This document shows positions 1 to 64,000 of a stretch of 64,000 nucleotides of DNA, piece by piece. Origin of the DNA: an uncultured Bacilli bacterium (GTDB taxonomy: Bacteria > Bacillota_I > Bacilli_A > RF39 > UBA660); assembly GCA_910584255.1 (NCBI GenBank), contig CAJTXV010000005.1:5700-69699 (forward strand), read 5' to 3'. Below the pieces are notes generated by a model. The model saw only the letters and a list, made by a program, of their open reading frames with translations, made no database searches and had not been told where the DNA came from. A program made the position numbers and the translations under genes. How positions within the stretch are numbered: the first letter of the stretch is position 1; each line of letters opens with the position of its first letter.

Positions 1-3000
1 AATAAAACATATTCCTTACATACAGGAGATAATGACATTATTCTTAGTGTTACAAGTGAAGCTGGAACGACTAAAAACTATAAAGTACGAGTTGTTCGTG
101 ATCAATCGGACAATGATGATTTGAGTTTCCTTTATGTAGAAGAAGGTGGCCTTCTACCAATGTTTAACGAAACTACAATTTTCTATGAAGTGAAGGTTCC
201 CAATCGCATTACAGATTTAAATCAACTTCATATTGAAGCAATTACGGAAGATACTAATGCAACTTTTGAGATTTTAGGACAAAGTGGAGCTTTAGTAGTT
301 GGAACTCCACGAGAGGTGATTGTTAGAGTAACTGCAGAAGATAGAGTTCATACCAAAGATTATACACTTTCGATTACAAGGCAAGAGGCAATAGAAGAAA
401 ATCTAGCTTTATTAAAACTAGAAACAAATAGAGGAGAACTTACACCGACTTTTAATTCAGATACTTTAAATTATACTTTAGAAGTAGAAAATCATATTTC
501 TGATATTATAGTAACAGCAGAAGCCCTCAGTGACAGTGTAACTGTGATTGGAACAGGAAAATATAATTTAAAAGTTGGAAAGAATGGAATTAGTGTTTTT
601 GTTATTGGAAGTGATGGAGTACAAAGAGATTATCAAATCGTTGTTACCAGAAAGAAATCGAGTGATGCAACATTAAGTAGTTTGGTAGTAAAAAGTCATA
701 TTCTAAGTCCAACATTTAATAAGAATACAAAAAACTATACTTTAAAGACAAGTTTAAACGAACTTACATTTACAACAATTACTCCAACAGAAAGTGAATC
801 TACTTATGTAATTAGTGGAAATGAAAACTTTCAAACCGGAGAAAATATAGTAACTATCGAAGTCACTGCACCAGATGGAGAAACGAAAAAGACTTATACT
901 TTGACTGTTACAAAAGAGGGAAGTAAAAATAACAATCTTAAATCATTAGAAGTCGAGGGCTATGTAATTCGACCAGTATTTCATAAGGGAGTTACTTTCT
1001 ATGCAGTAGAAGTAGAAAATAATGTAAATAGTGTTATGATTAAAGCGAGCGCAGAAGATAACAATGCGATTATTACAGGGGATGGATTAAAGACAATTTC
1101 TACTGGTGAAAATTACTTTGATATTATTGTCCAAAGTGAAGCTGGTACTAAGAAAACATACCGTGTCTTAGTAACAAAAGAAGCAAGTGATAATAACTAT
1201 CTAGCAAGTTTAAATGTTAGCGAAGGAGTTTTAAAGCAAACTCTAACAGAAAGTGAAACTTTTGATAAAACAGTGAATAAATACAAAGTGACGGTTCCTT
1301 ATACAGTAGATGAAATTACAGTGGTTGGTTCCCTAGAGGATGAAAATGCAACTGTTGGTGGATTCCAAGCTTATTCTTTAAACTATGGAAAAAATACGAT
1401 TTCAATTACAGTAACGAGTGAATCAGGAGTTGTTAATGTTTATGAAATTGAGGTAACGAGAGAAGAATCAATTAGTCCTTACTTAACGGATTTAAAAGTA
1501 AAAGATTATTCATTCGATAATCCATTTGAAAAATATTTATTTGAATATTCTATTAATGTAGATAATGAAATCGATTCTTTTGACAAATTACAATTAATCT
1601 ATCAGACAGAAGATAAGAATGCGACTGTAAAAATTACAGATGGCAATACTTATCAATGTAATGATACGATGTGTAGTGATTTTAAATTTGTAGTTGGAAT
1701 GAATGAAGTTCATATCGAAGTAACTGCAAGTGATGGAAGTTTGAATCAAGAATATATCCTCTACGTAAATCGATCGATGTCTACCAATAATTATTTAGAT
1801 AGTCTAACGGTAAATCGGGGTACATTAGATCCTATATTTAAACCTGAGACGTTGACTTACCATGTAGAAGTGGAAAGAGAAGTAGATAAGATTACAATTG
1901 GCGCTACGACACAAGATAGTCAATCAACGATTATATCAGGAATAGGAGAGCATACCTTAGCTTTAGGGGAAAATACCATTCTAATTAAAGTAAAATCATC
2001 GATTGGAATCACAAGAGCTTATCAAGTAATAGTAAATCGTAAAAAATCAGAGAATAATTACTTAACATATTTAGGTGTATTAAAGTCGAATGTTCCAATG
2101 AACTTTGAAGAGACTTTTGTGAAAACAACGAGTGATTATCATTTAACAGTTAGTAGTGATACAAGTATTATAGAAATTAAGGCAACGTTAGAAGATAGCA
2201 ATGCAACTGTAAGTGGTCATGGTTTAAAATTGTTAAATCAAGGATTAAACACATTTCCAGTCAAGGTTACTTCAGAGAGTGGTCAAGAGAATACCTATAC
2301 AATTTATATTACAAAAGAAGTATCAAGTAATAACTATTTAAGTAGTTTAATTCCAAGTGTTGGAACTTTAGACCCAGTATTCAATAAGGAACAAACAAGT
2401 TATACATTACACCTTACAAATAATCAAACAGAACTTGGATTTACTGTAACAAAAGAGGATTCAAATGCTACAGTTACGGGTAGTGAGAGCCAGTCTGTAC
2501 CAGAGGGTACTAGTAAACGGTCTATTACGGTAACAGCAGAAGATGGAAATATTAAAACGTATGAAATTACAGTAATTCGAGAAACAGCGAGTGAAGTAAG
2601 ACTAGACCGATTAGAGGTTTTGGGATATCCATTTGAATTTAATCCAAATACATTTGAGTATACACTTTCTGTATCAAAGTCAAAGAAGAAATTACTAGCA
2701 AGTGAGATTACTGCGATACCAAAAGATAAGGATGCAACCGTGAACTTGATGGGAGACTTGAATCTAGTGGATGGCTCAACTAGTACATATATTGTAGAAG
2801 TGATTGCGAAAGATGGATATACAACCCAAGAATATAAGATTCATATTACAAGAGATAGCCTAGAATATACGATTCGAAGTGATATTTATACGATTGATAG
2901 AAATGAGACAGAGGATTATGTAATCGGAATGGATCCGAAAACGAAGAAGACTGACTTTATTGGAAACTTCTTAAATGATCCATCTACCCTTCATGTATAT

Positions 3001-3303
3001 GGAAGTGATGGAGTAGGAATTACGGAAGAAGATAAATTCATAGGAAGCTACATGGTAATCAAACTAGAAATTGATGGATTTGTTTACGATGAACTAGTGA
3101 TCACTGTTCGAGGAGATTTAAATGGAGATGGCTTAGTAACCGCAGCTGATAACATTCAAGCGAAGAACTATGTCTTGGGAAAGAAACAAGTCAATTTCTT
3201 AGTTACAAAAATCGTTGATATCAATCAAGATGGATTAGTGACTGCACCAGATGTCATTCGAATTAAAAACTATATCTTAGGAAAAAGAGGACTCAATGAG
3301 TGA
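1..3303 (+). CDS. Large cell-surface protein with >=11 tandem ~80-aa cadherin-like beta-sandwich repeats and a C-terminal type-I dockerin (two Ca-binding repeats). The 5' end lies outside the window; the reading frame is open from position 1.
   Basis: ORF 121..3303 continues in-frame to nt 1 (NKTYSLHTGDNDIILSVTSEAGTTKNYKVRVVRDQSDNDD...). The repeated module is NNYLxSLxVxxGxLxPxFxxxxxxYxxxVxxxxxxIxIxAxxEDxNAxVxGxGxxxLxxGxNxIxIxVTSExGxxxxYxIxVxR. The C-terminus carries DLNGDGLVTAADNIQAKNYVLGK and DINQDGLVTAPDVIRIKNYILGK, which match the canonical dockerin duplicated F-hand. Confidence 0.8.
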   Translation, partial: NKTYSLHTGDNDIILSVTSEAGTTKNYKVRVVRDQSDNDDLSFLYVEEGGLLPMFNETTIFYEVKVPNRITDLNQLHIEAITEDTNATFEILGQSGALVVGTPREVIVRVTAEDRVHTKDYTLSITRQEAIEENLALLKLETNRGELTPTFNSDTLNYTLEVENHISDIIVTAEALSDSVTVIGTGKYNLKVGKNGISVFVIGSDGVQRDYQIVVTRKKSSDATLSSLVVKSHILSPTFNKNTKNYTLKTSLNELTFTTITPTESESTYVISGNENFQTGENIVTIEVTAPDGETKKTYTLTVTKEGSKNNNLKSLEVEGYVIRPVFHKGVTFYAVEVENNVNSVMIKASAEDNNAIITGDGLKTISTGENYFDIIVQSEAGTKKTYRVLVTKEASDNNYLASLNVSEGVLKQTLTESETFDKTVNKYKVTVPYTVDEITVVGSLEDENATVGGFQAYSLNYGKNTISITVTSESGVVNVYEIEVTREESISPYLTDLKVKDYSFDNPFEKYLFEYSINVDNEIDSFDKLQLIYQTEDKNATVKITDGNTYQCNDTMCSDFKFVVGMNEVHIEVTASDGSLNQEYILYVNRSMSTNNYLDSLTVNRGTLDPIFKPETLTYHVEVEREVDKITIGATTQDSQSTIISGIGEHTLALGENTILIKVKSSIGITRAYQVIVNRKKSENNYLTYLGVLKSNVPMNFEETFVKTTSDYHLTVSSDTSIIEIKATLEDSNATVSGHGLKLLNQGLNTFPVKVTSESGQENTYTIYITKEVSSNNYLSSLIPSVGTLDPVFNKEQTSYTLHLTNNQTELGFTVTKEDSNATVTGSESQSVPEGTSKRSITVTAEDGNIKTYEITVIRETASEVRLDRLEVLGYPFEFNPNTFEYTLSVSKSKKKLLASEITAIPKDKDATVNLMGDLNLVDGSTSTYIVEVIAKDGYTTQEYKIHITRDSLEYTIRSDIYTIDRNETEDYVIGMDPKTKKTDFIGNFLNDPSTLHVYGSDGVGITEEDKFIGSYMVIKLEIDGFVYDELVITVRGDLNGDGLVTAADNIQAKNYVLGKKQVNFLVTKIVDINQDGLVTAPDVIRIKNYILGKRGLNE

Positions 3304-3320
3304 AACTTGAGTTCTTTTTA
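3289..3320 (+). terminator. Weak rho-independent terminator after the cadherin/dockerin gene
   Basis: Inverted repeat actcaa-N10-ttgagt followed by TCTTTTT immediately after the stop codon at 3301-3303. Confidence 0.4.
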
Positions 3321-3417
3321 AGTGTTTATTAGTCAAAAAAAGTAAATTATTTGTAAATATTCGTAAATTTCTCTTTTTTAGCTATTAAAGATTGTATAAT
3401 AAAAATAAGGTGATTAT

Positions 3418-4326
3418 ATGAAAAATAAAGTTGTTTTAATTGGATGTGGAAACGTTGGAATGAGTTATGCATATGCATTACTCAATCAGCATACCTATGT
3501 AGATGAGCTAATACTAATTGATCTCAATAAAGAAAAAATAAAAGGGGAAGCTATGGATTTGAATCATTGTCTTGCCTATAGTCCTACAAAAGTAAAAGTA
3601 AAAGTGGGTGAATACTCTGATTGTCAGGATGCAAAAATTGTAGTGATTGCAGCAGGAAGTAATCAAGAAGTTGGAGAAACAAGGATGGATTTAATTCATA
3701 AAAACAGTGGTATCTTTCAAAATATTGTATCCAATGTTATGAAATCTTCTTTTGATGGAATCTTTTTAGTTGCCACGAATCCTTTAGATGTCATGACCTA
3801 TCTAACACTGAAGTATTCTAATCTTCCTGCAAATAGGGTTATTGGTTCTGGAACTACTTTGGATACTGCGAGGCTTCGCTATCTAATTAGTGAAAAAATA
3901 AATATATGCCCAAAAGATATTGAAGCCTATGTAATTGGAGAACATGGGGATAGCGAATTTGTTTGTTGGAGTAATGCAGGTATTGCTTTAACTAAGATTG
4001 ATACATTTTTAACGAAAGAGGACCAAAAGATATTAGAAGAAGAGGTTAAAAATTCTGCCAATGAAATTATTAAAAGAAAGGGTGCGACTTATTATGGAAT
4101 CGGTATGTGCTTGGTGAGAATTACTTCTGCGATATTAGAGGATAAAAATATTATATTGCCTGTTTCTAGTTATGATCAAAAAAATGATGTTTGTATTTCA
4201 ACTCCAGCAGTAGTAAATAAAGATGGAGTCAAAGAAAAAATTTATATTCCATTGAATGAGGAAGAAACGGAAAAATTAACTGATTCTATTGCAATCATTA
4301 AAAAGGCAATTCAATCATTAGAATAG
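3418..4326 (+). CDS. ldh: L-lactate dehydrogenase (LDH/MDH family)
   Basis: N-terminal Rossmann motif VVLIGCGNVGMSYAYAL, the LDH motif IGEHGDSEF and a length of 302 aa. Preceded by an extended -10 TGTATAAT and an RBS. Confidence 0.8.
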   Translation: MKNKVVLIGCGNVGMSYAYALLNQHTYVDELILIDLNKEKIKGEAMDLNHCLAYSPTKVKVKVGEYSDCQDAKIVVIAAGSNQEVGETRMDLIHKNSGIFQNIVSNVMKSSFDGIFLVATNPLDVMTYLTLKYSNLPANRVIGSGTTLDTARLRYLISEKINICPKDIEAYVIGEHGDSEFVCWSNAGIALTKIDTFLTKEDQKILEEEVKNSANEIIKRKGATYYGIGMCLVRITSAILEDKNIILPVSSYDQKNDVCISTPAVVNKDGVKEKIYIPLNEEETEKLTDSIAIIKKAIQSLE

Positions 4327-4404
4327 AATTTCCTCTTTACAGATTATTAGTTCAATATATATACAATTATGTTATTATAGACTCGTTTCTTCTTTTGTAT
4401 TCAT

Positions 4405-4434
4405 TTGTTTACCTTGAAAACTTTCAAAGCAAAT
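4405..4434 (+). promoter_or_regulatory. Sigma-A-like promoter (TTGAAA-17-TATACT) upstream of the pilin-like gene pair
   Basis: Sequence ttgaaaactttcaaagcaaatgatatact lies 37 nt upstream of the 4471 start. Confidence 0.35.
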
Positions 4435-4470
4435 GATATACTAGACGTATGTAGAATGGGGACTTAAATT

Positions 4471-4947
4471 ATGGAGAAAATAAACAAAAAAGCTTTTACA
4501 TTAATTGAATTACTGACAGTAATGGTGCTTCTTTCTATTTTGTTAGGAATTGCTGTTCCAGCATATTATATCCATATCCAAAGAAGTCAAAAGGGTGCCT
4601 ATCAATCGGCTGAAAAAGCTTTAACTACTTCTGCAATGGATGCTATGTTAGATTGTGTGAATAATCGTGGTAGGGAATTTTGTAAAAATAAGCGTCTTCC
4701 TCAATCTGATAATGAGTATATTAGAATAACACTTGGTGATTTAATTAAGGGTACTTATATGGATCCAATTCATGATCCTAAGGATAGAAGTAAATATTGT
4801 AGTGAGCAAAACTCTTATGCTTATATTTTAAAAAATCCAGAAGAAGAAAAAGGTGGGTATACCTATTATGCTTGTCTAGTATGCGGTAATTATGTAAGTG
4901 AAGATTGTGACCGAGAAGAATTAGGAGATATGGTAGAAATCGAATGA
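4471..4947 (+). CDS. Prepilin-type N-terminal cleavage/methylation-domain protein (type IV pilin or pseudopilin-like)
   Basis: MEKINKKA|FTLIELLTVMVLLSILLGIAVPAYY: class III signal peptide with Glu at +5 and a hydrophobic alpha-1 helix, 158 aa. The C-terminal Cys motif YTYYACLVCGNYVSEDCD is shared with the next gene. Confidence 0.7.
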   Translation: MEKINKKAFTLIELLTVMVLLSILLGIAVPAYYIHIQRSQKGAYQSAEKALTTSAMDAMLDCVNNRGREFCKNKRLPQSDNEYIRITLGDLIKGTYMDPIHDPKDRSKYCSEQNSYAYILKNPEEEKGGYTYYACLVCGNYVSEDCDREELGDMVEIE

Positions 4948-4975
4948 TGAAAGATTACTAGATGGAGGAAAAAGT

Positions 4976-7786
4976 ATGGGAAATAAAAAGGGCTTTACTT
5001 TAGTCGAATTATTAGCTACTTTGGTCATTTTGGGAATCTTATTGGGACTTGCAGTACCAGCAGTCGGTGGATATCTAACGAAGGGGAAAATATCCTATTA
5101 TCGCGGTTTAGAAACTGATTTTTTAGCAGCGGGAAAGGATTATTTATTGGATTACAGGAGTTTATTACCAAGAGAGGTGAATGCTTCTACCGTTGTTACC
5201 TTAGATGAATTAGTAAAAAATAATTATATTGATGAAGTAAAAGATGAAGATGGAAAGTTATGTGATGGAACTGTCACTGTTATAAAAAAAGGAAAAAGTA
5301 GTTATGATTATTTAGTTTGTCTTACCTGTGGAAAGAAATATAAATCTGATATTAAGAATTGTGAATATGTAGGTAGTAACGGAAATGCTAGAAATTATGC
5401 AATCCACTTAAATGGACAGCTTCCTACTGCTGTAAATCAGGGAGATTTTGTTAGTATTCCAACGGCACAGGTAGTAGAAGAAACGGCAAATGGAACGAGA
5501 ATTATTGATGACCGATTGGAAGGAACTCCCAAGTCTATCGATACTACAGTACTTGGTACTACTACTATCAGTTGGGCTTATCGTGCAGATAGAATTACAA
5601 AATCGATTCGTGTCGTTGATTCTGTTGCACCTGTGATTGATTCTTTTTATTTATCTTATGTAAGTGCTGCCAATTATGAGGGGACAATTACGAATAAAGG
5701 GTTATCAATTCGTCTAAGTGCGAGAGATTATGCTTGTGTTATAGGAAGTGACTGTAGAAGGCGCTATCCCAATTTAGAGGGTAGTGGGATTCAGGCTGTC
5801 TATTATAAAGAAAAAAATGCAACCAAATGGAATATATATAATACAAATCGCACCAATATTACCATTCCAATTGAAGAAAGCTTATGGGGTGAAATAGAAG
5901 TAAAGGTAGTAGATGCAAGTAACAATTCTAGTGCTGTTCAAACCGTTCCAATTCAAATGGATATAGAACCACCTTCTAAAACAACCGTTGATTATTTAAA
6001 AGGAGAAAGTACAAGTAAATGGCAAAATGATATTTCTATAAAATTAAATGCTAAGGATGATATAGGAATACGATATTATGAAATTTATAAGGATGGATTC
6101 TTTTATGCTAATACTGATGAATCATGGATACCACCGAATAATTTTAGTAGTGATAATGTCACATTTCGGGCGATAGATTTTGCTGGAAATAAAGGAGAAT
6201 TTTCAGATAAACAGAAAATTCATAGGGATACTGAAAATCCAGATATTCCAACAGTTAATTTAAATGGTTATACATCAGGAGTTTGGACGGGACATGATAT
6301 ACGGTTAAGTTTTAGTGCGTCCGACAATGGAAGCATTGATTATTATGAGTATAAAGATTCTAATGAAGCAGTAGAGGGAATAAAAATTAGTAATCCATGG
6401 GATTTTACGCAAGATGGGCTTTGGACCATTTATATTCGCGCAGTCGATGTAGCAGGTAATAAAAGTGGCTGGTCGGATGGATATGATATATGGTTAGATA
6501 AAACACCACCGCAAATTCCAAGAGTTACTTATCTAAGCGGAATTAGTTCTTCTTCTTGGCAAGGAAATGTGAAAATTCAATTAGATGCGAGTGATAATCA
6601 TGGGCTTAAATATTATGAAATTTATAAAGATGGTGTTTTTTATGGTACTACAGGAAATATATGGGTTCCTCCAGATGGTTTTAGTAGTAATCAAGTTACA
6701 TTTAAATCCGTTGATATTGTGGGAAATAAAAGTGAAGCATCTGTAGTACATAAAATTCATGTGAACTCGTCTCAACCGACTTTATCGGGATTATATTGGG
6801 GTGAAGTTACGAATCGATTGGCTCCTTTATATATTAAAATTATGGATTCTTCTTCTGGAATTAATCGTATTGAGTGTCAAACTGCTACGACTTCAGGGGG
6901 ATATAATAATTGGCATACCTTTCATGCTGTTTGGGATGCAGGTGAAAATGCATATCGATGTGATATTACCCCTTCTACATTTGGTCATTACAATCAAAAC
7001 TACTTAACTAATATCTACGTTTATGATAATGTTGGAAATGGTGGCTATTACAGTCAGCAATCCGTAATGATTCCATCGAATTCTTATAAACTATCTAATG
7101 TTGCGAGACCAGGAGATTATGTGACTTATCGCACTTTTAATGATTCTTATACAAGTTCTAGGGAAGATAATGGTATTCAAGATCAGACAATTACTCCTTC
7201 AGACTATCACGGAACTTGGCAAGTTTTATATAATGATGGAAATTATGGATTACAGATTGTAAGTTCCGAAGTAACTGCAAATTTATCAGTATATGGATAT
7301 GCTGGTATGAATAATATTTATAACACATTAAACGAAATATCTTCTGCCTATATGGATGGTGTTTATGCAACTTCTGCTCGTCATATTGGTACCAATCCAT
7401 CGAATCCCAATGACTCGTCTAGTATGTGTACTTTTGAAGACCAAGAAGTAAAATGTTGGGAGCAAAGTGTCTATCTTACAGATTTAAATGCATTAAAAAA
7501 TGCTAGAAGCCAGAATTCAAATGGAATTGCTTCAACGAGCGGGGAATACTTTTTTATTAGTCGACAAAAGTATGCTTGTAATGAGGGAGGTATCGGTGGA
7601 GAAAACTGTTATTGCTTGACCGATTCTAGAGATTTAAGTGGAAACACCTGGAGTGCGAGATGTCTAGTGGTTTATCCAGACCAAAAAGAAGTAACGAGTG
7701 GAATTCGGCCAGTTATTCGATTAAACAGTGAAACCGTAGTACTTGGAAGCGGTACTTTACAAGACCCCTATGTAATTCAATATTAA
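4976..7786 (+). CDS. Giant modular type-IV-pilin-like protein (936 aa): N-terminal pilin domain plus ~790 aa of Ig-like or beta-rich repeat domains
   Basis: MGNKKG|FTLVELLATLVILGILLGLAVPA is a canonical prepilin leader with Gly at -1 and Glu at +5. The conserved motif SYDYLVCLTCGKKYKSDIKNCE is paralogous to the 4471 gene. Internal ~90-aa repeats: ...KWQNDISIKLNAKDDIGIRYYEIYKDGFFYANTDESWIPPNNFSSDNVTFRAIDFAGNKGEFS and ...SWQGNVKIQLDASDNHGLKYYEIYKDGVFYGTTGNIWVPPDGFSSNQVTFKSVDIVGNKSEAS. Confidence 0.65.
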   Translation: MGNKKGFTLVELLATLVILGILLGLAVPAVGGYLTKGKISYYRGLETDFLAAGKDYLLDYRSLLPREVNASTVVTLDELVKNNYIDEVKDEDGKLCDGTVTVIKKGKSSYDYLVCLTCGKKYKSDIKNCEYVGSNGNARNYAIHLNGQLPTAVNQGDFVSIPTAQVVEETANGTRIIDDRLEGTPKSIDTTVLGTTTISWAYRADRITKSIRVVDSVAPVIDSFYLSYVSAANYEGTITNKGLSIRLSARDYACVIGSDCRRRYPNLEGSGIQAVYYKEKNATKWNIYNTNRTNITIPIEESLWGEIEVKVVDASNNSSAVQTVPIQMDIEPPSKTTVDYLKGESTSKWQNDISIKLNAKDDIGIRYYEIYKDGFFYANTDESWIPPNNFSSDNVTFRAIDFAGNKGEFSDKQKIHRDTENPDIPTVNLNGYTSGVWTGHDIRLSFSASDNGSIDYYEYKDSNEAVEGIKISNPWDFTQDGLWTIYIRAVDVAGNKSGWSDGYDIWLDKTPPQIPRVTYLSGISSSSWQGNVKIQLDASDNHGLKYYEIYKDGVFYGTTGNIWVPPDGFSSNQVTFKSVDIVGNKSEASVVHKIHVNSSQPTLSGLYWGEVTNRLAPLYIKIMDSSSGINRIECQTATTSGGYNNWHTFHAVWDAGENAYRCDITPSTFGHYNQNYLTNIYVYDNVGNGGYYSQQSVMIPSNSYKLSNVARPGDYVTYRTFNDSYTSSREDNGIQDQTITPSDYHGTWQVLYNDGNYGLQIVSSEVTANLSVYGYAGMNNIYNTLNEISSAYMDGVYATSARHIGTNPSNPNDSSSMCTFEDQEVKCWEQSVYLTDLNALKNARSQNSNGIASTSGEYFFISRQKYACNEGGIGGENCYCLTDSRDLSGNTWSARCLVVYPDQKEVTSGIRPVIRLNSETVVLGSGTLQDPYVIQY

Positions 7787-7812
7787 ACTGTGTGAAATCA
7801 CAGTTTTTTTCT
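7786..7812 (+). terminator. Rho-independent terminator after the pilin-like genes
   Basis: aactgtg-tgaaat-cacagtt followed by TTTTTTT, overlapping the stop codon at 7784-7786. Confidence 0.6.
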
Positions 7813-7846
7813 TTTAAAATTTCTTTCAAATCAAATATTTAAAAAA

Positions 7847-7874
7847 TTAGCACTCATATATTGACAATTGCTAA
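7847..7874 (+). promoter_or_regulatory. CIRCE-like element (imperfect second half-site)
   Basis: TTAGCACTC-atatattga-cAATTGCTAA compared with the consensus TTAGCACTC-N9-GAGTGCTAA. It overlaps the -35 box. Confidence 0.4.
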
Positions 7875-7889
7875 TCATAATAATATAAT
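7861..7889 (+). promoter_or_regulatory. Consensus sigma-A promoter (TTGACA-17-TATAAT) for the hrcA-grpE-dnaK operon
   Basis: ttgaca at 7861-7866, a 17-bp spacer and tataat at 7884-7889. It is sandwiched between two CIRCE elements. Confidence 0.6.
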
Positions 7890-7893
7890 GATA

Positions 7894-7920
7894 TTAGCAC
7901 TTGAAGTATTTTAGTGCTAG
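7894..7920 (+). promoter_or_regulatory. CIRCE operator (HrcA binding site)
   Basis: TTAGCACTt-gaagtattt-tAGTGCTAg is a near-perfect 9-N9-9 inverted repeat located between the -10 box and the hrcA RBS (GGAGG at 7921). Confidence 0.7.
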
Positions 7921-7929
7921 GAGGTATTT

Positions 7930-8917
7930 ATGCTTACTAAGAGACAGAAGGAAATATTAAAATTAATTGTCCTTAATTACATTCAATTAGCGAAGCCAGT
8001 TGGTTCTAAATTACTTTGCAAAAAGTTGAACTGTTCTAGTGCTACCATACGAAGTGAAATGGCCACTTTGGAAGAATTAAATCTTTTAGAAAAAACACAT
8101 ACCTCATCAGGACGAGTACCAAGTGAAAAAGGGTATCGATATTATGTTGATTATTTGATGAACCCAAAAGAAATCAATGGCGAAGATATGCTGAAACTGC
8201 AGATTATCTTTAAGAATAATGAATTAGAGTTGAGTGATTGCCTGAATCAAAGTTTAAAACTAATTTCAGAAATGACTTCCTACACTTCCATTGTACTTGG
8301 AAAAACAAGTCATGATAATCATTTAAAAGAAGTGAATGTTGTTCCTTTAGATAGTTCTGAAATGATTGCTATCGTCATTACTGATAAAGGACATGTAGAA
8401 CATAAAAAGGTTTCTTTTAAAAACGTTTCTATGGAAGAAATTAAAAGAGCAGTGACACTCATTAATGATTTGATTGTTGGAACACCCATTGATGAGGTAA
8501 GTAGTAAGCTTGAATTTGAAGTAAAACCAATTATTGACCGTTATGTGAAGGAACATGAACTTGTTTATAATACCTTTTATCAAGTGTTTCAAGATTTTTC
8601 CAATAAAAATATCAATGTCGTTGGAAGAAATAATATTTTAAAGCAACCAGAGTTCAATAGTGTAGATAAAATTAAAAATATTTTTGGAAAACTAGATGAT
8701 GCAGCACTACTCAATAATATTGAAACAGATAATAATGATATCAAAGTATATATCGGGAAAGAAAACAAATTAGACGAAGATGTCACCATTGTTCAGACCA
8801 AATATCGTACACCGTCTCAGGAAGGAACCATTGCCATTGTGGGTCCAAAACGAATGGATTATGAGAGAGTTGTTTCACTTCTCGAATTCATTAAGCAAAA
8901 TATAGAAGATAAGGAAG

Positions 8918-8934
<17 letters not shown>
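7930..8934 (+). CDS. hrcA: Heat-inducible transcription repressor HrcA
   Basis: 334 aa with an N-terminal winged-helix (LTKRQKEILKLIVLNYIQLAKPVGSKLL). It is the first gene of the dnaK operon and is preceded by CIRCE. Confidence 0.9.
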
Positions 8935-11379
<2,445 letters not shown>

Positions 11380-11391
11380 ATGGGAAAGTCA

Positions 11392-11422
11392 AACTAAGTT
11401 CTAGTAAATCTAGAACTTAGTT
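11392..11422 (+). terminator. Hairpin terminator downstream of dnaK
   Basis: Perfect 13-bp stem aactaagttctag-taaat-ctagaacttagtt located 13 nt after the dnaK stop. It separates dnaK from pepF-dnaJ. Confidence 0.6.
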
Positions 11423-11672
11423 GCTTATTATAATTTTTATTTATTCATAGGAGAGTAGTATCACCTTTCAAGAAAAAATTTTAGCTATCAAAACATTAAA
11501 GAGATTTAAAAAAAGTATTGTTAGTGTAAATCCAAATCAATCATCTTGAGATTATTTGTATTTAGGTATTGTACCAACACATATATATATACAAGGTCTC
11601 AAGTAGCTAAACGTGATAAGAAATTATTAAAAAGCTTAAAAAGAAAAAAATAAAATAATCAGGGAGAAACGA

Positions 11673-13466
11673 ATGAAAAAAGAAAAATTACGCAGTGAAC
11701 AAGAAAAAGAATTTACTTGGGATTTAGAAGCAGTTTATAAAGATGCAAAAGAATATCAAAAAGATTATGAAAATGTTACATCATTTATTGAAGAATTAGC
11801 ATCATATCAAGGAAATCTACTAAAGGATAGTAGTCATTTAATTGATTTTTTAGAGAAAAGCGAACAGGCAGAACGTTTAATTTGTAAGTTAGGTACTTAT
11901 GCAATTCGAAAATATGATGAGGATATTTCTAATGTTCAAAGTCAAACTCTATCTGGTAAATTTAATCAATTGGAAGCTAGTTATTCTGAAAAGACTGCTT
12001 TTTTTACCCCAGAACTTTTAGAAGCAGATTTTTCTGTAATTGAAAAAATGATTCAGGAGAATCCAAAGCTAGGGGAATATCGTTTGTTATTTCAAAGGAT
12101 TTTTAGAAATCAACCATATACTTTATCTAAGAATGAGGAAAAGCTACTATCTTCTTTACAAGTTGCTTTATCTAATAGTCAAAAAGTTGCAGGAATTATT
12201 CGTAATTCAGAACTGCAATTTGGAACAATTCTAGATGAAGAAAATGAAGAAGTAAAATTAAATAATGAGAACTACTTAATTTATTGTAAGAGTCAGGATC
12301 GTAGGGTTAGAAAAGATGCATTTATGACTATATATCATTCATATGAAAAATACAAAGAAACTCTAACAGAAACATTAAAAGGTCATATTGCGGCTGTTTC
12401 TACGATCAATAGGATGCGTGGTTTTAAAAATAGTAAAGAAGCAAGACTATTCTATAATCGTGTGTCTCCAAAGGTATATGATAATCTAATTCAAACCGTT
12501 CATAAGAAAATGGATGTTATGTATCGTTATGTTGATTTAAAAAAGAAAGTGTTAAATATTAAGGATTTTTCTTTATATGATACGTATGTCAATTTAGAAC
12601 CAGGGTTAGCTAAAAAATATAGTTTTGAAGAGGCAAAGGAAATTGTTTTAGACGTTGTAAAAGTATTTGGTGATGACTATGTTTCAACGATTCAAAAAGC
12701 CTTTGATGAAAGATGGATTGATGTTTATCCAAATAAGGGAAAACGTGGTGGTGCATATTCTGCAGGAAGTTATGACACTGCTCCTTATGTGCTTTTAAAT
12801 TTCCAAGGAAACTACCACGATGTATCTACTCTTGCGCATGAGCTAGGTCATTCTATGCATACGTATTATTCTAATAAATATAATTCCTATAATTATAGTG
12901 ATTATAAAATTTTTGTTGCGGAAGTGGCTTCTACTGTGAATGAAATGTTATTAAATTATTATATGTTAGATCACTTAGAAGATAAAAAAGAAAAACGAGT
13001 GATTATTAGTGAAATGATGGATTTATTTAAATCAACCATTTATCGTCAAACTATGTTTAGCGAATTTGAAGAGTTTGCTTTTGATACGTATGAAAAAACT
13101 GGAGTTTTAACAAACCAAACTCTTTGTGATCAATATTATGAATTAAATAAAGAATACTTTGGTTCAAATGTAATCATCAATGATGAAATTCGTTATGAAT
13201 GGGAGAGAGTTCCACATTTTTACTACAATTTCTATGTATATCAGTATGCAACTGGTTTATCTGCAGCATGTTATATTGTAAATAGAATTAAAAATAAAGA
13301 AAAAAATGCAGTAGAAGATTATCTAAACTTCTTAAAAACAGGAGATTCTATGGATCCAGTAGAAGAACTAAAAGTAGCGGGTGTTGATATATTAGATAGT
13401 AAAGTAATAGAGAAAGCCCTTGATATGTTTAATGATTTAATTGATGAATATGAAAATTTATTATAG
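11673..13466 (+). CDS. pepF: Oligoendopeptidase F (M3B family zinc metallopeptidase)
   Basis: 597 aa with the HELGHSMH zinc-binding motif and PepF-like overall architecture. Confidence 0.85.
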   Translation: MKKEKLRSEQEKEFTWDLEAVYKDAKEYQKDYENVTSFIEELASYQGNLLKDSSHLIDFLEKSEQAERLICKLGTYAIRKYDEDISNVQSQTLSGKFNQLEASYSEKTAFFTPELLEADFSVIEKMIQENPKLGEYRLLFQRIFRNQPYTLSKNEEKLLSSLQVALSNSQKVAGIIRNSELQFGTILDEENEEVKLNNENYLIYCKSQDRRVRKDAFMTIYHSYEKYKETLTETLKGHIAAVSTINRMRGFKNSKEARLFYNRVSPKVYDNLIQTVHKKMDVMYRYVDLKKKVLNIKDFSLYDTYVNLEPGLAKKYSFEEAKEIVLDVVKVFGDDYVSTIQKAFDERWIDVYPNKGKRGGAYSAGSYDTAPYVLLNFQGNYHDVSTLAHELGHSMHTYYSNKYNSYNYSDYKIFVAEVASTVNEMLLNYYMLDHLEDKKEKRVIISEMMDLFKSTIYRQTMFSEFEEFAFDTYEKTGVLTNQTLCDQYYELNKEYFGSNVIINDEIRYEWERVPHFYYNFYVYQYATGLSAACYIVNRIKNKEKNAVEDYLNFLKTGDSMDPVEELKVAGVDILDSKVIEKALDMFNDLIDEYENLL

Positions 13467-13484
13467 AATGGAGAAGGTGGTAAT

Positions 13485-14594
13485 ATGGAGAAACGTGATT
13501 ACTATGAAGTTTTAGGAGTCAGCAAGTCCGCTTCTCAAGATGAAATCAAATCAGCTTTTCGAAAACTAGCGAAACAATATCATCCAGATGTTAATAAAGA
13601 AGCAGGAGCCGAAGAAAAGTTTAAGGAAATTCAAGAGGCATATGCTGTTCTTTCGGACGAAGGAAAAAGAAAGCAATATGATCAATTTGGTCATGCAGCA
13701 TTCCAAGGTGGAGGTGCTGGTGGTGCCAGTGGCTTTGGAGGATTTGATTTTGGCGGGTTTGATTATGAGGATATTTTTGATAATATATTTGGAGGTTTTG
13801 GAGGCTTTGGTGGGCGTAGTAAAGGAAATGATTCGTTAATTCGAATGAAATTATCGTTCAAAGAGGCAATCTATGGAACCAAAAAAGAGATTGATATTGA
13901 TATTATTGATGAATGTGAAGAATGTGATGGAAAAGGTGGATTCAATGAATCTACTTGTGAGAAATGCCATGGAAGCGGTACGATTACGAGTGAACAAAGG
14001 ACTATCTTTGGTAGCTTTCTTTCAAAGACAACTTGTCCAAATTGTGGTGGTACAGGAAAATCCTATAAAAAGAAATGTACTCACTGTAATGGGAATGGTC
14101 GTGTAAAAGTCAAGAAAACTTTAGAAGTCAAAGTCCCTGCTGGGGTTGATAACGGAAATAGACTTCGCTTGTCTGGAAAAGGTTCTGCTGGTGCGAATGG
14201 AGGACCAAATGGTGACTTATATATCGAATTTAGCGTTTCTGAACATGATTTTTACATTCGTGACGGGGATGATATTTACTTAGAAACTCCTATTACAATA
14301 GTAGAAGCAATTTTAGGAGCAAAAAAAGAAATTCCAACTTTGTATGGGAATGTAGTTCTGACTATTCCAGAAGGTAGTGAATCAGGAGATAAACATCGTA
14401 TTAAGGGAAAAGGTGTACATAATGAATCTACTAAAAGAAAAGGTGATATGTACATTGTATTAAAAGTAATTACTCCAAAGAAACTTACGAAAGAGCAAAA
14501 AAGAATTATTGAATCCTTAAGGGAAACTGATTTAGTAGACAACGAAATGAAAAAGTTTGATCGTTTTGTAGAAGTAAACAATGAAAGCATTTAA
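13485..14594 (+). CDS. dnaJ: Co-chaperone DnaJ (Hsp40)
   Basis: J-domain (DYYEVLGV...HPDVNK), a Gly/Phe-rich region and four CxxCxGxG zinc-finger repeats; 369 aa. Confidence 0.9.
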
Positions 14595-14610
14595 CAAAGT
14601 GCTTTTTTTC
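14580..14610 (+). terminator. Weak terminator after dnaJ
   Basis: aagcatttaacaaagtgcttttttt (imperfect stem plus T7) overlapping the dnaJ stop. Confidence 0.3.
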
Positions 14611-14727
14611 TTGCCAACTTTACATTCTAATCGTAAAAAGACTTGTCAAAATTTGTTTCAATAGGCTATACTTAAGATATAAGAAAATAAGCTTCATAGT
14701 AAGTCAGTTTGAAAGTGAGGAAGTAAT

Positions 14728-15171
14728 ATGGAAGTAAAATTTAGAATAGCAACAAGGGATGACATAAAAGAGATTATTGATTTATGTAACGTTGTGTTTA
14801 TTGAGGATACCCCTTACGAATATGCACTTAAGGTGTTTGAAGAAACGAAAGATGATCCAAATAATATTTATCTAGTAGGAATAGTAGATGATAAGATTGT
14901 ATCTCATGCTAAAATTACAGTGGTTCATACGATGTATGAAAAAATGAATACTTATGCGATTTTAAACCATGTTTGTGTTATGGAAGAATATCGTAGACAT
15001 AATATTGCCACTAAAATGTTAATGGAAATTGAGAAAATTTGTAAGGAACACGGGTGCAAAAAGATGGAATTATGGTCTAATAATATTCGAGTTCCAGCAC
15101 ATACTTGTTATAAAAAATACGGATTTCATTTAGATGATGCAGGCTTCTTTTCTATGAATGTAAGAGGATAA
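14728..15171 (+). CDS. GNAT-family N-acetyltransferase (copy 1)
   Basis: 147 aa. Acetyl-CoA-binding-like motif HVCVMEEYRRHNIATKMLMEIEKICKEHGCKKMEL. Promoter-like TTGTCA-18-TATACT upstream. Confidence 0.6.
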   Translation: MEVKFRIATRDDIKEIIDLCNVVFIEDTPYEYALKVFEETKDDPNNIYLVGIVDDKIVSHAKITVVHTMYEKMNTYAILNHVCVMEEYRRHNIATKMLMEIEKICKEHGCKKMELWSNNIRVPAHTCYKKYGFHLDDAGFFSMNVRG

Positions 15172-15176
15172 GAACT

Positions 15177-16358
15177 ATGAAAATTGAGAGAATATATATT
15201 GGTGGGTGGTTTCAACGTACTACCTTGCAACTATCTGAAATTTATGATTTTGTTCGTGATGGAACTTCACAATTAAAGTTAGACAAAAATAAACTTCAAA
15301 AAATGAGAACTGACTTAGATCTTGCCCACGTTGAGTACAATGTAGATGGACTGGAATATTTAATGCTTACTACAAATACAGAAATTCAAATTAAAATATT
15401 TGAAGATGGACTTATCGTTTTAAATGATGGGGATGTCAACGAATTTTCCTTATTTCAGGACATTGAGTCTTTGGCACAGTACTATGAGAAAAAGCTATCT
15501 CCAGCATTTTCCTATCTCTTTAGTTTAGGTGCTCCTGTTCCAAAGGAACTTGCTAATATTGAAACAGTATATCCTTACTTTATTGTTTTAAATAATGCCA
15601 AAGAGGCAGAAATGCAAGCACTTCTTAGTAGAACGGAAAAACAAAAATATTTTGATTACAAAAATCAACATTATGACGTGGTTCGTGGAAATAAATATTA
15701 TTTTATTAATAATAAAACAAAGGATATGCATCAAGTGGAACGTTATATTGAAGAACAGATTTTTATTCGTGAGTTTAAGGCACAACTTCATCGCTATTTA
15801 AATCTTCATCGCATTATTTGGGAGAAAATCGATGAAGTAAAAGAAAATTCTCATGTTCGAGGAAAGGATATTATTGCTTTCAGTAATAAGATTGATGGTT
15901 ATAGAAAAACGGTCAATTTGATTGATTCTCGAATTAATCAGATGAATACATATATCAAAACAAGAGAAAAAATTGCGAAGAGTGATTCTAATTTAATTGA
16001 ATCATTAGATTTAATTGGGTACCGCTATGAAACATTAATTAATACAGTAAGCTATATGCAACAAATTTGGGCAATGACAAAGAATTATTTGAATCAAGCA
16101 GCAAAATTATTCGATAGTTTGGAGTCATCTATTACTGAAAAATCAGTTAATAGTTTAACAATTGTTACCTCCATGGGTGTTGGTGCATCTTTAATTGATT
16201 TGTTTACAGAATCTGCACCATCTTTTTCATCTTTTGGAATTATTTATTTCTTTATTCTAGCAATTGTTGGGTACTCCGTAAATAAAATTATGAAAAAGAT
16301 ATCAGAAAATAGAAAATATGAAATTTCAGATATTGAGTACGATAAAAACATTAAATAG
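15177..16358 (+). CDS. Hypothetical protein with a large soluble N-terminal domain and a C-terminal transmembrane anchor (copy 1)
   Basis: 393 aa. C-terminal hydrophobic segments (SLTIVTSMGVGASLIDLF, FGIIYFFILAIVGYSV) followed by KIMKK. Sits 5 nt after the GNAT stop, in an operon-like arrangement with the ABC exporter. It possibly has Rmd1/YagE (DUF155)-like topology; this is an inference only. Confidence 0.5.
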   Translation: MKIERIYIGGWFQRTTLQLSEIYDFVRDGTSQLKLDKNKLQKMRTDLDLAHVEYNVDGLEYLMLTTNTEIQIKIFEDGLIVLNDGDVNEFSLFQDIESLAQYYEKKLSPAFSYLFSLGAPVPKELANIETVYPYFIVLNNAKEAEMQALLSRTEKQKYFDYKNQHYDVVRGNKYYFINNKTKDMHQVERYIEEQIFIREFKAQLHRYLNLHRIIWEKIDEVKENSHVRGKDIIAFSNKIDGYRKTVNLIDSRINQMNTYIKTREKIAKSDSNLIESLDLIGYRYETLINTVSYMQQIWAMTKNYLNQAAKLFDSLESSITEKSVNSLTIVTSMGVGASLIDLFTESAPSFSSFGIIYFFILAIVGYSVNKIMKKISENRKYEISDIEYDKNIK

Positions 16359-16403
16359 AAGAGGTTCTATCCAAAGAACTTCTTTTTCTAAAAGGAGGAT
16401 AAT

Positions 16404-18140
16404 ATGTTTCGAAATTATTTGAATATCTTTGATGATTTTCGAGTTATTACAAAAAAACAAAGTAAGAAATATGTTTTTCTAATGCTTATATCTTCTGCTT
16501 TTCATCATATTTTTAGTTTACTCCCACCAATTGCTGCTGCAGGAATCATTGCAATGGTTACAGAAGAGAATATGAACTTAGTTTTCTTTTATGGTTGTCT
16601 GTTTTTATTCTTTTATTTTCTATATTTCTTCGCATTATATTGGAAATATTTTTCCTATAAAAAATTAGGAGAGATGTATCATACAGAGATTCAGGATTAT
16701 TTATTTGAAATTATCGCATCCAATGATGATATTCTAACAAAGATTTCAAAAGGGAAAATCATGGATGTTTGTAATACAGATATTGGTTATACTGTAGATG
16801 TGGTAGATGCCTTTATTGGTGCGATTATGAATTTAATCAAAATCATTATTTTATTTTTTATCTTTCTTCACTATAGTATTCTAGTCGGTTCCCTAGTAGT
16901 CGTTTTAGTTATCTTTTATTTTCTTTTAATGGACTCTAATTCTTTAGCGGTTTCTAAGTGCTATGAAGGAGAAAGAAAGTATGACGATAAAGTCATTGAT
17001 ATTTTAAATCAGATGCTTGCAAATCTAAAGCAAGTAAAAACATTGAATTTAATGACTAATCTTAATAAAAAACTATGGAAAACCAGGGGTTGTTGGAAAG
17101 AAAAATATACAAAAAGAAGAAATTATTTAATTAAAAGATATAGTATTTTACCTGTTATTTTGTACTTTACAAAATTTGTGTTATACATGATTTTGGCATC
17201 CATGGTAATTAGAAAACAAATGACTTTGGATAAACTTGTTTTATTAATTAGTTATTTTGAAGCTATTGTAACTGCAACAGATCAGACATTAGAGTACTTA
17301 CTCAATTTGAATAACTATAAAGTAAGAATGCAAAGAATTCGAAGTATTATCGATTATCCCCCACAAAAAGAATTTGATTTCGGCGACATTGATAATGATT
17401 ATATTTCAGGACTCATAGAATTCAAAAAGGTAAGTTATCAAGTAAAAGATGTGAAGGCATTAGATAATGTTAGTTTTAAGGTATATCCAAATGAGATTAA
17501 TGCAATTATCGGTCATTCTGGAAGTGGAAAGTCTACCATCATTCACTTGTTATATCGTCTTCATAAGGTTTCCTCTGGGATTATTTTAATTGATAATGTA
17601 AATATTTACGACTACACCAATCATGTTTATACATCCAATGTCTCAGGTGTTTATCAGAAACCATTTGTTTTTGATATGAGTATTCGTGATAATTTAAATT
17701 TAGTGAATTCAAATCGAAATCTTCAAATTGAAGCATGTAAAAGAGTAGGGATTCATGACTTTATCATGTCATTACCCAAAGGATATAATACGATTGTTAA
17801 TGAGGAAGATGCAATTGTTACTAGCGGTAAAAAGCAGCTATTGGCCATTGCACGAGCGTTGTTATCGAAAGCAGAAATCTTATTATTTGATGAAATTACA
17901 GGAAATGTTGATCCAGAAACTACCAATCAGATTCTTTCCATCTTGCTTGATTTAAAGGCTGACCACACCATTCTTATGGTAACACATAAACCTGAAATGA
18001 TGGAGATAGCCGATCGTGTGATTGTATTATCCAATGGAAAGGTAGAAAGCAAGGGCAAAAATAAAGATGTATACGAAAAATCTACTTTATATCAAGAACT
18101 TAAAAATCGTTCTTTTGTAAGTGTAAGTAAGGTAGAGTAG
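16404..18140 (+). CDS. ABC transporter, fused permease/ATP-binding protein (exporter type) (copy 1)
   Basis: 578 aa with N-terminal ~6 TM helices. Walker A GHSGSGKST, signature TSGKKQLLAIARAL and Walker B ILLFDEITGNVD. Confidence 0.85.
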   Translation: MFRNYLNIFDDFRVITKKQSKKYVFLMLISSAFHHIFSLLPPIAAAGIIAMVTEENMNLVFFYGCLFLFFYFLYFFALYWKYFSYKKLGEMYHTEIQDYLFEIIASNDDILTKISKGKIMDVCNTDIGYTVDVVDAFIGAIMNLIKIIILFFIFLHYSILVGSLVVVLVIFYFLLMDSNSLAVSKCYEGERKYDDKVIDILNQMLANLKQVKTLNLMTNLNKKLWKTRGCWKEKYTKRRNYLIKRYSILPVILYFTKFVLYMILASMVIRKQMTLDKLVLLISYFEAIVTATDQTLEYLLNLNNYKVRMQRIRSIIDYPPQKEFDFGDIDNDYISGLIEFKKVSYQVKDVKALDNVSFKVYPNEINAIIGHSGSGKSTIIHLLYRLHKVSSGIILIDNVNIYDYTNHVYTSNVSGVYQKPFVFDMSIRDNLNLVNSNRNLQIEACKRVGIHDFIMSLPKGYNTIVNEEDAIVTSGKKQLLAIARALLSKAEILLFDEITGNVDPETTNQILSILLDLKADHTILMVTHKPEMMEIADRVIVLSNGKVESKGKNKDVYEKSTLYQELKNRSFVSVSKVE

Positions 18141-18188
18141 TTCATAATAAAAGTTTGTTAGTCTAAATACCTATGCTTTCTAAAGTAC

Positions 18189-18216
18189 CAGCAAGAAATT
18201 TCTCTTGCTTTTTTTT
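18189..18216 (+). terminator. Rho-independent terminator after the ABC exporter (copy 1)
   Basis: gcaaga-aatttc-tcttgc followed by TTTTTTTT. Confidence 0.6.
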
Positions 18217-18259
18217 AAGATTTGTGCTATAATATGCTTACTTTTAAGGGGGGTTATGT

Positions 18260-19183
18260 ATGAAAATAACAAATTTAAAGTTTTATGCTGCTACTCTATT
18301 GATGGGTGGTAGTATTGTATATTCGAATGTACAAATGAAAGAAATGGAGGCATCGTTTGAGGAACGCATTAATGAGTATGCTGCACAACAACAATTATTA
18401 TGTCAAAAATATGATGACTTACAGGTACAATTAGAAGACTTTCAACAGGAAGTAGGTAAGACATCACATCAACTTGATTTATTACTGGCGAAGCAACAAG
18501 AAAAAAGACAAACTAATTATGCAGACGAAGTAGGAATTGTCGAAAATGATAATAGAATTAATAGTATTGCTATTGATCAGAAAGAAGATGGACAATATCT
18601 TTTAAATTTCTATAAAGTTGGAGTTCAACCATATGAATATATGGTAACTACTGACATTGATTCTACACTATCATCAATTGATGCTACTTATATAGATGAC
18701 ATCGATACTGTCTTTTTAGATGGATGTGAAGATAAAAAAGTATTAGATGCTTTAAAATATTTTAAGAATTTAAGACGTTTAAACTTGGACGAATGCACAT
18801 TTGCAGATGTTAGTAAAATTTCAAAACTAGGTGCACTAGAATATCTAAGAATTGCTGATTGTCCTAATGTTTCAGATATCAGTTCATTTAAGAACTTATC
18901 TAACTTAAGAGTTATAATACTGAATGGTACAGAAGTAGAAAATATTGAATCTTTATCTTATTTATCGAACTTGGAAGTTGTGGATTTAAAAGGAAATAAA
19001 ATTGTAAATCCTTGTTGTTTAGAGTGTTTACCTAGATTATATAATTTAATTTTAACAGACAATTGTATTACGGATATGTATTATTTAAATGGACTTATTC
19101 ATAATAATATAATTAGTGATATGGATGCAGAAGAAATCTTAAATTCTTATGCTTCTACTAGATTTAAAACAGGAACCATATAG
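18260..19183 (+). CDS. Leucine-rich-repeat (internalin-like) protein with an N-terminal signal or anchor and a coiled-coil region (copy 1)
   Basis: MKITNLKFYAATLLMGGSIVYS signal-like N-terminus. Q/L-rich coiled coil. 22-residue LRRs (NLRRLNLDECTFADVSKISKLGALEYLRIADCPNVSDISSFKNLSNLRVIILNGTEVENIESLSYLSNLEVVDLKGNKI). No LPXTG motif. Confidence 0.65.
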   Translation: MKITNLKFYAATLLMGGSIVYSNVQMKEMEASFEERINEYAAQQQLLCQKYDDLQVQLEDFQQEVGKTSHQLDLLLAKQQEKRQTNYADEVGIVENDNRINSIAIDQKEDGQYLLNFYKVGVQPYEYMVTTDIDSTLSSIDATYIDDIDTVFLDGCEDKKVLDALKYFKNLRRLNLDECTFADVSKISKLGALEYLRIADCPNVSDISSFKNLSNLRVIILNGTEVENIESLSYLSNLEVVDLKGNKIVNPCCLECLPRLYNLILTDNCITDMYYLNGLIHNNIISDMDAEEILNSYASTRFKTGTI

Positions 19184-19194
19184 GATTCCTTTTT

Positions 19195-20454
19195 TTATGA
19201 TTCTGTTTCTGTTAGTTTATTTTGTTCTTCCTCTCTTAATTTTTCTAATTTATCATTGATTTGTTTTAACATCCGTTCATTTGGTGAAGTATCTTTTGGA
19301 ATATAGTATTTTTTACCCTTTAGATTATTCGGCAAATATTGCTGTACTACAAAATTGTTAGGATAATCATGTGGATATTTATAAATAGTAGAGTGAATTT
19401 TAATGGTATCAGGAATATCTTCACAGCGGCCTGTTCGAACATCTTCTAACGCTTTATCAAGTGCAAGATGAGCTGTATTTGATTTAGGAGATAATGCCAT
19501 TTCTATTACAATTTCTCCTAAGGGAATTCTTGCTTCTGGAAGCCCTACTAGTTCACTGGCACTAATTGCAGCCATCACTCTAGGTCCAATTTCTGGATTT
19601 GCTAGTCCTATGTCTTCATAAGCAATTACACTCATCCGCCGGTAAATACTATCCAAATCTTCCATTTCAAGTAGTCTTGCCAAATAGTGAAGGCTAGCAT
19701 TTACATCACTTCCACGAATAGATTTTTGAAATGCACTCAGTAAATCATAATGACCCGATTCGCCTTTATCAGATATAATTACTGGTTTGTTATGAATACT
19801 TTTTATTAAATCTAATGTAATCTTTTTATTACTTGAAGAATAAAATGCCATCTCTAATAGATTATATGCATAACGAAGGTCACTTCCTGAAAGAGATGCA
19901 ATATGTTCTAATACCCCTTTTTCTACTTTGATTCCTTCTAAATCAGGGTGCTTGGTAGCTCGATTTAATCCTTCTAAAATGTCTGCACTTGTTAAATCCT
20001 TTAATTCAAATATCTGGCATCTACTACGAATGGCAGGATTGATTTTATGATATGGATTACTAGTAGTCATTCCAATTAAAGTAATTAATCCACTTTCTAG
20101 TTGCGGTAAGAGTAAGTCCTGTTTGTCCTTATTTAAACGATGAATTTCATCCATAATTAGGACAATTCCCTCATACATTTTAGCTTCTTCTACGACGATA
20201 TCAAAGTCTTTTTTATTATTCATTGTAGCATTAAAAAAACGATACCTGACTCCTAAATCCTTAACAATTGCATTTGCAATCGTTGTTTTTCCAATCCCAG
20301 GTTTTCCATATAAAATCATAGAAAATATTTTCTTATTATTAACTAGATTTCTTAATATTTTATTTTCGCCTAGTAAATGTTTTTGACCGATCACTTCATT
20401 GATAGAATTAGGAGTTAATTGTAATGCCAGTGGCTTCTTCATATTAATCACCAC
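19195..20454 (-). CDS. rarA: Replication-associated recombination protein A (AAA+ ATPase RarA/MgsA) (copy 1)
   Basis: Walker A GKPGIGKTT, Walker B LIMDEIHR and the MgsA C-terminal helical domain; 419 aa. Confidence 0.85.
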   Translation of the reverse strand: MVINMKKPLALQLTPNSINEVIGQKHLLGENKILRNLVNNKKIFSMILYGKPGIGKTTIANAIVKDLGVRYRFFNATMNNKKDFDIVVEEAKMYEGIVLIMDEIHRLNKDKQDLLLPQLESGLITLIGMTTSNPYHKINPAIRSRCQIFELKDLTSADILEGLNRATKHPDLEGIKVEKGVLEHIASLSGSDLRYAYNLLEMAFYSSSNKKITLDLIKSIHNKPVIISDKGESGHYDLLSAFQKSIRGSDVNASLHYLARLLEMEDLDSIYRRMSVIAYEDIGLANPEIGPRVMAAISASELVGLPEARIPLGEIVIEMALSPKSNTAHLALDKALEDVRTGRCEDIPDTIKIHSTIYKYPHDYPNNFVVQQYLPNNLKGKKYYIPKDTSPNERMLKQINDKLEKLREEEQNKLTETES

Positions 20455-20526
20455 TTATATTTTATCAAAAAAGAGTACTTTTTAAAAGAAATATGTTATA
20501 ATATAAAAGGATTGTAGGGAAGTAAT

Positions 20527-21423
20527 ATGAAGCTAGGAAATCAGATAGAAGAATATCTAGATTATGTCATTGTAGAACAAAATTTAACCATTAATACCAA
20601 AAATTCATATCAAAATGAATTAACAAAGTACATGGCATTTTTAGTAAGACGTGGTATTTGGAATATTGAGGATATAAAGTATGAAGATATTACAGAATAC
20701 TTAAAAGCTTTAAGTAATCAAAATCTAAAACCTCAATCTATTGCACATTCCATTACTGTTATTAGAAATTTTCATAAATACTTTGTGAAAACTGGAGACT
20801 TAAAGCAAGATGTTTCCAAAAATATCTCACAACCTAAATTACAAAAAAAACTACCAGTTACTTTATCAGTTCAAGATGTAGATTGCCTATTGGATATTCA
20901 GATAGAGACACCATTTGACTATCGGAATAAGGCTATGTTAGAATTATTGTATGGTACAGGGTTGAGAATCAGTGAACTTCTTAGTTTAACATTAAATGAT
21001 ATTGATTTAACTAATTGTACTGTACGTTGCATGGGGAAGGGAAGAAAAGAGAGAATTGTTCCTATTAATGACTTTATTATTGATTCTTTATCTAAATATT
21101 TAGAGGTGCGATGTCAATTAGAAAAAAGGGAGCGTTATGATTATCTTTTTTTAAATAATCATGGGAAACCGATTACAAGACAGGGCTTTTTTAAGATTTT
21201 AAAAAAAATATTATCAGAAAAAGGTCTAGACCCTAATACTTCTCCACATACATTAAGACATAGTTTTGCGACTCATTTACTAGAAAATGGGGCAGATCTT
21301 CGAGTAATTCAAGAGATGCTAGGACATAGTGATATTTCAACTACTAGAATTTATACGCATATTTCAAACCAAAAGGTAGAAAAAGATTATAAGAAATATC
21401 ATCCAAGAAAGGACGAGGAATAA
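20527..21423 (+). CDS. xerD: Tyrosine site-specific recombinase XerD/RipX-like (copy 1)
   Basis: 298 aa. C-terminal catalytic box HTLRHSFATHLLENGADLRVIQEMLGHSDISTTRIYTH. Located immediately upstream of deoB, as in B. subtilis ripX-drm. Confidence 0.8.
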   Translation: MKLGNQIEEYLDYVIVEQNLTINTKNSYQNELTKYMAFLVRRGIWNIEDIKYEDITEYLKALSNQNLKPQSIAHSITVIRNFHKYFVKTGDLKQDVSKNISQPKLQKKLPVTLSVQDVDCLLDIQIETPFDYRNKAMLELLYGTGLRISELLSLTLNDIDLTNCTVRCMGKGRKERIVPINDFIIDSLSKYLEVRCQLEKRERYDYLFLNNHGKPITRQGFFKILKKILSEKGLDPNTSPHTLRHSFATHLLENGADLRVIQEMLGHSDISTTRIYTHISNQKVEKDYKKYHPRKDEE

Positions 21424-21426
21424 ATT

Positions 21427-22593
21427 ATGAAATTTAAAAGAGTATTTTTAGTAATTCTTGATTCTTTAGGAGTAGGGGAAGCAATGGATGCAGCCAACTA
21501 TGGTGATACTGGTGCCAATACTCTAGGTCATATTAATGAACAATATAATTTATTTGTGCCTAACTTAAAGAAATTAGGGTTTATGGATACTTTAACGATG
21601 GCGGAAAATGATGAAGTAGAAGCCTATTATACAATCGCTAGACCAACAAATCCAGGAAAAGATACACTAACAGGTCATTATGAACTTCTTGGGGTAAGGA
21701 ATTTAGTGCCATTTAAATCATTTACAGAAAATGGATTTCCACGTGATTTATTAGAACAAATTGAACAACTAACAAAAAGACGTGTCATTGGAAATAAAAA
21801 TGCTCAGGGAATTGATATTATTAATGAACTTGGGGAGAGGCATATGCAGTATGGTGCATTAATTCTTTATACTTCGAATGGTTCTAACCTGTATATTGCT
21901 GCACATGAAGATATTATTCCTGCGGCAAAACTCTATGAGTATGCTGAAAAAATAAGAAAAATTACAATGACAGAAGAGTTAAAAATTGGGAGGGTGATTG
22001 CTCGTGTATTTACAGGAAAGCCTGGGAACTTTCGATTTACAAATGATCGTTATGATTTAGCAGTAAAACCACCTACTAAAAGTGTTTTTAATCTATTACA
22101 AGAAAATGATTATGCTACGATTTCGATTGGGAAAATTACAGATATTTTTGATGAAGATGGGATTTCAAAGAAAATGAAAGCAGGTAATAATACAGAAGCA
22201 TTAAATAAATTAAGTGATGTGATGGATAAAAATTTTACTGGATTATGTGTTTGTAATTTAAATGATTTTGATCAAGAATTTGGACATAGACGTGATTTGG
22301 AAGGATATGCAAAAGCAATTGAAGAATTTGATGTTCAGGTACCAATGTTAATTAATAAGCTTGATACAGAGGATTTATTAATTTTTACTGCCGATCATGG
22401 ATGTGATCCTACATTTCCTGGAAATGATCACACAAGAGAGAATGTTCCAGTTGTTATTTTTGGAAGAAATTTAAGATTCCCAGAGCGCTTAGATATCTTA
22501 GAGTCTATGGGTGATATTGGTGCTACAATTGCTGAAAACTTTGGAACAACGCAATTATTAGTTGGAAAAAGTTTTTTAGAAAAGTTGCAATGA
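21427..22593 (+). CDS. deoB: Phosphopentomutase (copy 1)
   Basis: N-terminal VFLVILDSLGVGEAMDAANYGDTGANTLGHI, characteristic of metal-dependent DeoB/Drm; 388 aa. Confidence 0.85.
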   Translation: MKFKRVFLVILDSLGVGEAMDAANYGDTGANTLGHINEQYNLFVPNLKKLGFMDTLTMAENDEVEAYYTIARPTNPGKDTLTGHYELLGVRNLVPFKSFTENGFPRDLLEQIEQLTKRRVIGNKNAQGIDIINELGERHMQYGALILYTSNGSNLYIAAHEDIIPAAKLYEYAEKIRKITMTEELKIGRVIARVFTGKPGNFRFTNDRYDLAVKPPTKSVFNLLQENDYATISIGKITDIFDEDGISKKMKAGNNTEALNKLSDVMDKNFTGLCVCNLNDFDQEFGHRRDLEGYAKAIEEFDVQVPMLINKLDTEDLLIFTADHGCDPTFPGNDHTRENVPVVIFGRNLRFPERLDILESMGDIGATIAENFGTTQLLVGKSFLEKLQ

Positions 22594-22859
22594 TGAAAAA
22601 AATTGTATTTGTTTGCTTGGGAAATATTTGCAGAAGTCCCATGGCTGAAGCAATTATGAAAAAACTTTTAAAGGAACAAAAATTAGAGATGATTTTTCAA
22701 GTAGATTCAATGGCTACTAGTTTTGAGGAAGTAGGAAATCCTATTTATCCTCCTGCACGAGAAAAGCTAAAAGAGAGGGGCATTTTAGCTTTCACACATC
22801 AAGCAAAAGTTTTTAAAAAAGAAAACTACGATGAAAAGGTGATATGTACATTGTATTAA
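22590..22859 (+). pseudogene. Truncated low-molecular-weight protein-tyrosine phosphatase (first 77 codons) fused out-of-frame to the dnaJ tail at the duplication junction
   Basis: Identical to the intact copy 30986..31441 through ...KVFKKENYDE, then KVICTLY* from dnaJ-derived sequence. It has lost the C-terminal DPWY catalytic Asp loop. Confidence 0.7.
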
Positions 22860-22990
22860 AAGTAATTACTCCAAAGAAACTTACGAAAGAGCAAAAAAGA
22901 ATTATTGAATCCTTAAGGGAAACTGATTTAGTAGACAACGAAATGAAAAAGTTTGATCGTTTTGTAGAAGTAAACAATGAAAGCATTTAA
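22836..22990 (+). pseudogene. Promoterless duplicated 3' fragment of dnaJ (last ~50 codons)
   Basis: Sequence identical to 14440..14594 (…[50 protein letters not shown]). No start codon. Confidence 0.7.
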
Positions 22991-23123
22991 CAAAGTGCTT
23001 TTTTTCTTGCCAACTTTACATTCTAATCGTAAAAAGACTTGTCAAAATTTGTTTCAATAGGCTATACTTAAGATATAAGAAAATAAGCTTCATAGTAAGT
23101 CAGTTTGAAAGTGAGGAAGTAAT

Positions 23124-23567
23124 ATGGAAGTAAAATTTAGAATAGCAACAAGGGATGACATAAAAGAGATTATTGATTTATGTAACGTTGTGTTTATTGA
23201 GGATACCCCTTACGAATATGCACTTAAGGTGTTTGAAGAAACGAAAGATGATCCAAATAATATTTATCTAGTAGGAATAGTAGATGATAAGATTGTATCT
23301 CATGCTAAAATTACAGTGGTTCATACGATGTATGAAAAAATGAATACTTATGCGATTTTAAACCATGTTTGTGTTATGGAAGAATATCGTAGACATAATA
23401 TTGCCACTAAAATGTTAATGGAAATTGAGAAAATTTGTAAGGAACACGGGTGCAAAAAGATGGAATTATGGTCTAATAATATTCGAGTTCCAGCACATAC
23501 TTGTTATAAAAAATACGGATTTCATTTAGATGATGCAGGCTTCTTTTCTATGAATGTAAGAGGATAA
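23124..23567 (+). CDS. GNAT-family N-acetyltransferase (copy 2, identical)
   Basis: Identical 147-aa product, +8396 offset. Confidence 0.6.
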   Translation: MEVKFRIATRDDIKEIIDLCNVVFIEDTPYEYALKVFEETKDDPNNIYLVGIVDDKIVSHAKITVVHTMYEKMNTYAILNHVCVMEEYRRHNIATKMLMEIEKICKEHGCKKMELWSNNIRVPAHTCYKKYGFHLDDAGFFSMNVRG

Positions 23568-23572
23568 GAACT

Positions 23573-24754
23573 ATGAAAATTGAGAGAATATATATTGGTG
23601 GGTGGTTTCAACGTACTACCTTGCAACTATCTGAAATTTATGATTTTGTTCGTGATGGAACTTCACAATTAAAGTTAGACAAAAATAAACTTCAAAAAAT
23701 GAGAACTGACTTAGATCTTGCCCACGTTGAGTACAATGTAGATGGACTGGAATATTTAATGCTTACTACAAATACAGAAATTCAAATTAAAATATTTGAA
23801 GATGGACTTATCGTTTTAAATGATGGGGATGTCAACGAATTTTCCTTATTTCAGGACATTGAGTCTTTGGCACAGTACTATGAGAAAAAGCTATCTCCAG
23901 CATTTTCCTATCTCTTTAGTTTAGGTGCTCCTGTTCCAAAGGAACTTGCTAATATTGAAACAGTATATCCTTACTTTATTGTTTTAAATAATGCCAAAGA
24001 GGCAGAAATGCAAGCACTTCTTAGTAGAACGGAAAAACAAAAATATTTTGATTACAAAAATCAACATTATGACGTGGTTCGTGGAAATAAATATTATTTT
24101 ATTAATAATAAAACAAAGGATATGCATCAAGTGGAACGTTATATTGAAGAACAGATTTTTATTCGTGAGTTTAAGGCACAACTTCATCGCTATTTAAATC
24201 TTCATCGCATTATTTGGGAGAAAATCGATGAAGTAAAAGAAAATTCTCATGTTCGAGGAAAGGATATTATTGCTTTCAGTAATAAGATTGATGGTTATAG
24301 AAAAACGGTCAATTTGATTGATTCTCGAATTAATCAGATGAATACATATATCAAAACAAGAGAAAAAATTGCGAAGAGTGATTCTAATTTAATTGAATCA
24401 TTAGATTTAATTGGGTACCGCTATGAAACATTAATTAATACAGTAAGCTATATGCAACAAATTTGGGCAATGACAAAGAATTATTTGAATCAAGCAGCAA
24501 AATTATTCGATAGTTTGGAGTCATCTATTACTGAAAAATCAGTTAATAGTTTAACAATTGTTACCTCCATGGGTGTTGGTGCATCTTTAATTGATTTGTT
24601 TACAGAATCTGCACCATCTTTTTCATCTTTTGGAATTATTTATTTCTTTATTCTAGCAATTGTTGGGTACTCCGTAAATAAAATTATGAAAAAGATATCA
24701 GAAAATAGAAAATATGAAATTTCAGATATTGAGTACGATAAAAACATTAAATAG
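23573..24754 (+). CDS. Hypothetical membrane-anchored protein (copy 2, identical)
   Basis: Identical 393-aa product, +8396 offset. Confidence 0.5.
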   Translation: MKIERIYIGGWFQRTTLQLSEIYDFVRDGTSQLKLDKNKLQKMRTDLDLAHVEYNVDGLEYLMLTTNTEIQIKIFEDGLIVLNDGDVNEFSLFQDIESLAQYYEKKLSPAFSYLFSLGAPVPKELANIETVYPYFIVLNNAKEAEMQALLSRTEKQKYFDYKNQHYDVVRGNKYYFINNKTKDMHQVERYIEEQIFIREFKAQLHRYLNLHRIIWEKIDEVKENSHVRGKDIIAFSNKIDGYRKTVNLIDSRINQMNTYIKTREKIAKSDSNLIESLDLIGYRYETLINTVSYMQQIWAMTKNYLNQAAKLFDSLESSITEKSVNSLTIVTSMGVGASLIDLFTESAPSFSSFGIIYFFILAIVGYSVNKIMKKISENRKYEISDIEYDKNIK

Positions 24755-24799
24755 AAGAGGTTCTATCCAAAGAACTTCTTTTTCTAAAAGGAGGATAAT

Positions 24800-26536
24800 A
24801 TGTTTCGAAATTATTTGAATATCTTTGATGATTTTCGAGTTATTACAAAAAAACAAAGTAAGAAATATGTTTTTCTAATGCTTATATCTTCTGCTTTTCA
24901 TCATATTTTTAGTTTACTCCCACCAATTGCTGCTGCAGGAATCATTGCAATGGTTACAGAAGAGAATATGAACTTAGTTTTCTTTTATGGTTGTCTGTTT
25001 TTATTCTTTTATTTTCTATATTTCTTCGCATTATATTGGAAATATTTTTCCTATAAAAAATTAGGAGAGATGTATCATACAGAGATTCAGGATTATTTAT
25101 TTGAAATTATCGCATCCAATGATGATATTCTAACAAAGATTTCAAAAGGGAAAATCATGGATGTTTGTAATACAGATATTGGTTATACTGTAGATGTGGT
25201 AGATGCCTTTATTGGTGCGATTATGAATTTAATCAAAATCATTATTTTATTTTTTATCTTTCTTCACTATAGTATTCTAGTCGGTTCCCTAGTAGTCGTT
25301 TTAGTTATCTTTTATTTTCTTTTAATGGACTCTAATTCTTTAGCGGTTTCTAAGTGCTATGAAGGAGAAAGAAAGTATGACGATAAAGTCATTGATATTT
25401 TAAATCAGATGCTTGCAAATCTAAAGCAAGTAAAAACATTGAATTTAATGACTAATCTTAATAAAAAACTATGGAAAACCAGGGGTTGTTGGAAAGAAAA
25501 ATATACAAAAAGAAGAAATTATTTAATTAAAAGATATAGTATTTTACCTGTTATTTTGTACTTTACAAAATTTGTGTTATACATGATTTTGGCATCCATG
25601 GTAATTAGAAAACAAATGACTTTGGATAAACTTGTTTTATTAATTAGTTATTTTGAAGCTATTGTAACTGCAACAGATCAGACATTAGAGTACTTACTCA
25701 ATTTGAATAACTATAAAGTAAGAATGCAAAGAATTCGAAGTATTATCGATTATCCCCCACAAAAAGAATTTGATTTCGGCGACATTGATAATGATTATAT
25801 TTCAGGACTCATAGAATTCAAAAAGGTAAGTTATCAAGTAAAAGATGTGAAGGCATTAGATAATGTTAGTTTTAAGGTATATCCAAATGAGATTAATGCA
25901 ATTATCGGTCATTCTGGAAGTGGAAAGTCTACCATCATTCACTTGTTATATCGTCTTCATAAGGTTTCCTCTGGGATTATTTTAATTGATAATGTAAATA
26001 TTTACGACTACACCAATCATGTTTATACATCCAATGTCTCAGGTGTTTATCAGAAACCATTTGTTTTTGATATGAGTATTCGTGATAATTTAAATTTAGT
26101 GAATTCAAATCGAAATCTTCAAATTGAAGCATGTAAAAGAGTAGGGATTCATGACTTTATCATGTCATTACCCAAAGGATATAATACGATTGTTAATGAG
26201 GAAGATGCAATTGTTACTAGCGGTAAAAAGCAGCTATTGGCCATTGCACGAGCGTTGTTATCGAAAGCAGAAATCTTATTATTTGATGAAATTACAGGAA
26301 ATGTTGATCCAGAAACTACCAATCAGATTCTTTCCATCTTGCTTGATTTAAAGGCTGACCACACCATTCTTATGGTAACACATAAACCTGAAATGATGGA
26401 GATAGCCGATCGTGTGATTGTATTATCCAATGGAAAGGTAGAAAGCAAGGGCAAAAATAAAGATGTATACGAAAAATCTACTTTATATCAAGAACTTAAA
26501 AATCGTTCTTTTGTAAGTGTAAGTAAGGTAGAGTAG
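24800..26536 (+). CDS. ABC exporter, fused permease/ATPase (copy 2, identical)
   Basis: Identical 578-aa product, +8396 offset. Confidence 0.85.
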   Translation: MFRNYLNIFDDFRVITKKQSKKYVFLMLISSAFHHIFSLLPPIAAAGIIAMVTEENMNLVFFYGCLFLFFYFLYFFALYWKYFSYKKLGEMYHTEIQDYLFEIIASNDDILTKISKGKIMDVCNTDIGYTVDVVDAFIGAIMNLIKIIILFFIFLHYSILVGSLVVVLVIFYFLLMDSNSLAVSKCYEGERKYDDKVIDILNQMLANLKQVKTLNLMTNLNKKLWKTRGCWKEKYTKRRNYLIKRYSILPVILYFTKFVLYMILASMVIRKQMTLDKLVLLISYFEAIVTATDQTLEYLLNLNNYKVRMQRIRSIIDYPPQKEFDFGDIDNDYISGLIEFKKVSYQVKDVKALDNVSFKVYPNEINAIIGHSGSGKSTIIHLLYRLHKVSSGIILIDNVNIYDYTNHVYTSNVSGVYQKPFVFDMSIRDNLNLVNSNRNLQIEACKRVGIHDFIMSLPKGYNTIVNEEDAIVTSGKKQLLAIARALLSKAEILLFDEITGNVDPETTNQILSILLDLKADHTILMVTHKPEMMEIADRVIVLSNGKVESKGKNKDVYEKSTLYQELKNRSFVSVSKVE

Positions 26537-26584
26537 TTCATAATAAAAGTTTGTTAGTCTAAATACCTATGCTTTCTAAAGTAC

Positions 26585-26612
26585 CAGCAAGAAATTTCTC
26601 TTGCTTTTTTTT
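26585..26612 (+). terminator. Rho-independent terminator (copy 2)
   Basis: Same hairpin plus T-tract as 18189..18216. Confidence 0.6.
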
Positions 26613-26655
26613 AAGATTTGTGCTATAATATGCTTACTTTTAAGGGGGGTTATGT

Positions 26656-27579
26656 ATGAAAATAACAAATTTAAAGTTTTATGCTGCTACTCTATTGATG
26701 GGTGGTAGTATTGTATATTCGAATGTACAAATGAAAGAAATGGAGGCATCGTTTGAGGAACGCATTAATGAGTATGCTGCACAACAACAATTATTATGTC
26801 AAAAATATGATGACTTACAGGTACAATTAGAAGACTTTCAACAGGAAGTAGGTAAGACATCACATCAACTTGATTTATTACTGGCGAAGCAACAAGAAAA
26901 AAGACAAACTAATTATGCAGACGAAGTAGGAATTGTCGAAAATGATAATAGAATTAATAGTATTGCTATTGATCAGAAAGAAGATGGACAATATCTTTTA
27001 AATTTCTATAAAGTTGGAGTTCAACCATATGAATATATGGTAACTACTGACATTGATTCTACACTATCATCAATTGATGCTACTTATATAGATGACATCG
27101 ATACTGTCTTTTTAGATGGATGTGAAGATAAAAAAGTATTAGATGCTTTAAAATATTTTAAGAATTTAAGACGTTTAAACTTGGACGAATGCACATTTGC
27201 AGATGTTAGTAAAATTTCAAAACTAGGTGCACTAGAATATCTAAGAATTGCTGATTGTCCTAATGTTTCAGATATCAGTTCATTTAAGAACTTATCTAAC
27301 TTAAGAGTTATAATACTGAATGGTACAGAAGTAGAAAATATTGAATCTTTATCTTATTTATCGAACTTGGAAGTTGTGGATTTAAAAGGAAATAAAATTG
27401 TAAATCCTTGTTGTTTAGAGTGTTTACCTAGATTATATAATTTAATTTTAACAGACAATTGTATTACGGATATGTATTATTTAAATGGACTTATTCATAA
27501 TAATATAATTAGTGATATGGATGCAGAAGAAATCTTAAATTCTTATGCTTCTACTAGATTTAAAACAGGAACCATATAG
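26656..27579 (+). CDS. LRR (internalin-like) protein (copy 2, identical)
   Basis: Identical 307-aa product, +8396 offset. Confidence 0.65.
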   Translation: MKITNLKFYAATLLMGGSIVYSNVQMKEMEASFEERINEYAAQQQLLCQKYDDLQVQLEDFQQEVGKTSHQLDLLLAKQQEKRQTNYADEVGIVENDNRINSIAIDQKEDGQYLLNFYKVGVQPYEYMVTTDIDSTLSSIDATYIDDIDTVFLDGCEDKKVLDALKYFKNLRRLNLDECTFADVSKISKLGALEYLRIADCPNVSDISSFKNLSNLRVIILNGTEVENIESLSYLSNLEVVDLKGNKIVNPCCLECLPRLYNLILTDNCITDMYYLNGLIHNNIISDMDAEEILNSYASTRFKTGTI

Positions 27580-27590
27580 GATTCCTTTTT

Positions 27591-28850
27591 TTATGATTCT
27601 GTTTCTGTTAGTTTATTTTGTTCTTCCTCTCTTAATTTTTCTAATTTATCATTGATTTGTTTTAACATCCGTTCATTTGGTGAAGTATCTTTTGGAATAT
27701 AGTATTTTTTACCCTTTAGATTATTCGGCAAATATTGCTGTACTACAAAATTGTTAGGATAATCATGTGGATATTTATAAATAGTAGAGTGAATTTTAAT
27801 GGTATCAGGAATATCTTCACAGCGGCCTGTTCGAACATCTTCTAACGCTTTATCAAGTGCAAGATGAGCTGTATTTGATTTAGGAGATAATGCCATTTCT
27901 ATTACAATTTCTCCTAAGGGAATTCTTGCTTCTGGAAGCCCTACTAGTTCACTGGCACTAATTGCAGCCATCACTCTAGGTCCAATTTCTGGATTTGCTA
28001 GTCCTATGTCTTCATAAGCAATTACACTCATCCGCCGGTAAATACTATCCAAATCTTCCATTTCAAGTAGTCTTGCCAAATAGTGAAGGCTAGCATTTAC
28101 ATCACTTCCACGAATAGATTTTTGAAATGCACTCAGTAAATCATAATGACCCGATTCGCCTTTATCAGATATAATTACTGGTTTGTTATGAATACTTTTT
28201 ATTAAATCTAATGTAATCTTTTTATTACTTGAAGAATAAAATGCCATCTCTAATAGATTATATGCATAACGAAGGTCACTTCCTGAAAGAGATGCAATAT
28301 GTTCTAATACCCCTTTTTCTACTTTGATTCCTTCTAAATCAGGGTGCTTGGTAGCTCGATTTAATCCTTCTAAAATGTCTGCACTTGTTAAATCCTTTAA
28401 TTCAAATATCTGGCATCTACTACGAATGGCAGGATTGATTTTATGATATGGATTACTAGTAGTCATTCCAATTAAAGTAATTAATCCACTTTCTAGTTGC
28501 GGTAAGAGTAAGTCCTGTTTGTCCTTATTTAAACGATGAATTTCATCCATAATTAGGACAATTCCCTCATACATTTTAGCTTCTTCTACGACGATATCAA
28601 AGTCTTTTTTATTATTCATTGTAGCATTAAAAAAACGATACCTGACTCCTAAATCCTTAACAATTGCATTTGCAATCGTTGTTTTTCCAATCCCAGGTTT
28701 TCCATATAAAATCATAGAAAATATTTTCTTATTATTAACTAGATTTCTTAATATTTTATTTTCGCCTAGTAAATGTTTTTGACCGATCACTTCATTGATA
28801 GAATTAGGAGTTAATTGTAATGCCAGTGGCTTCTTCATATTAATCACCAC
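27591..28850 (-). CDS. rarA: RarA/MgsA AAA+ ATPase (copy 2, identical)
   Basis: Identical 419-aa product, +8396 offset. Confidence 0.85.
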   Translation of the reverse strand: MVINMKKPLALQLTPNSINEVIGQKHLLGENKILRNLVNNKKIFSMILYGKPGIGKTTIANAIVKDLGVRYRFFNATMNNKKDFDIVVEEAKMYEGIVLIMDEIHRLNKDKQDLLLPQLESGLITLIGMTTSNPYHKINPAIRSRCQIFELKDLTSADILEGLNRATKHPDLEGIKVEKGVLEHIASLSGSDLRYAYNLLEMAFYSSSNKKITLDLIKSIHNKPVIISDKGESGHYDLLSAFQKSIRGSDVNASLHYLARLLEMEDLDSIYRRMSVIAYEDIGLANPEIGPRVMAAISASELVGLPEARIPLGEIVIEMALSPKSNTAHLALDKALEDVRTGRCEDIPDTIKIHSTIYKYPHDYPNNFVVQQYLPNNLKGKKYYIPKDTSPNERMLKQINDKLEKLREEEQNKLTETES

Positions 28851-28922
28851 TTATATTTTATCAAAAAAGAGTACTTTTTAAAAGAAATATGTTATAATAT
28901 AAAAGGATTGTAGGGAAGTAAT

Positions 28923-29819
28923 ATGAAGCTAGGAAATCAGATAGAAGAATATCTAGATTATGTCATTGTAGAACAAAATTTAACCATTAATACCAAAAAT
29001 TCATATCAAAATGAATTAACAAAGTACATGGCATTTTTAGTAAGACGTGGTATTTGGAATATTGAGGATATAAAGTATGAAGATATTACAGAATACTTAA
29101 AAGCTTTAAGTAATCAAAATCTAAAACCTCAATCTATTGCACATTCCATTACTGTTATTAGAAATTTTCATAAATACTTTGTGAAAACTGGAGACTTAAA
29201 GCAAGATGTTTCCAAAAATATCTCACAACCTAAATTACAAAAAAAACTACCAGTTACTTTATCAGTTCAAGATGTAGATTGCCTATTGGATATTCAGATA
29301 GAGACACCATTTGACTATCGGAATAAGGCTATGTTAGAATTATTGTATGGTACAGGGTTGAGAATCAGTGAACTTCTTAGTTTAACATTAAATGATATTG
29401 ATTTAACTAATTGTACTGTACGTTGCATGGGGAAGGGAAGAAAAGAGAGAATTGTTCCTATTAATGACTTTATTATTGATTCTTTATCTAAATATTTAGA
29501 GGTGCGATGTCAATTAGAAAAAAGGGAGCGTTATGATTATCTTTTTTTAAATAATCATGGGAAACCGATTACAAGACAGGGCTTTTTTAAGATTTTAAAA
29601 AAAATATTATCAGAAAAAGGTCTAGACCCTAATACTTCTCCACATACATTAAGACATAGTTTTGCGACTCATTTACTAGAAAATGGGGCAGATCTTCGAG
29701 TAATTCAAGAGATGCTAGGACATAGTGATATTTCAACTACTAGAATTTATACGCATATTTCAAACCAAAAGGTAGAAAAAGATTATAAGAAATATCATCC
29801 AAGAAAGGACGAGGAATAA
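28923..29819 (+). CDS. xerD: Tyrosine recombinase XerD-like (copy 2, identical)
   Basis: Identical 298-aa product, +8396 offset. Confidence 0.8.
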   Translation: MKLGNQIEEYLDYVIVEQNLTINTKNSYQNELTKYMAFLVRRGIWNIEDIKYEDITEYLKALSNQNLKPQSIAHSITVIRNFHKYFVKTGDLKQDVSKNISQPKLQKKLPVTLSVQDVDCLLDIQIETPFDYRNKAMLELLYGTGLRISELLSLTLNDIDLTNCTVRCMGKGRKERIVPINDFIIDSLSKYLEVRCQLEKRERYDYLFLNNHGKPITRQGFFKILKKILSEKGLDPNTSPHTLRHSFATHLLENGADLRVIQEMLGHSDISTTRIYTHISNQKVEKDYKKYHPRKDEE

Positions 29820-29822
29820 ATT

Positions 29823-30989
29823 ATGAAATTTAAAAGAGTATTTTTAGTAATTCTTGATTCTTTAGGAGTAGGGGAAGCAATGGATGCAGCCAACTATGGT
29901 GATACTGGTGCCAATACTCTAGGTCATATTAATGAACAATATAATTTATTTGTGCCTAACTTAAAGAAATTAGGGTTTATGGATACTTTAACGATGGCGG
30001 AAAATGATGAAGTAGAAGCCTATTATACAATCGCTAGACCAACAAATCCAGGAAAAGATACACTAACAGGTCATTATGAACTTCTTGGGGTAAGGAATTT
30101 AGTGCCATTTAAATCATTTACAGAAAATGGATTTCCACGTGATTTATTAGAACAAATTGAACAACTAACAAAAAGACGTGTCATTGGAAATAAAAATGCT
30201 CAGGGAATTGATATTATTAATGAACTTGGGGAGAGGCATATGCAGTATGGTGCATTAATTCTTTATACTTCGAATGGTTCTAACCTGTATATTGCTGCAC
30301 ATGAAGATATTATTCCTGCGGCAAAACTCTATGAGTATGCTGAAAAAATAAGAAAAATTACAATGACAGAAGAGTTAAAAATTGGGAGGGTGATTGCTCG
30401 TGTATTTACAGGAAAGCCTGGGAACTTTCGATTTACAAATGATCGTTATGATTTAGCAGTAAAACCACCTACTAAAAGTGTTTTTAATCTATTACAAGAA
30501 AATGATTATGCTACGATTTCGATTGGGAAAATTACAGATATTTTTGATGAAGATGGGATTTCAAAGAAAATGAAAGCAGGTAATAATACAGAAGCATTAA
30601 ATAAATTAAGTGATGTGATGGATAAAAATTTTACTGGATTATGTGTTTGTAATTTAAATGATTTTGATCAAGAATTTGGACATAGACGTGATTTGGAAGG
30701 ATATGCAAAAGCAATTGAAGAATTTGATGTTCAGGTACCAATGTTAATTAATAAGCTTGATACAGAGGATTTATTAATTTTTACTGCCGATCATGGATGT
30801 GATCCTACATTTCCTGGAAATGATCACACAAGAGAGAATGTTCCAGTTGTTATTTTTGGAAGAAATTTAAGATTCCCAGAGCGCTTAGATATCTTAGAGT
30901 CTATGGGTGATATTGGTGCTACAATTGCTGAAAACTTTGGAACAACGCAATTATTAGTTGGAAAAAGTTTTTTAGAAAAGTTGCAATGA
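29823..30989 (+). CDS. deoB: Phosphopentomutase (copy 2, identical)
   Basis: Identical 388-aa product, +8396 offset. Confidence 0.85.
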   Translation: MKFKRVFLVILDSLGVGEAMDAANYGDTGANTLGHINEQYNLFVPNLKKLGFMDTLTMAENDEVEAYYTIARPTNPGKDTLTGHYELLGVRNLVPFKSFTENGFPRDLLEQIEQLTKRRVIGNKNAQGIDIINELGERHMQYGALILYTSNGSNLYIAAHEDIIPAAKLYEYAEKIRKITMTEELKIGRVIARVFTGKPGNFRFTNDRYDLAVKPPTKSVFNLLQENDYATISIGKITDIFDEDGISKKMKAGNNTEALNKLSDVMDKNFTGLCVCNLNDFDQEFGHRRDLEGYAKAIEEFDVQVPMLINKLDTEDLLIFTADHGCDPTFPGNDHTRENVPVVIFGRNLRFPERLDILESMGDIGATIAENFGTTQLLVGKSFLEKLQ

Positions 30990-31441
30990 TGAAAAAAATT
31001 GTATTTGTTTGCTTGGGAAATATTTGCAGAAGTCCCATGGCTGAAGCAATTATGAAAAAACTTTTAAAGGAACAAAAATTAGAGATGATTTTTCAAGTAG
31101 ATTCAATGGCTACTAGTTTTGAGGAAGTAGGAAATCCTATTTATCCTCCTGCACGAGAAAAGCTAAAAGAGAGGGGCATTTTAGCTTTCACACATCAAGC
31201 AAAAGTTTTTAAAAAAGAAAACTACGATGAATATGATTATATTATTGGGATGGAAGAGAGTAATATCTATAATTTAATACGTATTGTTGATGCCGATCAA
31301 GAGCATAAAATTCGTAAGCTACTTGGCCATCATGATATTAAAGATCCTTGGTATACAAGAGATTTTGAAACAACTTATCAAGAAATTGAATATGGATGTC
31401 GTCAACTTTTAGAAGAATTAATAAAAAGAGAAGGGGAGTAG
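30986..31441 (+). CDS. Low-molecular-weight protein-tyrosine phosphatase (intact copy)
   Basis: P-loop CLGNICRSPMAEAI (CX5R) and the DPWY motif; 151 aa. Overlaps the deoB stop by 4 nt. Confidence 0.8.
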   Translation: MMKKIVFVCLGNICRSPMAEAIMKKLLKEQKLEMIFQVDSMATSFEEVGNPIYPPAREKLKERGILAFTHQAKVFKKENYDEYDYIIGMEESNIYNLIRIVDADQEHKIRKLLGHHDIKDPWYTRDFETTYQEIEYGCRQLLEELIKREGE

Positions 31442-31465
31442 TATAGATTTTCTCCCCTTTTTATT
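31432..31465. terminator. Bidirectional hairpin terminator between the convergent LMW-PTP and DUF1540 genes
   Basis: aggggag-tagtatagatttt-ctcccct followed by TTTTATTT on the + strand. The complementary A/T context serves the - strand. Confidence 0.55.
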
Positions 31466-31649
31466 TATCACATTTAAAATTTTTACAGATAGTTTCTTTC
31501 TTATCAATAGCTTCATCACAACCACAAGTACAACCAACTTCTATTTCATCCAGTGTGCAGCAGTGATTATCGCAATCCTGATGTGTACAAGATTCTACAT
31601 TGCATTTTATATTTTGATTGTTAGTTGATTCTTTTTTCTTTTTACTCAT
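31461..31649 (-). CDS. Small Cys-rich protein (DUF1540-like)
   Basis: 62 aa with 11 Cys. Repeated CxVxxCxHxxC-like motifs (KCNVESCTHQDCDNHCC, VGCTCGCDEA, CKNFKCDK) typical of the Firmicutes DUF1540 family. Confidence 0.55.
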   Translation of the reverse strand: MSKKKKESTNNQNIKCNVESCTHQDCDNHCCTLDEIEVGCTCGCDEAIDKKETICKNFKCDK

Positions 31650-32377
31650 ATCTTCATCCCTCCTTTTTTTATTATGCCTTCCCTACACTTAATTTATACT
31701 AAAAATGATGAATAACTAACTGCTAATAAAGAATACATTTAAATTTAATAAAGTGTTCTAATTGGAATCGAGAGATGATTTAGGTTGATAATTACCCATT
31801 CGAAGAGAAAAAATAAAATATTAATATCAGTATTCAAAGTAAAAACAAACACAAACATATAGTTTATATAACTTAATGATTCTTATAGTATATATCTGTT
31901 TATTATATATATTAATCAGTTTTATTGGCTTGATGAAATTTAAAAGAATATAGTTTATTTTAATATATGGATATTTCCCAGGTAATGAATATAGTTTTGT
32001 CTTACTGTTAATACTATAAGTATTATGTTATAATATAATTATTAATTTATCGAAGAGTTATATGTTTGTCCAGGAAATTATATCGATAAGTTAACATAAT
32101 ATCAATTATGCGAAATAAAGAAACTCTGTTAGTTTTAATAAAGATTATTTTCTTTAACCAATAGTAAAACTTTATTAACTATTAGTAAATACATATTTTA
32201 TGTCATTATTAGAAATGATTATCATAGTAAATTAAAATAGTTGCTCAATTTTGGATATAATTTAGGAAATCAAAAAGGAAGTGAATTGACTCTAGATTAA
32301 TGCTTCTCTTCCCACTAATAAAAACTCTTTAAAATAACCCTATGATGTAGTATTATATTATTCATAGAGGTGACTGT

Positions 32378-33076
32378 ATGAGGAAAAAGAAGGAAATTAT
32401 AATTTATAAAAATCTTTCTCTTTTTTATGATTTTTGTACTGATTGTATTGAAGAATTGTCATATAATAAATACTTAAGAACTCCAATTTTTTTCATGTTG
32501 TTAGTTGACTGCATCTATTTATTTATAATGACGCTTCTAATACTGTTTAAAATAAATATTTATATAATTACTTTGATTTCGTTTTTTTCTATCATTTTTA
32601 TTAATATTATCATATATTATATATTTAGTATCTTTTTAAAAAGAAAACTAAGGGATTATTTACTTGCCTTGTACCCTACTTTTTTAAAGCTACTATCTAC
32701 AAGAAAGTATTCTGCTCTAAATTCACTTACTATGCTTAATGAACTAGCTTATTATGTTCAAAAGATTAAAAATCAATCTCAAAACAAAATAGAAGATATT
32801 CATCCAAAAATTTATGCAATAATTACTTTTCTACTATCTGCTATTTTTTCTTGGATTACCTCTCTTACATTGTTGTTTATTTTAATTGCAATATTTATAT
32901 TTCTTTTAATATTAAAAGATCTATTTGATATTATTTTTTCAAAGAATTATAATGAGTTTGCTAATTCAATACTCTTATCTTGCATTGAAGAACGTCGACT
33001 AGAAATTATAAAATCAAGTCAAAGAAATGGGTTTACAAAACTTAAATATGCTCTTAGATTAGGAGAATACCACTGA
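32378..33076 (+). CDS. Hypothetical integral membrane protein
   Basis: 232 aa with ~5 predicted TM helices that are very I/F/L-rich. RBS GAGGTG upstream. Lies next to a 730-bp AT-rich non-coding stretch. Confidence 0.45.
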   Translation: MRKKKEIIIYKNLSLFYDFCTDCIEELSYNKYLRTPIFFMLLVDCIYLFIMTLLILFKINIYIITLISFFSIIFINIIIYYIFSIFLKRKLRDYLLALYPTFLKLLSTRKYSALNSLTMLNELAYYVQKIKNQSQNKIEDIHPKIYAIITFLLSAIFSWITSLTLLFILIAIFIFLLILKDLFDIIFSKNYNEFANSILLSCIEERRLEIIKSSQRNGFTKLKYALRLGEYH

Positions 33077-33106
33077 TATTAATTAATATCCTTCCTCTAA
33101 AATTAA

Positions 33107-33134
33107 AAAGGGACTTTTTAAAGCCCCTTTTATA
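33107..33134. terminator. Bidirectional hairpin terminator between 32378..33076 (+) and 33130..33897 (-)
   Basis: aaaaaggg-actttttaaagc-cccttttt. Confidence 0.45.
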
Positions 33135-33897
33135 CTTTTCTAGATTGAATCTCTGCAATTTTATCTAATACTTCTTTTGCGTTTTCATTATTGATTTCGG
33201 TATATCCTAATTCCTTTAATGCTTGTACTTTTGCAGTATTTAGTTCTTGTGTACGAGATAATCGTTCTTCTTTCTTATGTTCAATTTCTTGCACAAAACG
33301 TTTATGTGTATCCGCAATTTTAGAACGAGATGCTCCTCCATTTGTATATAACGTCATTGCAGAAAATAGAATACTCTCAAATATGAATTGTTGATTTTCA
33401 TTAAATACATATTCTGTGTGATCAACAAATCCCATTGATTTTGACATATATCCTAGAATATATTTAAGTTCCTTGTTTGTTTCCATAGATTGTAAGAAAT
33501 GATAAAGGTAACGGTAACTATTATATGTATCCTTGGTTTTATCATCTGCTAGTTTTTCTTTTAATAGATTAATAATGTCTGTTAATAGCTCTTGTTCTTT
33601 CTTATTAAATCCTTTTAAGTCTGCTAGGATTTCTTTTCCAGATGATTCTTTTACTCCGTCATTTAGACGATTTTCGACTTGAATAATGTATTCACCGCCT
33701 ACTTTAATTGTTGGAATGTCTTTTGCATCTTGAATACCTAAAAGACACAATATTTTCATTGCTTTTTCTTTTGGCCATTCACTTAAATCACCTTGTGCTA
33801 AATAGTTATATAGCATTTGTCTCGAAACTCCAAGATATTTTGCTAATCTTACTTTAGAGATTCCTAATTCTCCTAACAAGTCATTCAAATTCTTCAT
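33130..33897 (-). CDS. XRE-family HTH transcriptional regulator with a long C-terminal domain
   Basis: N-terminal LGISKVRLAKYLGVSRQMLYNYLAQG helix-turn-helix; 255 aa. Confidence 0.6.
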   Translation of the reverse strand: MKNLNDLLGELGISKVRLAKYLGVSRQMLYNYLAQGDLSEWPKEKAMKILCLLGIQDAKDIPTIKVGGEYIIQVENRLNDGVKESSGKEILADLKGFNKKEQELLTDIINLLKEKLADDKTKDTYNSYRYLYHFLQSMETNKELKYILGYMSKSMGFVDHTEYVFNENQQFIFESILFSAMTLYTNGGASRSKIADTHKRFVQEIEHKKEERLSRTQELNTAKVQALKELGYTEINNENAKEVLDKIAEIQSRKV

Positions 33898-33967
33898 AAT
33901 GTCAAACCTCCTAATTTAATTCTATCACGTTTATATAAAAAATCAAGTAGTAAAGTTTACAAATTAT

Positions 33968-35086
33968 TTACAATATATACCAAATTTTCTTTCCATCTTT
34001 ACAAACTGTTTTAATAATTCCTCCACCAAGGCATTTCTCACCATCATAAAAGACGCATGATTGCCCAGGAGTTACAGATTTAATATCCTTATATTTCACA
34101 CAAATTTCACCGTTTTCTAGATATTCTAGCTCTACTGGATAATCTTCTGCACGATAGCGAAATTTTGCTGTACAATGGCTTGGATGCTCTTCTGTATTAA
34201 AATTAATTGTATCGATAATACAACTATCTGATAATAAGTAATCCGTTTTATCTCCAATGGCAATATATAAAATATTCTTATCCATATTTTTTCCTACTAC
34301 AAACATTCTTTCATCTGTTCCACCAATATTAAGTCCCCTTCTCTGCCCAATTGTATAATACATGAGACCAATATGTGTACCTACTATCTCATTTGTTTCT
34401 ATATTTACAACATTTCCAGGTTGGTTTGGTAAATAATTTTTTAAAAAATTTCTAAAGTTTCTTTCTCCTATAAAACAAATACCAGTAGAGTCTTTTTTCT
34501 TGGCAGTAATTAAATTATACTCTTCTGCAATCTTTCTTACTTCTGGTTTTGTTAACTCACCTATTGGGAATAATACATTTTGTAGTTGTTCTTTCGATAA
34601 TTGTGATAGAAAATAAGTTTGATCTTTATTTAAATCTACTGCTCTTAGTAGTTTTCCATCCTTAATTCTAGCATAGTGCCCTGTTGCAATATAATCAGTG
34701 CCTAATCTTTTTGCTTCTCGAATAAAATAATCAAATTTAATATATTTGTTACACATGATATCAGGATTTGGTGTGCGTCCTTTTTTTAATTCGTCTAAAA
34801 AGTATTGAAAGACATTATCCCAATATTCTTTTACAAAATCAATTCGATGTAGTGGGATTCCAATTTTTTTGCAAACTTCAAGTGCATCATTATAATCTTG
34901 TTCTTGAGGACAAATATTATTATCTAAATCGGGGTTTCCTAAAAAGTCACCATTTAAAGAACTATCCCAGTTTCGCATAAAGAGTCCAATTACTTCGTAA
35001 CCCTGCTCTTTTAGAAGAATAGCAGCAACACTGCTATCGACTCCTCCACTCATTCCAATTACTACTTTTTTCATATGTCTCACCAC
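33968..35086 (-). CDS. mnmA: tRNA-specific 2-thiouridylase MnmA
   Basis: PP-loop VVIGMSGGVDSSVAA, catalytic Cys pair and the C-terminal barrel; 372 aa. Confidence 0.9.
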   Translation of the reverse strand: MVRHMKKVVIGMSGGVDSSVAAILLKEQGYEVIGLFMRNWDSSLNGDFLGNPDLDNNICPQEQDYNDALEVCKKIGIPLHRIDFVKEYWDNVFQYFLDELKKGRTPNPDIMCNKYIKFDYFIREAKRLGTDYIATGHYARIKDGKLLRAVDLNKDQTYFLSQLSKEQLQNVLFPIGELTKPEVRKIAEEYNLITAKKKDSTGICFIGERNFRNFLKNYLPNQPGNVVNIETNEIVGTHIGLMYYTIGQRRGLNIGGTDERMFVVGKNMDKNILYIAIGDKTDYLLSDSCIIDTINFNTEEHPSHCTAKFRYRAEDYPVELEYLENGEICVKYKDIKSVTPGQSCVFYDGEKCLGGGIIKTVCKDGKKIWYIL

Positions 35087-35197
35087 TTTAATTTTATCAA
35101 ATTATTCAATTAAAGTCTATTTTGTATAGATAATTTTAAGCATTTTAATTTTTTAAGATTTATATCTAATTATAGAACTAGAGCATCTTTATACAAT

Positions 35198-35668
35198 TCA
35201 CAAAATAAAGCTATAATAAAGCCACTTAGTTATCATAGTTACTAATAATGAAATAGAAAGTTCAAATGAATATTCTCTTTTTTTAGGAAGAATTGCAATT
35301 AAAATTAAAAAATATAAAGTGTTCATTATCAAATAACTAAGTATCATTTTCTTAACAATCATGTAATCTAAAATTAGATTCAATATAAAAAAAATTCCCG
35401 TGGTATTTATAATTTTTTTTAATATAATCCTATAATACTTATTTTTACCACAACGTATAATTACATGATTTCGGTTTAAAATATATGTATAATACTGTTC
35501 TATAAAATAATTCAAGTAGCAATAATTAAATAAAATGGAAATCATTATATAAAATACTTGATTGATTGTAAAATATTTGGTAGTCAAAAATATTTGGATA
35601 TCTCCTACAAATTTATAAATTAAAACTTGCATTATCACTAAAAATAGAATATTTTTATACTTTTTCAT
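35198..35668 (-). CDS. Hypothetical membrane protein (component of a putative ABC-2/immunity-type transporter)
   Basis: 156 aa with 4 TM segments. Its start overlaps the upstream ATPase gene. Confidence 0.45.
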   Translation of the reverse strand: MKKYKNILFLVIMQVLIYKFVGDIQIFLTTKYFTINQVFYIMISILFNYCYLNYFIEQYYTYILNRNHVIIRCGKNKYYRIILKKIINTTGIFFILNLILDYMIVKKMILSYLIMNTLYFLILIAILPKKREYSFELSISLLVTMITKWLYYSFIL

Positions 35669-36272
35669 ATTTTCTCTTTTTTATTATTTGGTTATTTTCA
35701 ATTAGTAAATGATAATCATAATCTAATTTATTATATAAATCATGAGATGCGATAATAATAGTTTTTCCTTCTTTGTTTAATTTTTTTACTAGTTTAAAAA
35801 ATACTTCAATTGCATCTACATCTAATCCTCTTGTAGGTTCATCAAATAAAATTAAATCTTGATCCTCCATAATGGCTTGAATAATTGCTACTTTTTGGCG
35901 CATACCAACGGAATAAGTACTTAGTTTTTTTCTGTTATATAAATCTAATGAAAACATTTCACATAAGTTTTTCACTTTTTCTTCATCGAATGTTCCTTTC
36001 AAATTATATAAATATTTTAAATTATATAGGATTGTTTCGTTTTCGATAAATCCACTATTTCCAATTACTGCACCTATTTTTAAGTTTTCTTCTTTTAAAA
36101 CTTCCCCTGTCGTTGGTTCTAAGATATCACAAATAATCATAAATAGTGTAGACTTTCCAGTCCCATTTTTTCCAAATAGATGAATTAATTCTTTCTTTTT
36201 AATTTCTAAATTCACATCTTCATATAATAGATTGTTCTTAAACTTTTTACTAATATTTTTAAGTTCTAACAT
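35655..36272 (-). CDS. ABC transporter ATP-binding protein
   Basis: Walker A GKNGTGKST, signature YSVGMRQKVAIIQAI, Walker B LILFDEPT and the H-loop SHD; 205 aa. Confidence 0.8.
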   Translation of the reverse strand: MLELKNISKKFKNNLLYEDVNLEIKKKELIHLFGKNGTGKSTLFMIICDILEPTTGEVLKEENLKIGAVIGNSGFIENETILYNLKYLYNLKGTFDEEKVKNLCEMFSLDLYNRKKLSTYSVGMRQKVAIIQAIMEDQDLILFDEPTRGLDVDAIEVFFKLVKKLNKEGKTIIIASHDLYNKLDYDYHLLIENNQIIKKRKYEKV

Positions 36273-36273
36273 T

Positions 36274-36801
36274 TTAACCTCCTATAAATATATTTACTAA
36301 AACTTCAAGTACAAAGACATAATGGTATATTAAATTGACTAACACTGGCATTACCATTTTACCATCTTTCTGATTATTTACAAAACTAAGCATACAAAAT
36401 AATTCTAAAAATACAAAATAGATTGTTTGTATAAAAAAATATGCAATAACCCTAGAATAGTAAATTTTCTCTAATCCAACAATACTATAAATTGATATAT
36501 ATGGTATGAATAGATATATTATACTAGATAATACAGCATATAGAATATACTTTTTCAGAAATTGATTTTTTGTATATCTTGTAATAATCTTATCAAACAT
36601 TGCATTTATCTTTGAAATTCTAGTAAACATCATCCATATATATACATTATCTAATATAAGTGCAATATAATTGGATGAAAATAAGATAAAAAGTAAATTG
36701 GTCTCTTCTTTATTTTGAATCATATAAGGAAAAAGTAAAAGGCAAATCATTAAAACTAAAATTTGCTTTTTCTCAATACTTTTTCTAAAGAGTATTCCCA
36801 T
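36274..36801 (-). CDS. Hypothetical membrane protein (putative permease subunit)
   Basis: 175 aa with ~5 TM segments. Translationally coupled: 1-nt gap to the ATPase gene. Confidence 0.45.
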   Translation of the reverse strand: MGILFRKSIEKKQILVLMICLLLFPYMIQNKEETNLLFILFSSNYIALILDNVYIWMMFTRISKINAMFDKIITRYTKNQFLKKYILYAVLSSIIYLFIPYISIYSIVGLEKIYYSRVIAYFFIQTIYFVFLELFCMLSFVNNQKDGKMVMPVLVNLIYHYVFVLEVLVNIFIGG

Positions 36802-36806
36802 TCATA

Positions 36807-37607
36807 TCAACTTCCCTCTCTATATTCTTTTCTATAAATATATTTTAGTAGCCTATAAATAACCCATCCAAAGAAAAGAATTGCTAATCCGATTGGAACA
36901 TAATAATTTATTTGTTCTGGTTTTGATCCAATTTCACATGATCCAGGGCATAAAAGATTTCCAACAAAAACTGTATTTACCAATAAATAATCAAGAAAAG
37001 TAGAAGCATTTGTTCCTAGAATTGCTGCAATAATTGCAAGTCCTGTTTGCCCTAAAATTCCTGCTAATACACCTGATACACGATAAACATATTCATTTTT
37101 AATAAAATGAGAGAGTCCATAAAGTAATAAGCAAAACATTGAATATCCAGCTGTAGCTATTAAAATATAAATAATAAAACTGATTAGTGCATTATTTGAA
37201 TAAAAGTAAAATTGCCAATTCCACAAGTGCATTTCTGGTTGAAAATCAAAGTGAATACCATGACAAATAATAGAGATGACTAAGATCATGGCAGCAAAAC
37301 AAACCAATCTGAATAAAGCTGAGGTTATTATAATATTTTTTATTTCTTGCACCATTGTTTGTTTGTATCCTATTCTTTCTATTACTAAATTCCTTGCTTT
37401 ACTCCTTCTTCTCTTAAATAAATCAATAAGGTAGCAATTCGTAGCCATAAATGTAATAAATATATAATTGGGTAATGACATACCAGAATTTTCTAAATAA
37501 TAAAATACATGTAGTCCTGCATCTGAATCATTATAATTTGTTATTTTTTCGGTAGTACAGCAATAAAAGGTATAGCTAGCCACTACTATGAAAGTAATGA
37601 CTAGCAT
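36807..37607 (-). CDS. Hypothetical membrane protein (putative permease subunit)
   Basis: 266 aa with ~6 TM segments. First gene of the 4-gene transporter cluster. Confidence 0.45.
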   Translation of the reverse strand: MLVITFIVVASYTFYCCTTEKITNYNDSDAGLHVFYYLENSGMSLPNYIFITFMATNCYLIDLFKRRRSKARNLVIERIGYKQTMVQEIKNIIITSALFRLVCFAAMILVISIICHGIHFDFQPEMHLWNWQFYFYSNNALISFIIYILIATAGYSMFCLLLYGLSHFIKNEYVYRVSGVLAGILGQTGLAIIAAILGTNASTFLDYLLVNTVFVGNLLCPGSCEIGSKPEQINYYVPIGLAILFFGWVIYRLLKYIYRKEYREGS

Positions 37608-37673
37608 AATACCTAGCTTTTTTTATTTATCATTTTATTCTACTACCCAGTTTTGTAAATAGTCAGGACTAAA

Positions 37674-38096
37674 TTAATAAGTTATTTTTGTGTTACTTGT
37701 AGGTTCTAGATTATTCGATTTTGCCTTTGAATTATAGCTGCTACCTGATGCAACTGTTTCAGTATGTTTAAAATATACCCATTTATGTGCGGGTGCACTT
37801 GCCCAATCACTCACCTGTGTATTCCCTTTTGATAATGCAACAGACTTACTTAATGTAGTAGCACTATAGGTAACATTAAAACTTGCCTTTTTGGTAGCGT
37901 CTCCATCACACTGTACATACACTGTTCCCGTATGACTTCCTCCCCAATTTGGTACAGTAAATGAATCATTACCAAATTGAATTGCAAAAACACCTGTTGA
38001 TCCTACAAGTAGTAGCATACAAAACACCATTTCTATCATAATTTTTTTCTTCACAATTTTTGCTCCTTTTCTTTTTTTTAAATTTATAACAAACAC
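37674..38096 (-). CDS. Small secreted protein (signal peptide; likely true start at the internal Met near 38039)
   Basis: MIEMVFCMLLLVGSTGVFA|IQFGNDSF... is a Sec signal peptide. The mature ~100-aa S/T-rich beta-type sequence has two Cys. Confidence 0.5.
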   Translation of the reverse strand: MFVINLKKRKGAKIVKKKIMIEMVFCMLLLVGSTGVFAIQFGNDSFTVPNWGGSHTGTVYVQCDGDATKKASFNVTYSATTLSKSVALSKGNTQVSDWASAPAHKWVYFKHTETVASGSSYNSKAKSNNLEPTSNTKITY

Positions 38097-38179
38097 TATC
38101 TTGTAAACCAGCTGTATTTTACAAAAACTGTGTTGTTACCATCATTTATATTTTTTATTGTAAATTCTTTGATGAATTT

Positions 38180-38946
38180 TTATAGTGTAATATCTACGCC
38201 ATTCATTTGATCAAATTTTCCAACAGCATCACTATGGAATAAGAACGCATTACCATAACCACCAACACCAACAGTATAATTTAAACTTGTTTGTAGTGAA
38301 ATGTTACTTGTTGAATGTTGATAGCTAGCATAAACTGTACCACTAGGATTTACAAAAAACTTTTGTTGAATAATTAAATTCTTAGCACCACTTGGTAATT
38401 TTACAGAAGTTCCCAATCCTTTTGCAAAGTACTTATTATTTGAAAAATACTCAATTCCATTACTTGAAGATACTTTAGTAGTAATTGAATCATTAGCTAA
38501 ATTTGTATTAACAAATCTAGCGCCAATCAAATCATAACTTCTAATTGTTGGATTTGTTAACCATTTTAAATTTGTAATAATAGTACATATACTGTTACAG
38601 CTTTTGGCAATAGACAGTTGTTTGCTATTAGTTGAATGAAATGTTCCACGGCTTATACTATTTCCTAAATCATTGCTATAAATAGTTTTAATTTGAACAT
38701 CATTATTATTAATGTCCAAGTCATCTAACCATTCATAGTCTTCTTGAGTCATGTTGTCGAAGTATTTTTCACCATAAAATTGATTAACAAATTGAAATTC
38801 TTTTTCAGTAAGTTTTACTCCGTTTCTATTTGTGTATATTTCTTTGTTACCTGAAGCAAATACATTGAAGAAGCAAATACATTGAAACTGGAAAACATGG
38901 TTACACAGATAGAAACAACGATTAACTTCTTTACTTTTAAATTCAT
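38180..38946 (-). pseudogene. Secreted protein gene (~250 aa) disrupted by a 17-bp tandem duplication (frameshift)
   Basis: ATG at 38946 encodes MNLKVKKLIVVSICVTMFSSFNVFAS (signal peptide). After the duplicated 17-mer the frame terminates. Removing one 17-mer joins it in-frame to ORF 38180..38752 (…GNKEIYTNRNGVKLTEKEFQFVNQFYGEKYFDNMTQEDYEWL…). Confidence 0.6.
38853..38886. repeat. Perfect 17-bp tandem duplication (gaagcaaatacattgaa x2) inside the secreted-protein gene
   Basis: Direct reading of the sequence at 38853..38869 and 38870..38886. Confidence 0.85.
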
Positions 38947-39054
38947 ATTTTCCTCCTTTCCCTTTTATTTTAATATTACGGTTTCATAAAAATAAAGGGC
39001 GAATTTTGCACATTTGTAATAAATGAAAAATTTGCCTTTTAAAATTACCTTTTT

Positions 39055-40173
39055 TTATTTTGATATTTTACTAAAATAATTGTTTATAAAATTGTCAATT
39101 ATGTCCTGACTACATTCTCCAATTTTACAAGTTTTCTTGGAAATATCATATACAAAGTTATCCTCTATCTTGTTATTTTTAATCAAATAATGTGTTAAAG
39201 AATAATCATCCATTGAATATTCAAAGTATTCCTCATAATCATTATATATTTTAGAAATCATAAATAAATTGATATTATACAAATATTTTTGTATTTCCTT
39301 ATATTCATTATATCCTTTTTCATAATAATACTCGTTATCTTTTTTATTTAATGTGAAGTTTTTTTGAATATATTCTGGTACATTTTCTTTTAAATCCATA
39401 TTGGTGCTATCAGATACTGGGGCCAATCTGTGCTTATTAAAAATGCTATTATTGGAAAAATCTCTTTCTACTTTCAAATTAAGCAATTGTTTTTCTCCGT
39501 CTTCTAGCGTCACCTCTAAAAACAAACCACTAATTATATATTTAATATCTTTATATGTAAATAGTTCATTATAGTTAAAAGTATTTATATATAAAGATTC
39601 TGTATCATTTTTATCTCCTGTAAATATATTATATTCTTTGTTGTTACGGATAAAATATAACCTAGTTTTAATTATACTATTACCATCATTTTCCTTTATT
39701 TTCCCAATTTTAATGTAACTCTTCTCTCTAGATGCAATCATTATTCCATCATTAATTGAGAGATTTTCATTTTCTCCAAATATTCGATATATATTTATGG
39801 AATTATAGTTACTGAAGAAATAATATGCTAAAAATGCAAATATTAACAAGATGGTTACAATTGCACTAGAAAATAATATTTTTTTAATTTTTCTTTTATG
39901 ATCTTTAATCAATTCAATAGGGATATTATCGATTTTTTTATCATTTTTTGTATTACGTCTTTCACCAAATAGTATTTCATTGATACTAACATTGAATAAT
40001 TCTTGTAATTGTAATAAAACATCAGCATTTGGTATGTATAATCCTCTTTCCCATTTTGATACTGTTGTACGGTCTACTAAAAGTTTTTGTGCTAGATCTT
40101 CTTGGGTCCACTTTTTTTCTTTTCTTAATTCTATTATAAATTTTCCTATTTTTTCTTGATTCATTACTGCCAA
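39055..40173 (-). CDS. Membrane-bound XRE-family transcriptional regulator (HTH - TM - extracytoplasmic domain)
   Basis: N-terminal HTH (KKWTQEDLAQKLLVDRTTVSKWERG), a single TM (ILFSSAIVTILLIFAFLAYYFF) and a ~250-aa C-terminal domain. Confidence 0.65.
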   Translation of the reverse strand: MAVMNQEKIGKFIIELRKEKKWTQEDLAQKLLVDRTTVSKWERGLYIPNADVLLQLQELFNVSINEILFGERRNTKNDKKIDNIPIELIKDHKRKIKKILFSSAIVTILLIFAFLAYYFFSNYNSINIYRIFGENENLSINDGIMIASREKSYIKIGKIKENDGNSIIKTRLYFIRNNKEYNIFTGDKNDTESLYINTFNYNELFTYKDIKYIISGLFLEVTLEDGEKQLLNLKVERDFSNNSIFNKHRLAPVSDSTNMDLKENVPEYIQKNFTLNKKDNEYYYEKGYNEYKEIQKYLYNINLFMISKIYNDYEEYFEYSMDDYSLTHYLIKNNKIEDNFVYDISKKTCKIGECSQDIIDNFINNYFSKISK

Positions 40174-40274
40174 CTCCTAACCAATACCACAAGGATATTA
40201 TCTATGTGTTAAATATACCATGATTCTTTGTAGTTATCAATGAATCAAAATACTATAATCCTATTTATCTTTTC

Positions 40275-40886
40275 CTATACTAAAAAGAATTTTAATAGCC
40301 ATGGGCAAAGAAAAGTTTCAAGTAAAGAAGATAATATTAACATAAATGAACATAATAAAAGAATTTTTGTATATTTTTTAAAGTGTTCCTTTAAATTAAT
40401 ATTTTTCTTAAAAAATAATACTTTAATTAATTTGATTGAAAAACCTATGGCATAGAAGCTTAATAGAAGCCATATAACAAGATTTAATACTTGATGTGGG
40501 AAAATATATGTAATTCCTAGAAATAGTCCTTTAAAGTGGTAATTCGAAAGAATAGAGATAAATGAATAACTCAGTACAAATGCTTTTAAAAATAAATGAA
40601 TTAAGATAAAGGGAATCCCAATAATGGAAATACCTAGAATCCATACAAATAATAAAGATAGACCATTAGAAGAAATACTATTTGTAAATGTATTGGAAAA
40701 GTTTAAAGTGCCATCTTTAATCGTTTGAAAAAAATGATTCATCTGATTTATAATTTCTACTTTCATTTCTTTTCCAATAAAGAATTGATAGAATAAACCA
40801 GTACCTACTCCAATTAATATTACAATTCCTAGTACTAAATAAAGTATTTTTTGATTCAATAGCTTGTCTTTTTTTAATTTCATCAT
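40275..40886 (-). CDS. Stage II sporulation protein M (SpoIIM)-like polytopic membrane protein
   Basis: 203 aa with 5 TM helices. Size and topology resemble the SpoIIM/DUF95 family. Assignment rests on pattern only. Confidence 0.4.
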   Translation of the reverse strand: MMKLKKDKLLNQKILYLVLGIVILIGVGTGLFYQFFIGKEMKVEIINQMNHFFQTIKDGTLNFSNTFTNSISSNGLSLLFVWILGISIIGIPFILIHLFLKAFVLSYSFISILSNYHFKGLFLGITYIFPHQVLNLVIWLLLSFYAIGFSIKLIKVLFFKKNINLKEHFKKYTKILLLCSFMLILSSLLETFLCPWLLKFFLV

Positions 40887-40987
40887 TTCCTCATCACCTA
40901 GTTCAATCTATGATGTAAGTTAAAAATTTATGAAATGTTTTTACTTTTTATAAAATATCTATTATAATGATAAAAGAGGTGGATATA

Positions 40988-41083
40988 ATGAATAAAAAAA
41001 TGGTAAGATTCTTTGCAATTTTATTTTGTTTAATTATGGTAGGCTCTTTTGTTGCAAGTATCGTAATATATTTAGTGCCTTAA
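40988..41083 (+). CDS. Small hydrophobic peptide (31 aa)
   Basis: Strong RBS (AAAGAGGTGGATATA-ATG) and a -10 TATAAT 25 nt upstream. MNKKMVRFFAILFCLIMVGSFVASIVIYLVP, followed by a perfect hairpin terminator. Confidence 0.35.
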   Translation: MNKKMVRFFAILFCLIMVGSFVASIVIYLVP

Positions 41084-41101
41084 TTATATAAGTTAAATAT
41101 G

Positions 41102-41138
41102 AAAAAACTGATTAGTTGAACCTAGCTAATCAGTTTTT
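41102..41138. terminator. Bidirectional rho-independent terminator
   Basis: ctgattag-ttgaacctag-ctaatcag with a perfect 8-bp stem, flanked by AAAAAA and TTTTT. Confidence 0.6.
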
Positions 41139-41165
41139 ATATACTTTAAGAGTTTTATTATAGAA

Positions 41166-42140
41166 TTAGATGGTATAAACCTTATTTTCATTATTTTTTA
41201 TGGTAACAGTTTCTAAATGATATGAGAATCCATTGATCCAAATAGTAGTAGAAATAGAAGCAGTATGTGGATTCTTATTCAATTCATTTATAACAGTATC
41301 AATCAATTTTCTTCGTTCTTCATAAGTATCATTTACTAATACAAGATCTAAGTTTTTTAGGTTTTCCATTTTTCCTAAAAATGTAAGATCATCAAAACTA
41401 TTTAATGGAATAATCAATTCCTCAATATTTGGAAATCTTGAAAAATCTAAGTTTTTGACTTTTCTTATAGTGCTCAGTTGAAAAGTCTTTACCTTAGGTA
41501 GTGATTTTAGGTATGAAAAATCGATTGCTTCTTCATTACTAGATGGATCCAAAAGTATAAATTTTTCTAAGGAATCAAAACTAACTTCCTCAAAAACACG
41601 ATAGTCAAAATCATCTAATACTTGAATTTCTAGATTTTTCAAATGATCTAGTCTTGCTATTTTTTCAATTTCTGATTTGTCCAGATGACAGTATAATGAT
41701 AGGGTTTGTAATGTATCTATATTCTTTAAAGCATCAAAAACACTCTCATCCAAGTCACAATTATAAAAAGCTATACTTTTAATTTTTAAATCTCCCTCAA
41801 TGACAGCCAAATCTTTAATCGTACAATCTACAAAATTAACCGTATGAACATTAGGTATAGTATCTAAAATATTATAGGAATTTTCATCAATTATCCTATG
41901 TTGTAAAGTAACTACTCCTAAGCTTGATTTTGTGCTTAATTGATAGAATTTTTTTGAAATTATCTTATCATCTTGTTCTTTTTTATTAACATCAATAGAT
42001 ACACTTGTTGAATTTTTAGTGTATACAGGTATATCTCCTTTTACAAGGGTAGCAGCAAGGATAATACCTCCACAAAAAATTGTTAAATTTCTTACTTTTT
42101 TATTCACTGCCATTACGATTTCCCTCTTTCTTAAGTGCAT
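41166..42140 (-). CDS. Leucine-rich-repeat protein with an N-terminal signal or anchor
   Basis: MAVNKKVRNLTIFCGGIILAATLVKG signal-like segment. LRR-like repeats (LKNLDLVLVN, LSLYCHLDKSEIEKIARLDHLKNLEIQVLDD…). Confidence 0.6.
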   Translation of the reverse strand: MHLRKREIVMAVNKKVRNLTIFCGGIILAATLVKGDIPVYTKNSTSVSIDVNKKEQDDKIISKKFYQLSTKSSLGVVTLQHRIIDENSYNILDTIPNVHTVNFVDCTIKDLAVIEGDLKIKSIAFYNCDLDESVFDALKNIDTLQTLSLYCHLDKSEIEKIARLDHLKNLEIQVLDDFDYRVFEEVSFDSLEKFILLDPSSNEEAIDFSYLKSLPKVKTFQLSTIRKVKNLDFSRFPNIEELIIPLNSFDDLTFLGKMENLKNLDLVLVNDTYEERRKLIDTVINELNKNPHTASISTTIWINGFSYHLETVTIKNNENKVYTI

Positions 42141-42180
42141 ATAATATCATATTTTTGTCTTTTAATCAATAAAAATAATT

Positions 42181-42735
42181 TTATTTTAATTGATATTCTT
42201 TAAAAAAAGAGGTATTAATTTCAAGGCTTGTTAAATCCTTTTCTTTATTAAAATCAGTTCCTATTAGTAAGTGGTGGAGTGCTCGAATCACCGCTTTATG
42301 AGAAACAATTAGAATATTTTGGTTCGGATATTTTTCCTTGATATCTTTTAAAAAACTCTCACATCGTGAGATAATATCCCCTACTTTTTCTACTCCTTGT
42401 TCATCTGTATTTAATTTAAAATCCCAATATTTCTTGTGATCATACTCTGTATCGTTTTTTCCTTCAAATTCTCCAAGATCACGTTCGATTAATCTTGTAT
42501 CTTCTTCAATATATACACGGTCTCCTACAAGAATCATGGCAGTTTCCCATGTTCTTTTTAAAGGAGATGTAATACAAAGATCAATTGGTTTATCTTTTAG
42601 GTGTTCTTTTAATTTCTTAGTATCACGTACGCCTCTTTCCGTTAAGGAATACTGATCACTTTTTCCTTGCATTTTTCCTTCGTAATTTGCTTCTGTTTCT
42701 CCATGACGAACCAAATATATTTTCAAAATAATCAC
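42181..42735 (-). CDS. Histidine phosphatase family protein (phosphoglycerate mutase-like)
   Basis: LVRHGETEANYEGKMQG (RHG catalytic motif) and a downstream His; 184 aa. Confidence 0.7.
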   Translation of the reverse strand: MIILKIYLVRHGETEANYEGKMQGKSDQYSLTERGVRDTKKLKEHLKDKPIDLCITSPLKRTWETAMILVGDRVYIEEDTRLIERDLGEFEGKNDTEYDHKKYWDFKLNTDEQGVEKVGDIISRCESFLKDIKEKYPNQNILIVSHKAVIRALHHLLIGTDFNKEKDLTSLEINTSFFKEYQLK

Positions 42736-43280
42736 TTCCTATATTGATATATGGATATTTTTTTACTACCATATTTTTTCATTTTTAATCTTCGAAGTAA
42801 AAGATATTCTTCTTCTAACTCTTCTTCTTCATATTCACAAACAATAATACCACCAATGTTTACTAGTTCTTTTTCTATTAGTTCTTCTAAAATACTTTCT
42901 ATATTTTGATAACGATATGGTGGATCTAAGAATATAAGATCAAACTTTCCTTTCTCTTTTTGGAATTTATCTAATGCTTGTTTATAGTCCATTGTATAAA
43001 TTTCGGCATTCGGAATCTGAAAAGACTTGACTGTTTTTTTAATACATTCTGTACACTTTGGATTCACATCTACAAAAATACAAGCCATACTACCATTGCT
43101 TAATGCTTCAAACCCGAGATTTCCAGTTCCAGCAAATAAATCAAGGACAATTTGGTTTCTTAATTGTGATTGTATCATTCCAAATAGGCTTTCTTTTATT
43201 CTCTCCTGAGTAGGTCTTGTCCCATCTATATTATACCCATGAATCGTTCTTCCTTTGTAAATTCCGCTAATAATTCTCAT
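42732..43280 (-). CDS. rsmD: 16S rRNA (guanine966-N2)-methyltransferase RsmD (YlbH)
   Basis: SAM motif DLFAGTGNLGFEALSNG and the N6/N2-MTase motif DPPY; 182 aa. Confidence 0.85.
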   Translation of the reverse strand: MRIISGIYKGRTIHGYNIDGTRPTQERIKESLFGMIQSQLRNQIVLDLFAGTGNLGFEALSNGSMACIFVDVNPKCTECIKKTVKSFQIPNAEIYTMDYKQALDKFQKEKGKFDLIFLDPPYRYQNIESILEELIEKELVNIGGIIVCEYEEEELEEEYLLLRRLKMKKYGSKKISIYQYRK

Positions 43281-43582
43281 TTTCTACATTCCTTCTTTCT
43301 AGTTAATTCTCCTAAAATCTGATTGATTTCTAAAGACAAATAATAAAAAGAATTCTCTAATTCCTGATACCTTTTATAATCCCCATGCTCATATAATTTT
43401 TTCTTTAACTCAAGGTAATTCTTAGAGTAGATATTTTCTTCTTGCTTTAGTTTTTCAAGATTCCTTAAAACAACTGGATTTTTTAATAATTTTTCTTGAA
43501 GATTTTTTAGTTCTTGGAATGTAGGATTATTTTGAATTAATTCCTCTAATTCATTTAACTTTATTTCAATTTTTTCTATCAT
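43277..43582 (-). CDS. Small coiled-coil regulatory protein, YlbF/YmcA/YheA-like
   Basis: 101 aa, helical. Motif pattern ELKNLQEKLLKNP…LEKLKQ. Immediately upstream of rsmD, as B. subtilis ylbF is relative to ylbH. Confidence 0.4.
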   Translation of the reverse strand: MIEKIEIKLNELEELIQNNPTFQELKNLQEKLLKNPVVLRNLEKLKQEENIYSKNYLELKKKLYEHGDYKRYQELENSFYYLSLEINQILGELTRKKECRK

Positions 43583-43653
43583 ATTTCATTCCTCTTTATC
43601 ATTCTACTATGAAACTGTTATTTTTTCAAATGAAAAAAGAAATCAAACGATTT

Positions 43654-43875
43654 CTAATTCATCATATCCATAAATGTTCGAATCATTTCTACTTTTTTGC
43701 TAATTGCATCAATCTTATCACTTGGGTTTAGATGATAATAGTTTTTAACCTCTTGTTCTAGGTTTTTAATTGCTTCTGGGTATCGATTTAAAATTTTATA
43801 CCAAGAAGTATTTTCTCTTAAATAATGATACAGGTAAGGGTTCTTTCGAATTTCAATCTGTGTTTCAATATTCAT
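43654..43875 (-). CDS. Small protein, YlbE-like
   Basis: 73 aa: IEIRKNPYLYHYLRENTSWYKILNRYPEAIKNLEQEVKNYY. Paralogous N-T-S-W-x-K motif with the upstream gene. Confidence 0.35.
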   Translation of the reverse strand: MNIETQIEIRKNPYLYHYLRENTSWYKILNRYPEAIKNLEQEVKNYYHLNPSDKIDAISKKVEMIRTFMDMMN

Positions 43876-44255
43876 TAATCTTCTAAGTGCCTATAAAGGG
43901 GTCTTGCTTGATATTGGTCTTGCTTTTTCGTAGCAGTTAAATCTTGAAGTAATACGACTGCCTTTTGTAATCCATCGACCCCTTTCTTCACTGTATCTAA
44001 ATCCATAGATTTTATCATATTAAAAATTTCTTTTAAAGAAGTATCCCCAATTGTAGATTGTGTATTTGCTGTAGTTTCTTTATTCATTTGTCCAATATTT
44101 GAATCATTAAAATATGGATTCCAAATAGAATGATTTTCTCCATATAAGTCATACATTTCATATAGTTTTTGCCAAGAGGTATTTCCTTCATTTACCTTTC
44201 TCACTAAACTAGGATGACTTCGAACAAATCTTTTAAACGTTTCTTTTGACATCAA
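43875..44255 (-). CDS. Small protein, YlbD-like (putative coat-associated)
   Basis: 126 aa: FKRFVRSHPSLVRKVNEGNTSWQKLYEMYDLYGENH. Stop and start overlap (TAATG) with the 43654 gene. Confidence 0.35.
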   Translation of the reverse strand: MMSKETFKRFVRSHPSLVRKVNEGNTSWQKLYEMYDLYGENHSIWNPYFNDSNIGQMNKETTANTQSTIGDTSLKEIFNMIKSMDLDTVKKGVDGLQKAVVLLQDLTATKKQDQYQARPLYRHLED

Positions 44256-44336
44256 ATCACCTATTTTATTTTATGTGTTAGGTGAGTAAAAAATCATACT
44301 TTTCATTTCTTTTTTAAAGAAAAAGAAGAACTCTTT

Positions 44337-46907
44337 TTAATCTTTTAGAAAGTCATCAATGGTCATTAGTCGATCATCTATTTCTTTTAAAGAGATTCTT
44401 CTTTTTTCTGGTTCTTCTAATATTTCAATTTCTTCTTCTTTGTCTTCTTTTTTTTCTATTTTTGATGGTCCCGACAATAATTCTTCTTTTTTGATTAGAC
44501 TACTAGCTAAGAAGCAATCCACTACCTCTTCTTTCGAAATACTAGAACCTGTAGAATAACGATCCATAATTGGAATTTCAGTATTTTTAAGAAGATGAAC
44601 TGAGGTAGATTTTAATCCGATATAGTCTTTTGTCATTACTGGGAAGGTTTTGATAATTTTGTATGGGTTGCTTTTTACTTCTCGTAGAATTAACAATCCA
44701 CGACGTGCACGGCTACTTTTTTCAAACTCTGTAATTTTTACTCTTTTTCCTGTTCCCTTGTCCGTAACTACTAATAAATAATCATGAAGTTGATGATCAA
44801 AATTGCTACCATTCGTAACTGTATCTGTTTTTAGACTAATTGCTTTCACTCCACTTGCCTTTAAACCAACCATTGGCACATCGGTTTTAGAAAACCATAA
44901 ACCATAACTATCTGTAGTAGATAAGAAAATGTCATTATATAGAGTTTCAAATACACTGACTACTTGATCCCCTTCTTTTAATTTCATACAATTGACTGGT
45001 TTAGAATATCTAGATACCTGGAATTCTTTTAATGGAGTTCTCTTAATCATTCCCTTTTTAGTAATCATTGTAATATCCATTTCTTTATCAAAATCGACGA
45101 CCGGGATCACTGTAATGATTTCTTCTTTTTCTTCTAGTTTAATGATATTACTAATATGTTTTCCTAAGTCTTTCCATTTGATATCTGGAATGGTATGAAC
45201 AGGTACGTATAAGTAATTTCCCAAAGATGTGAATAATAAAATTGTATCTAATGTATTTAATTCATAAATTCCAATGAAATAATCTGTTTCTTTTAAAGAG
45301 ACATCCTCACTGCTTGAGGCTTGATAACTACGAAAACTGGTTCTTTTTACATATCCATCTTTCGTAATAGAAACAATTACATCTTCTTTTGGAATCATGA
45401 CAGTTGTATCAATTTTAATTTCTGTAATTTCATCTTTTATTTCTGTCTTTCTTGGTGTAGCATACTCATTTCTCACTTTTCTAAGTTCATCTTTCATGAC
45501 ACCCTTTAATTTTTCTTCATCTGCTAGAATTGCTTCTAGTCCTTTGACAATTGTTTGAAGATTTGCGAGTTCTTCTTCTAGTTGAACCACATCTGTATTT
45601 GTTAAACGATAAAGTTGTAACGTAATAATTGCTTCTGCTTGTTCTAAAGTAAATTCAAATTCCTTGACTAAATTATCTCTAGCATTTGTTTTATTTTTAC
45701 TTGCCCGAATGACACGAATGACTTCGTCCAAAATAGAAAGACACTTAATTAAACCTTCTACGATATGGAGTCTTGCTTTTGCATGGGCTAAATCAAAGTG
45801 AGTTCTTTTTAAAACTACTTCTCTTTGATGACTGATATAAGAGTCTAAGACGTCCATAATTCCTAATAATTTAGGTCTTCTATGATCAATCGCAATCATA
45901 TTGAAGCTATAACTAATTTGTAAATCTGTATTTTTTAATAGATAGTTTAGGACTAGTTCTCGATTTGCATCTTTTTTCAAATCAATGGCGATTCTAAGAC
46001 CATCACGATCCGATTCATCACGTACTTCTAAAATTCCCTCAATTTTTTTATCGATTCTGATTTCATCAATTTTACGAACTAGCATTGCTTTATTTACTTC
46101 AAAGGGAATTTCTGTCACAATGAGAGCGAGTTTTCCCTTTTCTTCTTCGAAGTCGGTTTTTGATTTAATTACAATTTTCCCTTTTCCTGTTTCGTAGGCT
46201 TTTTCAATTTCTTTAATTCCTTCTACGATTCCACCCGTTGGAAAATCGGGACCTTTCACAATCGACATAATGGTCTCTAGTCTACAGTTTGGACTATCAA
46301 TTCTCTTAATTGTTGCATCAATTATTTCTCCTAAGTTATGAGGGGGAATATTGGTAGCATATCCTGCAGAAATACCAGAAGTTCCATTGACTAACAAATT
46401 AGGAAATCTCGCTGGTAAGACGGTCGGTTCTAATTCTGTATCATCAAAGTTTGGTGCCCAAGATACGGTATCTTTATCTAAATCACGAAGCAATTCGTTA
46501 CTGATTTTAGCGAGTCTTGCCTCGGTATAACGCATCGCAGCTGGGCTATCACCATCCATACTACCATTATTTCCATGCATATCGATATAAGGTGTATTTT
46601 GCTTCCACCACTGACTCATTCGAATCATTGCATCATAAATAGAAGAATCTCCATGGGGATGATAGTTACCCATTACATTTCCTACTGTTTTGGCACTTTT
46701 TCGGTATGGCTTGTCATAGGTATTATGGTCACGATACATTCCATATAAAATTCTCCTTTGTACAGGTTTTAGTCCGTCTCTTACATCTGGAATCGCACGA
46801 TCTTGAATAATATATTTTGAATATCTACCAAATCTTTGACCCATAATTTCTTCTAAAGTATAGTCAAAAATCTTTTCTACAATTTCAGGTGTTTTTTCAC
46901 GTTTCAT
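44337..46907 (-). CDS. parC: DNA topoisomerase IV subunit A (ParC/GrlA)
   Basis: N-terminal [33 protein letters not shown] (ParC-type, not GyrA-type). No GyrA-box. 856 aa. Downstream of parE. Confidence 0.85.
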
Positions 46908-46918
46908 TTTCCCACATC

Positions 46919-47389
46919 CTAACTGGTGATTTTTTTAATATAGTAATCATCGATTTGATGAATAATTTTTTCATAATTTTTGTCTCTCTGCTCTACTAAA
47001 TATTTCCAATATTTTTCTTTTGTATCAATTTCTAAAAGAGATAGCAAACGTTCCATATAGAAAAGTTCTGTTGCCCTGTTATACTCTCTATTAGCAATAA
47101 TTTCTTCTGCCATTTTCTCAAAATATACTACATTTCTAATTTCTCTTAAGTGATCATAACGATCTACCGTATAATCTAAAATGGCATCTACACAATCAAT
47201 TTTTTTAAATCTAGGTGGTTTATGATATTTTGGTGGTGCCTTGATGACATAATTTTCTAAAATATCTAGTCTTTCTTGAGAAATTGCGAGTCTTATATTT
47301 TTTCTAGAAGCTGTTCTAGAAGATGCTATATTGTATAGTAAAGGGCTATTTTTTCGTACAAACTTCACTACCACATTTTTTTTAGCCAT
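46919..47389 (-). CDS. Hypothetical protein inserted between parE and parC
   Basis: 156 aa, basic N-terminus. 14-nt and 11-nt gaps to the flanking genes, so it is co-transcribed. Confidence 0.5.
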   Translation of the reverse strand: MAKKNVVVKFVRKNSPLLYNIASSRTASRKNIRLAISQERLDILENYVIKAPPKYHKPPRFKKIDCVDAILDYTVDRYDHLREIRNVVYFEKMAEEIIANREYNRATELFYMERLLSLLEIDTKEKYWKYLVEQRDKNYEKIIHQIDDYYIKKITS

Positions 47390-47403
47390 ACCTTCCCCTC
47401 TTT

Positions 47404-49320
47404 CTATTTTGTAATGGTGTAATCATCTTCTAGTGAGAATTCTACATTTTCTTCAATCCATGCTTTTCTTGGCTCTACACTATCTCCCATTAAAACACTC
47501 ACTCTTTTTTCTGCGAGAAGCGCATCTTCAATCGTTACACGAATTAAACTTCTGGTTCCTGGATTCATTGTAGTTTCTGCTAACTGATCTGCATTCATTT
47601 CACCAAGTCCTTTATAACGCTGTACATCACACTTTTTACCAGCAGTAATTTGTTTCATTTCTTCTACTGTATAAGCATAGATATGTTCTTTTCCATTTTT
47701 AATTAAGAATAGTGGAGGAAGTGCAATATAGAGTCTTCCATCTTCTATTAATGGTTTCATATAACGATAAAAGAAGGTTAAAAGCAAGCACTGAATATGC
47801 GCACCATCATCATCAGCATCGGTCATAATAATGACTTTCGCATACTCTGCCTCTTCAATTGCAAAATTCGGTCCAACCCCCGCGCCAATCGTATAAATCA
47901 TTGTATTGATTTCTTCATTTTTTAAGATATCTTCCATTCTAGCTTTCTCTGTGTTAATTACTTTTCCACGTAGTGGTAGAATGGCTTGAAATTTTCTATC
48001 TCTTCCTTGTTTGGCGGATCCACCTGCAGAATCACCCTCTACTAAAAACAATTCATTTCTATCCTTATTTTTAGATTGTGCTGGAGTCAATTTTCCAGAA
48101 AGAGCACGTTCTTTTGGATTTTTTGTTTTTCCTTTTCTAGCCTCTTCTCTTGCTTTTCTTGCTGCTTCCCTCGCAATTTTGCTTTTTAGAGACTTTTCGA
48201 TAATCTCAGTTGCAATCTTTTTATTTTCTTCCAAATAGAACTGTAACTTTTCTGTTACTAATGCTTCCACTGCTGTTCTTGCTTGGGGAGTTCCTAATTT
48301 TGCTTTCGTTTGACCTTCAAATTGTAAAAGTGCCTCAGGAATTTTTAAACTGATAATTGCAGTTAATCCTTCTCTAACATCGCTTCCTTCAAAAGCTTTT
48401 TCTTTCCCCTTAATATATCCGTTGTTTTTTGCATAATCATTAAATGCCCTTGTTAATGCGGTTTTAAAGCCAACTTCGTGACTTCCACCATCCGTTGTTT
48501 TTACATTATTAACAAATGATACAATATTTTCATTATATGTATCTGTATATTGCATTGCAATTTCTATTTCCATTTTATCCTTGATACCATCAAAGGAAAT
48601 GACATCATGAAGTTTTGATTTTCCTTCATTTAAGTATTTTACGAATTCTATAATTCCATTTTGATAACAATATTTCTCACATCTTCCATCGTTTTCATTT
48701 TCTACTTCAATAGTAAGGCCTTTAATTAAAAAGGCAGATTCTTGCATTCTTTCACAAATCGTTGTAAATGAAAAATTAGTAGTAGAGAAAATCTCATCAT
48801 CTGGCAAAAAACGTACTGTCGTTCCTGTTCTACCACTTGTTCCAACTTCTTTTAGAGGAACGGCTACTTTTCCTCCCTTTTCAAACCGGATATAATACTC
48901 TTTTTTATTTTGACGAATCGTGACTTCCATCCATTTAGAAAGTGCATTTACAACACTACCACCAACACCATGAAGGCCTCCAGATACTTTGTATCCTGCT
49001 TCTTCAAATTTTCCACCTGCGTGAAGAACTGTATAAATGACTTCTGGAGCTGGTCTGCCTGACTCGTGCATCCCTGTTGGTACTCCTCTACCACGGTCTT
49101 CAATACTAATACTTCCATTTGTATGAAGCATAATCTTAATGAAATCACCATATCCATTAATGGCCTCATCAATTGCATTATCAACAATTTCCCATACTAA
49201 ATGATGAAGTCCTCTTTTATCAGTGGAACCTATATACATACCAGGACGCTTACGAACGGCTTCTAAACCCTCTAATATTTTAATTGAACTCGCATCATAT
49301 TTTGCTGCCATATGCTTCAC
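47404..49320 (-). CDS. parE: DNA topoisomerase IV subunit B (ParE/GrlB)
   Basis: ILEGLEAVRKRPGMYIGST…GGKF with GHKL ATPase and TOPRIM domains; 638 aa. Adjacent to parC. Confidence 0.85.
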   Translation of the reverse strand: MKHMAAKYDASSIKILEGLEAVRKRPGMYIGSTDKRGLHHLVWEIVDNAIDEAINGYGDFIKIMLHTNGSISIEDRGRGVPTGMHESGRPAPEVIYTVLHAGGKFEEAGYKVSGGLHGVGGSVVNALSKWMEVTIRQNKKEYYIRFEKGGKVAVPLKEVGTSGRTGTTVRFLPDDEIFSTTNFSFTTICERMQESAFLIKGLTIEVENENDGRCEKYCYQNGIIEFVKYLNEGKSKLHDVISFDGIKDKMEIEIAMQYTDTYNENIVSFVNNVKTTDGGSHEVGFKTALTRAFNDYAKNNGYIKGKEKAFEGSDVREGLTAIISLKIPEALLQFEGQTKAKLGTPQARTAVEALVTEKLQFYLEENKKIATEIIEKSLKSKIAREAARKAREEARKGKTKNPKERALSGKLTPAQSKNKDRNELFLVEGDSAGGSAKQGRDRKFQAILPLRGKVINTEKARMEDILKNEEINTMIYTIGAGVGPNFAIEEAEYAKVIIMTDADDDGAHIQCLLLTFFYRYMKPLIEDGRLYIALPPLFLIKNGKEHIYAYTVEEMKQITAGKKCDVQRYKGLGEMNADQLAETTMNPGTRSLIRVTIEDALLAEKRVSVLMGDSVEPRKAWIEENVEFSLEDDYTITK

Positions 49321-49440
49321 TCTCCTTTAGTAATTATACCAAAAAGAATGGCTAAAAAAAAGAAATATGACGTTTTTTGACACTGTAGTTTACTTAATAT
49401 TTACCTATTTTAGTTAAAAATTTATAAAAGAAATAAGAAA

Positions 49441-49470
49441 AACTAGTCTTATTTATTAAAGACTAGTTAT
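49441..49470 (-). terminator. Rho-independent terminator after the phosphohexomutase gene
   Basis: aactagtcttt-attaa-aaagactagtt with a perfect 11-bp stem. T-run on the - strand. Confidence 0.6.
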
Positions 49471-50849
49471 GATTCAACATTAAAGTTATCAATTAAGGCT
49501 AGGAAGTACTCTTTTAGTCGATCCCTTACTTCTTCCGTCTGCCCTTCAAATCTAGCAGTAATATGAGGTCCTGTATTACTACAACGAATTAGTGCCCAAC
49601 CATCTTCTAATTCGATTCGAATTCCATCAATATCTATCATTGGATATCCTGCTTCTTCACAATATTTCTTAATTTCTTCAATGACTTGTTTTTTCTTATT
49701 ATCAGGAGATGCAATTTTAATTTCCTCAGTGGAATAATATTTTGGAATTCCTTCTAGCAATTGACTCAGTGATTTATCCGTTTTACTTAATATTTCAATG
49801 ACTCGTAATCCGACATATAACCCAGAATCAAAACCTAAGAATTTATCTCTTAAAAATATATGTCCTGAATACTCTCCTCCGAAAATACAATCATTGTCTT
49901 TCGTTCCTGCTTTTGTATAAGAATTTCCAGTTCGACTGATGATTGCTTCTCCACCTAAAGATTCGATTACTTCTGGAAGTGCCTTTGTACATTTTACATC
50001 ATATAAAACACGCTTATTGGACGAATTTGGTAGGATATCATGCGCAAGTAAAATCATTAATTGATCTGCAGGAACATGTTCTCCTTTCTCATTAATAATT
50101 CCAACACGATCTCCATCCCCATCAAATGCAATTCCAACATCAGCACGAAGTTCTGTCACTGCATCTTTTAAAACTGTTAGATTTTCTTCTACACATGGAT
50201 CTGGGTGATGATTTGGAAAAGTTGGATCACTCTTTCCATAAAGTATAATCAATTTTTCTTTAATTGCATTATAAATCGTTGGCGCAAAAAAAGTAGTCGT
50301 TCCATTTCCACAATCAATAATTACTTTTAATTTTCTATCATTATGAATTTGAACGGAAGAAAGTAAATATCTACAGTATTCTTCTTTTACATCATAAAAG
50401 CCAATCACACCTTCTCCATCATCAAACTTTCCTAACATGACAAATTCATAGAAATCTTGAATTTCTTCTCCTTTGGCATTTCCTGTTTCATCAAATGAAA
50501 ATTTAAATCCATTGTCATCTTTAGGATTATGACTTGCAGTGACCATCATTCCAGCAGGTACACCTGATTTAATACATGCATAATAATACATAGGTGTCGT
50601 TACGAGTCCTAAGTCTAAAACACTAATCCCTGTCGATATAATTCCTTGGATTAAAGCATTTTCAATTTCTTCAGAAGAATAACGATTGTCCCTACCTACA
50701 ATACATTTTTTTTGATTTCGTTTTTTAATATAGGAACCGTAGGCTCTTCCAATCGTATAACTTACATCTTGATTAATTTCCGTTGGATAAACTCCACGAA
50801 TATCATACTCTCGAAATATTTCTCTTTTAATTTCTCTCGTCACATTCAT
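49467..50849 (-). CDS. Alpha-D-phosphohexomutase (phosphomannomutase/phosphoglucomutase family)
   Basis: Active-site loop GMMVTASHNPKDDNGFK, metal-binding DGDGDR and an N-terminal FREYDIRG; 460 aa. Confidence 0.75.
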   Translation of the reverse strand: MNVTREIKREIFREYDIRGVYPTEINQDVSYTIGRAYGSYIKKRNQKKCIVGRDNRYSSEEIENALIQGIISTGISVLDLGLVTTPMYYYACIKSGVPAGMMVTASHNPKDDNGFKFSFDETGNAKGEEIQDFYEFVMLGKFDDGEGVIGFYDVKEEYCRYLLSSVQIHNDRKLKVIIDCGNGTTTFFAPTIYNAIKEKLIILYGKSDPTFPNHHPDPCVEENLTVLKDAVTELRADVGIAFDGDGDRVGIINEKGEHVPADQLMILLAHDILPNSSNKRVLYDVKCTKALPEVIESLGGEAIISRTGNSYTKAGTKDNDCIFGGEYSGHIFLRDKFLGFDSGLYVGLRVIEILSKTDKSLSQLLEGIPKYYSTEEIKIASPDNKKKQVIEEIKKYCEEAGYPMIDIDGIRIELEDGWALIRCSNTGPHITARFEGQTEEVRDRLKEYFLALIDNFNVES

Positions 50850-50969
50850 ACGAACACCTCTTTATTCTAATATCATTATATCAGAAAAAGAAAAAAGAAA
50901 AAAGATGTTTTTCACCTTTTTCTAGTTTCAATCTCTTTTTTATCACCAAACAAATTCTAAAGTATCATA

Positions 50970-51227
50970 TTACATATATTTCTGCATTGACTTCATCATT
51001 TGATTTACTTGTTTTTGATTTGGTTTTCTTCCCATTTGCATCATTAATGCTTTAATCATTTCTTCATTAATTGGTGGATTTTTCTTTAAATATTTCATCA
51101 TAAACTTTCTAGCAAGTAAGAATCCTATAATGAGTCCAACAATGAGTCCACCTAATACTTGTATGATATCTAATAACATATAATCATCTCCTATTAATAG
51201 TTTACTAAAAAAAGATATTTTAGACAA
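50970..51227 (-). CDS. yneF: UPF0154 small membrane protein YneF
   Basis: …[53 protein letters not shown] matches the YneF family signature closely. The likely start is an internal Met. Confidence 0.8.
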
Positions 51228-51660
51228 GTATTTTTACTTCAGATAACCAAAAATAATCTTGATTCTTAAAATCACAAAGGAAAAAGGAATTTGATTTCTC
51301 TAGTAATACTTGAAAAAAGGTAGAAGCGTTATGTCTAGATTCTAATAAAATATAGCTGTGTTTTATGTTTAAAGTACTAATCTCATCATGATATAAATCA
51401 TTGATAATATGTGTATTGCCAAATTTAGAATAAATTTTTTGATTGTGATATTTAATAAAAATTTCTCGATTTAGTAGCGTTTTATCGATTATTTCTACTA
51501 ATTGATGAAATAATTCAATTCCATATCTATTTTCTTCTGGTTTTAAATAATAAAGATATTTTAGTATATGATATAAGTTTTCGGGATTTTCACTATAAAG
51601 ATTTTGATAATCACTCCGTATTTTAAATATATAAAACTTTCTCATACTCTTTTCACCCAT
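51220..51660 (-). CDS. sirA: Sporulation inhibitor of replication SirA (YneE)-like protein
   Basis: 146 aa. C-terminus [21 protein letters not shown] resembles the B. subtilis SirA C-terminus. Conserved tkt-sirA-yneF gene order. Confidence 0.5.
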
Positions 51661-51665
51661 TTGAG

Positions 51666-51707
51666 TATAAAAAAAGTAGTAAGAAAAGAATGTCGTTTCT
51701 TGCTACT
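51666..51707 (-). terminator. Terminator between tkt and the sirA-like gene
   Basis: agtagtaagaaa-N9-tttcttgctact, a 12-bp stem with one mismatch. A-run on + is a T-run on -. Confidence 0.45.
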
Positions 51708-53688
51708 TTAATAATTCTTCTATATGCGTAGTTATTGATTCTAAGTCAAAGGCAAACTCTTTTTCTAAGTCTTCTCGTTTCGCACTTTTTCCAAATTGAT
51801 CTATTGTAATTAGATATTTTTTATTATATACGAATTCATACCAAGAATAGGAAGAAGAAGCTTCAATTACGAAAGTTTTAACTCCAAGAGGCAACAGAGA
51901 TTCCCTATATTTTCCCGTTTGTTTCTGATATCTTTCTATAGAGGGCATGCTGACAACACGAATATCATATCCCTTTTCTCCTAGTGTTTCAGCTATTTTG
52001 ATTGCCACTTGCAACTCTTCCCCAGATGAAATAATGATGGCACCTAAATTTTTTCTTTCCTTCTTAACAATATATGCACCCTTTTGAACATCTTTAATAC
52101 TGGTAGTTTCTTGAATCACAGAGCGATTTCTACCTAAGATAATAGCTGTAGGGCCTGTTTTTTTAGACATCACATATTTATAAGTTCCAATCACTTCATT
52201 CGCATCAGCAGGGCGAAACACTTCTAAATTAGGGGTTGCTCTTAAAGCAATTAATTGTTCTACTGGTTGATGGGTTGGTCCATCTTCCCCTAATTTAAAT
52301 GTGTCATGCGTAAAAATATAGGTGACTGGTAAATTCATAAGGGCTGACATACGGATTGCAGGCTTTAAGTAATCAGAGAATGCTAAGAAAGTAGAGCCAA
52401 ACGGTCTTAACCCTACAAGAGAAAGTCCATTTAAAATCGCTCCCATTGCATGTTCTCGTACCCCAAAGCGGATATTTCTTCCTAAACGATTTTGACTCGA
52501 AAAATCAGGATAGTCATTTAAGTAAGTTTTAGTAGAAGATGCGACATCAGCGCTACCACCAATTAAAAAATCATTTCTACTGGCTAAACAGTTTAATACT
52601 TTTTCTCCTGTAATTCGAATTTCTTCTTCGTTTTCTTCTGGCTTTTCATAATTTACTTTTAGATTTTTAAGTGTTGTATCCTTTTCTTCTAATTGTAGTA
52701 GTATTCCTTTTAATGGTTCTTCAATTAAATCTTTTTGTTTTTGATAAGAATCATAGAGGATATCTACTCTACTATGAATCATTTCTTGAAACGTTGCTGC
52801 TGCGTCGTTTGAAGCAATAAATGGGATTCCACGTACTCCAAGTTTTTCTTTAATTGATAAAATATCATCCTCTTCTAAAGGGGTTCCATGGACTTTATTA
52901 GTTCCTTCTAGCTTTGAATATTTTCCAATCGTCGTATTTACAATAATTAAAGTAGGTTTATCAATTGAAGTTTTTGCTTTTTCTACGGCTGAATCAAAAC
53001 TGGTCAAGTCTTCTATATCGGGTACAATTAATACATTCCAATTCATAGAAATAAAACGATTAGGGATATTTTCTGTCATCGCTTGATCGACTTCCCCATC
53101 TAAACTAATTTGATTTGAATCGTAAATTACAATTAATTTGTTTAATCTTAAAGTTCCTGCAATTGAAATAGATTCATAGGAAATGCCTTCCATTAAATCA
53201 CCGTCTCCACAAAGAACGTAAGTATAATGATTTACTATGGGTTTTCCGTTTTTTATAAAGAATGCCCTTAAATACTCTTCTCCAATTGCCATACCAACGG
53301 CAGAAGCAAGTCCCTGTCCTAGAGGTCCTGTTGACATATCAACACCAGGAGTGATTGGATATTCTGGATGACCAGGCGTTTTTGAATTCAACTGCCTAAA
53401 GGATTTTAAATCCGCAAGTCTCACATTGTATCCTGCAAGAAATAAAGTAGCATAAAGAAGTGCAGATCCGTGTCCAGCAGACAACACAAAACGATCTCGA
53501 TCAAACCAATCTGGATCTTTTGGATTTATTTTTAAATGTTTTCCATAAAGCGAATAAAGAATGGGTGCAGCCCCCAGTACAATTCCTGGATGCCCACTTT
53601 CTGCTTCATGAATCATATCGATTCCAAGACTTCGGATAGAATTGATAATTTTTTCATCCATTGACATTTCTTTTCCCTTAAACAACAT
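51703..53688 (-). CDS. tkt: Transketolase
   Basis: ThDP motif GDGDLMEG and HPG…GPLGQG; 661 aa. Confidence 0.9.
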   Translation of the reverse strand: MLFKGKEMSMDEKIINSIRSLGIDMIHEAESGHPGIVLGAAPILYSLYGKHLKINPKDPDWFDRDRFVLSAGHGSALLYATLFLAGYNVRLADLKSFRQLNSKTPGHPEYPITPGVDMSTGPLGQGLASAVGMAIGEEYLRAFFIKNGKPIVNHYTYVLCGDGDLMEGISYESISIAGTLRLNKLIVIYDSNQISLDGEVDQAMTENIPNRFISMNWNVLIVPDIEDLTSFDSAVEKAKTSIDKPTLIIVNTTIGKYSKLEGTNKVHGTPLEEDDILSIKEKLGVRGIPFIASNDAAATFQEMIHSRVDILYDSYQKQKDLIEEPLKGILLQLEEKDTTLKNLKVNYEKPEENEEEIRITGEKVLNCLASRNDFLIGGSADVASSTKTYLNDYPDFSSQNRLGRNIRFGVREHAMGAILNGLSLVGLRPFGSTFLAFSDYLKPAIRMSALMNLPVTYIFTHDTFKLGEDGPTHQPVEQLIALRATPNLEVFRPADANEVIGTYKYVMSKKTGPTAIILGRNRSVIQETTSIKDVQKGAYIVKKERKNLGAIIISSGEELQVAIKIAETLGEKGYDIRVVSMPSIERYQKQTGKYRESLLPLGVKTFVIEASSSYSWYEFVYNKKYLITIDQFGKSAKREDLEKEFAFDLESITTHIEELLK

Positions 53689-53742
53689 AAAGTCACCTCT
53701 TCTGTCACTATTATATCATGGTTTTAAAATAAAGAAAAAGAT

Positions 53743-55002
53743 TTATTCATCATCAAATAAATCTTCCACTTCTTTTAAAACTGCGGATTCCTTTTTTAAA
53801 TCCGTTGGAGTATCCTTTTTTTCTTCTACTTTTTTAGGATATTCTGTAAATTCGATTGTTTTTCCTAGTTCATCCTCTTGATCTGGTGTAACTTCAACGA
53901 TTGGGGATTCTACTTTTACTTTCTCATTTACTTTAACTTTATCTTTTTCTTCTTCCTTGACTAGTTTTTCCTCAGTAGTTTTCAATTTCTTTTCTTTTTT
54001 CTTACTTTTATCTTTTCCAGATGTCTTGATATAAAAGTAAATCCCTAAGCATCCAATTGCAAATAAAATGAGACAACCAATAGTTACAAATACATATTCT
54101 AAAGTATGATTTTTCCTAGTACTCATAGGTTTTAAACTACTACTAGCCTTAGACACTGCGTGGCTTGTTGGTCTTTTGGATGCTTGTTTTTCTTCTGCTT
54201 TGGCACGTATAACAGTAATTGTATAAACTTTACTATTTCCAGCATTATCTTTAACAGTGATAGTTACTTGATTTCTTCCTACTTTTAAATTCGTTGCACC
54301 TTTTATTTCAGTTTTTACATTATTTGATTGTTTCTCAACTTCAATCGTAACGTCTTCTGCTTCATATGGAATATCTACTGTATAACCTGTACGACTACTA
54401 GAAAACGGTTCATTTAAGGTATACCCTTTTACTTTTAAAGACTTTAAATCTAAACTTTCTTTTTCATTGTCCTTGTCTTTATCCTCTTTGGAGGTGTTAG
54501 ATTCATTCTCTTTTGCTGTGATATTAATAGAAAATTGTGCCTTCACATTTGGATCATCTTCCAATGATACAGTAATAATTACTTTTCCAGGCTTCAATGT
54601 CTTTACTACTCCATTTTTAACGGTTGCTACAGCCTCATTCGAAGAGGTCCATTTGATTTTAGGATTATCTACTCCCGTAACAGTTGCTTTTACATTGATT
54701 GTAGCTCCAGGAACAGCATCTACTTTCTGCTTATCTAATACTATCTTTTTTTCTACTGGTTTTTCTGTTGGTGTTGGACTTGGGCTTGGTGTAGGTAACT
54801 CTGATGGTGTTGGAGTTGGGCTTGGGCTTGGACTTGTAGTCGGTGTTGGCGAAGGAGAAGCAGATGGAGTTGGTGACTCTGATGGTGTTGGCGTAGGTGT
54901 CGGATCTTCTTCTGCAAAAGTTATTATTGGTAGTCCAATTAGTGATAATACTAATAATAAAGTAATTGTATATTTTCCCATTTTATTCTTAAAATCTTTC
55001 AT
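53743..55002 (-). CDS. Membrane-anchored cell-surface protein: signal peptide - Pro/Thr/Ser linker - Big_2 Ig-like domain - cadherin-like domain - TM - Lys/Glu-rich cytoplasmic tail
   Basis: [23 protein letters not shown] signal. (PTPTPS)n linker. Big_2-like [17 protein letters not shown]…[11 protein letters not shown]. Cadherin-like module [35 protein letters not shown]…[33 protein letters not shown]. Confidence 0.7.
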
Positions 55003-55163
55003 TTTGTACTTCCTTCCCTATTCTATATCAATCATTTCGATTATAACACAAAAAAATAAAGTTGAGAAGTCCCTACTTCTAATTCTAAAGAAGAAGGTCT
55101 CTTTCAACTTTTATTTTCTTATAAAAATATATGCATTTAAAATCATTATTTGCTATTTTGTTT

Positions 55164-56131
55164 TTAAATATCCTCATGAAGTGCACCAATTTTTCTTATA
55201 TAGGATAAAACATTTTTCTTTTCAATTCCTATTTCAGATTCTACATCTCGAATATCATCATAAGCAGATGAATTTATAAAACTTTTATAATTCCTTAAAT
55301 CACGCTCTTCTTGTCTATTTGAATAGTTTGGAATCAATCCCTCTCTTTCACTAATAGAATATAATCGGATATGGTAATTTTTCATTTTTCCACATTCTAG
55401 TAAATTAATAAAGCGAATACTTGCTGTTGAAGATTTCTTTTTTTGCATCATAATTTTCCCCTACACTTTCCATTTTTATTAATCCTATTTTCATTATAAG
55501 GCTTTTTCTAAAATTTTACTACCTTTTTCACCATCATATACAAATTCCATCATCTGTTCTTTCGTAACTTTTTCTAAAATATAGGGACTCTTTCTTCCAA
55601 TTTTATAAGTGTTTCCTACATGGGCAAAACATTCTTTTGCTTTTTCTATTTAAACTTTCATAATATCCTCAAATGTCATCGTTGTAAAATAACAATCATT
55701 TGCAAATTTACATAGGTCTCTTTCATCGTAAAAATGAGGAAATAGTGGACTATAAGTAAGCACCTGATTTCGAAAATCAAAAGAGCCTGGTATCTTCCCA
55801 TAAGGATCACTCATTTTAATTCCAGCATACCTTAAATATCCAAATCTCTTATCTTTTTCTAAGTAATCTGGGTGCAAATTACATCCACCCATTTTCATTA
55901 GAGGTACTCGATTGGCTAAACGATTATTTCTAAATTTTTTAAGGGAATCTGGATTACTAAAATCATATGCTTCTAATCCACTTTGTGGAACAAGCCTCAA
56001 AAAGAACTTCTTGGGATCTATTCCCTTTTTTCTTTCATCCAAAATTATATCAAATATGTCATCTGTAATTTCTTATGTTCCTTGCTCTATTCCCAAAATA
56101 GTATCTCTAAAGTACTTTTCCATAACTAACT
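55164..56131 (-). pseudogene. Decayed gene (~320 codons) broken into >=4 frame-shifted segments
   Basis: MEKYFRDTILGIEQGT* (56131..) runs into ORF 55650..56042 (other frame). After the stop at 55650, coding continues in a third frame (KAKECFAHVGNTYKIGRKSPYILEKVTKEQMMEFVYDGEKGSKILEKAL). ORF 55164..55451 follows. Confidence 0.4.
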
Positions 56132-56143
56132 CCTTTTCATCCT

Positions 56144-56377
56144 CTAAATTTTAATTAATTGTTTATTTTGCTCTATTGTATCATCGACTGTTAATAACAC
56201 TTCATTGAAAGCTCTAACATTGGAGTTTACGTCATGATGAGTAGATTTTAATGTTTGACTCGTTATATTTAAAAATTTTTCAACTTCTCTTTGAGAATCC
56301 GTATATACCATACCATCCGATTTCTTTTCAAAAAATAGCTCGTTCAATATACATAATCCGATTCCTATCATATTCAT
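56144..56377 (-). CDS. Hypothetical small protein
   Basis: 77-aa ORF; no recognisable motif. Confidence 0.3.
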   Translation of the reverse strand: MNMIGIGLCILNELFFEKKSDGMVYTDSQREVEKFLNITSQTLKSTHHDVNSNVRAFNEVLLTVDDTIEQNKQLIKI

Positions 56378-56402
56378 AGTACGAATGGACTCCTTTAGCG
56401 TA

Positions 56403-57179
56403 TCATATACCTGTTAGAAAGTTTTTAAATGTTTGAAGATGACTGACTGCATTCACATTTCTAGTACAAAATACATTTTCAATCAATGAGGAATCGTAAA
56501 CATCATATTTGTTTTCAGGTATACCATTTGGAATTGCAATATCATAATCCATATGAGAATTACTACTAATTCCTTCATAGTAAGTAATTAATTGTTTGTA
56601 TATTGCCTCGGCGAGTGCATTATCTCCAATCTTACTACGAATGACTTTTCTTACTTCAGGATAAAAAATTAATGGCGATGCCAGTTTGGTTCCTGTATAA
56701 GGGGCTGCTATATTATAGATATTAGTTTTTCTAAAAGAACTGGGATTAAGAAAAAAACTAGGAATATAAAAATTCATTACACTACATTTGGACAAGCCAA
56801 TGATATTTATGGAATTGGTTCTTGGAGATGATGCTAAATTATCTATATAAGATGCATACAATCTAGCATCTTCTACAATGGGTGCCTCTGCATCCATCAA
56901 AAATAATTTAATCACATAATTGCCATTCTTTCTTCTATAATGGTTGATTACATGATCAATTCTAACTTCCTTCTCTTTAATATTCCTAAAATCCTTGGAA
57001 TGATCTTCTACTCTAGATCCATGATTGATGATTATATAGTCGACTTTTTCGTTTTTGTTATTGACAATTTTTTCATAAGTTGCAAAAGCAAAACTTCTAC
57101 CATATTCTGTTTTATTTGGACTGTAATTCCATCTTTGATTCGTTAAATCATATTTTGCAATTATCTCTATAGTTCCCAT
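56403..57179 (-). CDS. Hypothetical protein (second gene of a 2-gene cassette)
   Basis: ORF track gives 56403..57272. The likely true start is Met at 57179 (MGTIEIIAKY…), preceded by RBS GGGGGTG. ~258 aa. Confidence 0.45.
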   Translation of the reverse strand: MGTIEIIAKYDLTNQRWNYSPNKTEYGRSFAFATYEKIVNNKNEKVDYIIINHGSRVEDHSKDFRNIKEKEVRIDHVINHYRRKNGNYVIKLFLMDAEAPIVEDARLYASYIDNLASSPRTNSINIIGLSKCSVMNFYIPSFFLNPSSFRKTNIYNIAAPYTGTKLASPLIFYPEVRKVIRSKIGDNALAEAIYKQLITYYEGISSNSHMDYDIAIPNGIPENKYDVYDSSLIENVFCTRNVNAVSHLQTFKNFLTGI

Positions 57180-57255
57180 CGTTTCGCACCCCCAATTAAC
57201 AAATTGAAACATATTTCCTATTAAAATGATTTTTTTTAATCTTTCGACAATAGAT

Positions 57256-57780
57256 CTACTTTCGATTAGCATTTATAAATGCTTTTATAAATTGTTTCTC
57301 TGATTCATCCATGTTTTCTAAATAAGAATCATATCCACCTTTCATATATTCCTGATATATATCTGAATATTTACTACCACAACTATATTGGATGATGGTA
57401 CCTTGTATAAAATGATTCCTTAGTTCTGAAAAAGGGATTGCATATTCTAAAACAGGAATATTGGGATGTCTACTTTCTGGGTATAATCCAAATCCCCCAT
57501 ATTGACTCAATAATTCTTCAGGTATATTGTAAGATGCAATAAAACATTGATCATCCCAACCCATAGAAGGAATACCAGATATATATTCCAAGGCTCCTTC
57601 ATAGAAATGGAAAAAGTGTAAATAATCAATATTGGGTTTATAATTATGAGTGTTTAATCCATCATTATAACTTTTTTTTGGAAAACTAATAATTCCATTT
57701 TTATAATCTTGCAATTCATTTCTACTAGTTCCATTTCTAGTATATGAGTAGATATCTTCAACCACTCTATAAATTATCAT
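57256..57780 (-). CDS. Hypothetical protein (first gene of a 2-gene cassette)
   Basis: 174 aa; no recognised motif. A 77-nt gap separates it from the downstream gene. Confidence 0.45.
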   Translation of the reverse strand: MIIYRVVEDIYSYTRNGTSRNELQDYKNGIISFPKKSYNDGLNTHNYKPNIDYLHFFHFYEGALEYISGIPSMGWDDQCFIASYNIPEELLSQYGGFGLYPESRHPNIPVLEYAIPFSELRNHFIQGTIIQYSCGSKYSDIYQEYMKGGYDSYLENMDESEKQFIKAFINANRK

Positions 57781-57871
57781 ATCTCTACCCCCAAAAGATA
57801 TTTTTTTCTTTTATTTTAGTGATAATATTCATTCAAACAATTTATCATATCTTTGTTACTTTGATATATTC

Positions 57872-57952
57872 TTCTAAAAATACATCATTTACTCTATATA
57901 TTTCTTTTGCTTCATCCGTTCTTAAGTATTTAGGATTACACCTAGCAAATTC
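57872..57952. repeat. Copy A of a ~80-bp dispersed repeat (3' coding end of a gene family)
   Basis: ~75-80 % identical to 59193..59273. On the - strand it encodes …ELFEFARCNPKYLRTDEAKEIYRVNDVFLEEYIKVTKI*. Confidence 0.6.
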
Positions 57953-57992
57953 AAATAATTCAATTCTATTTCTATTAATGCATCTGCATCCT

Positions 57993-58334
57993 TTAAATAT
58001 TTGATAATATTCGGATGTTCTTTTTCTCGCTACTTTTAAACTTCAGGTTTTTAAAATCTACAATGTCATCTGATTTCGCATGAGTTTCAATTAGAAGTGC
58101 AATTTTATTCAAATCTTTATCACTAAAATCATTCTTTAATTCTTCCTTACTCACTTTTAGATTTAATATCCAAATACAATAACATAGTGCTCTTTCAATA
58201 TGTTCTATGTTATGATATAGGACATGAATTTTAGTATATAATTTCTCTTGAATACCTCTTAAATAAGTCATGTCAATATTTTGAATGCTACTTTTCTCCA
58301 TTTGATAAATCTCCATAGCCTTCTTTATTAACAT
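57993..58334 (-). CDS. Hypothetical protein, probably frameshifted at its 3' end
   Basis: The 113-aa ORF ends …KKNIRILSNI*. The conserved family C-terminus continues in the +1 frame to ~57850. Confidence 0.35.
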   Translation of the reverse strand: MLIKKAMEIYQMEKSSIQNIDMTYLRGIQEKLYTKIHVLYHNIEHIERALCYCIWILNLKVSKEELKNDFSDKDLNKIALLIETHAKSDDIVDFKNLKFKSSEKKNIRILSNI

Positions 58335-58371
58335 TTCTTTTATAAAATTGTATATTTATTTATGATTTCTG

Positions 58372-58919
58372 TTATCTATAACTAGCTACAGTACATTTAC
58401 CACTTTCATTATTGAAGGTTGCTCCTAACTTTTGTCCTGTTTTATCTACCCATGTATAACTACGAGACCCTTTTGATATACTTGTTAAAGTTCCCTCTCC
58501 ACCAATTTTTGCAACTAATTCTTCATAAGTGAATGAGCCATTATTTAAATTTTTTTGTAGTTCACTTGATAATGGCAGCTTTATTTTATCATTTTTTATG
58601 CTTTCTTTATCAATTGTTGCCTGAATTGTAATATTATCATTACTATAAGTTTTGAAACTAATCCAATTTTTAGAATCAAACTTCCAAATTGGATCACTTC
58701 CAATTGATGCATCTGTAGTAGATTCAAAACCTATAATATCATTAATTTCTTTCATCGTATTTGTTACTTCAATTTTTTTCATGCATTCTATTATAGTACA
58801 ATTTGCTTTTACATCTTCTTCTTTCTTTTCATCTAGCTTTTCATCATTGCATCCTGTAAAAAAAACATAATGTACATAAAAATATAATAGATCCTAATCG
58901 TATTTTTTTTAATTTCATT
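58372..58919 (-). pseudogene. Lipoprotein gene interrupted at a poly(T)9 tract in the signal-peptide region (possible phase-variable ON/OFF switch)
   Basis: ATG at 58919 encodes MKLKKIRLGSIIFLCTLCFF, then T9 (A9 on + at 58858..58866) shifts the frame (…LQDAMMKS*). With T10 the read-through gives a lipobox …FFFTGC|NDEKLDEKKEEDVKANCTIIEC joined in-frame to ORF 58372..58782. Confidence 0.55.
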
Positions 58920-59192
58920 TCCATTTCCCTCTTTCTATTAAATTGTATCAGAAAATGAATAAATCGTAAATCCTAGCACTCTAAAAACAAAATAACGATG
59001 TAAATATGAAGTAATTATAAAAATCAAAGAAAAAAACTTATAAAATAAGGTTTTTATGTCAATTGGTGCGTTTTGCACTTCTTATATAGTCAAGTTCATA
59101 AATATTTGATGAATTAATTATATCGTTTTATTTCATATCAAGCAATATATTTTATAATTATTTAATTACTATTTTTTTGCTTTTTCATAATT

Positions 59193-59273
59193 TTCTAAAA
59201 ATACAGTACTATCATTATATATTTCTTTAGCTTCATTTGTTCTTAAATAATCAGGATTACACCTAGTAAATTT
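59193..59273. repeat. Copy B of the ~80-bp dispersed repeat (start-less gene remnant)
   Basis: The - strand encodes …TRCNPDYLRTNEAKEIYNDSTVFLENYEKAKK* with no start codon. Homologous to 57872..57952. Confidence 0.6.
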
Positions 59274-59453
59274 AGTTGCGTTTTTAGTTGTATTTTCAAT
59301 TGAATATTTTTTGCCGCTTTTCCTTATTTCATAAGGTCTAAAAGAAAAAATAAACTACTAAATAAACCATTAAATAAGCATAGTCAGTAAAAACAAAAGA
59401 ATAAATTTTTAATAGATATATCATCTATCATACTTACCTTAACACATATTATA

Positions 59454-59549
59454 TGACTTTACTAGTGACTTTGTACTGTAAATTACTCGGTAAATGACAC
59501 GGTAAATCATACTGTAATTTGGTCTGTAATTCACTCTGTAAATATTATT
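59454..59549. repeat. Iteron-like array: eight 12-bp-periodic direct repeats
   Basis: GTAA motifs at 59478, 59490, 59502, 59514, 59526 and 59538, exactly 12 bp apart (ctGTAAATtact / cgGTAAATgaca / cgGTAAATcata / ctGTAATTtggt / ctGTAATTcact / ctGTAAATatta). They are preceded by tgactttactag / tgactttgtact in the same phase. Confidence 0.7.
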
Positions 59550-59838
59550 AATTTTTGTTCATAGCATTTATGATAGAAATATACTTAATAAAACTTATAG
59601 TGGCATCTTCTCTAGGCAAATAAATCTTTTCTTCATCTTCATAAAGTAATGCAACTAAAGTAACTTTATTATTACTAATAATTATCTTATGTGGTTCCAT
59701 AATACTTAAATTTGTTTTGTTAAACTTAATAATATGACCATTTATATACTCTACTTTCAAATTACCATGACTAGCTTTCATTTTTAGTTTAATTTTAATA
59801 CTTTCTGGGAAAATCAATTCTTCTATGGTCGTTTTCAT
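59548..59838 (-). CDS. Hypothetical protein
   Basis: 96-aa ORF with an RBS (GGAGGA) upstream. Stop codon abuts the iteron-like array. Confidence 0.4.
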   Translation of the reverse strand: MKTTIEELIFPESIKIKLKMKASHGNLKVEYINGHIIKFNKTNLSIMEPHKIIISNNKVTLVALLYEDEEKIYLPREDATISFIKYISIINAMNKN

Positions 59839-60084
59839 ATATTTAATCCTCCTTTAAGCAATGAAAAAAGCCCATAATATCAAATACTATGAACTTTATT
59901 TATAACTAATCGCTTAAAGGTGCGACTTTTAACCTCAATGGTGCCTATGAAGAAGAAGTCGAATAACTTTTTTCACAAACAATTAATAGGTAGTAATAAT
60001 TACTAACTAATATAAGTATAGCATGGATTATCAGATTTTGTTCTAAAAATTTTACTTGTTCGCTTGTTTTAGTTTTAAAGCCAT

Positions 60085-60092
60085 TGTATAAT
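60085..60092 (+). promoter_or_regulatory. Extended -10 element (TGTATAAT) driving the small peptide gene
   Basis: ccatTGtATAATttc located 66 nt upstream of the 60158 ATG; weak -35 TTGTTT at 60064. Confidence 0.4.
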
Positions 60093-60157
60093 TTCTATTA
60101 GGAAATACTAAACTGTTGAGTACTTGCCAACTTCTTATAGGAAGGAGGCTTGATATT

Positions 60158-60247
60158 ATGAGGAAAAAGGATTTATTAATCTCATTTCTAATATTAATTA
60201 TCATTTTATTAATAGTCTCTTTAATGATTCTATGTATAAAAAAATAG
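60158..60247 (+). CDS. Small hydrophobic peptide (29 aa), candidate type I toxin-like membrane peptide
   Basis: Very strong RBS GGAAGGAGG 9 nt upstream. MRKKDLLISFLILIIILLIVSLMILCIKK has one TM helix and basic ends. Flanked by a 5'/3' inverted repeat and four AGTACT palindromes. Confidence 0.4.
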   Translation: MRKKDLLISFLILIIILLIVSLMILCIKK

Positions 60248-60411
60248 TACTCAATTTACTTACGTAGATTAAGTACTTTACACATTTAATTGGGTAAGTA
60301 CTCAACTAGGCAAAGTTAAGTATTTCCCTTTTTTATTTTATGCAAGTTTCCTTGACATATTCATAATATCATATTTTTAAGTTATTGTCAAAAATCAAAT
60401 TTTTAAGAAAT

Positions 60412-61035
60412 CTATTTTTTTGCATATGGATTTGATGCATAATGTAAACTTCTTTGTCTCATAACATCGTTTTGCTTTAATTGTGCCTCAATTTTTCTGT
60501 TTAAATCAGATATACTTCTATCATAATCAACATCAGATATTATGTGTAATATATAAGAATCAACCATTGATAATTGTTCGTATTTTTCTGGCTTTTGTTC
60601 CTCATTTACTTTAGCACTTAATTGTTCTTTTGGAACTTGACTTAATCTAGTTATTTCTTGCCTTGCATATCGTAATTCTTCAGGTGTTAGTTTTCTTAAC
60701 ATTAATTCTTCAATAGATTCATTACACATATAATCATATACTTTCATATAATCTTCTTCGGAACATTCACTTGTGCCATAGATTTTAAATAATCTGGCAA
60801 AAATCTTATTTCTACTATAACTACTTGCTTCTTCAAGTTCTTCATAAGATAACTCTGATACTTTTTTTGAATCAAAATATTCAATTCTTTTCTTTTCAAA
60901 TTCTGGTTCATAAGATAACCATTTAATCCATTCAATATCAGGTGAAACATTACCAAATACATTCCCATAAACAATTTTAGTCATTCCACCCATTCCAGCC
61001 ATCTCTCTAGCCATAATTCTATTAAAATTGCTCAC
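60412..61035 (-). CDS. Hypothetical protein
   Basis: 207-aa ORF, acidic and helical. Confidence 0.45.
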   Translation of the reverse strand: MSNFNRIMAREMAGMGGMTKIVYGNVFGNVSPDIEWIKWLSYEPEFEKKRIEYFDSKKVSELSYEELEEASSYSRNKIFARLFKIYGTSECSEEDYMKVYDYMCNESIEELMLRKLTPEELRYARQEITRLSQVPKEQLSAKVNEEQKPEKYEQLSMVDSYILHIISDVDYDRSISDLNRKIEAQLKQNDVMRQRSLHYASNPYAKK

Positions 61036-61117
61036 AAATCAAACCTCCCTTAAGTAATTAATATTTTATCACAATTTATTAATTAATACTATAACTTGAA
61101 TTGAATTTCTAAATAAT

Positions 61118-61133
61118 TAAATAGGATGAAAAT
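61118..61133. repeat. Left arm of a perfect 16-bp inverted repeat (AAATAGGATGAAAATA)
   Basis: Reverse complement present at 61327..61342. A third direct copy of ATAGGATGA lies at 61363. Confidence 0.6.
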
Positions 61134-61326
61134 ACTATAAAATTTGATGATATCTAAAAGAACAGGATAAGAAAGATACGCATCTATATAAACTTTTTCT
61201 TTATTTCATAAGGGTTTATATATGTGCATTTCTTATTTTGCACTTGCAAAATTCATCCTACTTTGTAGGTTGATATTAAGGATAGATAATTATTTAATCC
61301 TTATAATTAAAGAGTTTTATATCTTA

Positions 61327-61342
61327 TATTTTCATCCTATTT
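61327..61342. repeat. Right arm of the 16-bp inverted repeat (TATTTTCATCCTATTT)
   Basis: See 61118..61133; the arms are 193 bp apart. Confidence 0.6.
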
Positions 61343-61371
61343 TTATATTTTTGCTGATTTTTATAGGATGA

Positions 61372-63228
<1,857 letters not shown>

Positions 63229-63415
63229 CTAGATATAATCAATTTTGATTACAAAATAAATACCAATATCACTATTGGTACAAATATAAAACAAGAAAAA
63301 GTCCATATTGATAAATTAGATATAACTTTATCATTAGGGCTTTAAAATAGTATATTTCAAATTTAGAATAATTGTTGAATAGAAAAAGAAATTAGAATCT
63401 AGTTAACTAATTTCT

Positions 63416-64000
63416 TTATTTTTTTTCAAACATTGTTCTTGAAGATATTTTCTTTTGGTATGATCTTACAGGAACGCCATCAATTTTTGCACCTTCTGGA
63501 ATACCAATTTCTTTTCCAGTTTTATATTTAACAAAATCTTCTATATTTTCATCAACCAAGTTAATCAATTCAAAAGGAACACCAATTTGTTTTGCAAGCA
63601 AATTTCTTGTGGCATCACTTAATTGGTAACCATTCATTTGTGTTCTTGGTTCGCCAAATACAATTAGTTCATCTATTTCGGCATCATCAAAATAACTTCC
63701 GTTTCTTAAACTTTGAATATCCTCTTCCTTGTTAGCAAATGACCATTGTAATGACAAAGTTCCCTCATCATCATCTTTTGTTGTATAAAATACAGTTGGA
63801 TCTCCATATTGTTCACTCAATACCTCATAAAAACTACTTAAAGCTGCTAATTTCTCCCCCATAGAATTATTGTGTGGATAGAATGAACCAATTCCAATTC
63901 TTAGAAATCCTTCCTTACAAAACTTATAGTAAAACGGTAATCCTTCTTCAAATAGATAATCTAATTCACTATGTGGATCTCTATAATGAGAAAAATATTT
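63416..64000 (-). CDS. Hypothetical protein, 5' end beyond the window edge
   Basis: ORF 63416..63862 stays open in-frame upstream to nt 64000 (…KYFSHYRDPHSELDYLFEEGLPFYYKFCKEGFLRIGIGSFYPHNNSMGEKLAAL…). Confidence 0.5.
   Translation of the reverse strand, partial: KYFSHYRDPHSELDYLFEEGLPFYYKFCKEGFLRIGIGSFYPHNNSMGEKLAALSSFYEVLSEQYGDPTVFYTTKDDDEGTLSLQWSFANKEEDIQSLRNGSYFDDAEIDELIVFGEPRTQMNGYQLSDATRNLLAKQIGVPFELINLVDENIEDFVKYKTGKEIGIPEGAKIDGVPVRSYQKKISSRTMFEKK

Follow-up and report, generated by a model that had tools for sequence, protein, structure and literature searches.

A gene pair for a small pilin-like protein and a modular pilin of 936 residues in an uncultured gut Bacilli bacterium

The window, i.e., the whole stretch of 64,000 nucleotides that was analyzed, is derived from a member of the Bacilli. 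The name 'Candidatus Scybalousia' is a homonym, and the chicken-gut taxon is listed in NCBI as 'Bacilli incertae sedis'. Between ldh (3418-4326) and hrcA (7930-8934), which an earlier reading made from the sequence alone (the sequence-only reading) had correctly named as the neighbors, two genes are located with exactly the boundaries given in that reading. The features of the locus are the following.

4414..4442, plus strand: promoter-like site (TTGAAA-17-TATACT with an upstream TG) 5' of the small pilin gene, based solely on the consensus
4471..4947, plus strand: small pilin-like gene, 158 aa (open reading frame; matches to PF07963 and TIGR02532)
4798..4908, plus strand: Cys cluster of the small pilin head (C110, C135-L-x-C138-G, C146), from the orthologue alignment
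4976..7786, plus strand: large gene encoding the putative modular pilin, 936 aa plus stop codon (open reading frame; matches to PF07963 and TIGR02532)
4976..5380, plus strand: pilin module of the large protein, consisting of the leader, α1 (aa 9-59 in the model) and a small β head to about aa 135
5387..7072, plus strand: rod of about six β-sandwich (Ig/FnIII-like) domains, aa 138-699 (AF2, Foldseek, HMMs, BLASTP of the repeats)
5972..6241, 6242..6508 and 6509..6775, plus strand: OmpL47-type repeats R1, R2 and R3 of the rod
7073..7783, plus strand: C-terminal head domain, 237 aa (aa 700-936), of an undescribed family (profile search)
7785..7816, plus strand: intrinsic-terminator-like hairpin with an 8-bp stem and a T-run
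7861..7919, plus strand: hrcA promoter (perfect TTGACA-17-TATAAT) and CIRCE-like inverted repeat TTAGCACTT-N9-TAGTGCTA

The small gene is preceded by the ribosome-binding site GGGGA at approximately position 4450. The large gene starts 28 nt past the stop codon of the small gene and has its own ribosome-binding site, GGAGGA, at 4963-4968; its stop codon shares two bases with the terminator-like hairpin. The perfect promoter and the CIRCE-like repeat further downstream belong to hrcA, which places the pilin pair outside the heat-shock operon. As judged from these signals, the pair forms a bicistronic unit of its own that extends from promoter to terminator between ldh and hrcA. The location upstream of hrcA is conserved in relatives in which the large protein has retained 63% identity. 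The pair shows 56-63% identity, in contrast to 74-95% for the flanking housekeeping genes, and diverges much faster than its neighbors, as is typical of surface proteins.

Both proteins start with a predicted class III signal peptide, as the sequence-only reading had claimed. In the small protein the leader MEKINKKA (aa 1-8, nt 4471-4494) precedes FTLIELL, with predicted cleavage between A8 and F9, Glu+5 at E13 and Pro+22 at P30. The large protein carries the leader MGNKKG (aa 1-6) in front of FTLVELL, with predicted cleavage between G6 and F7 and likewise Glu at +5 and Pro at +22. The predicted N-terminal peptides of the two processed proteins are FTLVELLATLVILGILLGLAVPAVGGYLTK and FTLIELLTVMVLLSILLGIAVPAYYIHIQR. 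The curated cut-offs of both models for such N-termini were exceeded by the small and the large protein, with 30.5 and 29.9 bits for PF07963 (N_methyl; cut-off 21.2) and 28.1 and 28.5 bits for TIGR02532 (cut-off 16.3). When all six-frame ORFs of the window were searched with a regular expression for the prepilin motif, only these two proteins matched. T+2, L+3 and E+5 are invariant in 28 homologues of the large protein, down to 32% identity, whereas F+1 is replaced by Tyr in two rows. All four residues are invariant among 27 aligned pilin modules, which share 25-82% identity with the small pilin as the first sequence of the alignment. Glu+5 is important for filament assembly and methylation rather than membrane insertion (PMC4471445, PMC8727766), so that its conservation argues for an interaction with type IV filament machinery.

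The Ala at position -1 of the small protein had been considered noteworthy. In the relative L001 (63% identical) the small protein has Gly at -1 and the large protein Ala, the reverse of the situation in the window, and both residues occur among the orthologues of each gene. The leader of pneumococcal Com pilins normally ends in Ala (PMC8727766), and a recent description gives the leader end as 'Gly or Ala' (PMC9934059). The exchange of Gly and Ala across orthologues and genes, together with the Com pilin precedent, rules out that Ala at -1 is an anomaly.

For both proteins AF2 predicts an N-terminal helix of 50-54 residues followed by a four-stranded sheet. The model of the small protein (pLDDT 88.3, pTM 0.75) suggests the lollipop topology, with a helix at residues 11-64 and then four strands; the pilin module of the large protein was modeled with a pLDDT of 64-81 over most of the segment. 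Among solved structures, Foldseek retrieved no pilin that resembled the model. The pilin modules of the two proteins align along their entire length with 32% identity (141 aa, E = 3e-12), and their heads are paralogous. Both heads contain a conserved Cys cluster, formed in the large protein by the invariant C96, C115-L-x-C118 and C129 (nt 5261-5362; homologue alignment); the small pilin possesses an additional conserved pair upstream, C62/C71 (nt 4654-4683). The shared motif noted in the sequence-only reading is real and conserved in both proteins, but its exact letters and spacing apply only to the large one, Y110-x-Y-x-x-C115-L-x-C118-G-x-x-Y-x-S-x-x-x-x-C129, since the small protein reads Y130-x-Y-x-x-C135-L-x-C138-G-x-Y-x-S-x-x-C146. 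Across the 27 sequences the upstream Cys (C110 in the small, C96 in the large protein), the Tyr located three residues before CLxC (Y132/Y112) and CLxC itself are invariant, and in a few rows the Gly following CLxC has given way to Ser, Asn or a different residue. The four conserved Cys residues of the head might form a structural metal site, similar to a Zn knuckle with its CxxCG, or two disulfides.

The large protein is composed, in this order, of the leader, α1 and small head (aa 1-135), approximately six β-sandwich domains (aa 138-699) and the 237-aa C-terminal domain. AF2 predicts the rod of about 560 aa as all-β with a pLDDT of 85-95, and a Foldseek search with the full-length model matched only generic tandem-Ig stalks, such as those of GhpA and SiiE. 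The HMM searches that the sequence-only reading had recommended revealed, besides N_methyl in both proteins, Big_7 (27.1 bits, cut-off 24.1) and an OmpL47-type β-barrel domain (NF047446; 49 bits, cut-off 40) in the large protein, the latter in three stretches of which aa 439-498 scored best. Big_3_2 remained just under its cut-off (22.5 versus 23.3 bits) and the full-length Leptospira OmpL47 equivalog far below (46.6 versus 250). The two repeats already recognized, aa 333-422 and aa 512-600, are 49% identical (BLASTP, E = 1e-32), and a third copy lies between them at aa 423-511 (34%, E = 5e-8). Of the roughly 790 aa that had been ascribed to Ig-like modules, about 560 aa are indeed β-sandwich, whereas the last 237 aa constitute a different, non-repeat domain. 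In the structure prediction that had been proposed, confidence was high for the Ig-like rod, lower for the helix and sheet of the pilin segment and below 50 over the C-terminal domain. The combination of N_methyl with Ig-like domains, in HMM searches and in the model, bears out the view that the large protein is a modular pilin and that its rod is Ig-like.

The C-terminal domain is characterized by the landmarks W-Q-V-L-Y-N and G-[IV]-R-P-V-I-x-L...G-x-G-T-x-x-x-P-[YW] and by a third one that reads Y-x-[LFV]-[IV]-S-R in close relatives and YWLASR in the wider family. A profile search with this domain retrieved 851 representative clusters (E <= 1e-3), 239 of them with E <= 1e-10, while a word-indexed homologue search with the domain alone yielded a single match. 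Another pilin N-terminus precedes the domain in 8 of the 148 top matches, and among 29 short relatives 6 have a pilin N-terminus at a lenient E <= 1. Pfam contains no family for the domain or its 29 relatives, and the PDB contains no sequence relative, as tried with two profiles. An assignment of the ending, YWLASR...GVRPV, to DUF6273 or to C-type-lectin-like modules was considered, but no search bore the likeness out. Given the AF2 confidence below 50, no fold was assigned and a fold search would not be meaningful. The domain is presumed to be an effector or binding module.

The sequence-only reading had described the pair as devoid of assembly genes nearby. Inspection of the translations, motif scans and a Pfam scan of the unassigned membrane ORFs revealed neither an ATPase of the T2SSE type nor a platform protein nor an A24 peptidase in the window. 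At 44 related loci, some on contigs of 200-600 kb and all sampled at +/-10 kb (approximately 0.6 Mb in all), T2SSE and A24 motifs were likewise absent, and the Pfam gene tables listed no ATPase, platform protein or prepilin peptidase. The description is therefore correct and, since the machinery is missing beside all 44 loci, the orphan location is a trait of the family; it is, however, a statement about the neighborhood and not about the genomes. A search of the literature on pili or competence in RFN20/RF39 yielded no reports. A paper on a 'conserved pilin' of TANB77 was set aside, as it concerns an unrelated Tad-type cluster.

Sixty-one homologues of the large protein were found. The family is confined to MAGs of uncultured gut Bacilli/"Tenericutes". 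One MAG and several metagenome assemblies contain the exact protein, intact full-length orthologues of 934-949 aa occur in at least nine sequence clusters, and relatives that share the pilin module are up to 1,492 aa long. The genes are often present in multiple copies, with four loci in UMGS592 and tandem pairs at the loci L024 and L037. Within the family the N-terminal approximately 420 aa are conserved and the C-terminal modules are exchanged, which corresponds to the carrier-plus-effector logic of modular pilins (PMC8179133). The family as a whole is thus characterized by its orphan location, its multiple copies and the swapping of C-terminal modules. The small partner gene, by contrast, is confined to the closest clade, in which the large protein is at least about 58% identical, and is thus not a general requirement.

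In the interpretation that we consider reasonably probable, the two genes encode an adhesin pair of a small and a modular pilin that is processed and displayed by a type IV filament machinery encoded elsewhere. The class III signal peptides would insert both proteins into the membrane, where a prepilin peptidase, also encoded elsewhere, would cleave after Ala8 of the small and Gly6 of the large protein. The α1 helices would then place both proteins in a type IV filament, which could be a T4P or a pilus of the Com type. The 936-aa protein would be a minor, probably tip-located, modular pilin whose pilin module serves as the handle, with the six Ig-like domains forming a rod roughly 20 nm or more in length and the 237-aa C-terminal domain forming the ligand-binding head. 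The co-transcribed small paralogue may pair with the large protein and stabilize it, as PilA does for PilC in Streptococcus sanguinis. Consistent with this display on a pilus, consensus and sequence scans indicate a separate promoter and terminator for the pair, with ribosome-binding sites at close spacing.

Arguing against display on a pilus are the lack of machinery genes in the window and in the 10-kb flanks of all 44 related loci, the restriction of the small partner to the closest clade, and the rod itself: a tip protein needs no long Ig rod, which would better suit a membrane-anchored protein that has to cross the wall. According to a second explanation, the large protein would be a pilin-anchored surface adhesin that is not polymerized. 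The class III signal would serve as an export and anchor device, the protein would remain in the membrane via α1N or in a very short pseudopilus, and the rod, which with about six Ig domains suits wall-spanning better than tip display, would carry the head beyond the wall. Such a protein would resemble the sugar-binding proteins with class III signals of the Sulfolobus bindosome and could represent a general display route in a lineage said to lack sortases. That the genes are orphans at every locus examined and occur in several copies per genome fits this explanation, as do the other surface proteins of the window, which use transmembrane anchors or a dockerin and not LPXTG. However, we know of no experimental precedent in bacteria for a pilin-anchored adhesin that does not polymerize. 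Moreover, the invariant Glu+5, the short basic leader, the Gly/Ala cleavage site and Pro+22 are the signature of an assembling pilin, and the sortase argument, drawn from the related uncultured orders RFN20 and ML615J-28 that are reported to be without srtA/B (PMC10868615), is only suggestive. We regard the anchored adhesin as rather unlikely and, of the two possibilities raised in the sequence-only reading, favor a tip adhesin of a distantly encoded T4P/Com system over a pilin-fold surface protein that is used differently.

It is quite improbable that the two proteins are accessory subunits of a DNA-uptake pilus of the Com type or of a T2SS-like pseudopilus; in this reading they would be additional minor pilins of the lineage's competence system and would give the Com pilus a binding function. 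The host belongs to the Bacilli, a class in which Com pili are common. The best sub-threshold NCBIfam similarities include ComGC, ComGD, ComGE, ComGF and GspG, but with the Com equivalog models (NF040999, NF040982, NF041013, NF041002) ComGC reached only 27.3 and 21 bits (cut-off 75), and ComGD, ComGE and ComGF 12-21 bits (cut-offs 49-80). These matches are confined to the N-terminal helix; they take in the first 27-61 residues and in most cases fewer than 50. GspG (TIGR01710) with 25.9 and 22.9 bits (cut-off 88.85) and GspH (TIGR01708) with 19.9 and 18.5 bits (cut-off 80) likewise remained far below and were limited to this helix. The alternation of Ala and Gly at -1 resembles that of streptococcal Com pilins (PMC8727766), yet no com genes were present at any related locus fetched, and known Com pili have no counterpart to a 936-aa subunit with an Ig rod. 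A chance resemblance of an ordinary signal-anchor protein to pilins at its N-terminus, or decay of the genes, would agree with the failure of Foldseek to retrieve a solved pilin but is very unlikely in view of the conservation data, as both proteins pass two independent curated models, the residues for processing and assembly are kept down to 25-32% identity, and the orthologues of 934-949 aa are intact.

More far-reaching, and in our opinion unlikely, is the proposal that the stand-alone genes with this 'CLxCG' pilin module form a diversifying multigene family that is the main display platform for large adhesins in a group of uncultured gut Bacilli, binned as 'Tenericutes' or Bacilli, with reduced genomes and possibly no sortases. 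The pilin N-terminus would be a general export and anchor handle for interchangeable heads, joined by a metal-binding pilin head and a small paralogue partner, perhaps with no conventional long pilus at all.

Much of the functional versatility of type IV filaments is attributed to modular pilins, and the handful studied so far come nearly all from pilus operons of cultured pathogens. The family described here extends the carrier-plus-effector design to abundant, uncultured gut Bacilli and is distinguished by an unusually long Ig rod, by a conserved four-Cys pilin head that possibly binds Zn, and by a head domain that recurs in about 850 protein clusters but lacks any annotation. If this head binds host or dietary glycans, it would provide a handle on the attachment of poorly known gut bacteria. 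If the genomes prove to be without pilus assembly genes, they would exemplify a pilus-independent use of pilin signals in bacteria.

The architecture class is known, whereas the family itself is new. Descriptions of modular pilins date back to 2021 (Raynaud et al. 2021, PMC8179133); InterPro contains more than 1,200 such proteins with 264 architectures, the largest cited having 860 aa and 12 repeats (PMC8179133). Like these, the large protein has an IPR012902/PF07963 N-terminus that is followed by non-T4P domains, sometimes repeated, in this case Big_7, three OmpL47-type stretches and the 237-aa domain. The family differs by its size (936 aa, relatives up to 1,492 aa), by a head domain without a database signature and by its restriction to MAGs of uncultured gut Bacilli. 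The closest parallel in function may be S. sanguinis, also a monoderm, whose PilB (vWA) and PilC (lectin) combine a class III signal and a pilin module with a C-terminal effector (PMC8179133, PMC9934059), with tip-located adhesion as the presumed role in both systems. The non-modular PilA, which binds and stabilizes PilC (PMC9934059), is encoded beside the modular pilin, as is the small pilin here. However, PilA, PilB and PilC are encoded inside the pil machinery locus and not in a stand-alone operon, and in place of about six Ig-like domains and an uncharacterized head, PilB and PilC carry a single additional module without a long rod. The four-Cys cluster of the pilin head is a further difference, and sequence similarity ends at α1N.

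CofB of ETEC and TcpB of Vibrio cholerae also consist of a pilin module followed by β-repeat and β-sandwich domains, and such large minor pilins are thought to be located at the tip and to mediate binding (PMC8179133). They were not among the PDB sequence matches. Unlike the stand-alone pair, they are type IVb pilins of diderms, encoded inside the pilus operon, and form trimers. The Com pilins ComGC-GG have in common with the pair F+1, E+5, a host in the Bacilli and a short basic leader with Ala or Gly at its end, but are of 86-137 aa and encoded in comG operons, and the pair scores far below their family cut-offs. The bindosome of Sulfolobus consists of large, extracellular solute-binding proteins with class III signals, which, like the pair, combine a pilin-type signal with genes located apart from the assembly genes. 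The bindosome is archaeal, lacks an Ig rod and is assembled by the dedicated Bas system.

The two adjacent open reading frames that a sequence-only reading had placed between ldh and hrcA were both recovered by ORF listing on the + strand. They lie in a region whose composition is unremarkable relative to the window (G+C ~30%), in the following order.

3418-4326, L-lactate dehydrogenase gene (one flank of the pair)
4414-4442, promoter-like site with an extended -10 TG, before the small gene
4471-4947, + strand, small pilin-like gene, ATG-initiated ORF of 158 aa
4976-7786, + strand, large modular pilin gene, ATG-initiated ORF of 936 aa
7785-7816, 8-bp hairpin and T-run, starting two bases before the end of the large gene's stop codon
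7861-7919, hrcA control region, with a perfect TTGACA-17-TATAAT promoter (7861-7889) and a CIRCE-like inverted repeat
7930 onward, hrcA-grpE-dnaK-pepF-dnaJ (the other flank)

The small gene is also preceded by a GGGGA ribosome-binding site; it is separated by 28 nt from the large gene, to which a GGAGGA site of its own belongs. The CIRCE-like repeat at 7894-7919 (TTAGCACTT-N9-TAGTGCTA), just downstream of the sigma-70-type promoter of hrcA, is an ordinary heat-shock operator. The pair's own promoter-like site, ribosome-binding sites and hairpin, together with the separate hrcA promoter and CIRCE element, argue for an autonomous bicistronic unit outside the ldh and heat-shock transcription units.

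Both translations begin with class III signal peptides, as had been proposed: MEKINKKA/FTLIELL in the small and MGNKKG/FTLVELL in the large protein (slash between residues -1 and +1), both of them with Glu+5 and Pro+22. The two N-termini exceed the curated thresholds of Pfam N_methyl (30.5 and 29.9 bits, respectively; cut-off 21.2) and TIGR02532 (28.1 and 28.5 bits; cut-off 16.3), and among all six-frame ORFs of the window the prepilin motif regex matched only these two genes. Ala at -1 of the small protein had been regarded as an anomaly, and an older review terms Gly at this position invariant in bacteria (PMC4471445). In the related locus L001 the arrangement is the opposite, with Gly in the small and Ala in the large protein, and both residues are scattered among both orthologue sets; this interchange rules out the anomaly.

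In BLASTP, the small protein aligned with residues 3-125 of the large protein (141 aa at 32% identity, E = 3e-12), and the two are paralogues in their pilin module. The 27 modules aligned came from small-protein orthologues and from large relatives whose N-termini share 25-82% identity with the small pilin. Invariant among them are F+1, T+2, L+3, E+5, one Leu, an upstream Cys and a Tyr, as well as C-L-x-C within the 'CLxCG' turn; a fourth Cys 8-11 residues beyond CLxC is usually present. The shared Cys motif described earlier thus holds in essence, although the residues that follow the Gly are spaced differently in the small and the large protein. CxxCG is the classic zinc-knuckle spelling, and the four Cys of the pilin head may either coordinate a metal or pair up as two disulfides. 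A further pair, C62/C71, is conserved in the small protein. Its model (pLDDT 88.3, pTM 0.75) has a helix of 54 residues and then four strands, which predicts the pilin 'lollipop' topology. The CLxCG module, always equally far from the N-terminus, stands at the front of proteins of 600-1,492 aa whose C-termini are unrelated.

AlphaFold2, given a 28-sequence alignment, divided the large protein as follows.

aa 9-59, N-terminal helix, pLDDT 64-81
aa 71-118, small sheet, pLDDT 64-81
aa 140-700, uninterrupted series of beta-sandwich domains, pLDDT 85-95
aa 704-936, C-terminal region, model unreliable, pLDDT below 50

The Ig-like modules postulated behind the pilin domain are borne out for aa 140-700 but not for the last 237 aa, which are not Ig repeats. 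The two repeats recognized earlier are 49% identical (E = 1e-32), and a third copy lies between them (34% identical). Big_7 exceeds its Pfam cut-off, Big_3_2 falls just under its own, NCBIfam assigns three OmpL47-type beta-barrel stretches, and Foldseek with the full model returned only tandem-Ig stalks (GhpA grappling hook, SiiE, FnIII arrays). The C-terminal head has no Pfam family match and no PDB sequence relative. A profile search of 1.84 billion proteins yielded 851 representative clusters, 239 of them at E <= 1e-10; among the best 148 hits the N-terminus is hydrophobic in 96 and pilin-type in 8, and 6 of 29 short relatives match N_methyl at a lenient E <= 1. These N-termini point to a widespread extracellular module that has repeatedly been joined to pilin handles.

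Detectable homologues number 61 for the large and 12 for the small protein, none with an informative name. The exact window proteins also occur in MAG GCA_949949055.1 and several metagenome assemblies, and all genome-collection matches are MAGs from animal and human guts (uncultured Bacilli, Bacillales, 'Tenericutes' (UMGS592), Candidatus (Allo)scybalousia intestinigallinarum). Several genomes carry multiple copies: UMGS592 has four loci, and the related loci L024 and L037 each hold a tandem pair. The N-terminal ~420 aa of the large protein are conserved family-wide, and the C-terminal part is swapped for other modules, such as the glycine-rich PF12810 domain. Relatives with a large protein of 58-63% identity keep the small and large genes paired upstream of hrcA, and more distant ones lack this pairing. 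Relative to L001, the pair is 56-63% identical, in contrast to 74-95% for the flanking HrcA, GrpE, DnaK, PepF and DnaJ, the pattern of fast-evolving surface proteins.

Locus L004/L016 (MAG CANQHQ01, contig 8; locus coordinates 2983-12283) contains four pilin-like genes (168, 213, 201 and 760 aa) dispersed over ~9 kb amid Mur ligase, AP endonuclease and PBP genes, with no assembly genes in the stretch, which suggests an unusually high density of such genes in the lineage. Positions 1-3303 (+) of the window encode the last 1,060 aa of a giant surface protein. It is ~2,990 aa long in the matching contigs L009-L011, carries no fewer than 10 Cadherin-like beta-sandwich repeats and has a type I dockerin at its C-terminus. 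Its full-length form in L010 also matches PF12810, which is likewise C-terminal in the giant-pilin relatives P0012, P0015 and P0018; this suggests module exchange between surface proteins.

Elsewhere in the window, a perfect tandem direct duplication of 8,399 nt (14437-22835 and 22833-31231; spacing 8,396 nt, 100% identity) has its boundaries inside the dnaJ 3' end and a low-molecular-weight phosphatase gene, with ~10 nt of microhomology (GAAAAGGTGA) at the junction. It doubles genes for an acetyltransferase, an ABC transporter, an LRR protein, a RarA/MgsA homologue, a XerD-like recombinase and phosphopentomutase, and is either very recent or an assembly artefact. At ~31,500-32,400, GC skew and gene orientation flip from + strand and positive skew on the left to - strand and negative skew on the right, indicating converging forks and hence a probable terminus of replication, with topoisomerase IV-like genes (44337-49320) and a gene for a XerD-like recombinase in the vicinity. 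A mobile element or prophage remnant probably accounts for the AT-rich stretch 58,000-64,000 (-; 23-28% G+C), where small ORFs accompany a gene for a large serine recombinase (62065-63207).

The lack of neighbouring machinery genes noticed earlier was upheld: translations, motif scans and Pfam searches of unassigned membrane ORFs revealed no T2SSE ATPase, T2SSF platform protein or A24 peptidase among the window's ORFs. Nor were such genes present at 44 related loci with flanks of up to +/-10 kb (~0.6 Mb in total), where the neighbours, also on contigs of 200-600 kb, are always housekeeping genes. Across the loci fetched, the orphan location is therefore a trait of the whole pilin family, and the genomes may still encode machinery elsewhere. 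In well-studied systems minor pilins are commonly encoded apart from the assembly genes. In the best-supported model, which we favour by a modest degree, the two proteins are a pair of small and modular pilin that a type IV filament system with genes elsewhere processes and displays; the large protein's Ig rod and head would, as we propose, serve adhesion. The invariant Glu+5 is the strongest internal argument for contact with assembly machinery.

That residue speaks against the main rival, an adhesin that does not polymerise but is held in the membrane by its pilin handle, with the rod crossing the wall; this reading agrees with the machinery-free flanks, and we consider it possible but rather unlikely. 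The window showed neither a sortase nor an LPXTG motif, and the related uncultured orders RFN20 and ML615J-28 are reported to be without sortases (PMC10868615). If the window's genome shared this lack, an alternative display route would be attractive; that a lineage possibly devoid of sortases uses pilin handles as a display platform independent of pili is doubtful. Other surface proteins of the window (53743-55002 (-); 18260-19183, 26656-27579 and 41166-42140) have non-LPXTG anchoring. One, Pro/Thr/Ser-rich and 419 aa long, has a TM segment near residue 300, a long tail rich in Lys and Glu, and a central region that by eye recalls Big_2 and Cadherin-like domains; several others, all LRR proteins, have hydrophobic segments at the N-terminus. 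That the pair has an accessory role in a Com system or T2SS is improbable. Chance resemblance or gene decay, given the conservation across 27 modules, hardly deserves consideration.

The locus represents a new, unannotated family within the known modular pilins, set apart by the four Cys of its pilin head, the length of its Ig rod, a head domain not described before, operons that stand alone, and multi-copy, module-swapping occurrence in uncultured gut Bacilli. For the favoured filament-displayed pair, the closest studied analogue is PilA-PilC (and PilB) of S. sanguinis (PMC9934059, PMC8179133).

Follow-up and report, generated by a model that had tools for sequence, protein, structure and literature searches.

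An 8,396-bp chromosomal segment of an uncultured low-GC gut member of the Bacilli has, with good confidence, undergone a genuine, lineage-specific tandem duplication through a single illegitimate event, and the number of copies may exceed two. The segment lies in a 64,000-nucleotide stretch of DNA (the window) that derives from contig ERR3199667_499 of the ENA metagenome assembly ERZ17811876 (run ERR3199667). The first-pass annotation had offered two readings, a duplication by illegitimate recombination and an assembly artefact. The former is favoured by the recurrence of the joint and of the edge breaks in other assemblies and by the existence of single-copy relatives.

Geometry of the repeat and its joint

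Comparison of the window with itself at an offset of 8396 reveals a single unbroken run of 8,399 identical bases, with 14437-22835 equal to 22833-31231, which bears out the perfect 8.4-kb tandem duplication described at first reading. The 8,396-bp units are arranged head to tail without a spacer and share one new joint. Copy 1 spans 14437-22832 (plus strand), as defined by the exact identity and by the Logan contig ERR3199549_62532, and comprises the dnaJ 3' end, a GNAT acetyltransferase gene, a gene for a 393-residue hypothetical protein, genes for an ABC exporter and an LRR protein, rarA (minus strand), xerD, deoB and the 5' half of the gene for an LMW phosphotyrosine phosphatase (PTP). Copy 2 (22833-31228, plus strand) consists of the same bases.

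The novel joint is a GAA overlap at 22833-22835 (plus strand) that connects PTP codon 83 to dnaJ nucleotide 953, and is crossed by the Logan contig ERR3199568_46786; a fusion of PTP through gaa to the last 155 nt of dnaJ had been correctly recognized. The parental GAA triplets are located at 14437-14439 and 31229-31231, and GAA is all that the parental sites have in common. Because overlaps of at least 3 bp are expected at 7.8 % of random joins in the AT-rich sequence of the window, the microhomology was dropped as a significant signal, and it constitutes weak evidence for a homology-guided joint.

Assignment to the illegitimate class depends on the absence from the parental boundaries of extended repeats, taken as about 35 bp or more, and of IS, rrn and REP sequences; none of these is present there. 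A repeat search of the whole window detected no repeats of 60 nt or more near the unit, and the sole other repeat of that length is found at 57.8/59.2 kb. Homologous recombination between flanking repeats (an R-D-R-D-R arrangement) was ruled out on the basis of this search. A scan for joint-specific promoter or terminator rewiring gave scores no better than those of shuffled sequences. The putative promoter upstream of the GNAT gene sits within the unit and is present in both copies.

Genes in and around the unit

Seven intact genes recur at +8396. The recurrence reported in the first-pass annotation stands, but its count of eight ORFs does not, the title of that annotation itself listing seven genes. 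The GNAT acetyltransferase (14728-15171 and 23124-23567, plus strand) is assigned by a domain match, and no specific equivalog reaches its cut-off. It is followed by the 393-residue hypothetical protein (15177-16358 and 23573-24754, plus strand), for which searches of Pfam, NCBIfam, PADLOC and the PDB returned no match. The ABC exporter (16404-18140 and 24800-26536, plus strand) is a fused TMD-NBD protein of the MsbA or type I secretion kind with ABC_membrane and ABC_tran domains, and every equivalog scored under its cut-off. Neither the exporter nor the GNAT protein matches a resistance equivalog above cut-off, and a PADLOC search of this variable island for defence systems retrieved generic ABC-ATPase matches only. 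The LRR protein (18260-19183 and 26656-27579, plus strand) is internalin-like, with LRR domains and an N-terminal hydrophobic segment.

The remaining three genes are rarA (19195-20454 and 27591-28850, minus strand), encoding an AAA+ ATPase of the RarA/MgsA family (Pfam MgsA_C, 163.6 bits); xerD (20527-21423 and 28923-29819, plus strand), encoding the XerD tyrosine recombinase (TIGR02225, 336.4 bits against a cut-off of 329.6); and deoB (21427-22593 and 29823-30989, plus strand), encoding the DeoB phosphopentomutase (NF003766, 462.9 bits against a cut-off of 256).

The breakpoints fall within two further genes, each of which is retained once in intact form, as had been claimed. The sole intact dnaJ (13485-14594, plus strand) encodes 369 residues with Pfam DnaJ, DnaJ_C and DnaJ_CXXCXGXG domains, and the left breakpoint falls at its codon 318. 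The sole intact PTP gene (30986-31441, plus strand) encodes 151 residues (Pfam LMWPc, 119.5 bits), and the right breakpoint comes after codon 82-83. Both survive because the duplication is tandem. At the joint, the predicted chimeric ORF (PTP', 22590-22859, plus strand) translates as described, into 89 amino acids: PTP residues 1-82, a glutamate, and the sequence KVICTLY read from dnaJ DNA in another frame. An NCBI contig encodes an identical protein. The CX5R(S) P-loop is present in PTP' and the C-terminal DPW Asp loop is missing; the truncated protein is probably inactive. A 155-nt remnant of the dnaJ 3' end is left as an orphan at 22836-22990 (plus strand), where gene callers place a 48-residue ORF at 22844-22990. 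Elsewhere in the window, a 148-residue ORF at 63416-63862 had no record on look-up.

The joint and the unit edges in other assemblies

Independent assemblies were compared by the positions at which their contigs break or begin relative to the unit. In the Logan assemblies (k=31) of runs ERR3199667, ERR3199549 and ERR3199568, contigs either break or start exactly at a unit edge or run across the joint. At the left edge, ERR3199667_12326, from the same run as the window, stops at 14466, which is 30 nt (k-1) inside the unit. At the right edge, ERR3199549_1128 begins at 31202, equal to 31232-30. The contig ERR3199549_62532 corresponds exactly to 14437-22835 (8,399 bp) and was found in one further sample too, and ERR3199568_46786 begins at 22806, the first joint-specific 31-mer, and spans the joint at 100 % identity. 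In the MAG GCA_949949055.1, assembled at k=127, the flank contigs stop at 14563 and begin at 31105, and both reach 127 nt into the unit. The exact 89-residue PTP' protein is on record from both NCBI and ENA, and the longest contig that carries it measures 102,061 bp. With edge breaks and crossings taken together, the joint is visible in at least three assembled runs and two additional MAGs. No match was obtained in JGI metagenomes with a 36-mer taken from the PTP side of the joint. The three joint-positive Logan runs all belong to the ERR3199xxx series and may stem from a single host, cohort or flow cell.

These results bear directly on whether chimeric reads or a mis-join produced the repeat from a chromosome with one copy. 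The window is a metagenome assembly, and short reads cannot span a perfect 8.4-kb repeat. A 3-bp overlap is typical of chimeras, random chimeric ligation yields the same, and joints of less than 7 bp have been taken as indistinguishable from chimeras (PMC3411829). In addition, one 100 % identical contig is single copy. An artefact should, however, be confined to one assembly or assembler, whereas the branch points are shared by the k=31 assembly of the same run, by other runs and by the k=127 assembly: graph breaks at the same bases, or the joint itself, occur in the Logan assemblies of the three runs, in the k=127 MAG and in the 102-kb NCBI contig, and contigs from other studies are unbroken at these positions. 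Since the joint recurs across runs and random chimeras do not, a chimeric origin is disfavoured. The PTP-to-dnaJ joint cannot be put down to an isolated error of one assembler, and an artefact of assembly or library preparation is, overall, very unlikely.

An extrachromosomal 8.4-kb circle, closed at GAA and accompanying a single-copy chromosome, would have joint k-mers and a de Bruijn graph identical to those of a tandem repeat, and homologous pop-out from a duplication would produce such a molecule. The Logan contig of the unit alone, however, is bounded by two chromosomal branch nodes and is not a free cycle, although the graphs leave the topology open to both forms. Domain searches of the unit identified no replication initiator or partition gene, and neither the gene content nor the contig is that of a plasmid or autonomous circle. 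The ends are inside the dnaJ and PTP coding sequences rather than at recombinase sites; excision from a single-copy chromosome would truncate dnaJ and delete rarA, xerD and deoB; and a non-replicating form would not attain assembly-level abundance in several runs. We consider a circle of this kind as improbable as an artefact.

Single-copy strains and relatives

Comparison with related genomes, proposed as a check at first reading, showed a single copy in near-identical conspecific contigs and in related species. A contig of 15,439 bp from the conspecific GCA_948705595.1 is 100.000 % identical to the window minus copy 2. A unit edge is crossed without a break in an ENA BATT21-1 scaffold and in Logan contigs from SRR34957005, SRR14214859, ERR12319732, SRR29855669, SRR20730941, SRR35270350 and DRR815547, and contigs of other samples cover both edges in the single-copy arrangement. 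The gene order pepF-dnaJ-...-rarA-xerD-deoB is present once in at least 13 related species. A single copy is the ancestral state, and the duplication is a recent, strain-specific event. The estimate of recency follows from the existence of the 100.000 %-identical single-copy contig and not from the match of the copies to each other. The identity of the copies had been read as a mark of recency; the bases in the window are indeed identical, but this identity follows from the graph method and carries no information about age.

Copy number

The assembly graphs behind the joint contigs are almost certainly short-read graphs. Because a de Bruijn graph holds a repeat longer than the reads as one edge and walks it twice, both the 100 % identity of the copies and the count of two result from the procedure, and the second copy is the assembler's choice, since short reads cannot span the repeat. 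The two-copy path L-U-J-U-R is the shortest walk through the looped graph. The copy number that we infer may therefore lie above two, and either all cells or a subset of them could carry the segment two or more times. The doubled dosage of XerD and RarA proposed in the first-pass annotation is plausible.

A mixed population, with the joint in some cells, or a higher-order amplification of three or more copies, as in heteroresistance, is best regarded as a refinement of the tandem duplication and not as an alternative to it. Wild-type boundary branches and the joint branch occur in the same runs, as expected for any copy number of at least two or for a mixture, and tandem amplification of patAB that raises ABC transporter expression is documented in pneumococcus (PMC4432121). 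Three contigs of 50-200 kb that carry the PTP' ORF show two copies each, yet this is the default traversal of the loop, and nothing counts against a mixture or further amplification. We regard such a state as a serious possibility, if less likely than not.

The dif site and the replication terminus

The unit is situated next to a 28-bp motif, ATTTCGCATAATTGATATTATGTTAACT, at 32089-32116 (minus strand), which lies outside the duplication, 858 bp beyond its right edge, and serves as context. The 28-mer, composed of a XerC arm, a 6-bp spacer and a XerD arm, occurs once in the window. In our own comparison it has 21 of 28 bases in common with E. coli dif, and the arms CGCATAAT and TTATGTTAA are intact. 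In 14 related species the motif is found at the corresponding syntenic location with at most five mismatches. The cumulative G-C curve peaks at 31446, with a plateau at 31395-32673, and the skew changes from +0.18 on the left to -0.18 on the right. These features identify 32089-32116 as the predicted chromosomal dif at the replication terminus. The first-pass annotation had overlooked this setting of the unit.

IMEX elements, such as CTX-phi and the gonococcal genetic island, form tandem arrays integrated at dif by XerCD. The present repeat resembles them in being tandem, near dif and in possession of a Xer recombinase gene, and an IMEX-like integration, or another mobile-element or repeat-mediated homologous event, might be invoked from the presence of xerD in a unit 858 bp from dif. 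The unit differs from IMEX elements, however, in that it lacks dif-like bounds, consists of ancestral chromosomal genes and lies off dif. Within 60 nt on either side, the breakpoints match the local dif 28-mer at best at 15/28 and 14/28 positions, whereas the background has a median of 15 and a 95th percentile of 17; a Xer/dif-mediated origin was ruled out on these scores. The proximity of xerD-deoB to dif is ancestral synteny, seen in 14 species. No direct or inverted repeats, IS elements or rRNA genes flank the unit. The probability of any such event is negligible.

Formation and maintenance of the duplication

The tandem duplication is a further case of a classical, known type of mutation. 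RecA-independent tandem duplications in Salmonella, E. coli and Pseudomonas fluorescens SBW25 are likewise head to tail, with one new joint, a 0-4 bp overlap, no flanking repeat and a single-copy ancestor. Joints of this kind are ascribed to end-joining or template switching, and a 3-bp joint of the same class occurs in an isolate of P. fluorescens SBW25 (Tandem preprint, bioRxiv 10.64898/2026.05.22.727201). In contrast to these laboratory duplications, the present one comes from metagenome assemblies of an uncultured bacterium rather than from a selected culture, and lies directly beside dif. A DNA end at PTP codon 83 would have been joined 8,396 bp upstream into the dnaJ 3' end, on a sister chromosome or an already-replicated template, by unequal non-homologous joining or a backward switch of the replication template. 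The new products are limited to the truncated PTP' and the dnaJ 3' remnant, and seven genes gain an extra copy. We infer both this route and the location of the joint in the chromosome, as opposed to a pop-out circle.

RecA-dependent recombination, especially near the fork-fusion zone, bears on repeat loss (PMC12809603), and a perfect 8.4-kb repeat should be lost quickly by this route. Its persistence would therefore need selection or a very recent origin. Recurrence across runs, with identical strains elsewhere in single copy, hints at selection or clonal spread in one cohort. The most conventional targets of selection for dosage would be the ABC exporter and the GNAT protein. The present repeat, which is tandem, a few kb long and inclusive of an ABC exporter and an acetyltransferase, resembles selected amplifications such as that of patAB in Streptococcus pneumoniae (PMC4432121) and those of heteroresistance; it differs in being known from sequence alone, in having no resistance equivalog above cut-off and in the co-duplication of five other genes.

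The location, less than 1 kb from dif, is one where work in E. coli predicts raised repeat instability. As in E. coli fork-fusion and terminus instability, the event lies less than 1 kb from the inferred fork-fusion and dif region. The E. coli studies demonstrated over-replication, local hyper-recombination and raised repeat deletion, and they do not show formation of stable tandem duplications (PMC6125675, PMC4999828, PMC12809603); the link to the present duplication is by position only. A more speculative extension, which we hold to be rather unlikely, is that fork fusion itself formed a positively selected, stably inherited amplification. A 3' end displaced at termination would have re-primed 8.4 kb upstream, and the product would have been kept despite hyper-recombination at the terminus by the advantage, in the host cohort, of additional ABC exporter and GNAT protein or, at the terminus, of additional XerD and RarA. 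If true, such a selected terminus amplification would be a natural, metagenome-visible case of termination-driven gene amplification.

Annotators should avoid recording the second copy, the PTP' ORF or the dnaJ' fragment as fixed features of the species. Here the break positions of independent de Bruijn-graph assemblies showed the joint to be real, and a suspiciously perfect repeat in a metagenome contig can be vetted in this way with no recourse to reads.

Organization of the repeat

When the window is compared against a copy of itself shifted by 8,396 bases, there is a single unbroken run of 8,399 matches (14437-22835 versus 22833-31231) and no further match of at least 15 nt at that offset, which bears out the perfect tandem duplication of about 8.4 kb described in the first-pass annotation. 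The repeat unit is 8,396 bp long, with copy 1 at 14437-22832 and copy 2 at 22833-31228. The triplet GAA stands at the start of copy 1 (within dnaJ), at the joint, and directly after copy 2 (within the gene for a low-molecular-weight phosphotyrosine phosphatase, PTP). Each copy holds seven complete genes, rather than the eight counted previously, and all recur with identical translations, as had been stated. They encode a GNAT acetyltransferase, a protein of 393 aa for which no family was detected, a fused ABC exporter, an internalin-like LRR protein, the RarA/MgsA ATPase (minus strand), XerD and DeoB, the last two exceeding their curated cut-offs.

The single intact dnaJ (13485-14594) and the single intact PTP gene (30986-31441) were likewise confirmed, as was the chimeric truncated PTP ORF created by the joint (22590-22859). 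This ORF of 89 aa comprises PTP residues 1-82, a glutamate, and 7 residues translated from dnaJ sequence in a different frame. The CX5R P-loop is retained and the C-terminal DPW loop is missing. The product is probably inactive. Only one other repeat is present in the window, a 100-nt direct repeat of 79% identity (57852-57951 versus 59173-59272, 1,321 bp apart) that probably marks paralogous minus-strand genes.

Assembly graph and reality of the joint

The window derives from an uncultured organism and belongs to contig ERR3199667_499 (70,603 bp) of the ENA metagenome assembly ERZ17811876. Judging by the behavior of the contigs, the source data were very probably short reads, and their assembly used a de Bruijn graph. 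A graph of this kind represents a perfect repeat exceeding the read length by one edge, and a tandem duplication becomes a loop in which the left flank leads into the unit, the unit returns to itself through the joint, and the unit leads into the right flank; the shortest walk using all edges is left flank, unit, joint, unit, right flank. Because the repeat is one edge, the method itself makes both copies of the contig identical, and their number, two, is a default of the graph walk, not a measured value. The 100% identity of the copies, put forward earlier as a sign of recency, therefore fails as proof on its own, and copy number and copy identity remain assumptions of the assembler.

The joint itself leaves a specific trace in independent assemblies. 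In the Logan assemblies (k = 31), the left-flank contig of run ERR3199667 ends at 14466, exactly 30 nt (k-1) inside the unit. In ERR3199549, the unit alone forms an 8,399-bp contig identical to 14437-22835, a contig seen in one more sample as well, and the right-flank contig of ERR3199549 starts at 31202 (31232-30). A 2,227-bp contig of ERR3199568 begins at 22806, where the 31-mers first become specific to the PTP-to-dnaJ joint, and traverses the joint with 100% identity. In the NCBI MAG GCA_949949055.1, the left-flank contig stops at 14563 and the right-flank contig begins at 31105; both reach 127 nt into the unit, as k = 127 predicts. The exact 89-aa chimeric protein is recorded at both NCBI and ENA, the longest carrying contig being 102,061 bp, and the chimeric ORF is present on three contigs of 50-200 kb. 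An assembly artefact, the alternative offered in the first-pass annotation, would have the joint arise from chimeric reads or an assembler error. This is essentially excluded for the joint, since the same branch points recur to the base in several runs and at two k-mer sizes, which is not the behavior of random chimeric reads or of a single assembler error. The DNA of these samples does contain the joint. The accessions of the three joint-positive Logan runs all belong to the series ERR3199xxx, and the runs may represent one host or one cohort, so that independence is established for run and assembler only, not for biological sample.

A free 8.4-kb circle closed at the same GAA would produce the same assembly graph as a tandem repeat. 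The unit contains no replication functions and its ends fall within two coding sequences. Such a circle could at most be a pop-out product of the duplication.

Ancestral and derived states

Conspecific contigs carry the locus in a single copy. Contig CAPTGO010000001.1 of GCA_948705595.1 (15,439 bp) spans both flanks and matches the window minus copy 2 at 100.000% identity, and an ENA BATT21-1 scaffold runs in single copy through both flanks with 99.8% identity. Among Logan contigs, those of SRR34957005 cross both edges unbroken, those of SRR14214859 and ERR12319732 cross the left edge, and those of SRR29855669, SRR20730941, SRR35270350 and DRR815547 read through the right edge. At least 13 related species likewise have a single instance of the order pepF-dnaJ-[variable]-rarA-xerD-deoB-(PTP). 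The duplication is thus derived and strain-specific, and the absence of any substitution between carriers and non-carriers over 15 kb makes it recent on the scale of sequence divergence. With the joint seen in independent assemblies and a single copy in relatives, the earlier reading as a tandem duplication is supported.

Clonality in the species is extreme: across many unrelated accession series (SRR, DRR, ERR, ERZ), contigs share 99.7-100% identity over stretches of 1-15 kb. This uniformity suggests a host population with a very uniform microbiota, e.g. laboratory or farmed animals. In GTDB, the closest relatives at species level are MAGs that bear the labels uncultured Bacillales, Bacilli, Tenericutes or Erysipelotrichaceae, derived, according to their record titles, from rabbit, ruminant, human and other metagenomes. 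DeoB identity to these relatives is at most 92%.

Formation of the duplication

A repeat search of the whole window found no repeat of at least 60 nt flanking the unit, which excludes homologous recombination between IS, rrn or other repeats. The parental sites have only GAA in common. Overlaps of at least 3 bp are found in 7.8% of random joins in this sequence, and the joint is thus effectively near-blunt. XerD, though encoded in the unit, was rejected as the maker of the joint because the breakpoints are not dif-like, matching dif at 14-15 of 28 positions, the background median. With these features the event belongs among the classical RecA-independent, illegitimate tandem duplications. It would have proceeded by unequal end-joining between sister chromosomes or by a backward switch of replication template. 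Joints of 0-4 bp without flanking repeats have been assigned to the end-joining/template-switch class, including a 3-bp example in P. fluorescens (bioRxiv 10.64898/2026.05.22.727201).

Proximity to the terminus and dif

The GC skew changes from +0.18 (1-31441) to -0.18 (32117-64000); its cumulative maximum is at 31446, where gene orientation also converges. On this evidence, the skew switch at ~31446 is the replication terminus. A canonical XerCD-type dif 28-mer, ATTTCGCATAATTGATATTATGTTAACT, lies right at this skew switch, on the minus strand at 32089-32116 in the non-coding stretch just beyond PTP, and is unique in the window. Against the textbook E. coli dif, the XerC arm CGCATAAT and the XerD arm TTATGTTAA are intact and 21 of 28 bases agree; agreement with the B. 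subtilis dif is likewise 21/28. In 14 related species the 28-mer is kept at the syntenic position with at most 5 mismatches, while the surrounding spacer varies. The right edge of the duplication is 858 bp from dif, and the second xerD copy is ~2.3 kb from it. The first-pass annotation, accurate in its description of the locus, had missed this context.

In the 14 related species, dif always lies 0.2-2.5 kb downstream of xerD-deoB(-PTP), and xerD in this clade is therefore encoded beside its own site. A recombinase gene beside its own site is known for XerS/difSL and XerH/difH and is unusual for XerD. Between PTP and dif, the minus strand carries a cysteine-rich ORF of 62 aa (MSKKKKESTNNQNIKCNVESCTHQDCDNHCC...; 31461-31649). 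All conspecific contigs that cover the interval have this ORF called, and no family assignment is on record for it.

In E. coli, fork fusion leads to over-replication and to a local rise in recombination that includes quicker loss of tandem repeats (PMC6125675, PMC4999828, PMC12809603). If these findings carry over, a perfect repeat at this position would have a particularly short life, and finding it in several runs would then suggest, speculatively, selection or very recent clonal spread. It is also conceivable, again as speculation, that termination-associated DNA ends were the source of the duplication event.

Consequences and neighboring loci

No gene is lost through the duplication, and the dosage of seven genes is raised if most cells carry the repeat. 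For dosage selection, the ABC exporter and the GNAT acetyltransferase are the conventional candidates, the former comparable to the pneumococcal patAB tandem duplication (PMC4432121). In the profile search, neither reached a resistance-family cut-off. A promoter-like element upstream of the GNAT gene, a weak consensus match only, falls inside the unit, and both copies thus have the same upstream context. The duplication is a further instance of a well-known type of mutation, unusual to some extent in having been caught in metagenomes and in abutting dif.

The dnaJ-to-rarA interval (14595-19190) is a variable island among the related species compared. The GNAT, 393-aa and ABC exporter proteins are shared only with the nearest species (86-88% aa identity), and the LRR protein is only ~25-37% identical where matched, in that species and one other; none of the four has a match in the more distant relatives compared. 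In some relatives, dnaJ and rarA are <100 nt apart.

The heat-shock cluster (7930-14594) has the order hrcA-grpE-dnaK-pepF-dnaJ, in which pepF, placed between dnaK and dnaJ, encodes an M3 oligoendopeptidase F; most related species examined also have pepF next to dnaJ. Across same-species samples, dnaJ occurs in 369-aa and 375-aa forms. Over 14.3 kb shared with the 102-kb NCBI contig, all 22 mismatches fall within a 112-bp patch (2937-3048) in the 3' part of a gene ending at 3303, whose product, a giant surface protein of ~2,990 aa, contains dockerin, cadherin-like and ALK_LTK_GRD domains. Either a hypervariable or repeat segment or the assembler's choice between repeats could account for the patch.

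Follow-up and report, generated by a model that had tools for sequence, protein, structure and literature searches.

A T7/T8 length polymorphism in the signal-peptide codons of an uncharacterised lipoprotein gene from an uncultured Bacilli bacterium

The DNA analysed here, referred to as the window, is a stretch of 64,000 nucleotides from an uncultured Bacilli bacterium with a GC content of 29.8%. It is chromosomal and contains dnaK, dnaJ, pepF, gyrB and gyrA along with genes for transketolase, phosphoglucomutase and SirA. Several ORFs in the last 9 kb of the window have no family match, and the minus strand of this part carries a lipoprotein gene split at a short poly(T) tract. The coordinates of this gene and of the features around it are given in Table 1.

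The gene directly downstream, coding for an HD-domain protein, is broken. Its three-frame reconstruction aligns over 90–96% of its length to intact PF01966 proteins of about 210 aa, and the broken gene is shorter than these homologues. The lesions of this HD region are the same in all related contigs and are thus fixed. A second, partial copy of the HD-domain gene lies on the other side of the lipoprotein gene, and the 181-aa ORF farther upstream is probably a gene fragment, since it clusters with proteins of 619 aa. The large serine recombinase gene near the end of the window suggests that the surrounding stretch is a candidate integrated mobile element. The first-pass annotation of this DNA had placed the lipoprotein gene in an accessory, decayed region, and the HD-domain pseudogene, the remnant of its second copy and the fragment of the 619-aa protein gene bear this out. 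In such a region ordinary gene decay is the default reading of a frameshift. None of the neighbours in the window co-occurs with the lipoprotein gene in 45 other loci; the only recurrent neighbours elsewhere are an XRE-like regulator and a small membrane protein, each in 11 of the 45 loci.

Two repeats were observed in addition. An intergenic array at 59474-59543, upstream of the lipoprotein gene, repeats a 12-nt unit about 5.7 times in tandem, reading CTGTAAATCACT on the plus strand and ATTTACAG/ATTTACCG on the minus strand, and resembles iterons or an operator array. Elsewhere in the window, a tandem direct duplication of about 8.4 kb (14437-22832 and 22833-31228; offset 8396 bp, ~99.9% identical) covers seven ORFs, including those for an ABC transporter, an LRR protein, an MgsA/RarA-type AAA+ ATPase and a metalloenzyme-superfamily protein; either a genuine recent event or an assembly artefact would account for it.

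Table 1. Features of the lipoprotein gene and its surroundings, in window coordinates
Feature	Position	Strand	Remarks
HD-domain (PF01966) pseudogene, directly downstream of the lipoprotein gene	57845..58334	-	Three frames, two frameshifts; identical in all related contigs
Remaining frame of the lipoprotein gene: Thr-Gly-Cys, E/K-rich tether, two-module globular domain, stop 58372-58374	58372..58857	-	100% identical to the intact protein P0001
5' fragment of the lipoprotein gene: ATG 58918, signal-peptide n- and h-regions (MKLKKIRLGSIIFLCTLCFF), out-of-frame YRMQ, TGA 58846-58844	58844..58918	-	
Lipobox Cys codon	58849-58851	-	
T8 homopolymer in the signal-peptide codons Cys-Phe-Phe, directly before the lipobox	58858..58865	-	T8 out of frame, T7 in frame
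Second 8-nt run, A8 on the minus strand, in n-region Lys codons	58903..58910	-	Unchanged in 12/12 related contigs
Shine-Dalgarno GAGGG	58927..58931	-	Direct sequence reading
Promoter-like TTTACG-17-TACAAT, TG before the second hexamer	58942..58970	-	Consensus match only; such matches are rarer in the region than in shuffles
3' remnant of a second HD-domain copy, upstream of the lipoprotein gene	59169..59270	-	79% identity over 100 nt to 57852-57951
181-aa ORF, clustering at 90% identity with 619-aa proteins	61372..61917	-	
Large serine recombinase, 380 aa (Resolvase, Recombinase and Zn ribbon)	62065..63207	-	

Direct reading of the minus strand gives an ORF that opens with MKLKKIRLGSIIFLCTLCFF and runs into a tract of eight T (A8 on the plus strand). 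The start at 58918 lies 8 nt from the Shine-Dalgarno sequence; an alternative in-frame ATG at 58924 is too near to it. With T8, translation continues for four codons beyond the tract and stops, yielding a total of 24 codons. The frame one base over reads T-G-C-NDEKLDEKKEED... up to the stop at 58372, and a 136-aa ORF at 58372-58782 is in a different frame from the 5' fragment. When the tract was rebuilt at every length from T6 to T11, T7 or T10 produced a single continuous ORF of 181 aa (182 aa for T10) with the lipobox FFTGC, and the frames were not joined at T6, T8, T9 or T11. A change in the length of a simple repeat thus switches the ORF between 24 codons and the full product, as in contingency genes. 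The lipobox frame of the T8 allele has no ATG, GTG or TTG from the upstream stop to the lipobox; the 3' part could therefore be translated only from the ATG at 58782, and the resulting 136-aa product is devoid of a signal peptide. As in pseudogenes, the frame is disrupted relative to intact orthologues and no alternative start restores the product.

The first-pass annotation had noted that the 58372-58782 ORF is out of frame with the upstream ATG and that T10 or T7 would join it with the lipobox; translation confirmed the former and the rebuilt tracts reproduced the latter. The frameshift it reported is thus real, and three of its details need correction: the tract had been counted as T9 at 58858..58866, the ATG placed at 58919, and the frame said to end after eight more codons.

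The T7 product has the characteristics of a lipoprotein: its n-region carries positive charge, its h-region is hydrophobic and its lipobox ends in Cys. The restored N-terminus MKLKKIRLGSIIFLCTLCFF-TGC fits the Gram-positive lipoprotein pattern G+LPPv2. A search for homologues returned 231 matches among clusters at 90% identity, and the family comprises 160 clusters at 50% identity and 45 loci in species-representative genomes, among which there is no identical copy of the gene. The host genomes are nearly all metagenome-assembled genomes (MAGs) labelled as uncultured Bacilli, Tenericutes or Erysipelotrichaceae; MGBC isolate names, which we take to denote a mouse-gut catalogue, are frequent among them. 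Almost every member of the family is an intact lipoprotein about 180 aa long whose lipobox reads [LF][VAI]TGC, and 90% or more of 49 homologues keep G22 and C23. Relatives with 65–83% identity were also seen in MAGs labelled Clostridia, Saccharibacteria and Muribaculaceae, some with a transmembrane anchor replacing the lipobox; their occurrence there points to horizontal transfer or binning errors. Two further candidates for independent homopolymer frameshifts, P0081 and P0077, were rejected: they come from contigs of low coverage that show a nonsense change or a chimeric 5' end and no slip of the tract.

An AlphaFold2 model built from a 49-sequence alignment (pLDDT 86) shows a helix for the signal peptide followed by a disordered E/K-rich tether; behind it come two modules in tandem, with two helices and four strands apiece. 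As an internal repeat, the two modules match each other weakly in hhalign (E = 0.029). No Pfam match was obtained for the intact protein or for any of the 49 family members, the lipoprotein had no significant match in NCBIfam, PHROGs or the sequences of the PDB, and Foldseek, run on PDB and BFVD, returned no fold match at E<0.01, with TM-scores of at most 0.26. The topology of the modules is reminiscent of BamE/BLIP-like domains; this presumed likeness to the alpha2-beta4 domain of BamE / SmpA_OmlA failed the tests run, with no PF04355 match and no matching solved structure. A distant relative (P0240) does match BamE (2.8e-7), though not in the part of the protein that best matches the lipoprotein family, and longer relatives carry an N-terminal zinc ribbon. 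A scan of viral contigs with the family profile detected no relatives, so that, given also the lack of a PHROGs match, a phage origin is unsupported. In all likelihood the protein has a binding or structural role outside the cytoplasm, tethered to the membrane.

Public assemblies were then searched for other lengths of the tract. With the T7-corrected product as the query, a protein search retrieved an intact 181-aa protein (P0001) that is 100% identical, and the truncated 136-aa ORF (P0064) was called on nine contigs. The contig DNA behind these two proteins and their cluster mates P0121 and P0122 was compared with the window. All 12 contigs are 99.5–100% identical to it, over up to 5.1 kb. 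Six of them, from five samples besides the window, have T8 (L002-L007; ERR3199667 in both ENA and Logan assemblies, ERR3199549, ERR3199568, SRR29412548 and SRR32560172), and six, from six samples, have T7 (L001 and L008-L012; SRR14214859, ERR12319732, ERR12319765 and three BATT21-1 samples). The first-pass observation that the gene is cut at a homopolymer in its signal-peptide coding region, with a one-base change restoring it, is therefore matched by an intact T7 allele found in nearly identical DNA.

Across the 12 contigs no indel besides the tract occurs in about 5 kb, and no other site there comes near it in polymorphism; its two alleles stand at about 50:50. The same DNA contains 12 other A/T runs of 7-8 nt, and no length change was seen in 91 run-by-contig observations. 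The recurrence of T8 in independent samples, together with the invariance of the other runs, rules out assembly noise as the source of T8: the tract is a real length polymorphism with two alleles, ON with T7 and OFF with T8, at a slippage-prone site. As is expected of a contingency gene, the repeat length is polymorphic among closely related strains. Downstream of the tract, the frame of the OFF allele is 100% identical to that of the intact allele, and there is no second lesion in 546 nt, where overall divergence is only ~0.02-0.5%.

Only T7 and T8 were seen, the T10 product being absent from the protein cluster. None of the samples shown yielded both alleles, each assembly giving one consensus. 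JGI metagenome contigs were scanned with an exact DNA pattern that allowed every tract length, and none matched; a lookup of the neighbouring 174-aa gene for further observations of the tract returned only contigs already seen or contigs ending inside the lipoprotein gene. Four metagenome contigs from different samples end in this way, 40-150 codons into the gene and away from the T tract; these ends likely result from co-resident species sharing highly conserved stretches of the family.

Besides the tract, the informative variation among the related contigs is confined to one synonymous SNP at 57478. T8 occurs with 57478-A in the window, L002, L003 and L005 and with 57478-G in L004, and T7 occurs with 57478-G in L001, L011, L012 and L008, the last being more diverged. 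Of the four possible allele combinations, three are therefore present, in about 5-6 independent studies, and 57478-A is found only with T8. Because the most diverged lineage (L008-L010, 0.5%) has T7, T7 is taken as ancestral. The simplest history would then be T7+G to T8+G to T8+A, with one insertion and no homoplasy needed; given about 5-6 independent studies and a single informative linked SNP, it argues weakly for a single origin. The T8 allele itself is inherited, since it is present in five samples, on two linked-SNP backgrounds and in at least three studies.

The tract is a derived feature. The run at this site has no more than 5 T in 28 of the 29 lipobox-bearing species-level orthologues, the typical sequence being TGT TTT GTT ACA; the exception is a single species with an in-frame T8. 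From these orthologues it follows that T7 in the present species arose by a single substitution in the -3 lipobox codon. The tract would thus be a side effect of the way Phe is encoded in an AT-rich genome, and not an inherited switch. The tract had been expected to be missing from orthologues, along with the upstream ORF, if the reading as a switch were wrong; it is indeed missing from 28 of 29, and the upstream signal-peptide ORF is kept.

The length of the tract was compared with other A/T runs in the window. Base composition predicts 12.6 runs of exactly 8 nt in the 64 kb; 18 are present, as are 66 runs of 7 nt. Of the 18, 13 lie inside intact ORFs, including gyrA and the phosphoglucomutase gene. 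Not one run of 9 nt or more exists in the 64 kb, though 6.9 are expected from composition (P ~0.001), so that 8 looks like the maximum tolerated by this genome. The sharp cut-off is consistent with selection against slippery longer runs, for which a threshold of about 9 nt has been reported in many genomes (Baranov et al., PMC1088944). By itself the length of the tract is ordinary for the genome and no more than chance provides. Hence, at odds with what characterises contingency genes, the tract is neither conserved among orthologues nor unusually long.

Taken together, these data are probably best explained by a recent, inherited slipped-strand +1 T frameshift in a decaying accessory island, one that would revert only at a low rate. 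A single change in the -3 lipobox codon, from GTT or ATT to TTT, would first have created T7 (TGT TTT TTT ACA), and in one sub-lineage replication slippage on this run would have added one T. Translation from 58918 would then end prematurely, leaving the lipobox and the mature domain without a signal peptide; export and lipidation would be abolished and the lipoprotein would not be made. Passed on stably, T8 would represent the latest step of decay in an island already holding fixed pseudogenes. Slippage as the mechanism and a single origin are inferred from the alleles and their linkage. As the lesion lies inside a homopolymer, one further slip could reverse it, and by analogy with the Listeria case discussed below the expected rate would be ~1e-8 to 1e-6 per generation, far above that of point mutation and far below that of classical phase variation.

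For annotation, this reading means that the ORF of 136 aa is to be labelled as one piece of a 181-aa lipoprotein gene that has suffered a frameshift. The case would be one more instance of a known effect, in which short 5' A/T runs are where surface-protein genes of low-GC Firmicutes are preferentially inactivated, with both alleles able to circulate. It also draws attention to an uncharacterised lipoprotein family with a confident structural model and no fold relative found.

The main alternative is true slipped-strand phase variation, with T7 and T8 switching both ways at high frequency within populations, which would turn the lipoprotein ON and OFF and help the bacterium to evade host IgA, phage or other selection. 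It is considered unlikely, although a good part of the evidence suits it: a surface lipoprotein is the predicted product and the tract falls in its 5' coding region, ON and OFF alleles occur in otherwise near-identical DNA, and neighbouring runs of equal length do not vary. The OFF frame free of secondary lesions fits a reversible switch equally well as a very recent pseudogene, and a sole indel with alleles at about 50:50 has the look of a hypermutable site under fluctuating selection. Some of the MAGs of relatives are labelled Tenericutes, and tracts of 7-9 A phase-vary in the vaa gene of Mycoplasma hominis. What speaks against it is that the tract is not conserved among orthologues and is of ordinary length for a genome in which such runs occur in gyrA and pgm, that there are two lengths only, that the haplotypes need a single event (57478-A being linked to T8 alone), that no sample shown gave both alleles, and that the adjoining genes are decaying. 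For the same reasons, namely the ordinary T8 length, the 28 of 29 orthologues without the tract, the presence of T7 and T8 only and the sufficiency of one event, the earlier description of the locus as a classic contingency-locus switch is not upheld.

The more specific proposition, that T7/T8 is a working reversible switch of a conserved surface lipoprotein in a rodent-gut commensal of the Bacilli, with IgA or phage as the selecting agent, is regarded as rather improbable. It would be, to our knowledge, an early case of phase variation by a homopolymer among gut commensals of this group, and the switch would operate in a family of ~160 clusters at 50% identity with no Pfam/NCBIfam family or detectable structural relative. 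Real switching would make antigen ON/OFF variation tractable in a gut commensal, beyond the classical pathogens.

A minor and non-exclusive possibility is a leaky OFF state, in which T8 still yields some full-length lipoprotein as a 'pseudo-pseudogene'; the chance of this is slim. It might come about by slipping of RNA polymerase to give U7 transcripts, or by a +1 ribosomal slip on U-UUU-UUU-U before UAC. The latter is conceivable in that tRNA-Phe can re-pair perfectly one base downstream within the run, as read from the sequence, and the former in that A/T runs are sites of transcriptional slippage, where frameshifts can be partly corrected in mRNA (PMC1088944). The lack of runs of 9 nt or more in the window, which suggests that longer runs are harmful, goes in the same direction, but selection against slippage is evident only at about 9 nt in many genomes (PMC1088944) and runs of 8 nt are tolerated here in essential genes. 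Moreover, since the in-frame T7 is ancestral, frameshifting is not the normal mode of expression of this gene.

Finally, an error of sequencing or assembly, with a real sequence of T7 and an intact gene, is effectively refuted: homopolymers are error-prone and the window is probably from a MAG, but five other samples, with ENA as well as Logan assemblies among their six contigs, give T8 again, and other runs of 7-8 nt never differ.

Several known systems may be compared with the preferred reading of T8 as a recent, inherited frameshift of low revertibility. The transcriptional-slippage 'pseudo-pseudogenes' (Baranov et al. 2005, PMC1088944) are alike in having a frameshift inside an A/T run that is in principle correctable in RNA; their runs are of at least 9 nt, while the run in the lipoprotein gene is of 8. 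In the vaa adhesin of M. hominis, as summarised in a secondary source, A8 is ON, A7 and A9 are OFF, and switching occurs at 1e-3 to 1e-4 (Zhang & Wise 1997 via PMC524362), which provides the precedent for phase variation. According to that summary, vaa shares with the present gene the nature of a surface lipoprotein, a poly-A/T run of 7-9 nt in the 5' coding end, and the arrangement in which one length is ON and a change of one base either way is OFF.

Another system is inlA of Listeria monocytogenes, whose 5' poly(A) run is in frame as A7, truncates the product at 8 aa as A6, and is present as A2GA4 in other lineages (Orsi et al. 2010, PMC2831843). The measured rates are 5.5e-7 (A6 to A7) and 3.9e-8 (A7 to A6); they exceed point mutation roughly 1000-fold and fall far short of classical phase variation (PMC2831843). 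Both inlA and the lipoprotein gene belong to Firmicutes and have a 7-nt A/T run in the first codons of a surface-protein gene; in both, one length is in frame and the adjacent length leads to a very short truncated product, and the alleles segregate among close strains, differing only by the indel. Other lineages carry interrupted, non-slippery versions in each case, A2GA4 in inlA and TTT-GTT or TTT-ATT in the lipoprotein gene. The OFF allele is a deletion (A6) in inlA, whereas it is an insertion (T8) here, and InlA is an LPXTG internalin of known function, whereas the lipoprotein is uncharacterised. At least two independent origins and measured rates are on record for inlA, and switching and its reversibility, in the same summary, for vaa; for the lipoprotein gene the comparison is between assemblies. 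Mycoplasmas are not known to carry MutS/MutL. Whether T7/T8 follows an inlA-like or a vaa-like regime depends on mismatch repair and on heterogeneity at the level of reads. Of these systems, the A7/A6 polymorphism of inlA is the closest parallel to T7/T8.

Follow-up and report, generated by a model that had tools for sequence, protein, structure and literature searches.

Is a 29-aa hydrophobic ORF with a strong SD, flanked by a 5'/3'-UTR inverted repeat and accompanied by four AGTACT palindromes, a toxin gene under RNA control? The first-pass annotation of the window, i.e. the whole 64,000-nt stretch of DNA that was analysed, had proposed a type I toxin-like module with RNA control, and the comparative evidence speaks for this proposal. 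We consider it probable that the region 60064-60392 is a type I toxin-antitoxin-like cassette that is self-contained and consists of two convergent transcription units. On comparison of sequences, it would belong to a new family of such modules, with transcription and toxicity as predictions. The cassette boundaries, both promoters, both helix sets, the coding constraint and the multi-copy spread were computed here. Among 107 unique copies, conservation begins at the -35 element of the plus strand and ends at the -35 element of the minus strand, i.e. the family has kept 60064-60392 exactly from promoter to promoter. A second copy in the 64-kb window was sought, and none was found. The features of the cassette are as follows.

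60064-60092, plus strand: predicted promoter of the peptide mRNA, -35 TTGTTT (60064-60069), 17-nt spacer, -10 TATAAT (60087-60092)
60101-60128, plus strand: 5' arm of the long-range closing helix in the MFE fold (H1 60101-60114, H2 60115-60128), which contains element A
60116-60124, plus strand: element A, UUGAGUACU, in the 5' UTR
60131-60149, plus strand: SD-sequestering hairpin H3, in which the anti-SD CUUCU (60131-60135) pairs with GGAAG (60140-60144)
60140-60148, plus strand: SD, GGAAGGAGG, ending 9 nt before the ATG
60145-60219, plus strand: helix H4, in which the 3' half of the SD and the spacer (60145-60155) pair with ORF codons 17-21 (60207-60219)
60158-60247, plus strand: 29-aa ORF MRKKDLLISFLILIIILLIVSLMILCIKK, predicted toxin, ATG at 60158, stop codon TAG at 60245-60247
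60238-60358, minus strand: predicted antisense RNA of about 120 nt, antitoxin candidate, in the order SL1, A-rich linker, SL2, SL3, U7
60246-60254: element A', at the stop codon
60246-60277, minus strand: SL3, terminator stem of the antisense RNA, formed by A' and A2 (second and third AGTACT), -13.0 kcal/mol
60269-60277: element A2, in the 3' UTR, a direct repeat of A
60292-60328, both strands: 3' arm of the long-range helix, paired within 60293-60327, with the 7-nt bulge UAGGCAA (60307-60313)
60297-60305: element A'2, in the 3' arm of the long-range helix
60329-60339, plus strand: terminator tail of the mRNA, predicted from the sequence, U6AU4, conserved in the family
60358-60340, minus strand: SL1, with a GAAA loop and stem variants in the family
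60363-60391, minus strand: predicted antisense promoter, -35 TTGACA (60391-60386), 17-nt spacer, extended -10 TGaTATTAT (60371-60363)

The hydrophobic ORF and its strong SD are both present as annotated, with the small correction that the ATG is placed at 60158. The encoded peptide has one transmembrane helix, about 20 hydrophobic residues in a row, a basic N-terminus (RKKD) and a C-terminal KK. Its size and shape match those of type I toxins, described as peptides of less than about 70 aa that combine a transmembrane stretch with a C-terminal cluster of polar or charged residues (PMC2887945). The pattern of a transmembrane helix and charged ends is common to peptide subfamilies of 24-30 aa, with 29 aa as the most frequent length. 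Of the annotated extended -10 promoter, the TATAAT stands, but the TG directly touches it and thus lacks the canonical TGnTATAAT spacing; the family consensus is TGgTATAAT. The -35 element TTGTTT is weak, and the start of the mRNA is predicted at about 60099-60101. A -10/-35 pair is found upstream of the peptide in 100 of the 107 unique copies (TATAAT in 74, a 17-nt spacer in 86). To assess the ORF independently, a sample was used that was anchored on the RNA only and ignored the ORF: an SD and an ORF of 22-35 aa are retained in 67 of 80 copies, the pooled pN/pS is 0.38, and the lengths vary by whole codons, which indicates that the peptide is under purifying selection. In about one fifth of the copies the ORF is frameshifted or extended, because the length of an A-run changes.

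All four AGTACT palindromes are found at 60119, 60246, 60272 and 60297, i.e. four copies within 184 bp, and the remaining 63.8 kb of the window contain 16 further copies. By Poisson statistics, at least four copies would fall within 184 bp with a probability of about 1e-7 to 2e-7; multiplied by the number of such 184-bp segments, this becomes about 3e-5 to 6e-5. The motif is thus enriched in the local cluster (about 5e-5 corrected), but not in the whole window, where 20 copies are observed against an expectation of 13.8, a count of 20 being reached in 9 of 100 shuffles. The latter result is what a chance arrangement in AT-rich intergenic DNA would predict. However, apart from the cluster, the RNAs of both strands fold far better than chance: the plus strand RNA 60095-60340 has a folding energy of -68.1 kcal/mol, compared to -39.5 +/- 4.0 for shuffled sequences (z = -7.1, 0 of 200 shuffles as good), and the antisense RNA folds with -35 kcal/mol (z = -6.0). 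In addition, more than 200 homologous copies with covarying helices exist, and these comparative data refute a chance arrangement, to which we give next to no credence.

RNA structure prediction, which the first-pass annotation had suggested, revealed the long-range 5'-3' pairing that it had suspected. The noted inverted copies, TTGAGTACTTGCCAA (60116-60130) and TTGGGTAAGTACTCAA (60290-60305), are confirmed, and the complementarity continues beyond them: 60101-60128 and 60293-60327 form a 27-bp 5'/3' inverted repeat that flanks the ORF. Because register shifts made the raw MAFFT alignment of the 107 sequences unusable for RNAalifold, per-copy folding, counts of named structures and a covariance model (CM) were used instead. 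At least 15 5'-3' pairs are present in the folds of 94 of the 107 unique copies. H1 is paired to 88.9% and H2 to 96.1%, with compensatory changes (AU 32, GC 24 and GU 10 at one pair), and the pairing of the closing helix is higher on the plus strand (92.7%) than on the minus strand (85.5%). The SD hairpin H3 has a local folding energy of -10.3 kcal/mol, GCC 60126-60128 also pairs locally with GGC 60147-60149, and within the family H3 is paired to 93.4% (CG 37 and UA 31 at one pair). Helix H4 is paired to 95.0% on the plus strand versus 74.6% on the minus strand, with 21% G·U, but its assignment is less certain because its ORF side is also under coding constraint. On the plus strand, the region 60246-60277 would fold into a 3'-UTR hairpin that contains a C·A mismatch, and 60292-60328, when folded locally, yields the mRNA's terminator hairpin on the plus strand (-13.3 kcal/mol) and SL2 on the minus strand (-14.3 kcal/mol). 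Taken together, 88.3% of the cells of the mRNA structure are paired, compared to 32-45% when the partners are slid, and none of 500 shuffles reached any of the measures. Double changes occur in 23 mRNA pairs, counted per sequence and with kinship ignored, in an alignment (A5) that was fitted to the model and in which the main compensatory change marks one subclade. Three further helices of the window's MFE fold (7-9), which pair the 3' end of the ORF with the 3'-UTR linker, were dropped, as only 41-50% are paired in the family. The mRNA would thus carry two self-limiting cis structures, the anti-SD hairpin and the 5'-3' lock, and both covary.

The search for a convergent antisense promoter, also proposed earlier, was successful. 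The predicted promoter TTGACA-17-TGaTATTAT matches the consensus at 11 of 12 positions and carries the TG. It is present in all 79 anchored copies (TGn in 76, the 17-nt spacer in 73), with a -35 element of the form TTGnnA and variable hexamers. The antisense RNA would overlap the mRNA by about 100 nt, from the last two codons to the mRNA terminator, and the U7 that follows SL3 (60244-60238) corresponds to the two Lys codons. SL2 is paired to 91.2% on the minus strand versus 80.5% on the plus strand; in the CM alignment it reaches 95.2%, with 11 of 13 pairs doubly changed, and its apical loop (60313-60308) has its complement in the mRNA bulge. In the same alignment SL3 is paired to 98.2%, all ten pairs are doubly changed, and the minus strand keeps a conserved U·G; its central pair is UA in 53 and CG in 19 copies. 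For both hairpins together the values are 96.6% paired and double changes in 21 of 23 pairs, reached by 0 of 500 shuffles, with counts per sequence and kinship ignored. The covariance model R1 recognises the cassette as the sole real match in the window (128 bits, E = 2e-19) and has 150 matches in 127 other sources. The G·U wobbles are strand-specific, i.e. those of the mRNA helices fit the plus strand and those of SL2 the minus strand, and this asymmetry shows that a separate structure has been selected on each of the two strands. As judged by sequence prediction and comparison, the antisense RNA has its own promoter and its own terminator, and the conservation and covariation of promoter, three hairpins and terminator support the antisense control considered in the first-pass annotation.

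The palindromes can now be placed in these structures. AGTACT is the core of each of the four 9-mers A, A', A2 and A'2, which are complementary to one another. In 19 of 76 representative copies (20 if one with a gap at the third site is counted) AGTACT is replaced by AGCACT/AGTGCT, by which the palindrome is lost and the complementarity between the arms is retained. Therefore, the earlier option of operator sites was rejected, as was a reading as restriction sites, and the palindromes are helix arms on both strands. A and A2 vary jointly with A' (A/T/A in 50 copies versus G/C/G in 19), while A'2 stays U, which is tolerated only as G·U. Such a three-way covariation is consistent with selection that acts on more than one partner.

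The same data bear on the possibility that the locus is a non-coding structured repeat, either MITE- or REP-like or a pair of sRNAs, with an incidental ORF and AGTACT as protein-binding or restriction-type sites. Such a repeat would likewise be multi-copy, intergenic, about 330 bp long and endowed with long internal inverted repeats, and a 29-codon ORF in DNA of 25% GC is estimated to occur by chance with a frequency of roughly 8%. However, conservation reaches past the inverted repeats to the two promoters, the SD, the start codon and the frame are kept in the ORF-blind sample with the coding constraint described above, palindromes are swapped for non-palindromic complementary arms, and the G·U asymmetry points to selection on RNA and not on DNA. 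Neither target-site duplications nor terminal inverted repeats were found at the boundaries. A MITE or REP element was rejected: the inverted repeats are internal, the ends are promoters, and the flanks share only AT-rich chance 5-mers (9 of 39 copies). We thus regard a non-coding repeat as very improbable.

The more than 200 copies of the cassette stem from gut MAGs of uncultured Bacilli/Mycoplasmatota and are distributed over at least 119 stretches from genomes and 84 from metagenomes; the hosts of the carriers are rabbits, goats, mice, chickens and humans. The copies occupy unrelated genomic contexts, some of them between core genes (SASP/ThiI/RsmD), and tandem arrays of two to four copies with a spacing of about 350 bp were found in L042, L054, L082, L110, L115 and L133. 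The contigs of close relatives that carry the 207-aa neighbour are 100% identical across the locus and were thus uninformative. Fozo et al. (2010; PMC2887945) took tandem repetition as a hallmark of type I loci; these are intergenic, frequently present as tandem duplicates, and missed by gene callers (PMC2887945). Likewise, no gene has been called at the locus in public assemblies. The cassette is absent from the plasmid and phage collections searched (blastn with the locus, tblastn with the peptide, for which the low-complexity filter may hide matches), and viral contigs contain no match to the peptide pattern or to the RNA-motif pattern. Therefore, a role in the stabilisation of mobile elements is not indicated.

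The distribution is also relevant for a different interpretation of the same two-RNA cassette, namely that the peptide is a non-toxic small membrane protein, e.g. a modulator of a transporter or sensor, whose level is tuned by the antisense RNA. The locus would then be a small-protein gene under antisense regulation, as opposed to a toxin for addiction or stress. The location of some copies between core genes and the lack of the cassette on the phages and plasmids searched would be in agreement with such a function, and some of the candidates of Fozo et al. were harmless when overproduced (PMC2887945). In contrast, autonomous moves to unrelated contexts and tandem arrays are typical of selfish toxin-antitoxin modules, but not of an accessory protein with a housekeeping role, the translation of the mRNA is under heavy multilayer silencing by the 5'-3' lock and the anti-SD hairpin, and apart from its charged ends the peptide conserves no polar or functional residues. 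A non-toxic function is therefore rather unlikely in our view, and a type I toxin-antitoxin-like cassette remains the preferred reading.

Searches against described families revealed no relative. Rfam 15 gave no match at the gathering score in the whole window, and at E <= 10 only unrelated families (mir-203, snoRNA and similar) were obtained for 59800-60500. The peptide had only chance-level matches to unrelated Pfam and NCBIfam models (E of 2-10), and neither the Fst_toxin HMM nor any other toxin model in Pfam/NCBIfam matched even at E <= 10. The peptide string was not found in a literature search. Scans of the peptide and nine neighbouring ORFs against Pfam, PHROGs and NCBIfam identified a serine recombinase alone. 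Its gene lies at 62065-63207, and a 12-nt x 5.7 repeat array is present at 59476-59543, in agreement with the annotated proximity of the cassette to a recombinase and iteron-like repeats.

From these results we infer the transcription of the cassette, the toxicity of the peptide and the mode of antisense action. The plus strand unit would yield an mRNA of about 240 nt for the single-helix membrane peptide. Its extreme 5' end would pair with its extreme 3' end in the 27-bp interrupted helix and its SD would be held in the local anti-SD hairpin, so that the full-length mRNA would be compact and poorly translatable. The minus strand unit would start from the stronger-looking extended -10 promoter and yield the three-hairpin RNA of about 120 nt. 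Over the final approximately 100 nt of the mRNA, which reach from the Lys-Lys-stop codons to its terminator, the two RNAs would be fully complementary. With its apical loops the antisense RNA may contact the complementary bulge and a loop in the 3' region of the mRNA, and a long duplex would form. The duplex would inactivate the mRNA, most likely via double-strand-specific cleavage and decay, as in txpA/RatA. When the level of the antisense RNA drops, the peptide would be made and insert into the membrane. Direct blocking of translation by the antisense RNA finds no support in accessibility modelling, which indicates that the SD is mostly paired either way (mean unpaired probability across the family 0.24, compared to 0.31 with the 3' region sequestered). 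More tentatively, and with considerable doubt on our side, the four 9-mers might be more than helix arms and form a conformational switch: during transcription A would initially pair with A', which lies at the stop codon, and would then be handed to A'2 while A' pairs with A2, which would result in the locked mRNA. As it carries copies of these elements, the antisense RNA could invade at two sites, in cis at the 3' arm and in trans at the 5' UTR via its complement of A2, so that one short RNA would unlock the mRNA as well as destroy it.

Type I families are elusive, as the peptides are tiny, unannotated and share no common sequence, and their distribution has so far been narrow and stems from cultured Proteobacteria and Firmicutes (PMC8309996, PMC5367252). 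The cassette would add an abundant and well-delimited family from uncultured gut Bacilli/Mycoplasmatota with small genomes. The more than 200 natural variants show unusually clean covariation in both RNAs. The model is therefore ready for testing, as it specifies promoters, ends and helices exactly, together with a candidate site of loop-bulge nucleation. The two Lys codons, which double as template for the U-tract of the antisense terminator, exemplify a compact overlap of coding and RNA signals.

The closest known systems are txpA/RatA, bsrG/SR4, bsrE/SR5 and yonT/SR6 of Bacillus subtilis, which likewise consist of a small hydrophobic peptide and a convergent cis-antisense RNA. The 3'-overlapping convergent layout has been reported for all Gram-positive type I systems (PMC4147584). 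The antisense RNAs of the B. subtilis systems have about 100-200 nt and a 3' overlap of about 75-120 nt, and leave SD and start codon untouched, which is in agreement with the overlap of about 100 nt in the cassette. RatA acts via RNase III-dependent decay, while SR4 also tightens an SD-sequestering stem (PMC4147584). In the cassette the SD lies in a 5-bp stem, and, because modelling suggests that the antisense RNA has no direct effect on SD access, degradation as in txpA/RatA would be the closest match. In contrast to the B. subtilis systems, the cassette has no sequence match to Pfam, NCBIfam or Rfam models, its peptide is shorter than TxpA (59 aa) and YonT (58 aa), the 5' end of its mRNA is locked to the 3' end, and its hosts are uncultured gut Bacilli/Mycoplasmatota. 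Furthermore, the B. subtilis loci reside in prophage or skin elements, whereas the cassette was not seen in phage and viral collections. The type I toxins of Clostridioides difficile are also longer than the cassette peptide. The C. difficile modules (CD2517.1/RCd8 and relatives) likewise stem from gut Firmicutes, with small hydrophobic toxins, convergent cis-antisense RNAs and multiple copies (PMC5961336, PMC6563280), but are described beside CRISPR arrays and in prophages.

The par system on plasmid pAD1 from Enterococcus faecalis (Fst, RNA I - RNA II) also has convergent RNAs and an SD in an intramolecular stem-loop, its toxin RNA is stabilised by a 5' upstream helix, contact starts at the terminator loops, and direct repeats enable the antitoxin to pair with the 5' region, too (PMC8309996, PMC4147584). 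Similarly, A in the 5' UTR and A2 in the 3' UTR of the cassette are direct repeats, which would allow the antisense copy of A2 to pair with A, and the covariation of A, A' and A2 is compatible with such par-like trans pairing. However, this putative contact comprises only about 9 bp, and the two RNAs of the cassette have separate terminators, in contrast to the one shared bidirectional terminator of par. Fst and Ldr peptides are characterised by APxxxG(C) in the helix and by a conserved Trp that follows the helix and precedes a charged tail (PMC8309996, PMC2887945). The cassette peptide has neither signature, contains no Pro, Gly or Trp and was not matched by the HMM, and thus the annotated likeness to Fst/TxpA holds in kind, but not as membership of the Fst/Ldr family.

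In hok/Sok of plasmid R1 and aapA1/IsoA1 of Helicobacter pylori the full-length toxin mRNA is inert through long-distance pairing of its 5' and 3' ends, and metastable local hairpins mask the SD during transcription. With its 27-bp 5'-3' helix and its local SD hairpin, the cassette resembles this arrangement, although the phyla are different and no homology was detectable. In these two systems the antisense RNA hits the 5' or translation-initiation region and activation requires trimming of the 3' end, whereas the antisense RNA of the cassette covers the 3' arm of the lock itself. The cassette would thus unite a 3'-overlapping antisense RNA, a Gram-positive trait, with a 5'-3' mRNA lock, a Gram-negative trait.

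Computation shows that the cassette (60064-60392) holds two convergent units with conserved predicted promoters and terminators. The ORF, ribosome binding site and repeats that the first-pass annotation had described at 60064-60330 were borne out by the sequence check. The annotation had also proposed a search for a convergent antisense promoter, and a near-consensus one was found on the minus strand, aimed at the 3' end of the ORF.

Elements of the two units (window positions)
60064-60069 and 60087-60092, plus strand: peptide promoter predicted from sequence, weak -35 TTGTTT, 17-nt spacer, -10 TATAAT
60140-60148, plus strand: Shine-Dalgarno (SD) sequence GGAAGGAGG, 9 nt 5' of the ATG
60158-60247, plus strand: 29-codon ORF, product MRKKDLLISFLILIIILLIVSLMILCIKK, stop codon TAG
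60292-60328, plus strand: local 3' hairpin of the peptide mRNA, -13.3 kcal/mol, then U6AU4
60391-60386 and 60371-60363, minus strand: predicted antisense promoter, TTGACA, 17 nt, TGaTATTAT, 11/12 match with TG
~60357 to 60238, minus strand: predicted antisense RNA, three hairpins, -35 kcal/mol, z = -6.0

The last antisense hairpin has AGTACT copies for arms (60272 and 60246) and is followed by a U7 run; hairpin and run together are predicted to be an intrinsic terminator, on the minus strand only. As the peptide mRNA has its own 3' hairpin and U6AU4, the 3' ends of the two RNAs would share an overlap of about 100 nt. R1, a covariance model built for the antisense RNA, recovered a single true copy in the window, at 128 bits, and 150 matches in 127 other sources, some of them missed by the peptide pattern. 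In the alignment fitted to this model 96.6% of cells pair and 21 of 23 pairs carry compensatory changes, matched by 0/500 shuffles, with phylogeny ignored. The small 5' hairpin SL1 (60358-60340) lies beyond the mRNA end; its stem sequence varies with the pairing kept (CAAG/CUUG, GCAAG/CUUGC, AUGAAG/CUUCAU).

The first relatives were found with a 43-aa TTG-extended ORF as query, which matched seven proteins with the common core MKKKDLLISFLILIIILLIVSLMILCIK and variable tails. On their contigs the cassette stands in unrelated contexts: between SASP/ThiI and RsmD, or adjoining AspRS and an HTH gene, radical-SAM and SDR genes, or a resolvase fragment. An alignment of eight sequences revealed conservation across the entire promoter-to-promoter stretch. 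A scan of GTDB species genomes with a degenerate back-translated pattern matched at least 119 stretches, yielding 138 copies and 107 unique cassettes, almost all from MAGs that carry the label uncultured Bacilli, Tenericutes, Mollicutes or Mycoplasma, with origins in the gut of rabbit, goat, deer, mouse, chicken and human. Another scan, this time of metagenome contigs and blind to the ORF, relied on a 3'-UTR motif alone and added 84 loci; neither pattern matched in a viral contig collection. Across the 107 copies, column conservation sets in at 60064 and drops off past 60392, that is, at the two -35 boxes, and the cassette ends showed neither a target-site duplication nor a terminal inverted repeat. 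The antisense promoter is present in all 79 anchored copies (-10 TATTAT-like, TGn in 76, 17-nt spacer in 73; -35 TTGACA, TTGTAA, TTGATA and others), the peptide promoter in 100 of 107 (-10 TATAAT in 74, 17-nt spacer in 86; -35 weaker, TTGTnn).

Tandem arrays of two to four cassettes at ~350-bp spacing occur among the R1 matches. Three or four cassettes lie in L133 (3920-5473), L115 (24-854), L082 (5720-6548), L042 (5340-6090), L054 (4598-6067) and L110 (69-2062); the spacing is a regular ~350 bp in L082, L115 and L042 and a wider ~400-1000 bp in L054 and L110. Peptide subfamilies often differ between adjacent copies. In L017 (693-950) and L064 (5624-5876) the ORF is intact or extended and unrelated sequence stands in place of the 3' half, which is the antisense unit; these are decayed or recombined cassettes without the antitoxin side.

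The 29-aa ORF appears to be coding. Exactly 29 aa is the dominant product length among the genome-scan copies, and 67 of 80 copies of the ORF-blind sample retain an SD together with a 22-35-aa ORF (29 aa in 46 of these 67), with peptide lengths that vary by whole codons. The pooled pN/pS is 0.38. All distinct subfamilies, for example MHKKDFLISSLIIIIFLLIALLFTLVK, MRKIDFLVTALIIIIFLLIALLFVK and MKTKTFIIKVLKLIAIILLLSTLLVLAIKK, share M-x-K-K-D, ~18-20 hydrophobic residues and a terminal K or KK. The A7 run that templates the antisense U7 also encodes both C-terminal Lys codons, and length changes between A6 and A7 in this run gave rise to the extended peptide forms. Its length or sequence differs among copies (window 60238-60247; same site in L006, L009, L013 and L014); with A6 the frame runs past the TAG into 36-51-aa tails (IKNSTQS...); L006 has AAG in place of the TAG.

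The mRNA fold advised by the first-pass annotation was computed for 60095-60340 and gave -68.1 kcal/mol (z = -7.1 versus dinucleotide shuffles). The inverted repeat it had noted is longer than described, 60101-60128 pairing with 60293-60327, and at least 15 long-range 5'-3' pairs form in 94 of 107 independently folded copies. Pairs were counted against the window's MFE structure in an alignment of 76 representatives that share less than 95.5% identity: pairing holds in 88.3% of cells, versus 32-45% with slid partners, and double changes occur at 23 pairs (counted per sequence, phylogeny ignored); none of these measures was reached by the shuffles (0/500).

Helices of the peptide mRNA, with cells paired in the alignment
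60101-60114 with 60314-60327, plus strand: H1, 88.9%; one pair AU 32 / GC 24 / GU 10
60115-60128 with 60293-60306, plus strand: H2, 96.1%
60131-35 with 60140-44, plus strand: H3 (anti-SD), 93.4%; one pair CG 37 / UA 31
60145-55 with 60207-19, plus strand: H4, 95.0%
60246-58 with 60265-77, plus strand: 3'-UTR hairpin, 95.0%; one pair UA 53 / CG 19

MFE helices 7-9 are without conservation (41-50% paired). Some cassettes (L030, L032, L047, L049, L074, L085, L092) carry a ~20-nt insertion in the 3'-UTR linker (alignment columns ~236-255) that repeats AGATTAAGTA, making an extra small hairpin possible.

Four AGTACT copies were found where they had been reported (60119, 60246, 60272, 60297), with 16 more in the other 63.8 kb; the probability of at least four in 184 bp is ~1e-7, or ~5e-5 after correction for window number. 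Each of these four copies is the core of a 9-mer.

The 9-mers
60116-24: A, UUGAGUACU
60246-54: A', AGUACUCAA
60269-77: A2, UUAAGUACU
60297-305: A'2, AGUACUCAA

A' and A'2 are each complementary to both A and A2. Positions 60122/60248/60275 are G/C/G in 19 of 76 representatives and A/T/A in 50, while 60299 remains T. In the G/C/G copies the palindromes are turned into AGCACT/AGTGCT, which argues against the operator sites suggested by the first-pass annotation and likewise against restriction sites. As an alternative, A can pair with A', and this pairing is kept as well as the MFE one (96.2% paired, AU 51 / GC 20), which points either to a folding intermediate or to a second contact in trans, of the antisense copy of A2 with the 5' UTR, for which the direct repeats of par are a precedent.

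Because G·U pairs are strand-specific, paired fractions can be compared between the strands. They are 92.7% (plus) and 85.5% (minus) for H1+H2, 93.4% and 82.5% for H3, 95.0% and 74.6% for H4, and 80.5% and 91.2% for the antisense hairpin SL2. Both antisense hairpins contain a conserved U·G whose mRNA equivalent is a C·A mismatch. Both strands of the cassette are thus under selection.

The surroundings include the recombinase and iterons noted earlier, a large serine recombinase (62065-63207; 380 aa; Resolvase, Recombinase and Zn-ribbon) and an iteron-like array (59476-59543; 5.7 copies of the 12-nt unit CTGTAAATCACT, 73% matches). The array lies just 3' of the stop codon of a 96-aa minus-strand orphan ORF (59548-59838), and three weaker arrays with 11-12-nt units lie at 59148-59377. 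Besides the recombinase, 56403-63862 is a block of minus-strand orphan ORFs without a Pfam, PHROG or NCBIfam family; two other public assemblies contain it with 100% identity, and it is probably an integrated element. Elsewhere, 14437-22832 and 22833-31228 form a perfect direct tandem duplication (period 8396 bp), either real and recent or an assembly artefact; the ORFs at 15177-22593 recur at 23573-30989, as do all AGTACT sites and blast matches at +8396. At ~31000-32500, a terminus-like convergence point, the GC skew changes sign at a cumulative peak, genes switch from the plus strand upstream to the minus strand downstream, and GC content falls from ~0.31 to ~0.25.

Structure prediction by computation shows a locked peptide mRNA with a masked SD, and a structured antisense RNA complementary to its last 100 nt. 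A 7-nt bulge, UAGGCAA (60307-60313), breaks the closing helix of the mRNA and is complementary to the SL2 apical loop (60313-60308), and the loop of the terminator stem SL3 would face the 3'-UTR hairpin loop. By column conservation these segments are the most variable of the cassette, which would fit copy-specific nucleation sites. In silico, the SD is hardly more accessible when the 3' region is blocked (0.31 versus 0.24), which favours duplex-triggered decay over a direct translational block; the mRNA may be inactivated by such decay, which is of the RatA type (PMC4147584). Translation might be licensed by processing, by melting of the anti-SD stem (5 bp), or in co-transcriptional windows. 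Both RNAs and the peptide are very probably real products, and the cassette likely functions as a toxin-antitoxin pair.

Rfam yielded nothing at the gathering score, and at E <= 10 chance matches to unrelated families alone; the peptide had no match in Pfam or NCBIfam even at E <= 10, blastn and tblastn gave none in plasmids and phages, and no paper in the literature collection searched contained the peptide string. The peptide had been likened to Fst, yet it did not fall into the Fst/Ldr family, nor did the cassette into any other toxin or antitoxin family for which a model exists. We classify it as a new family of toxin-antitoxin-like modules of an already known type. Toxin mRNAs with a 5'-3' lock are found in hok and AapA1, and the lock of the cassette mRNA is alike. 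With par the cassette shares a sequestered SD and a 5' helix (PMC8309996).
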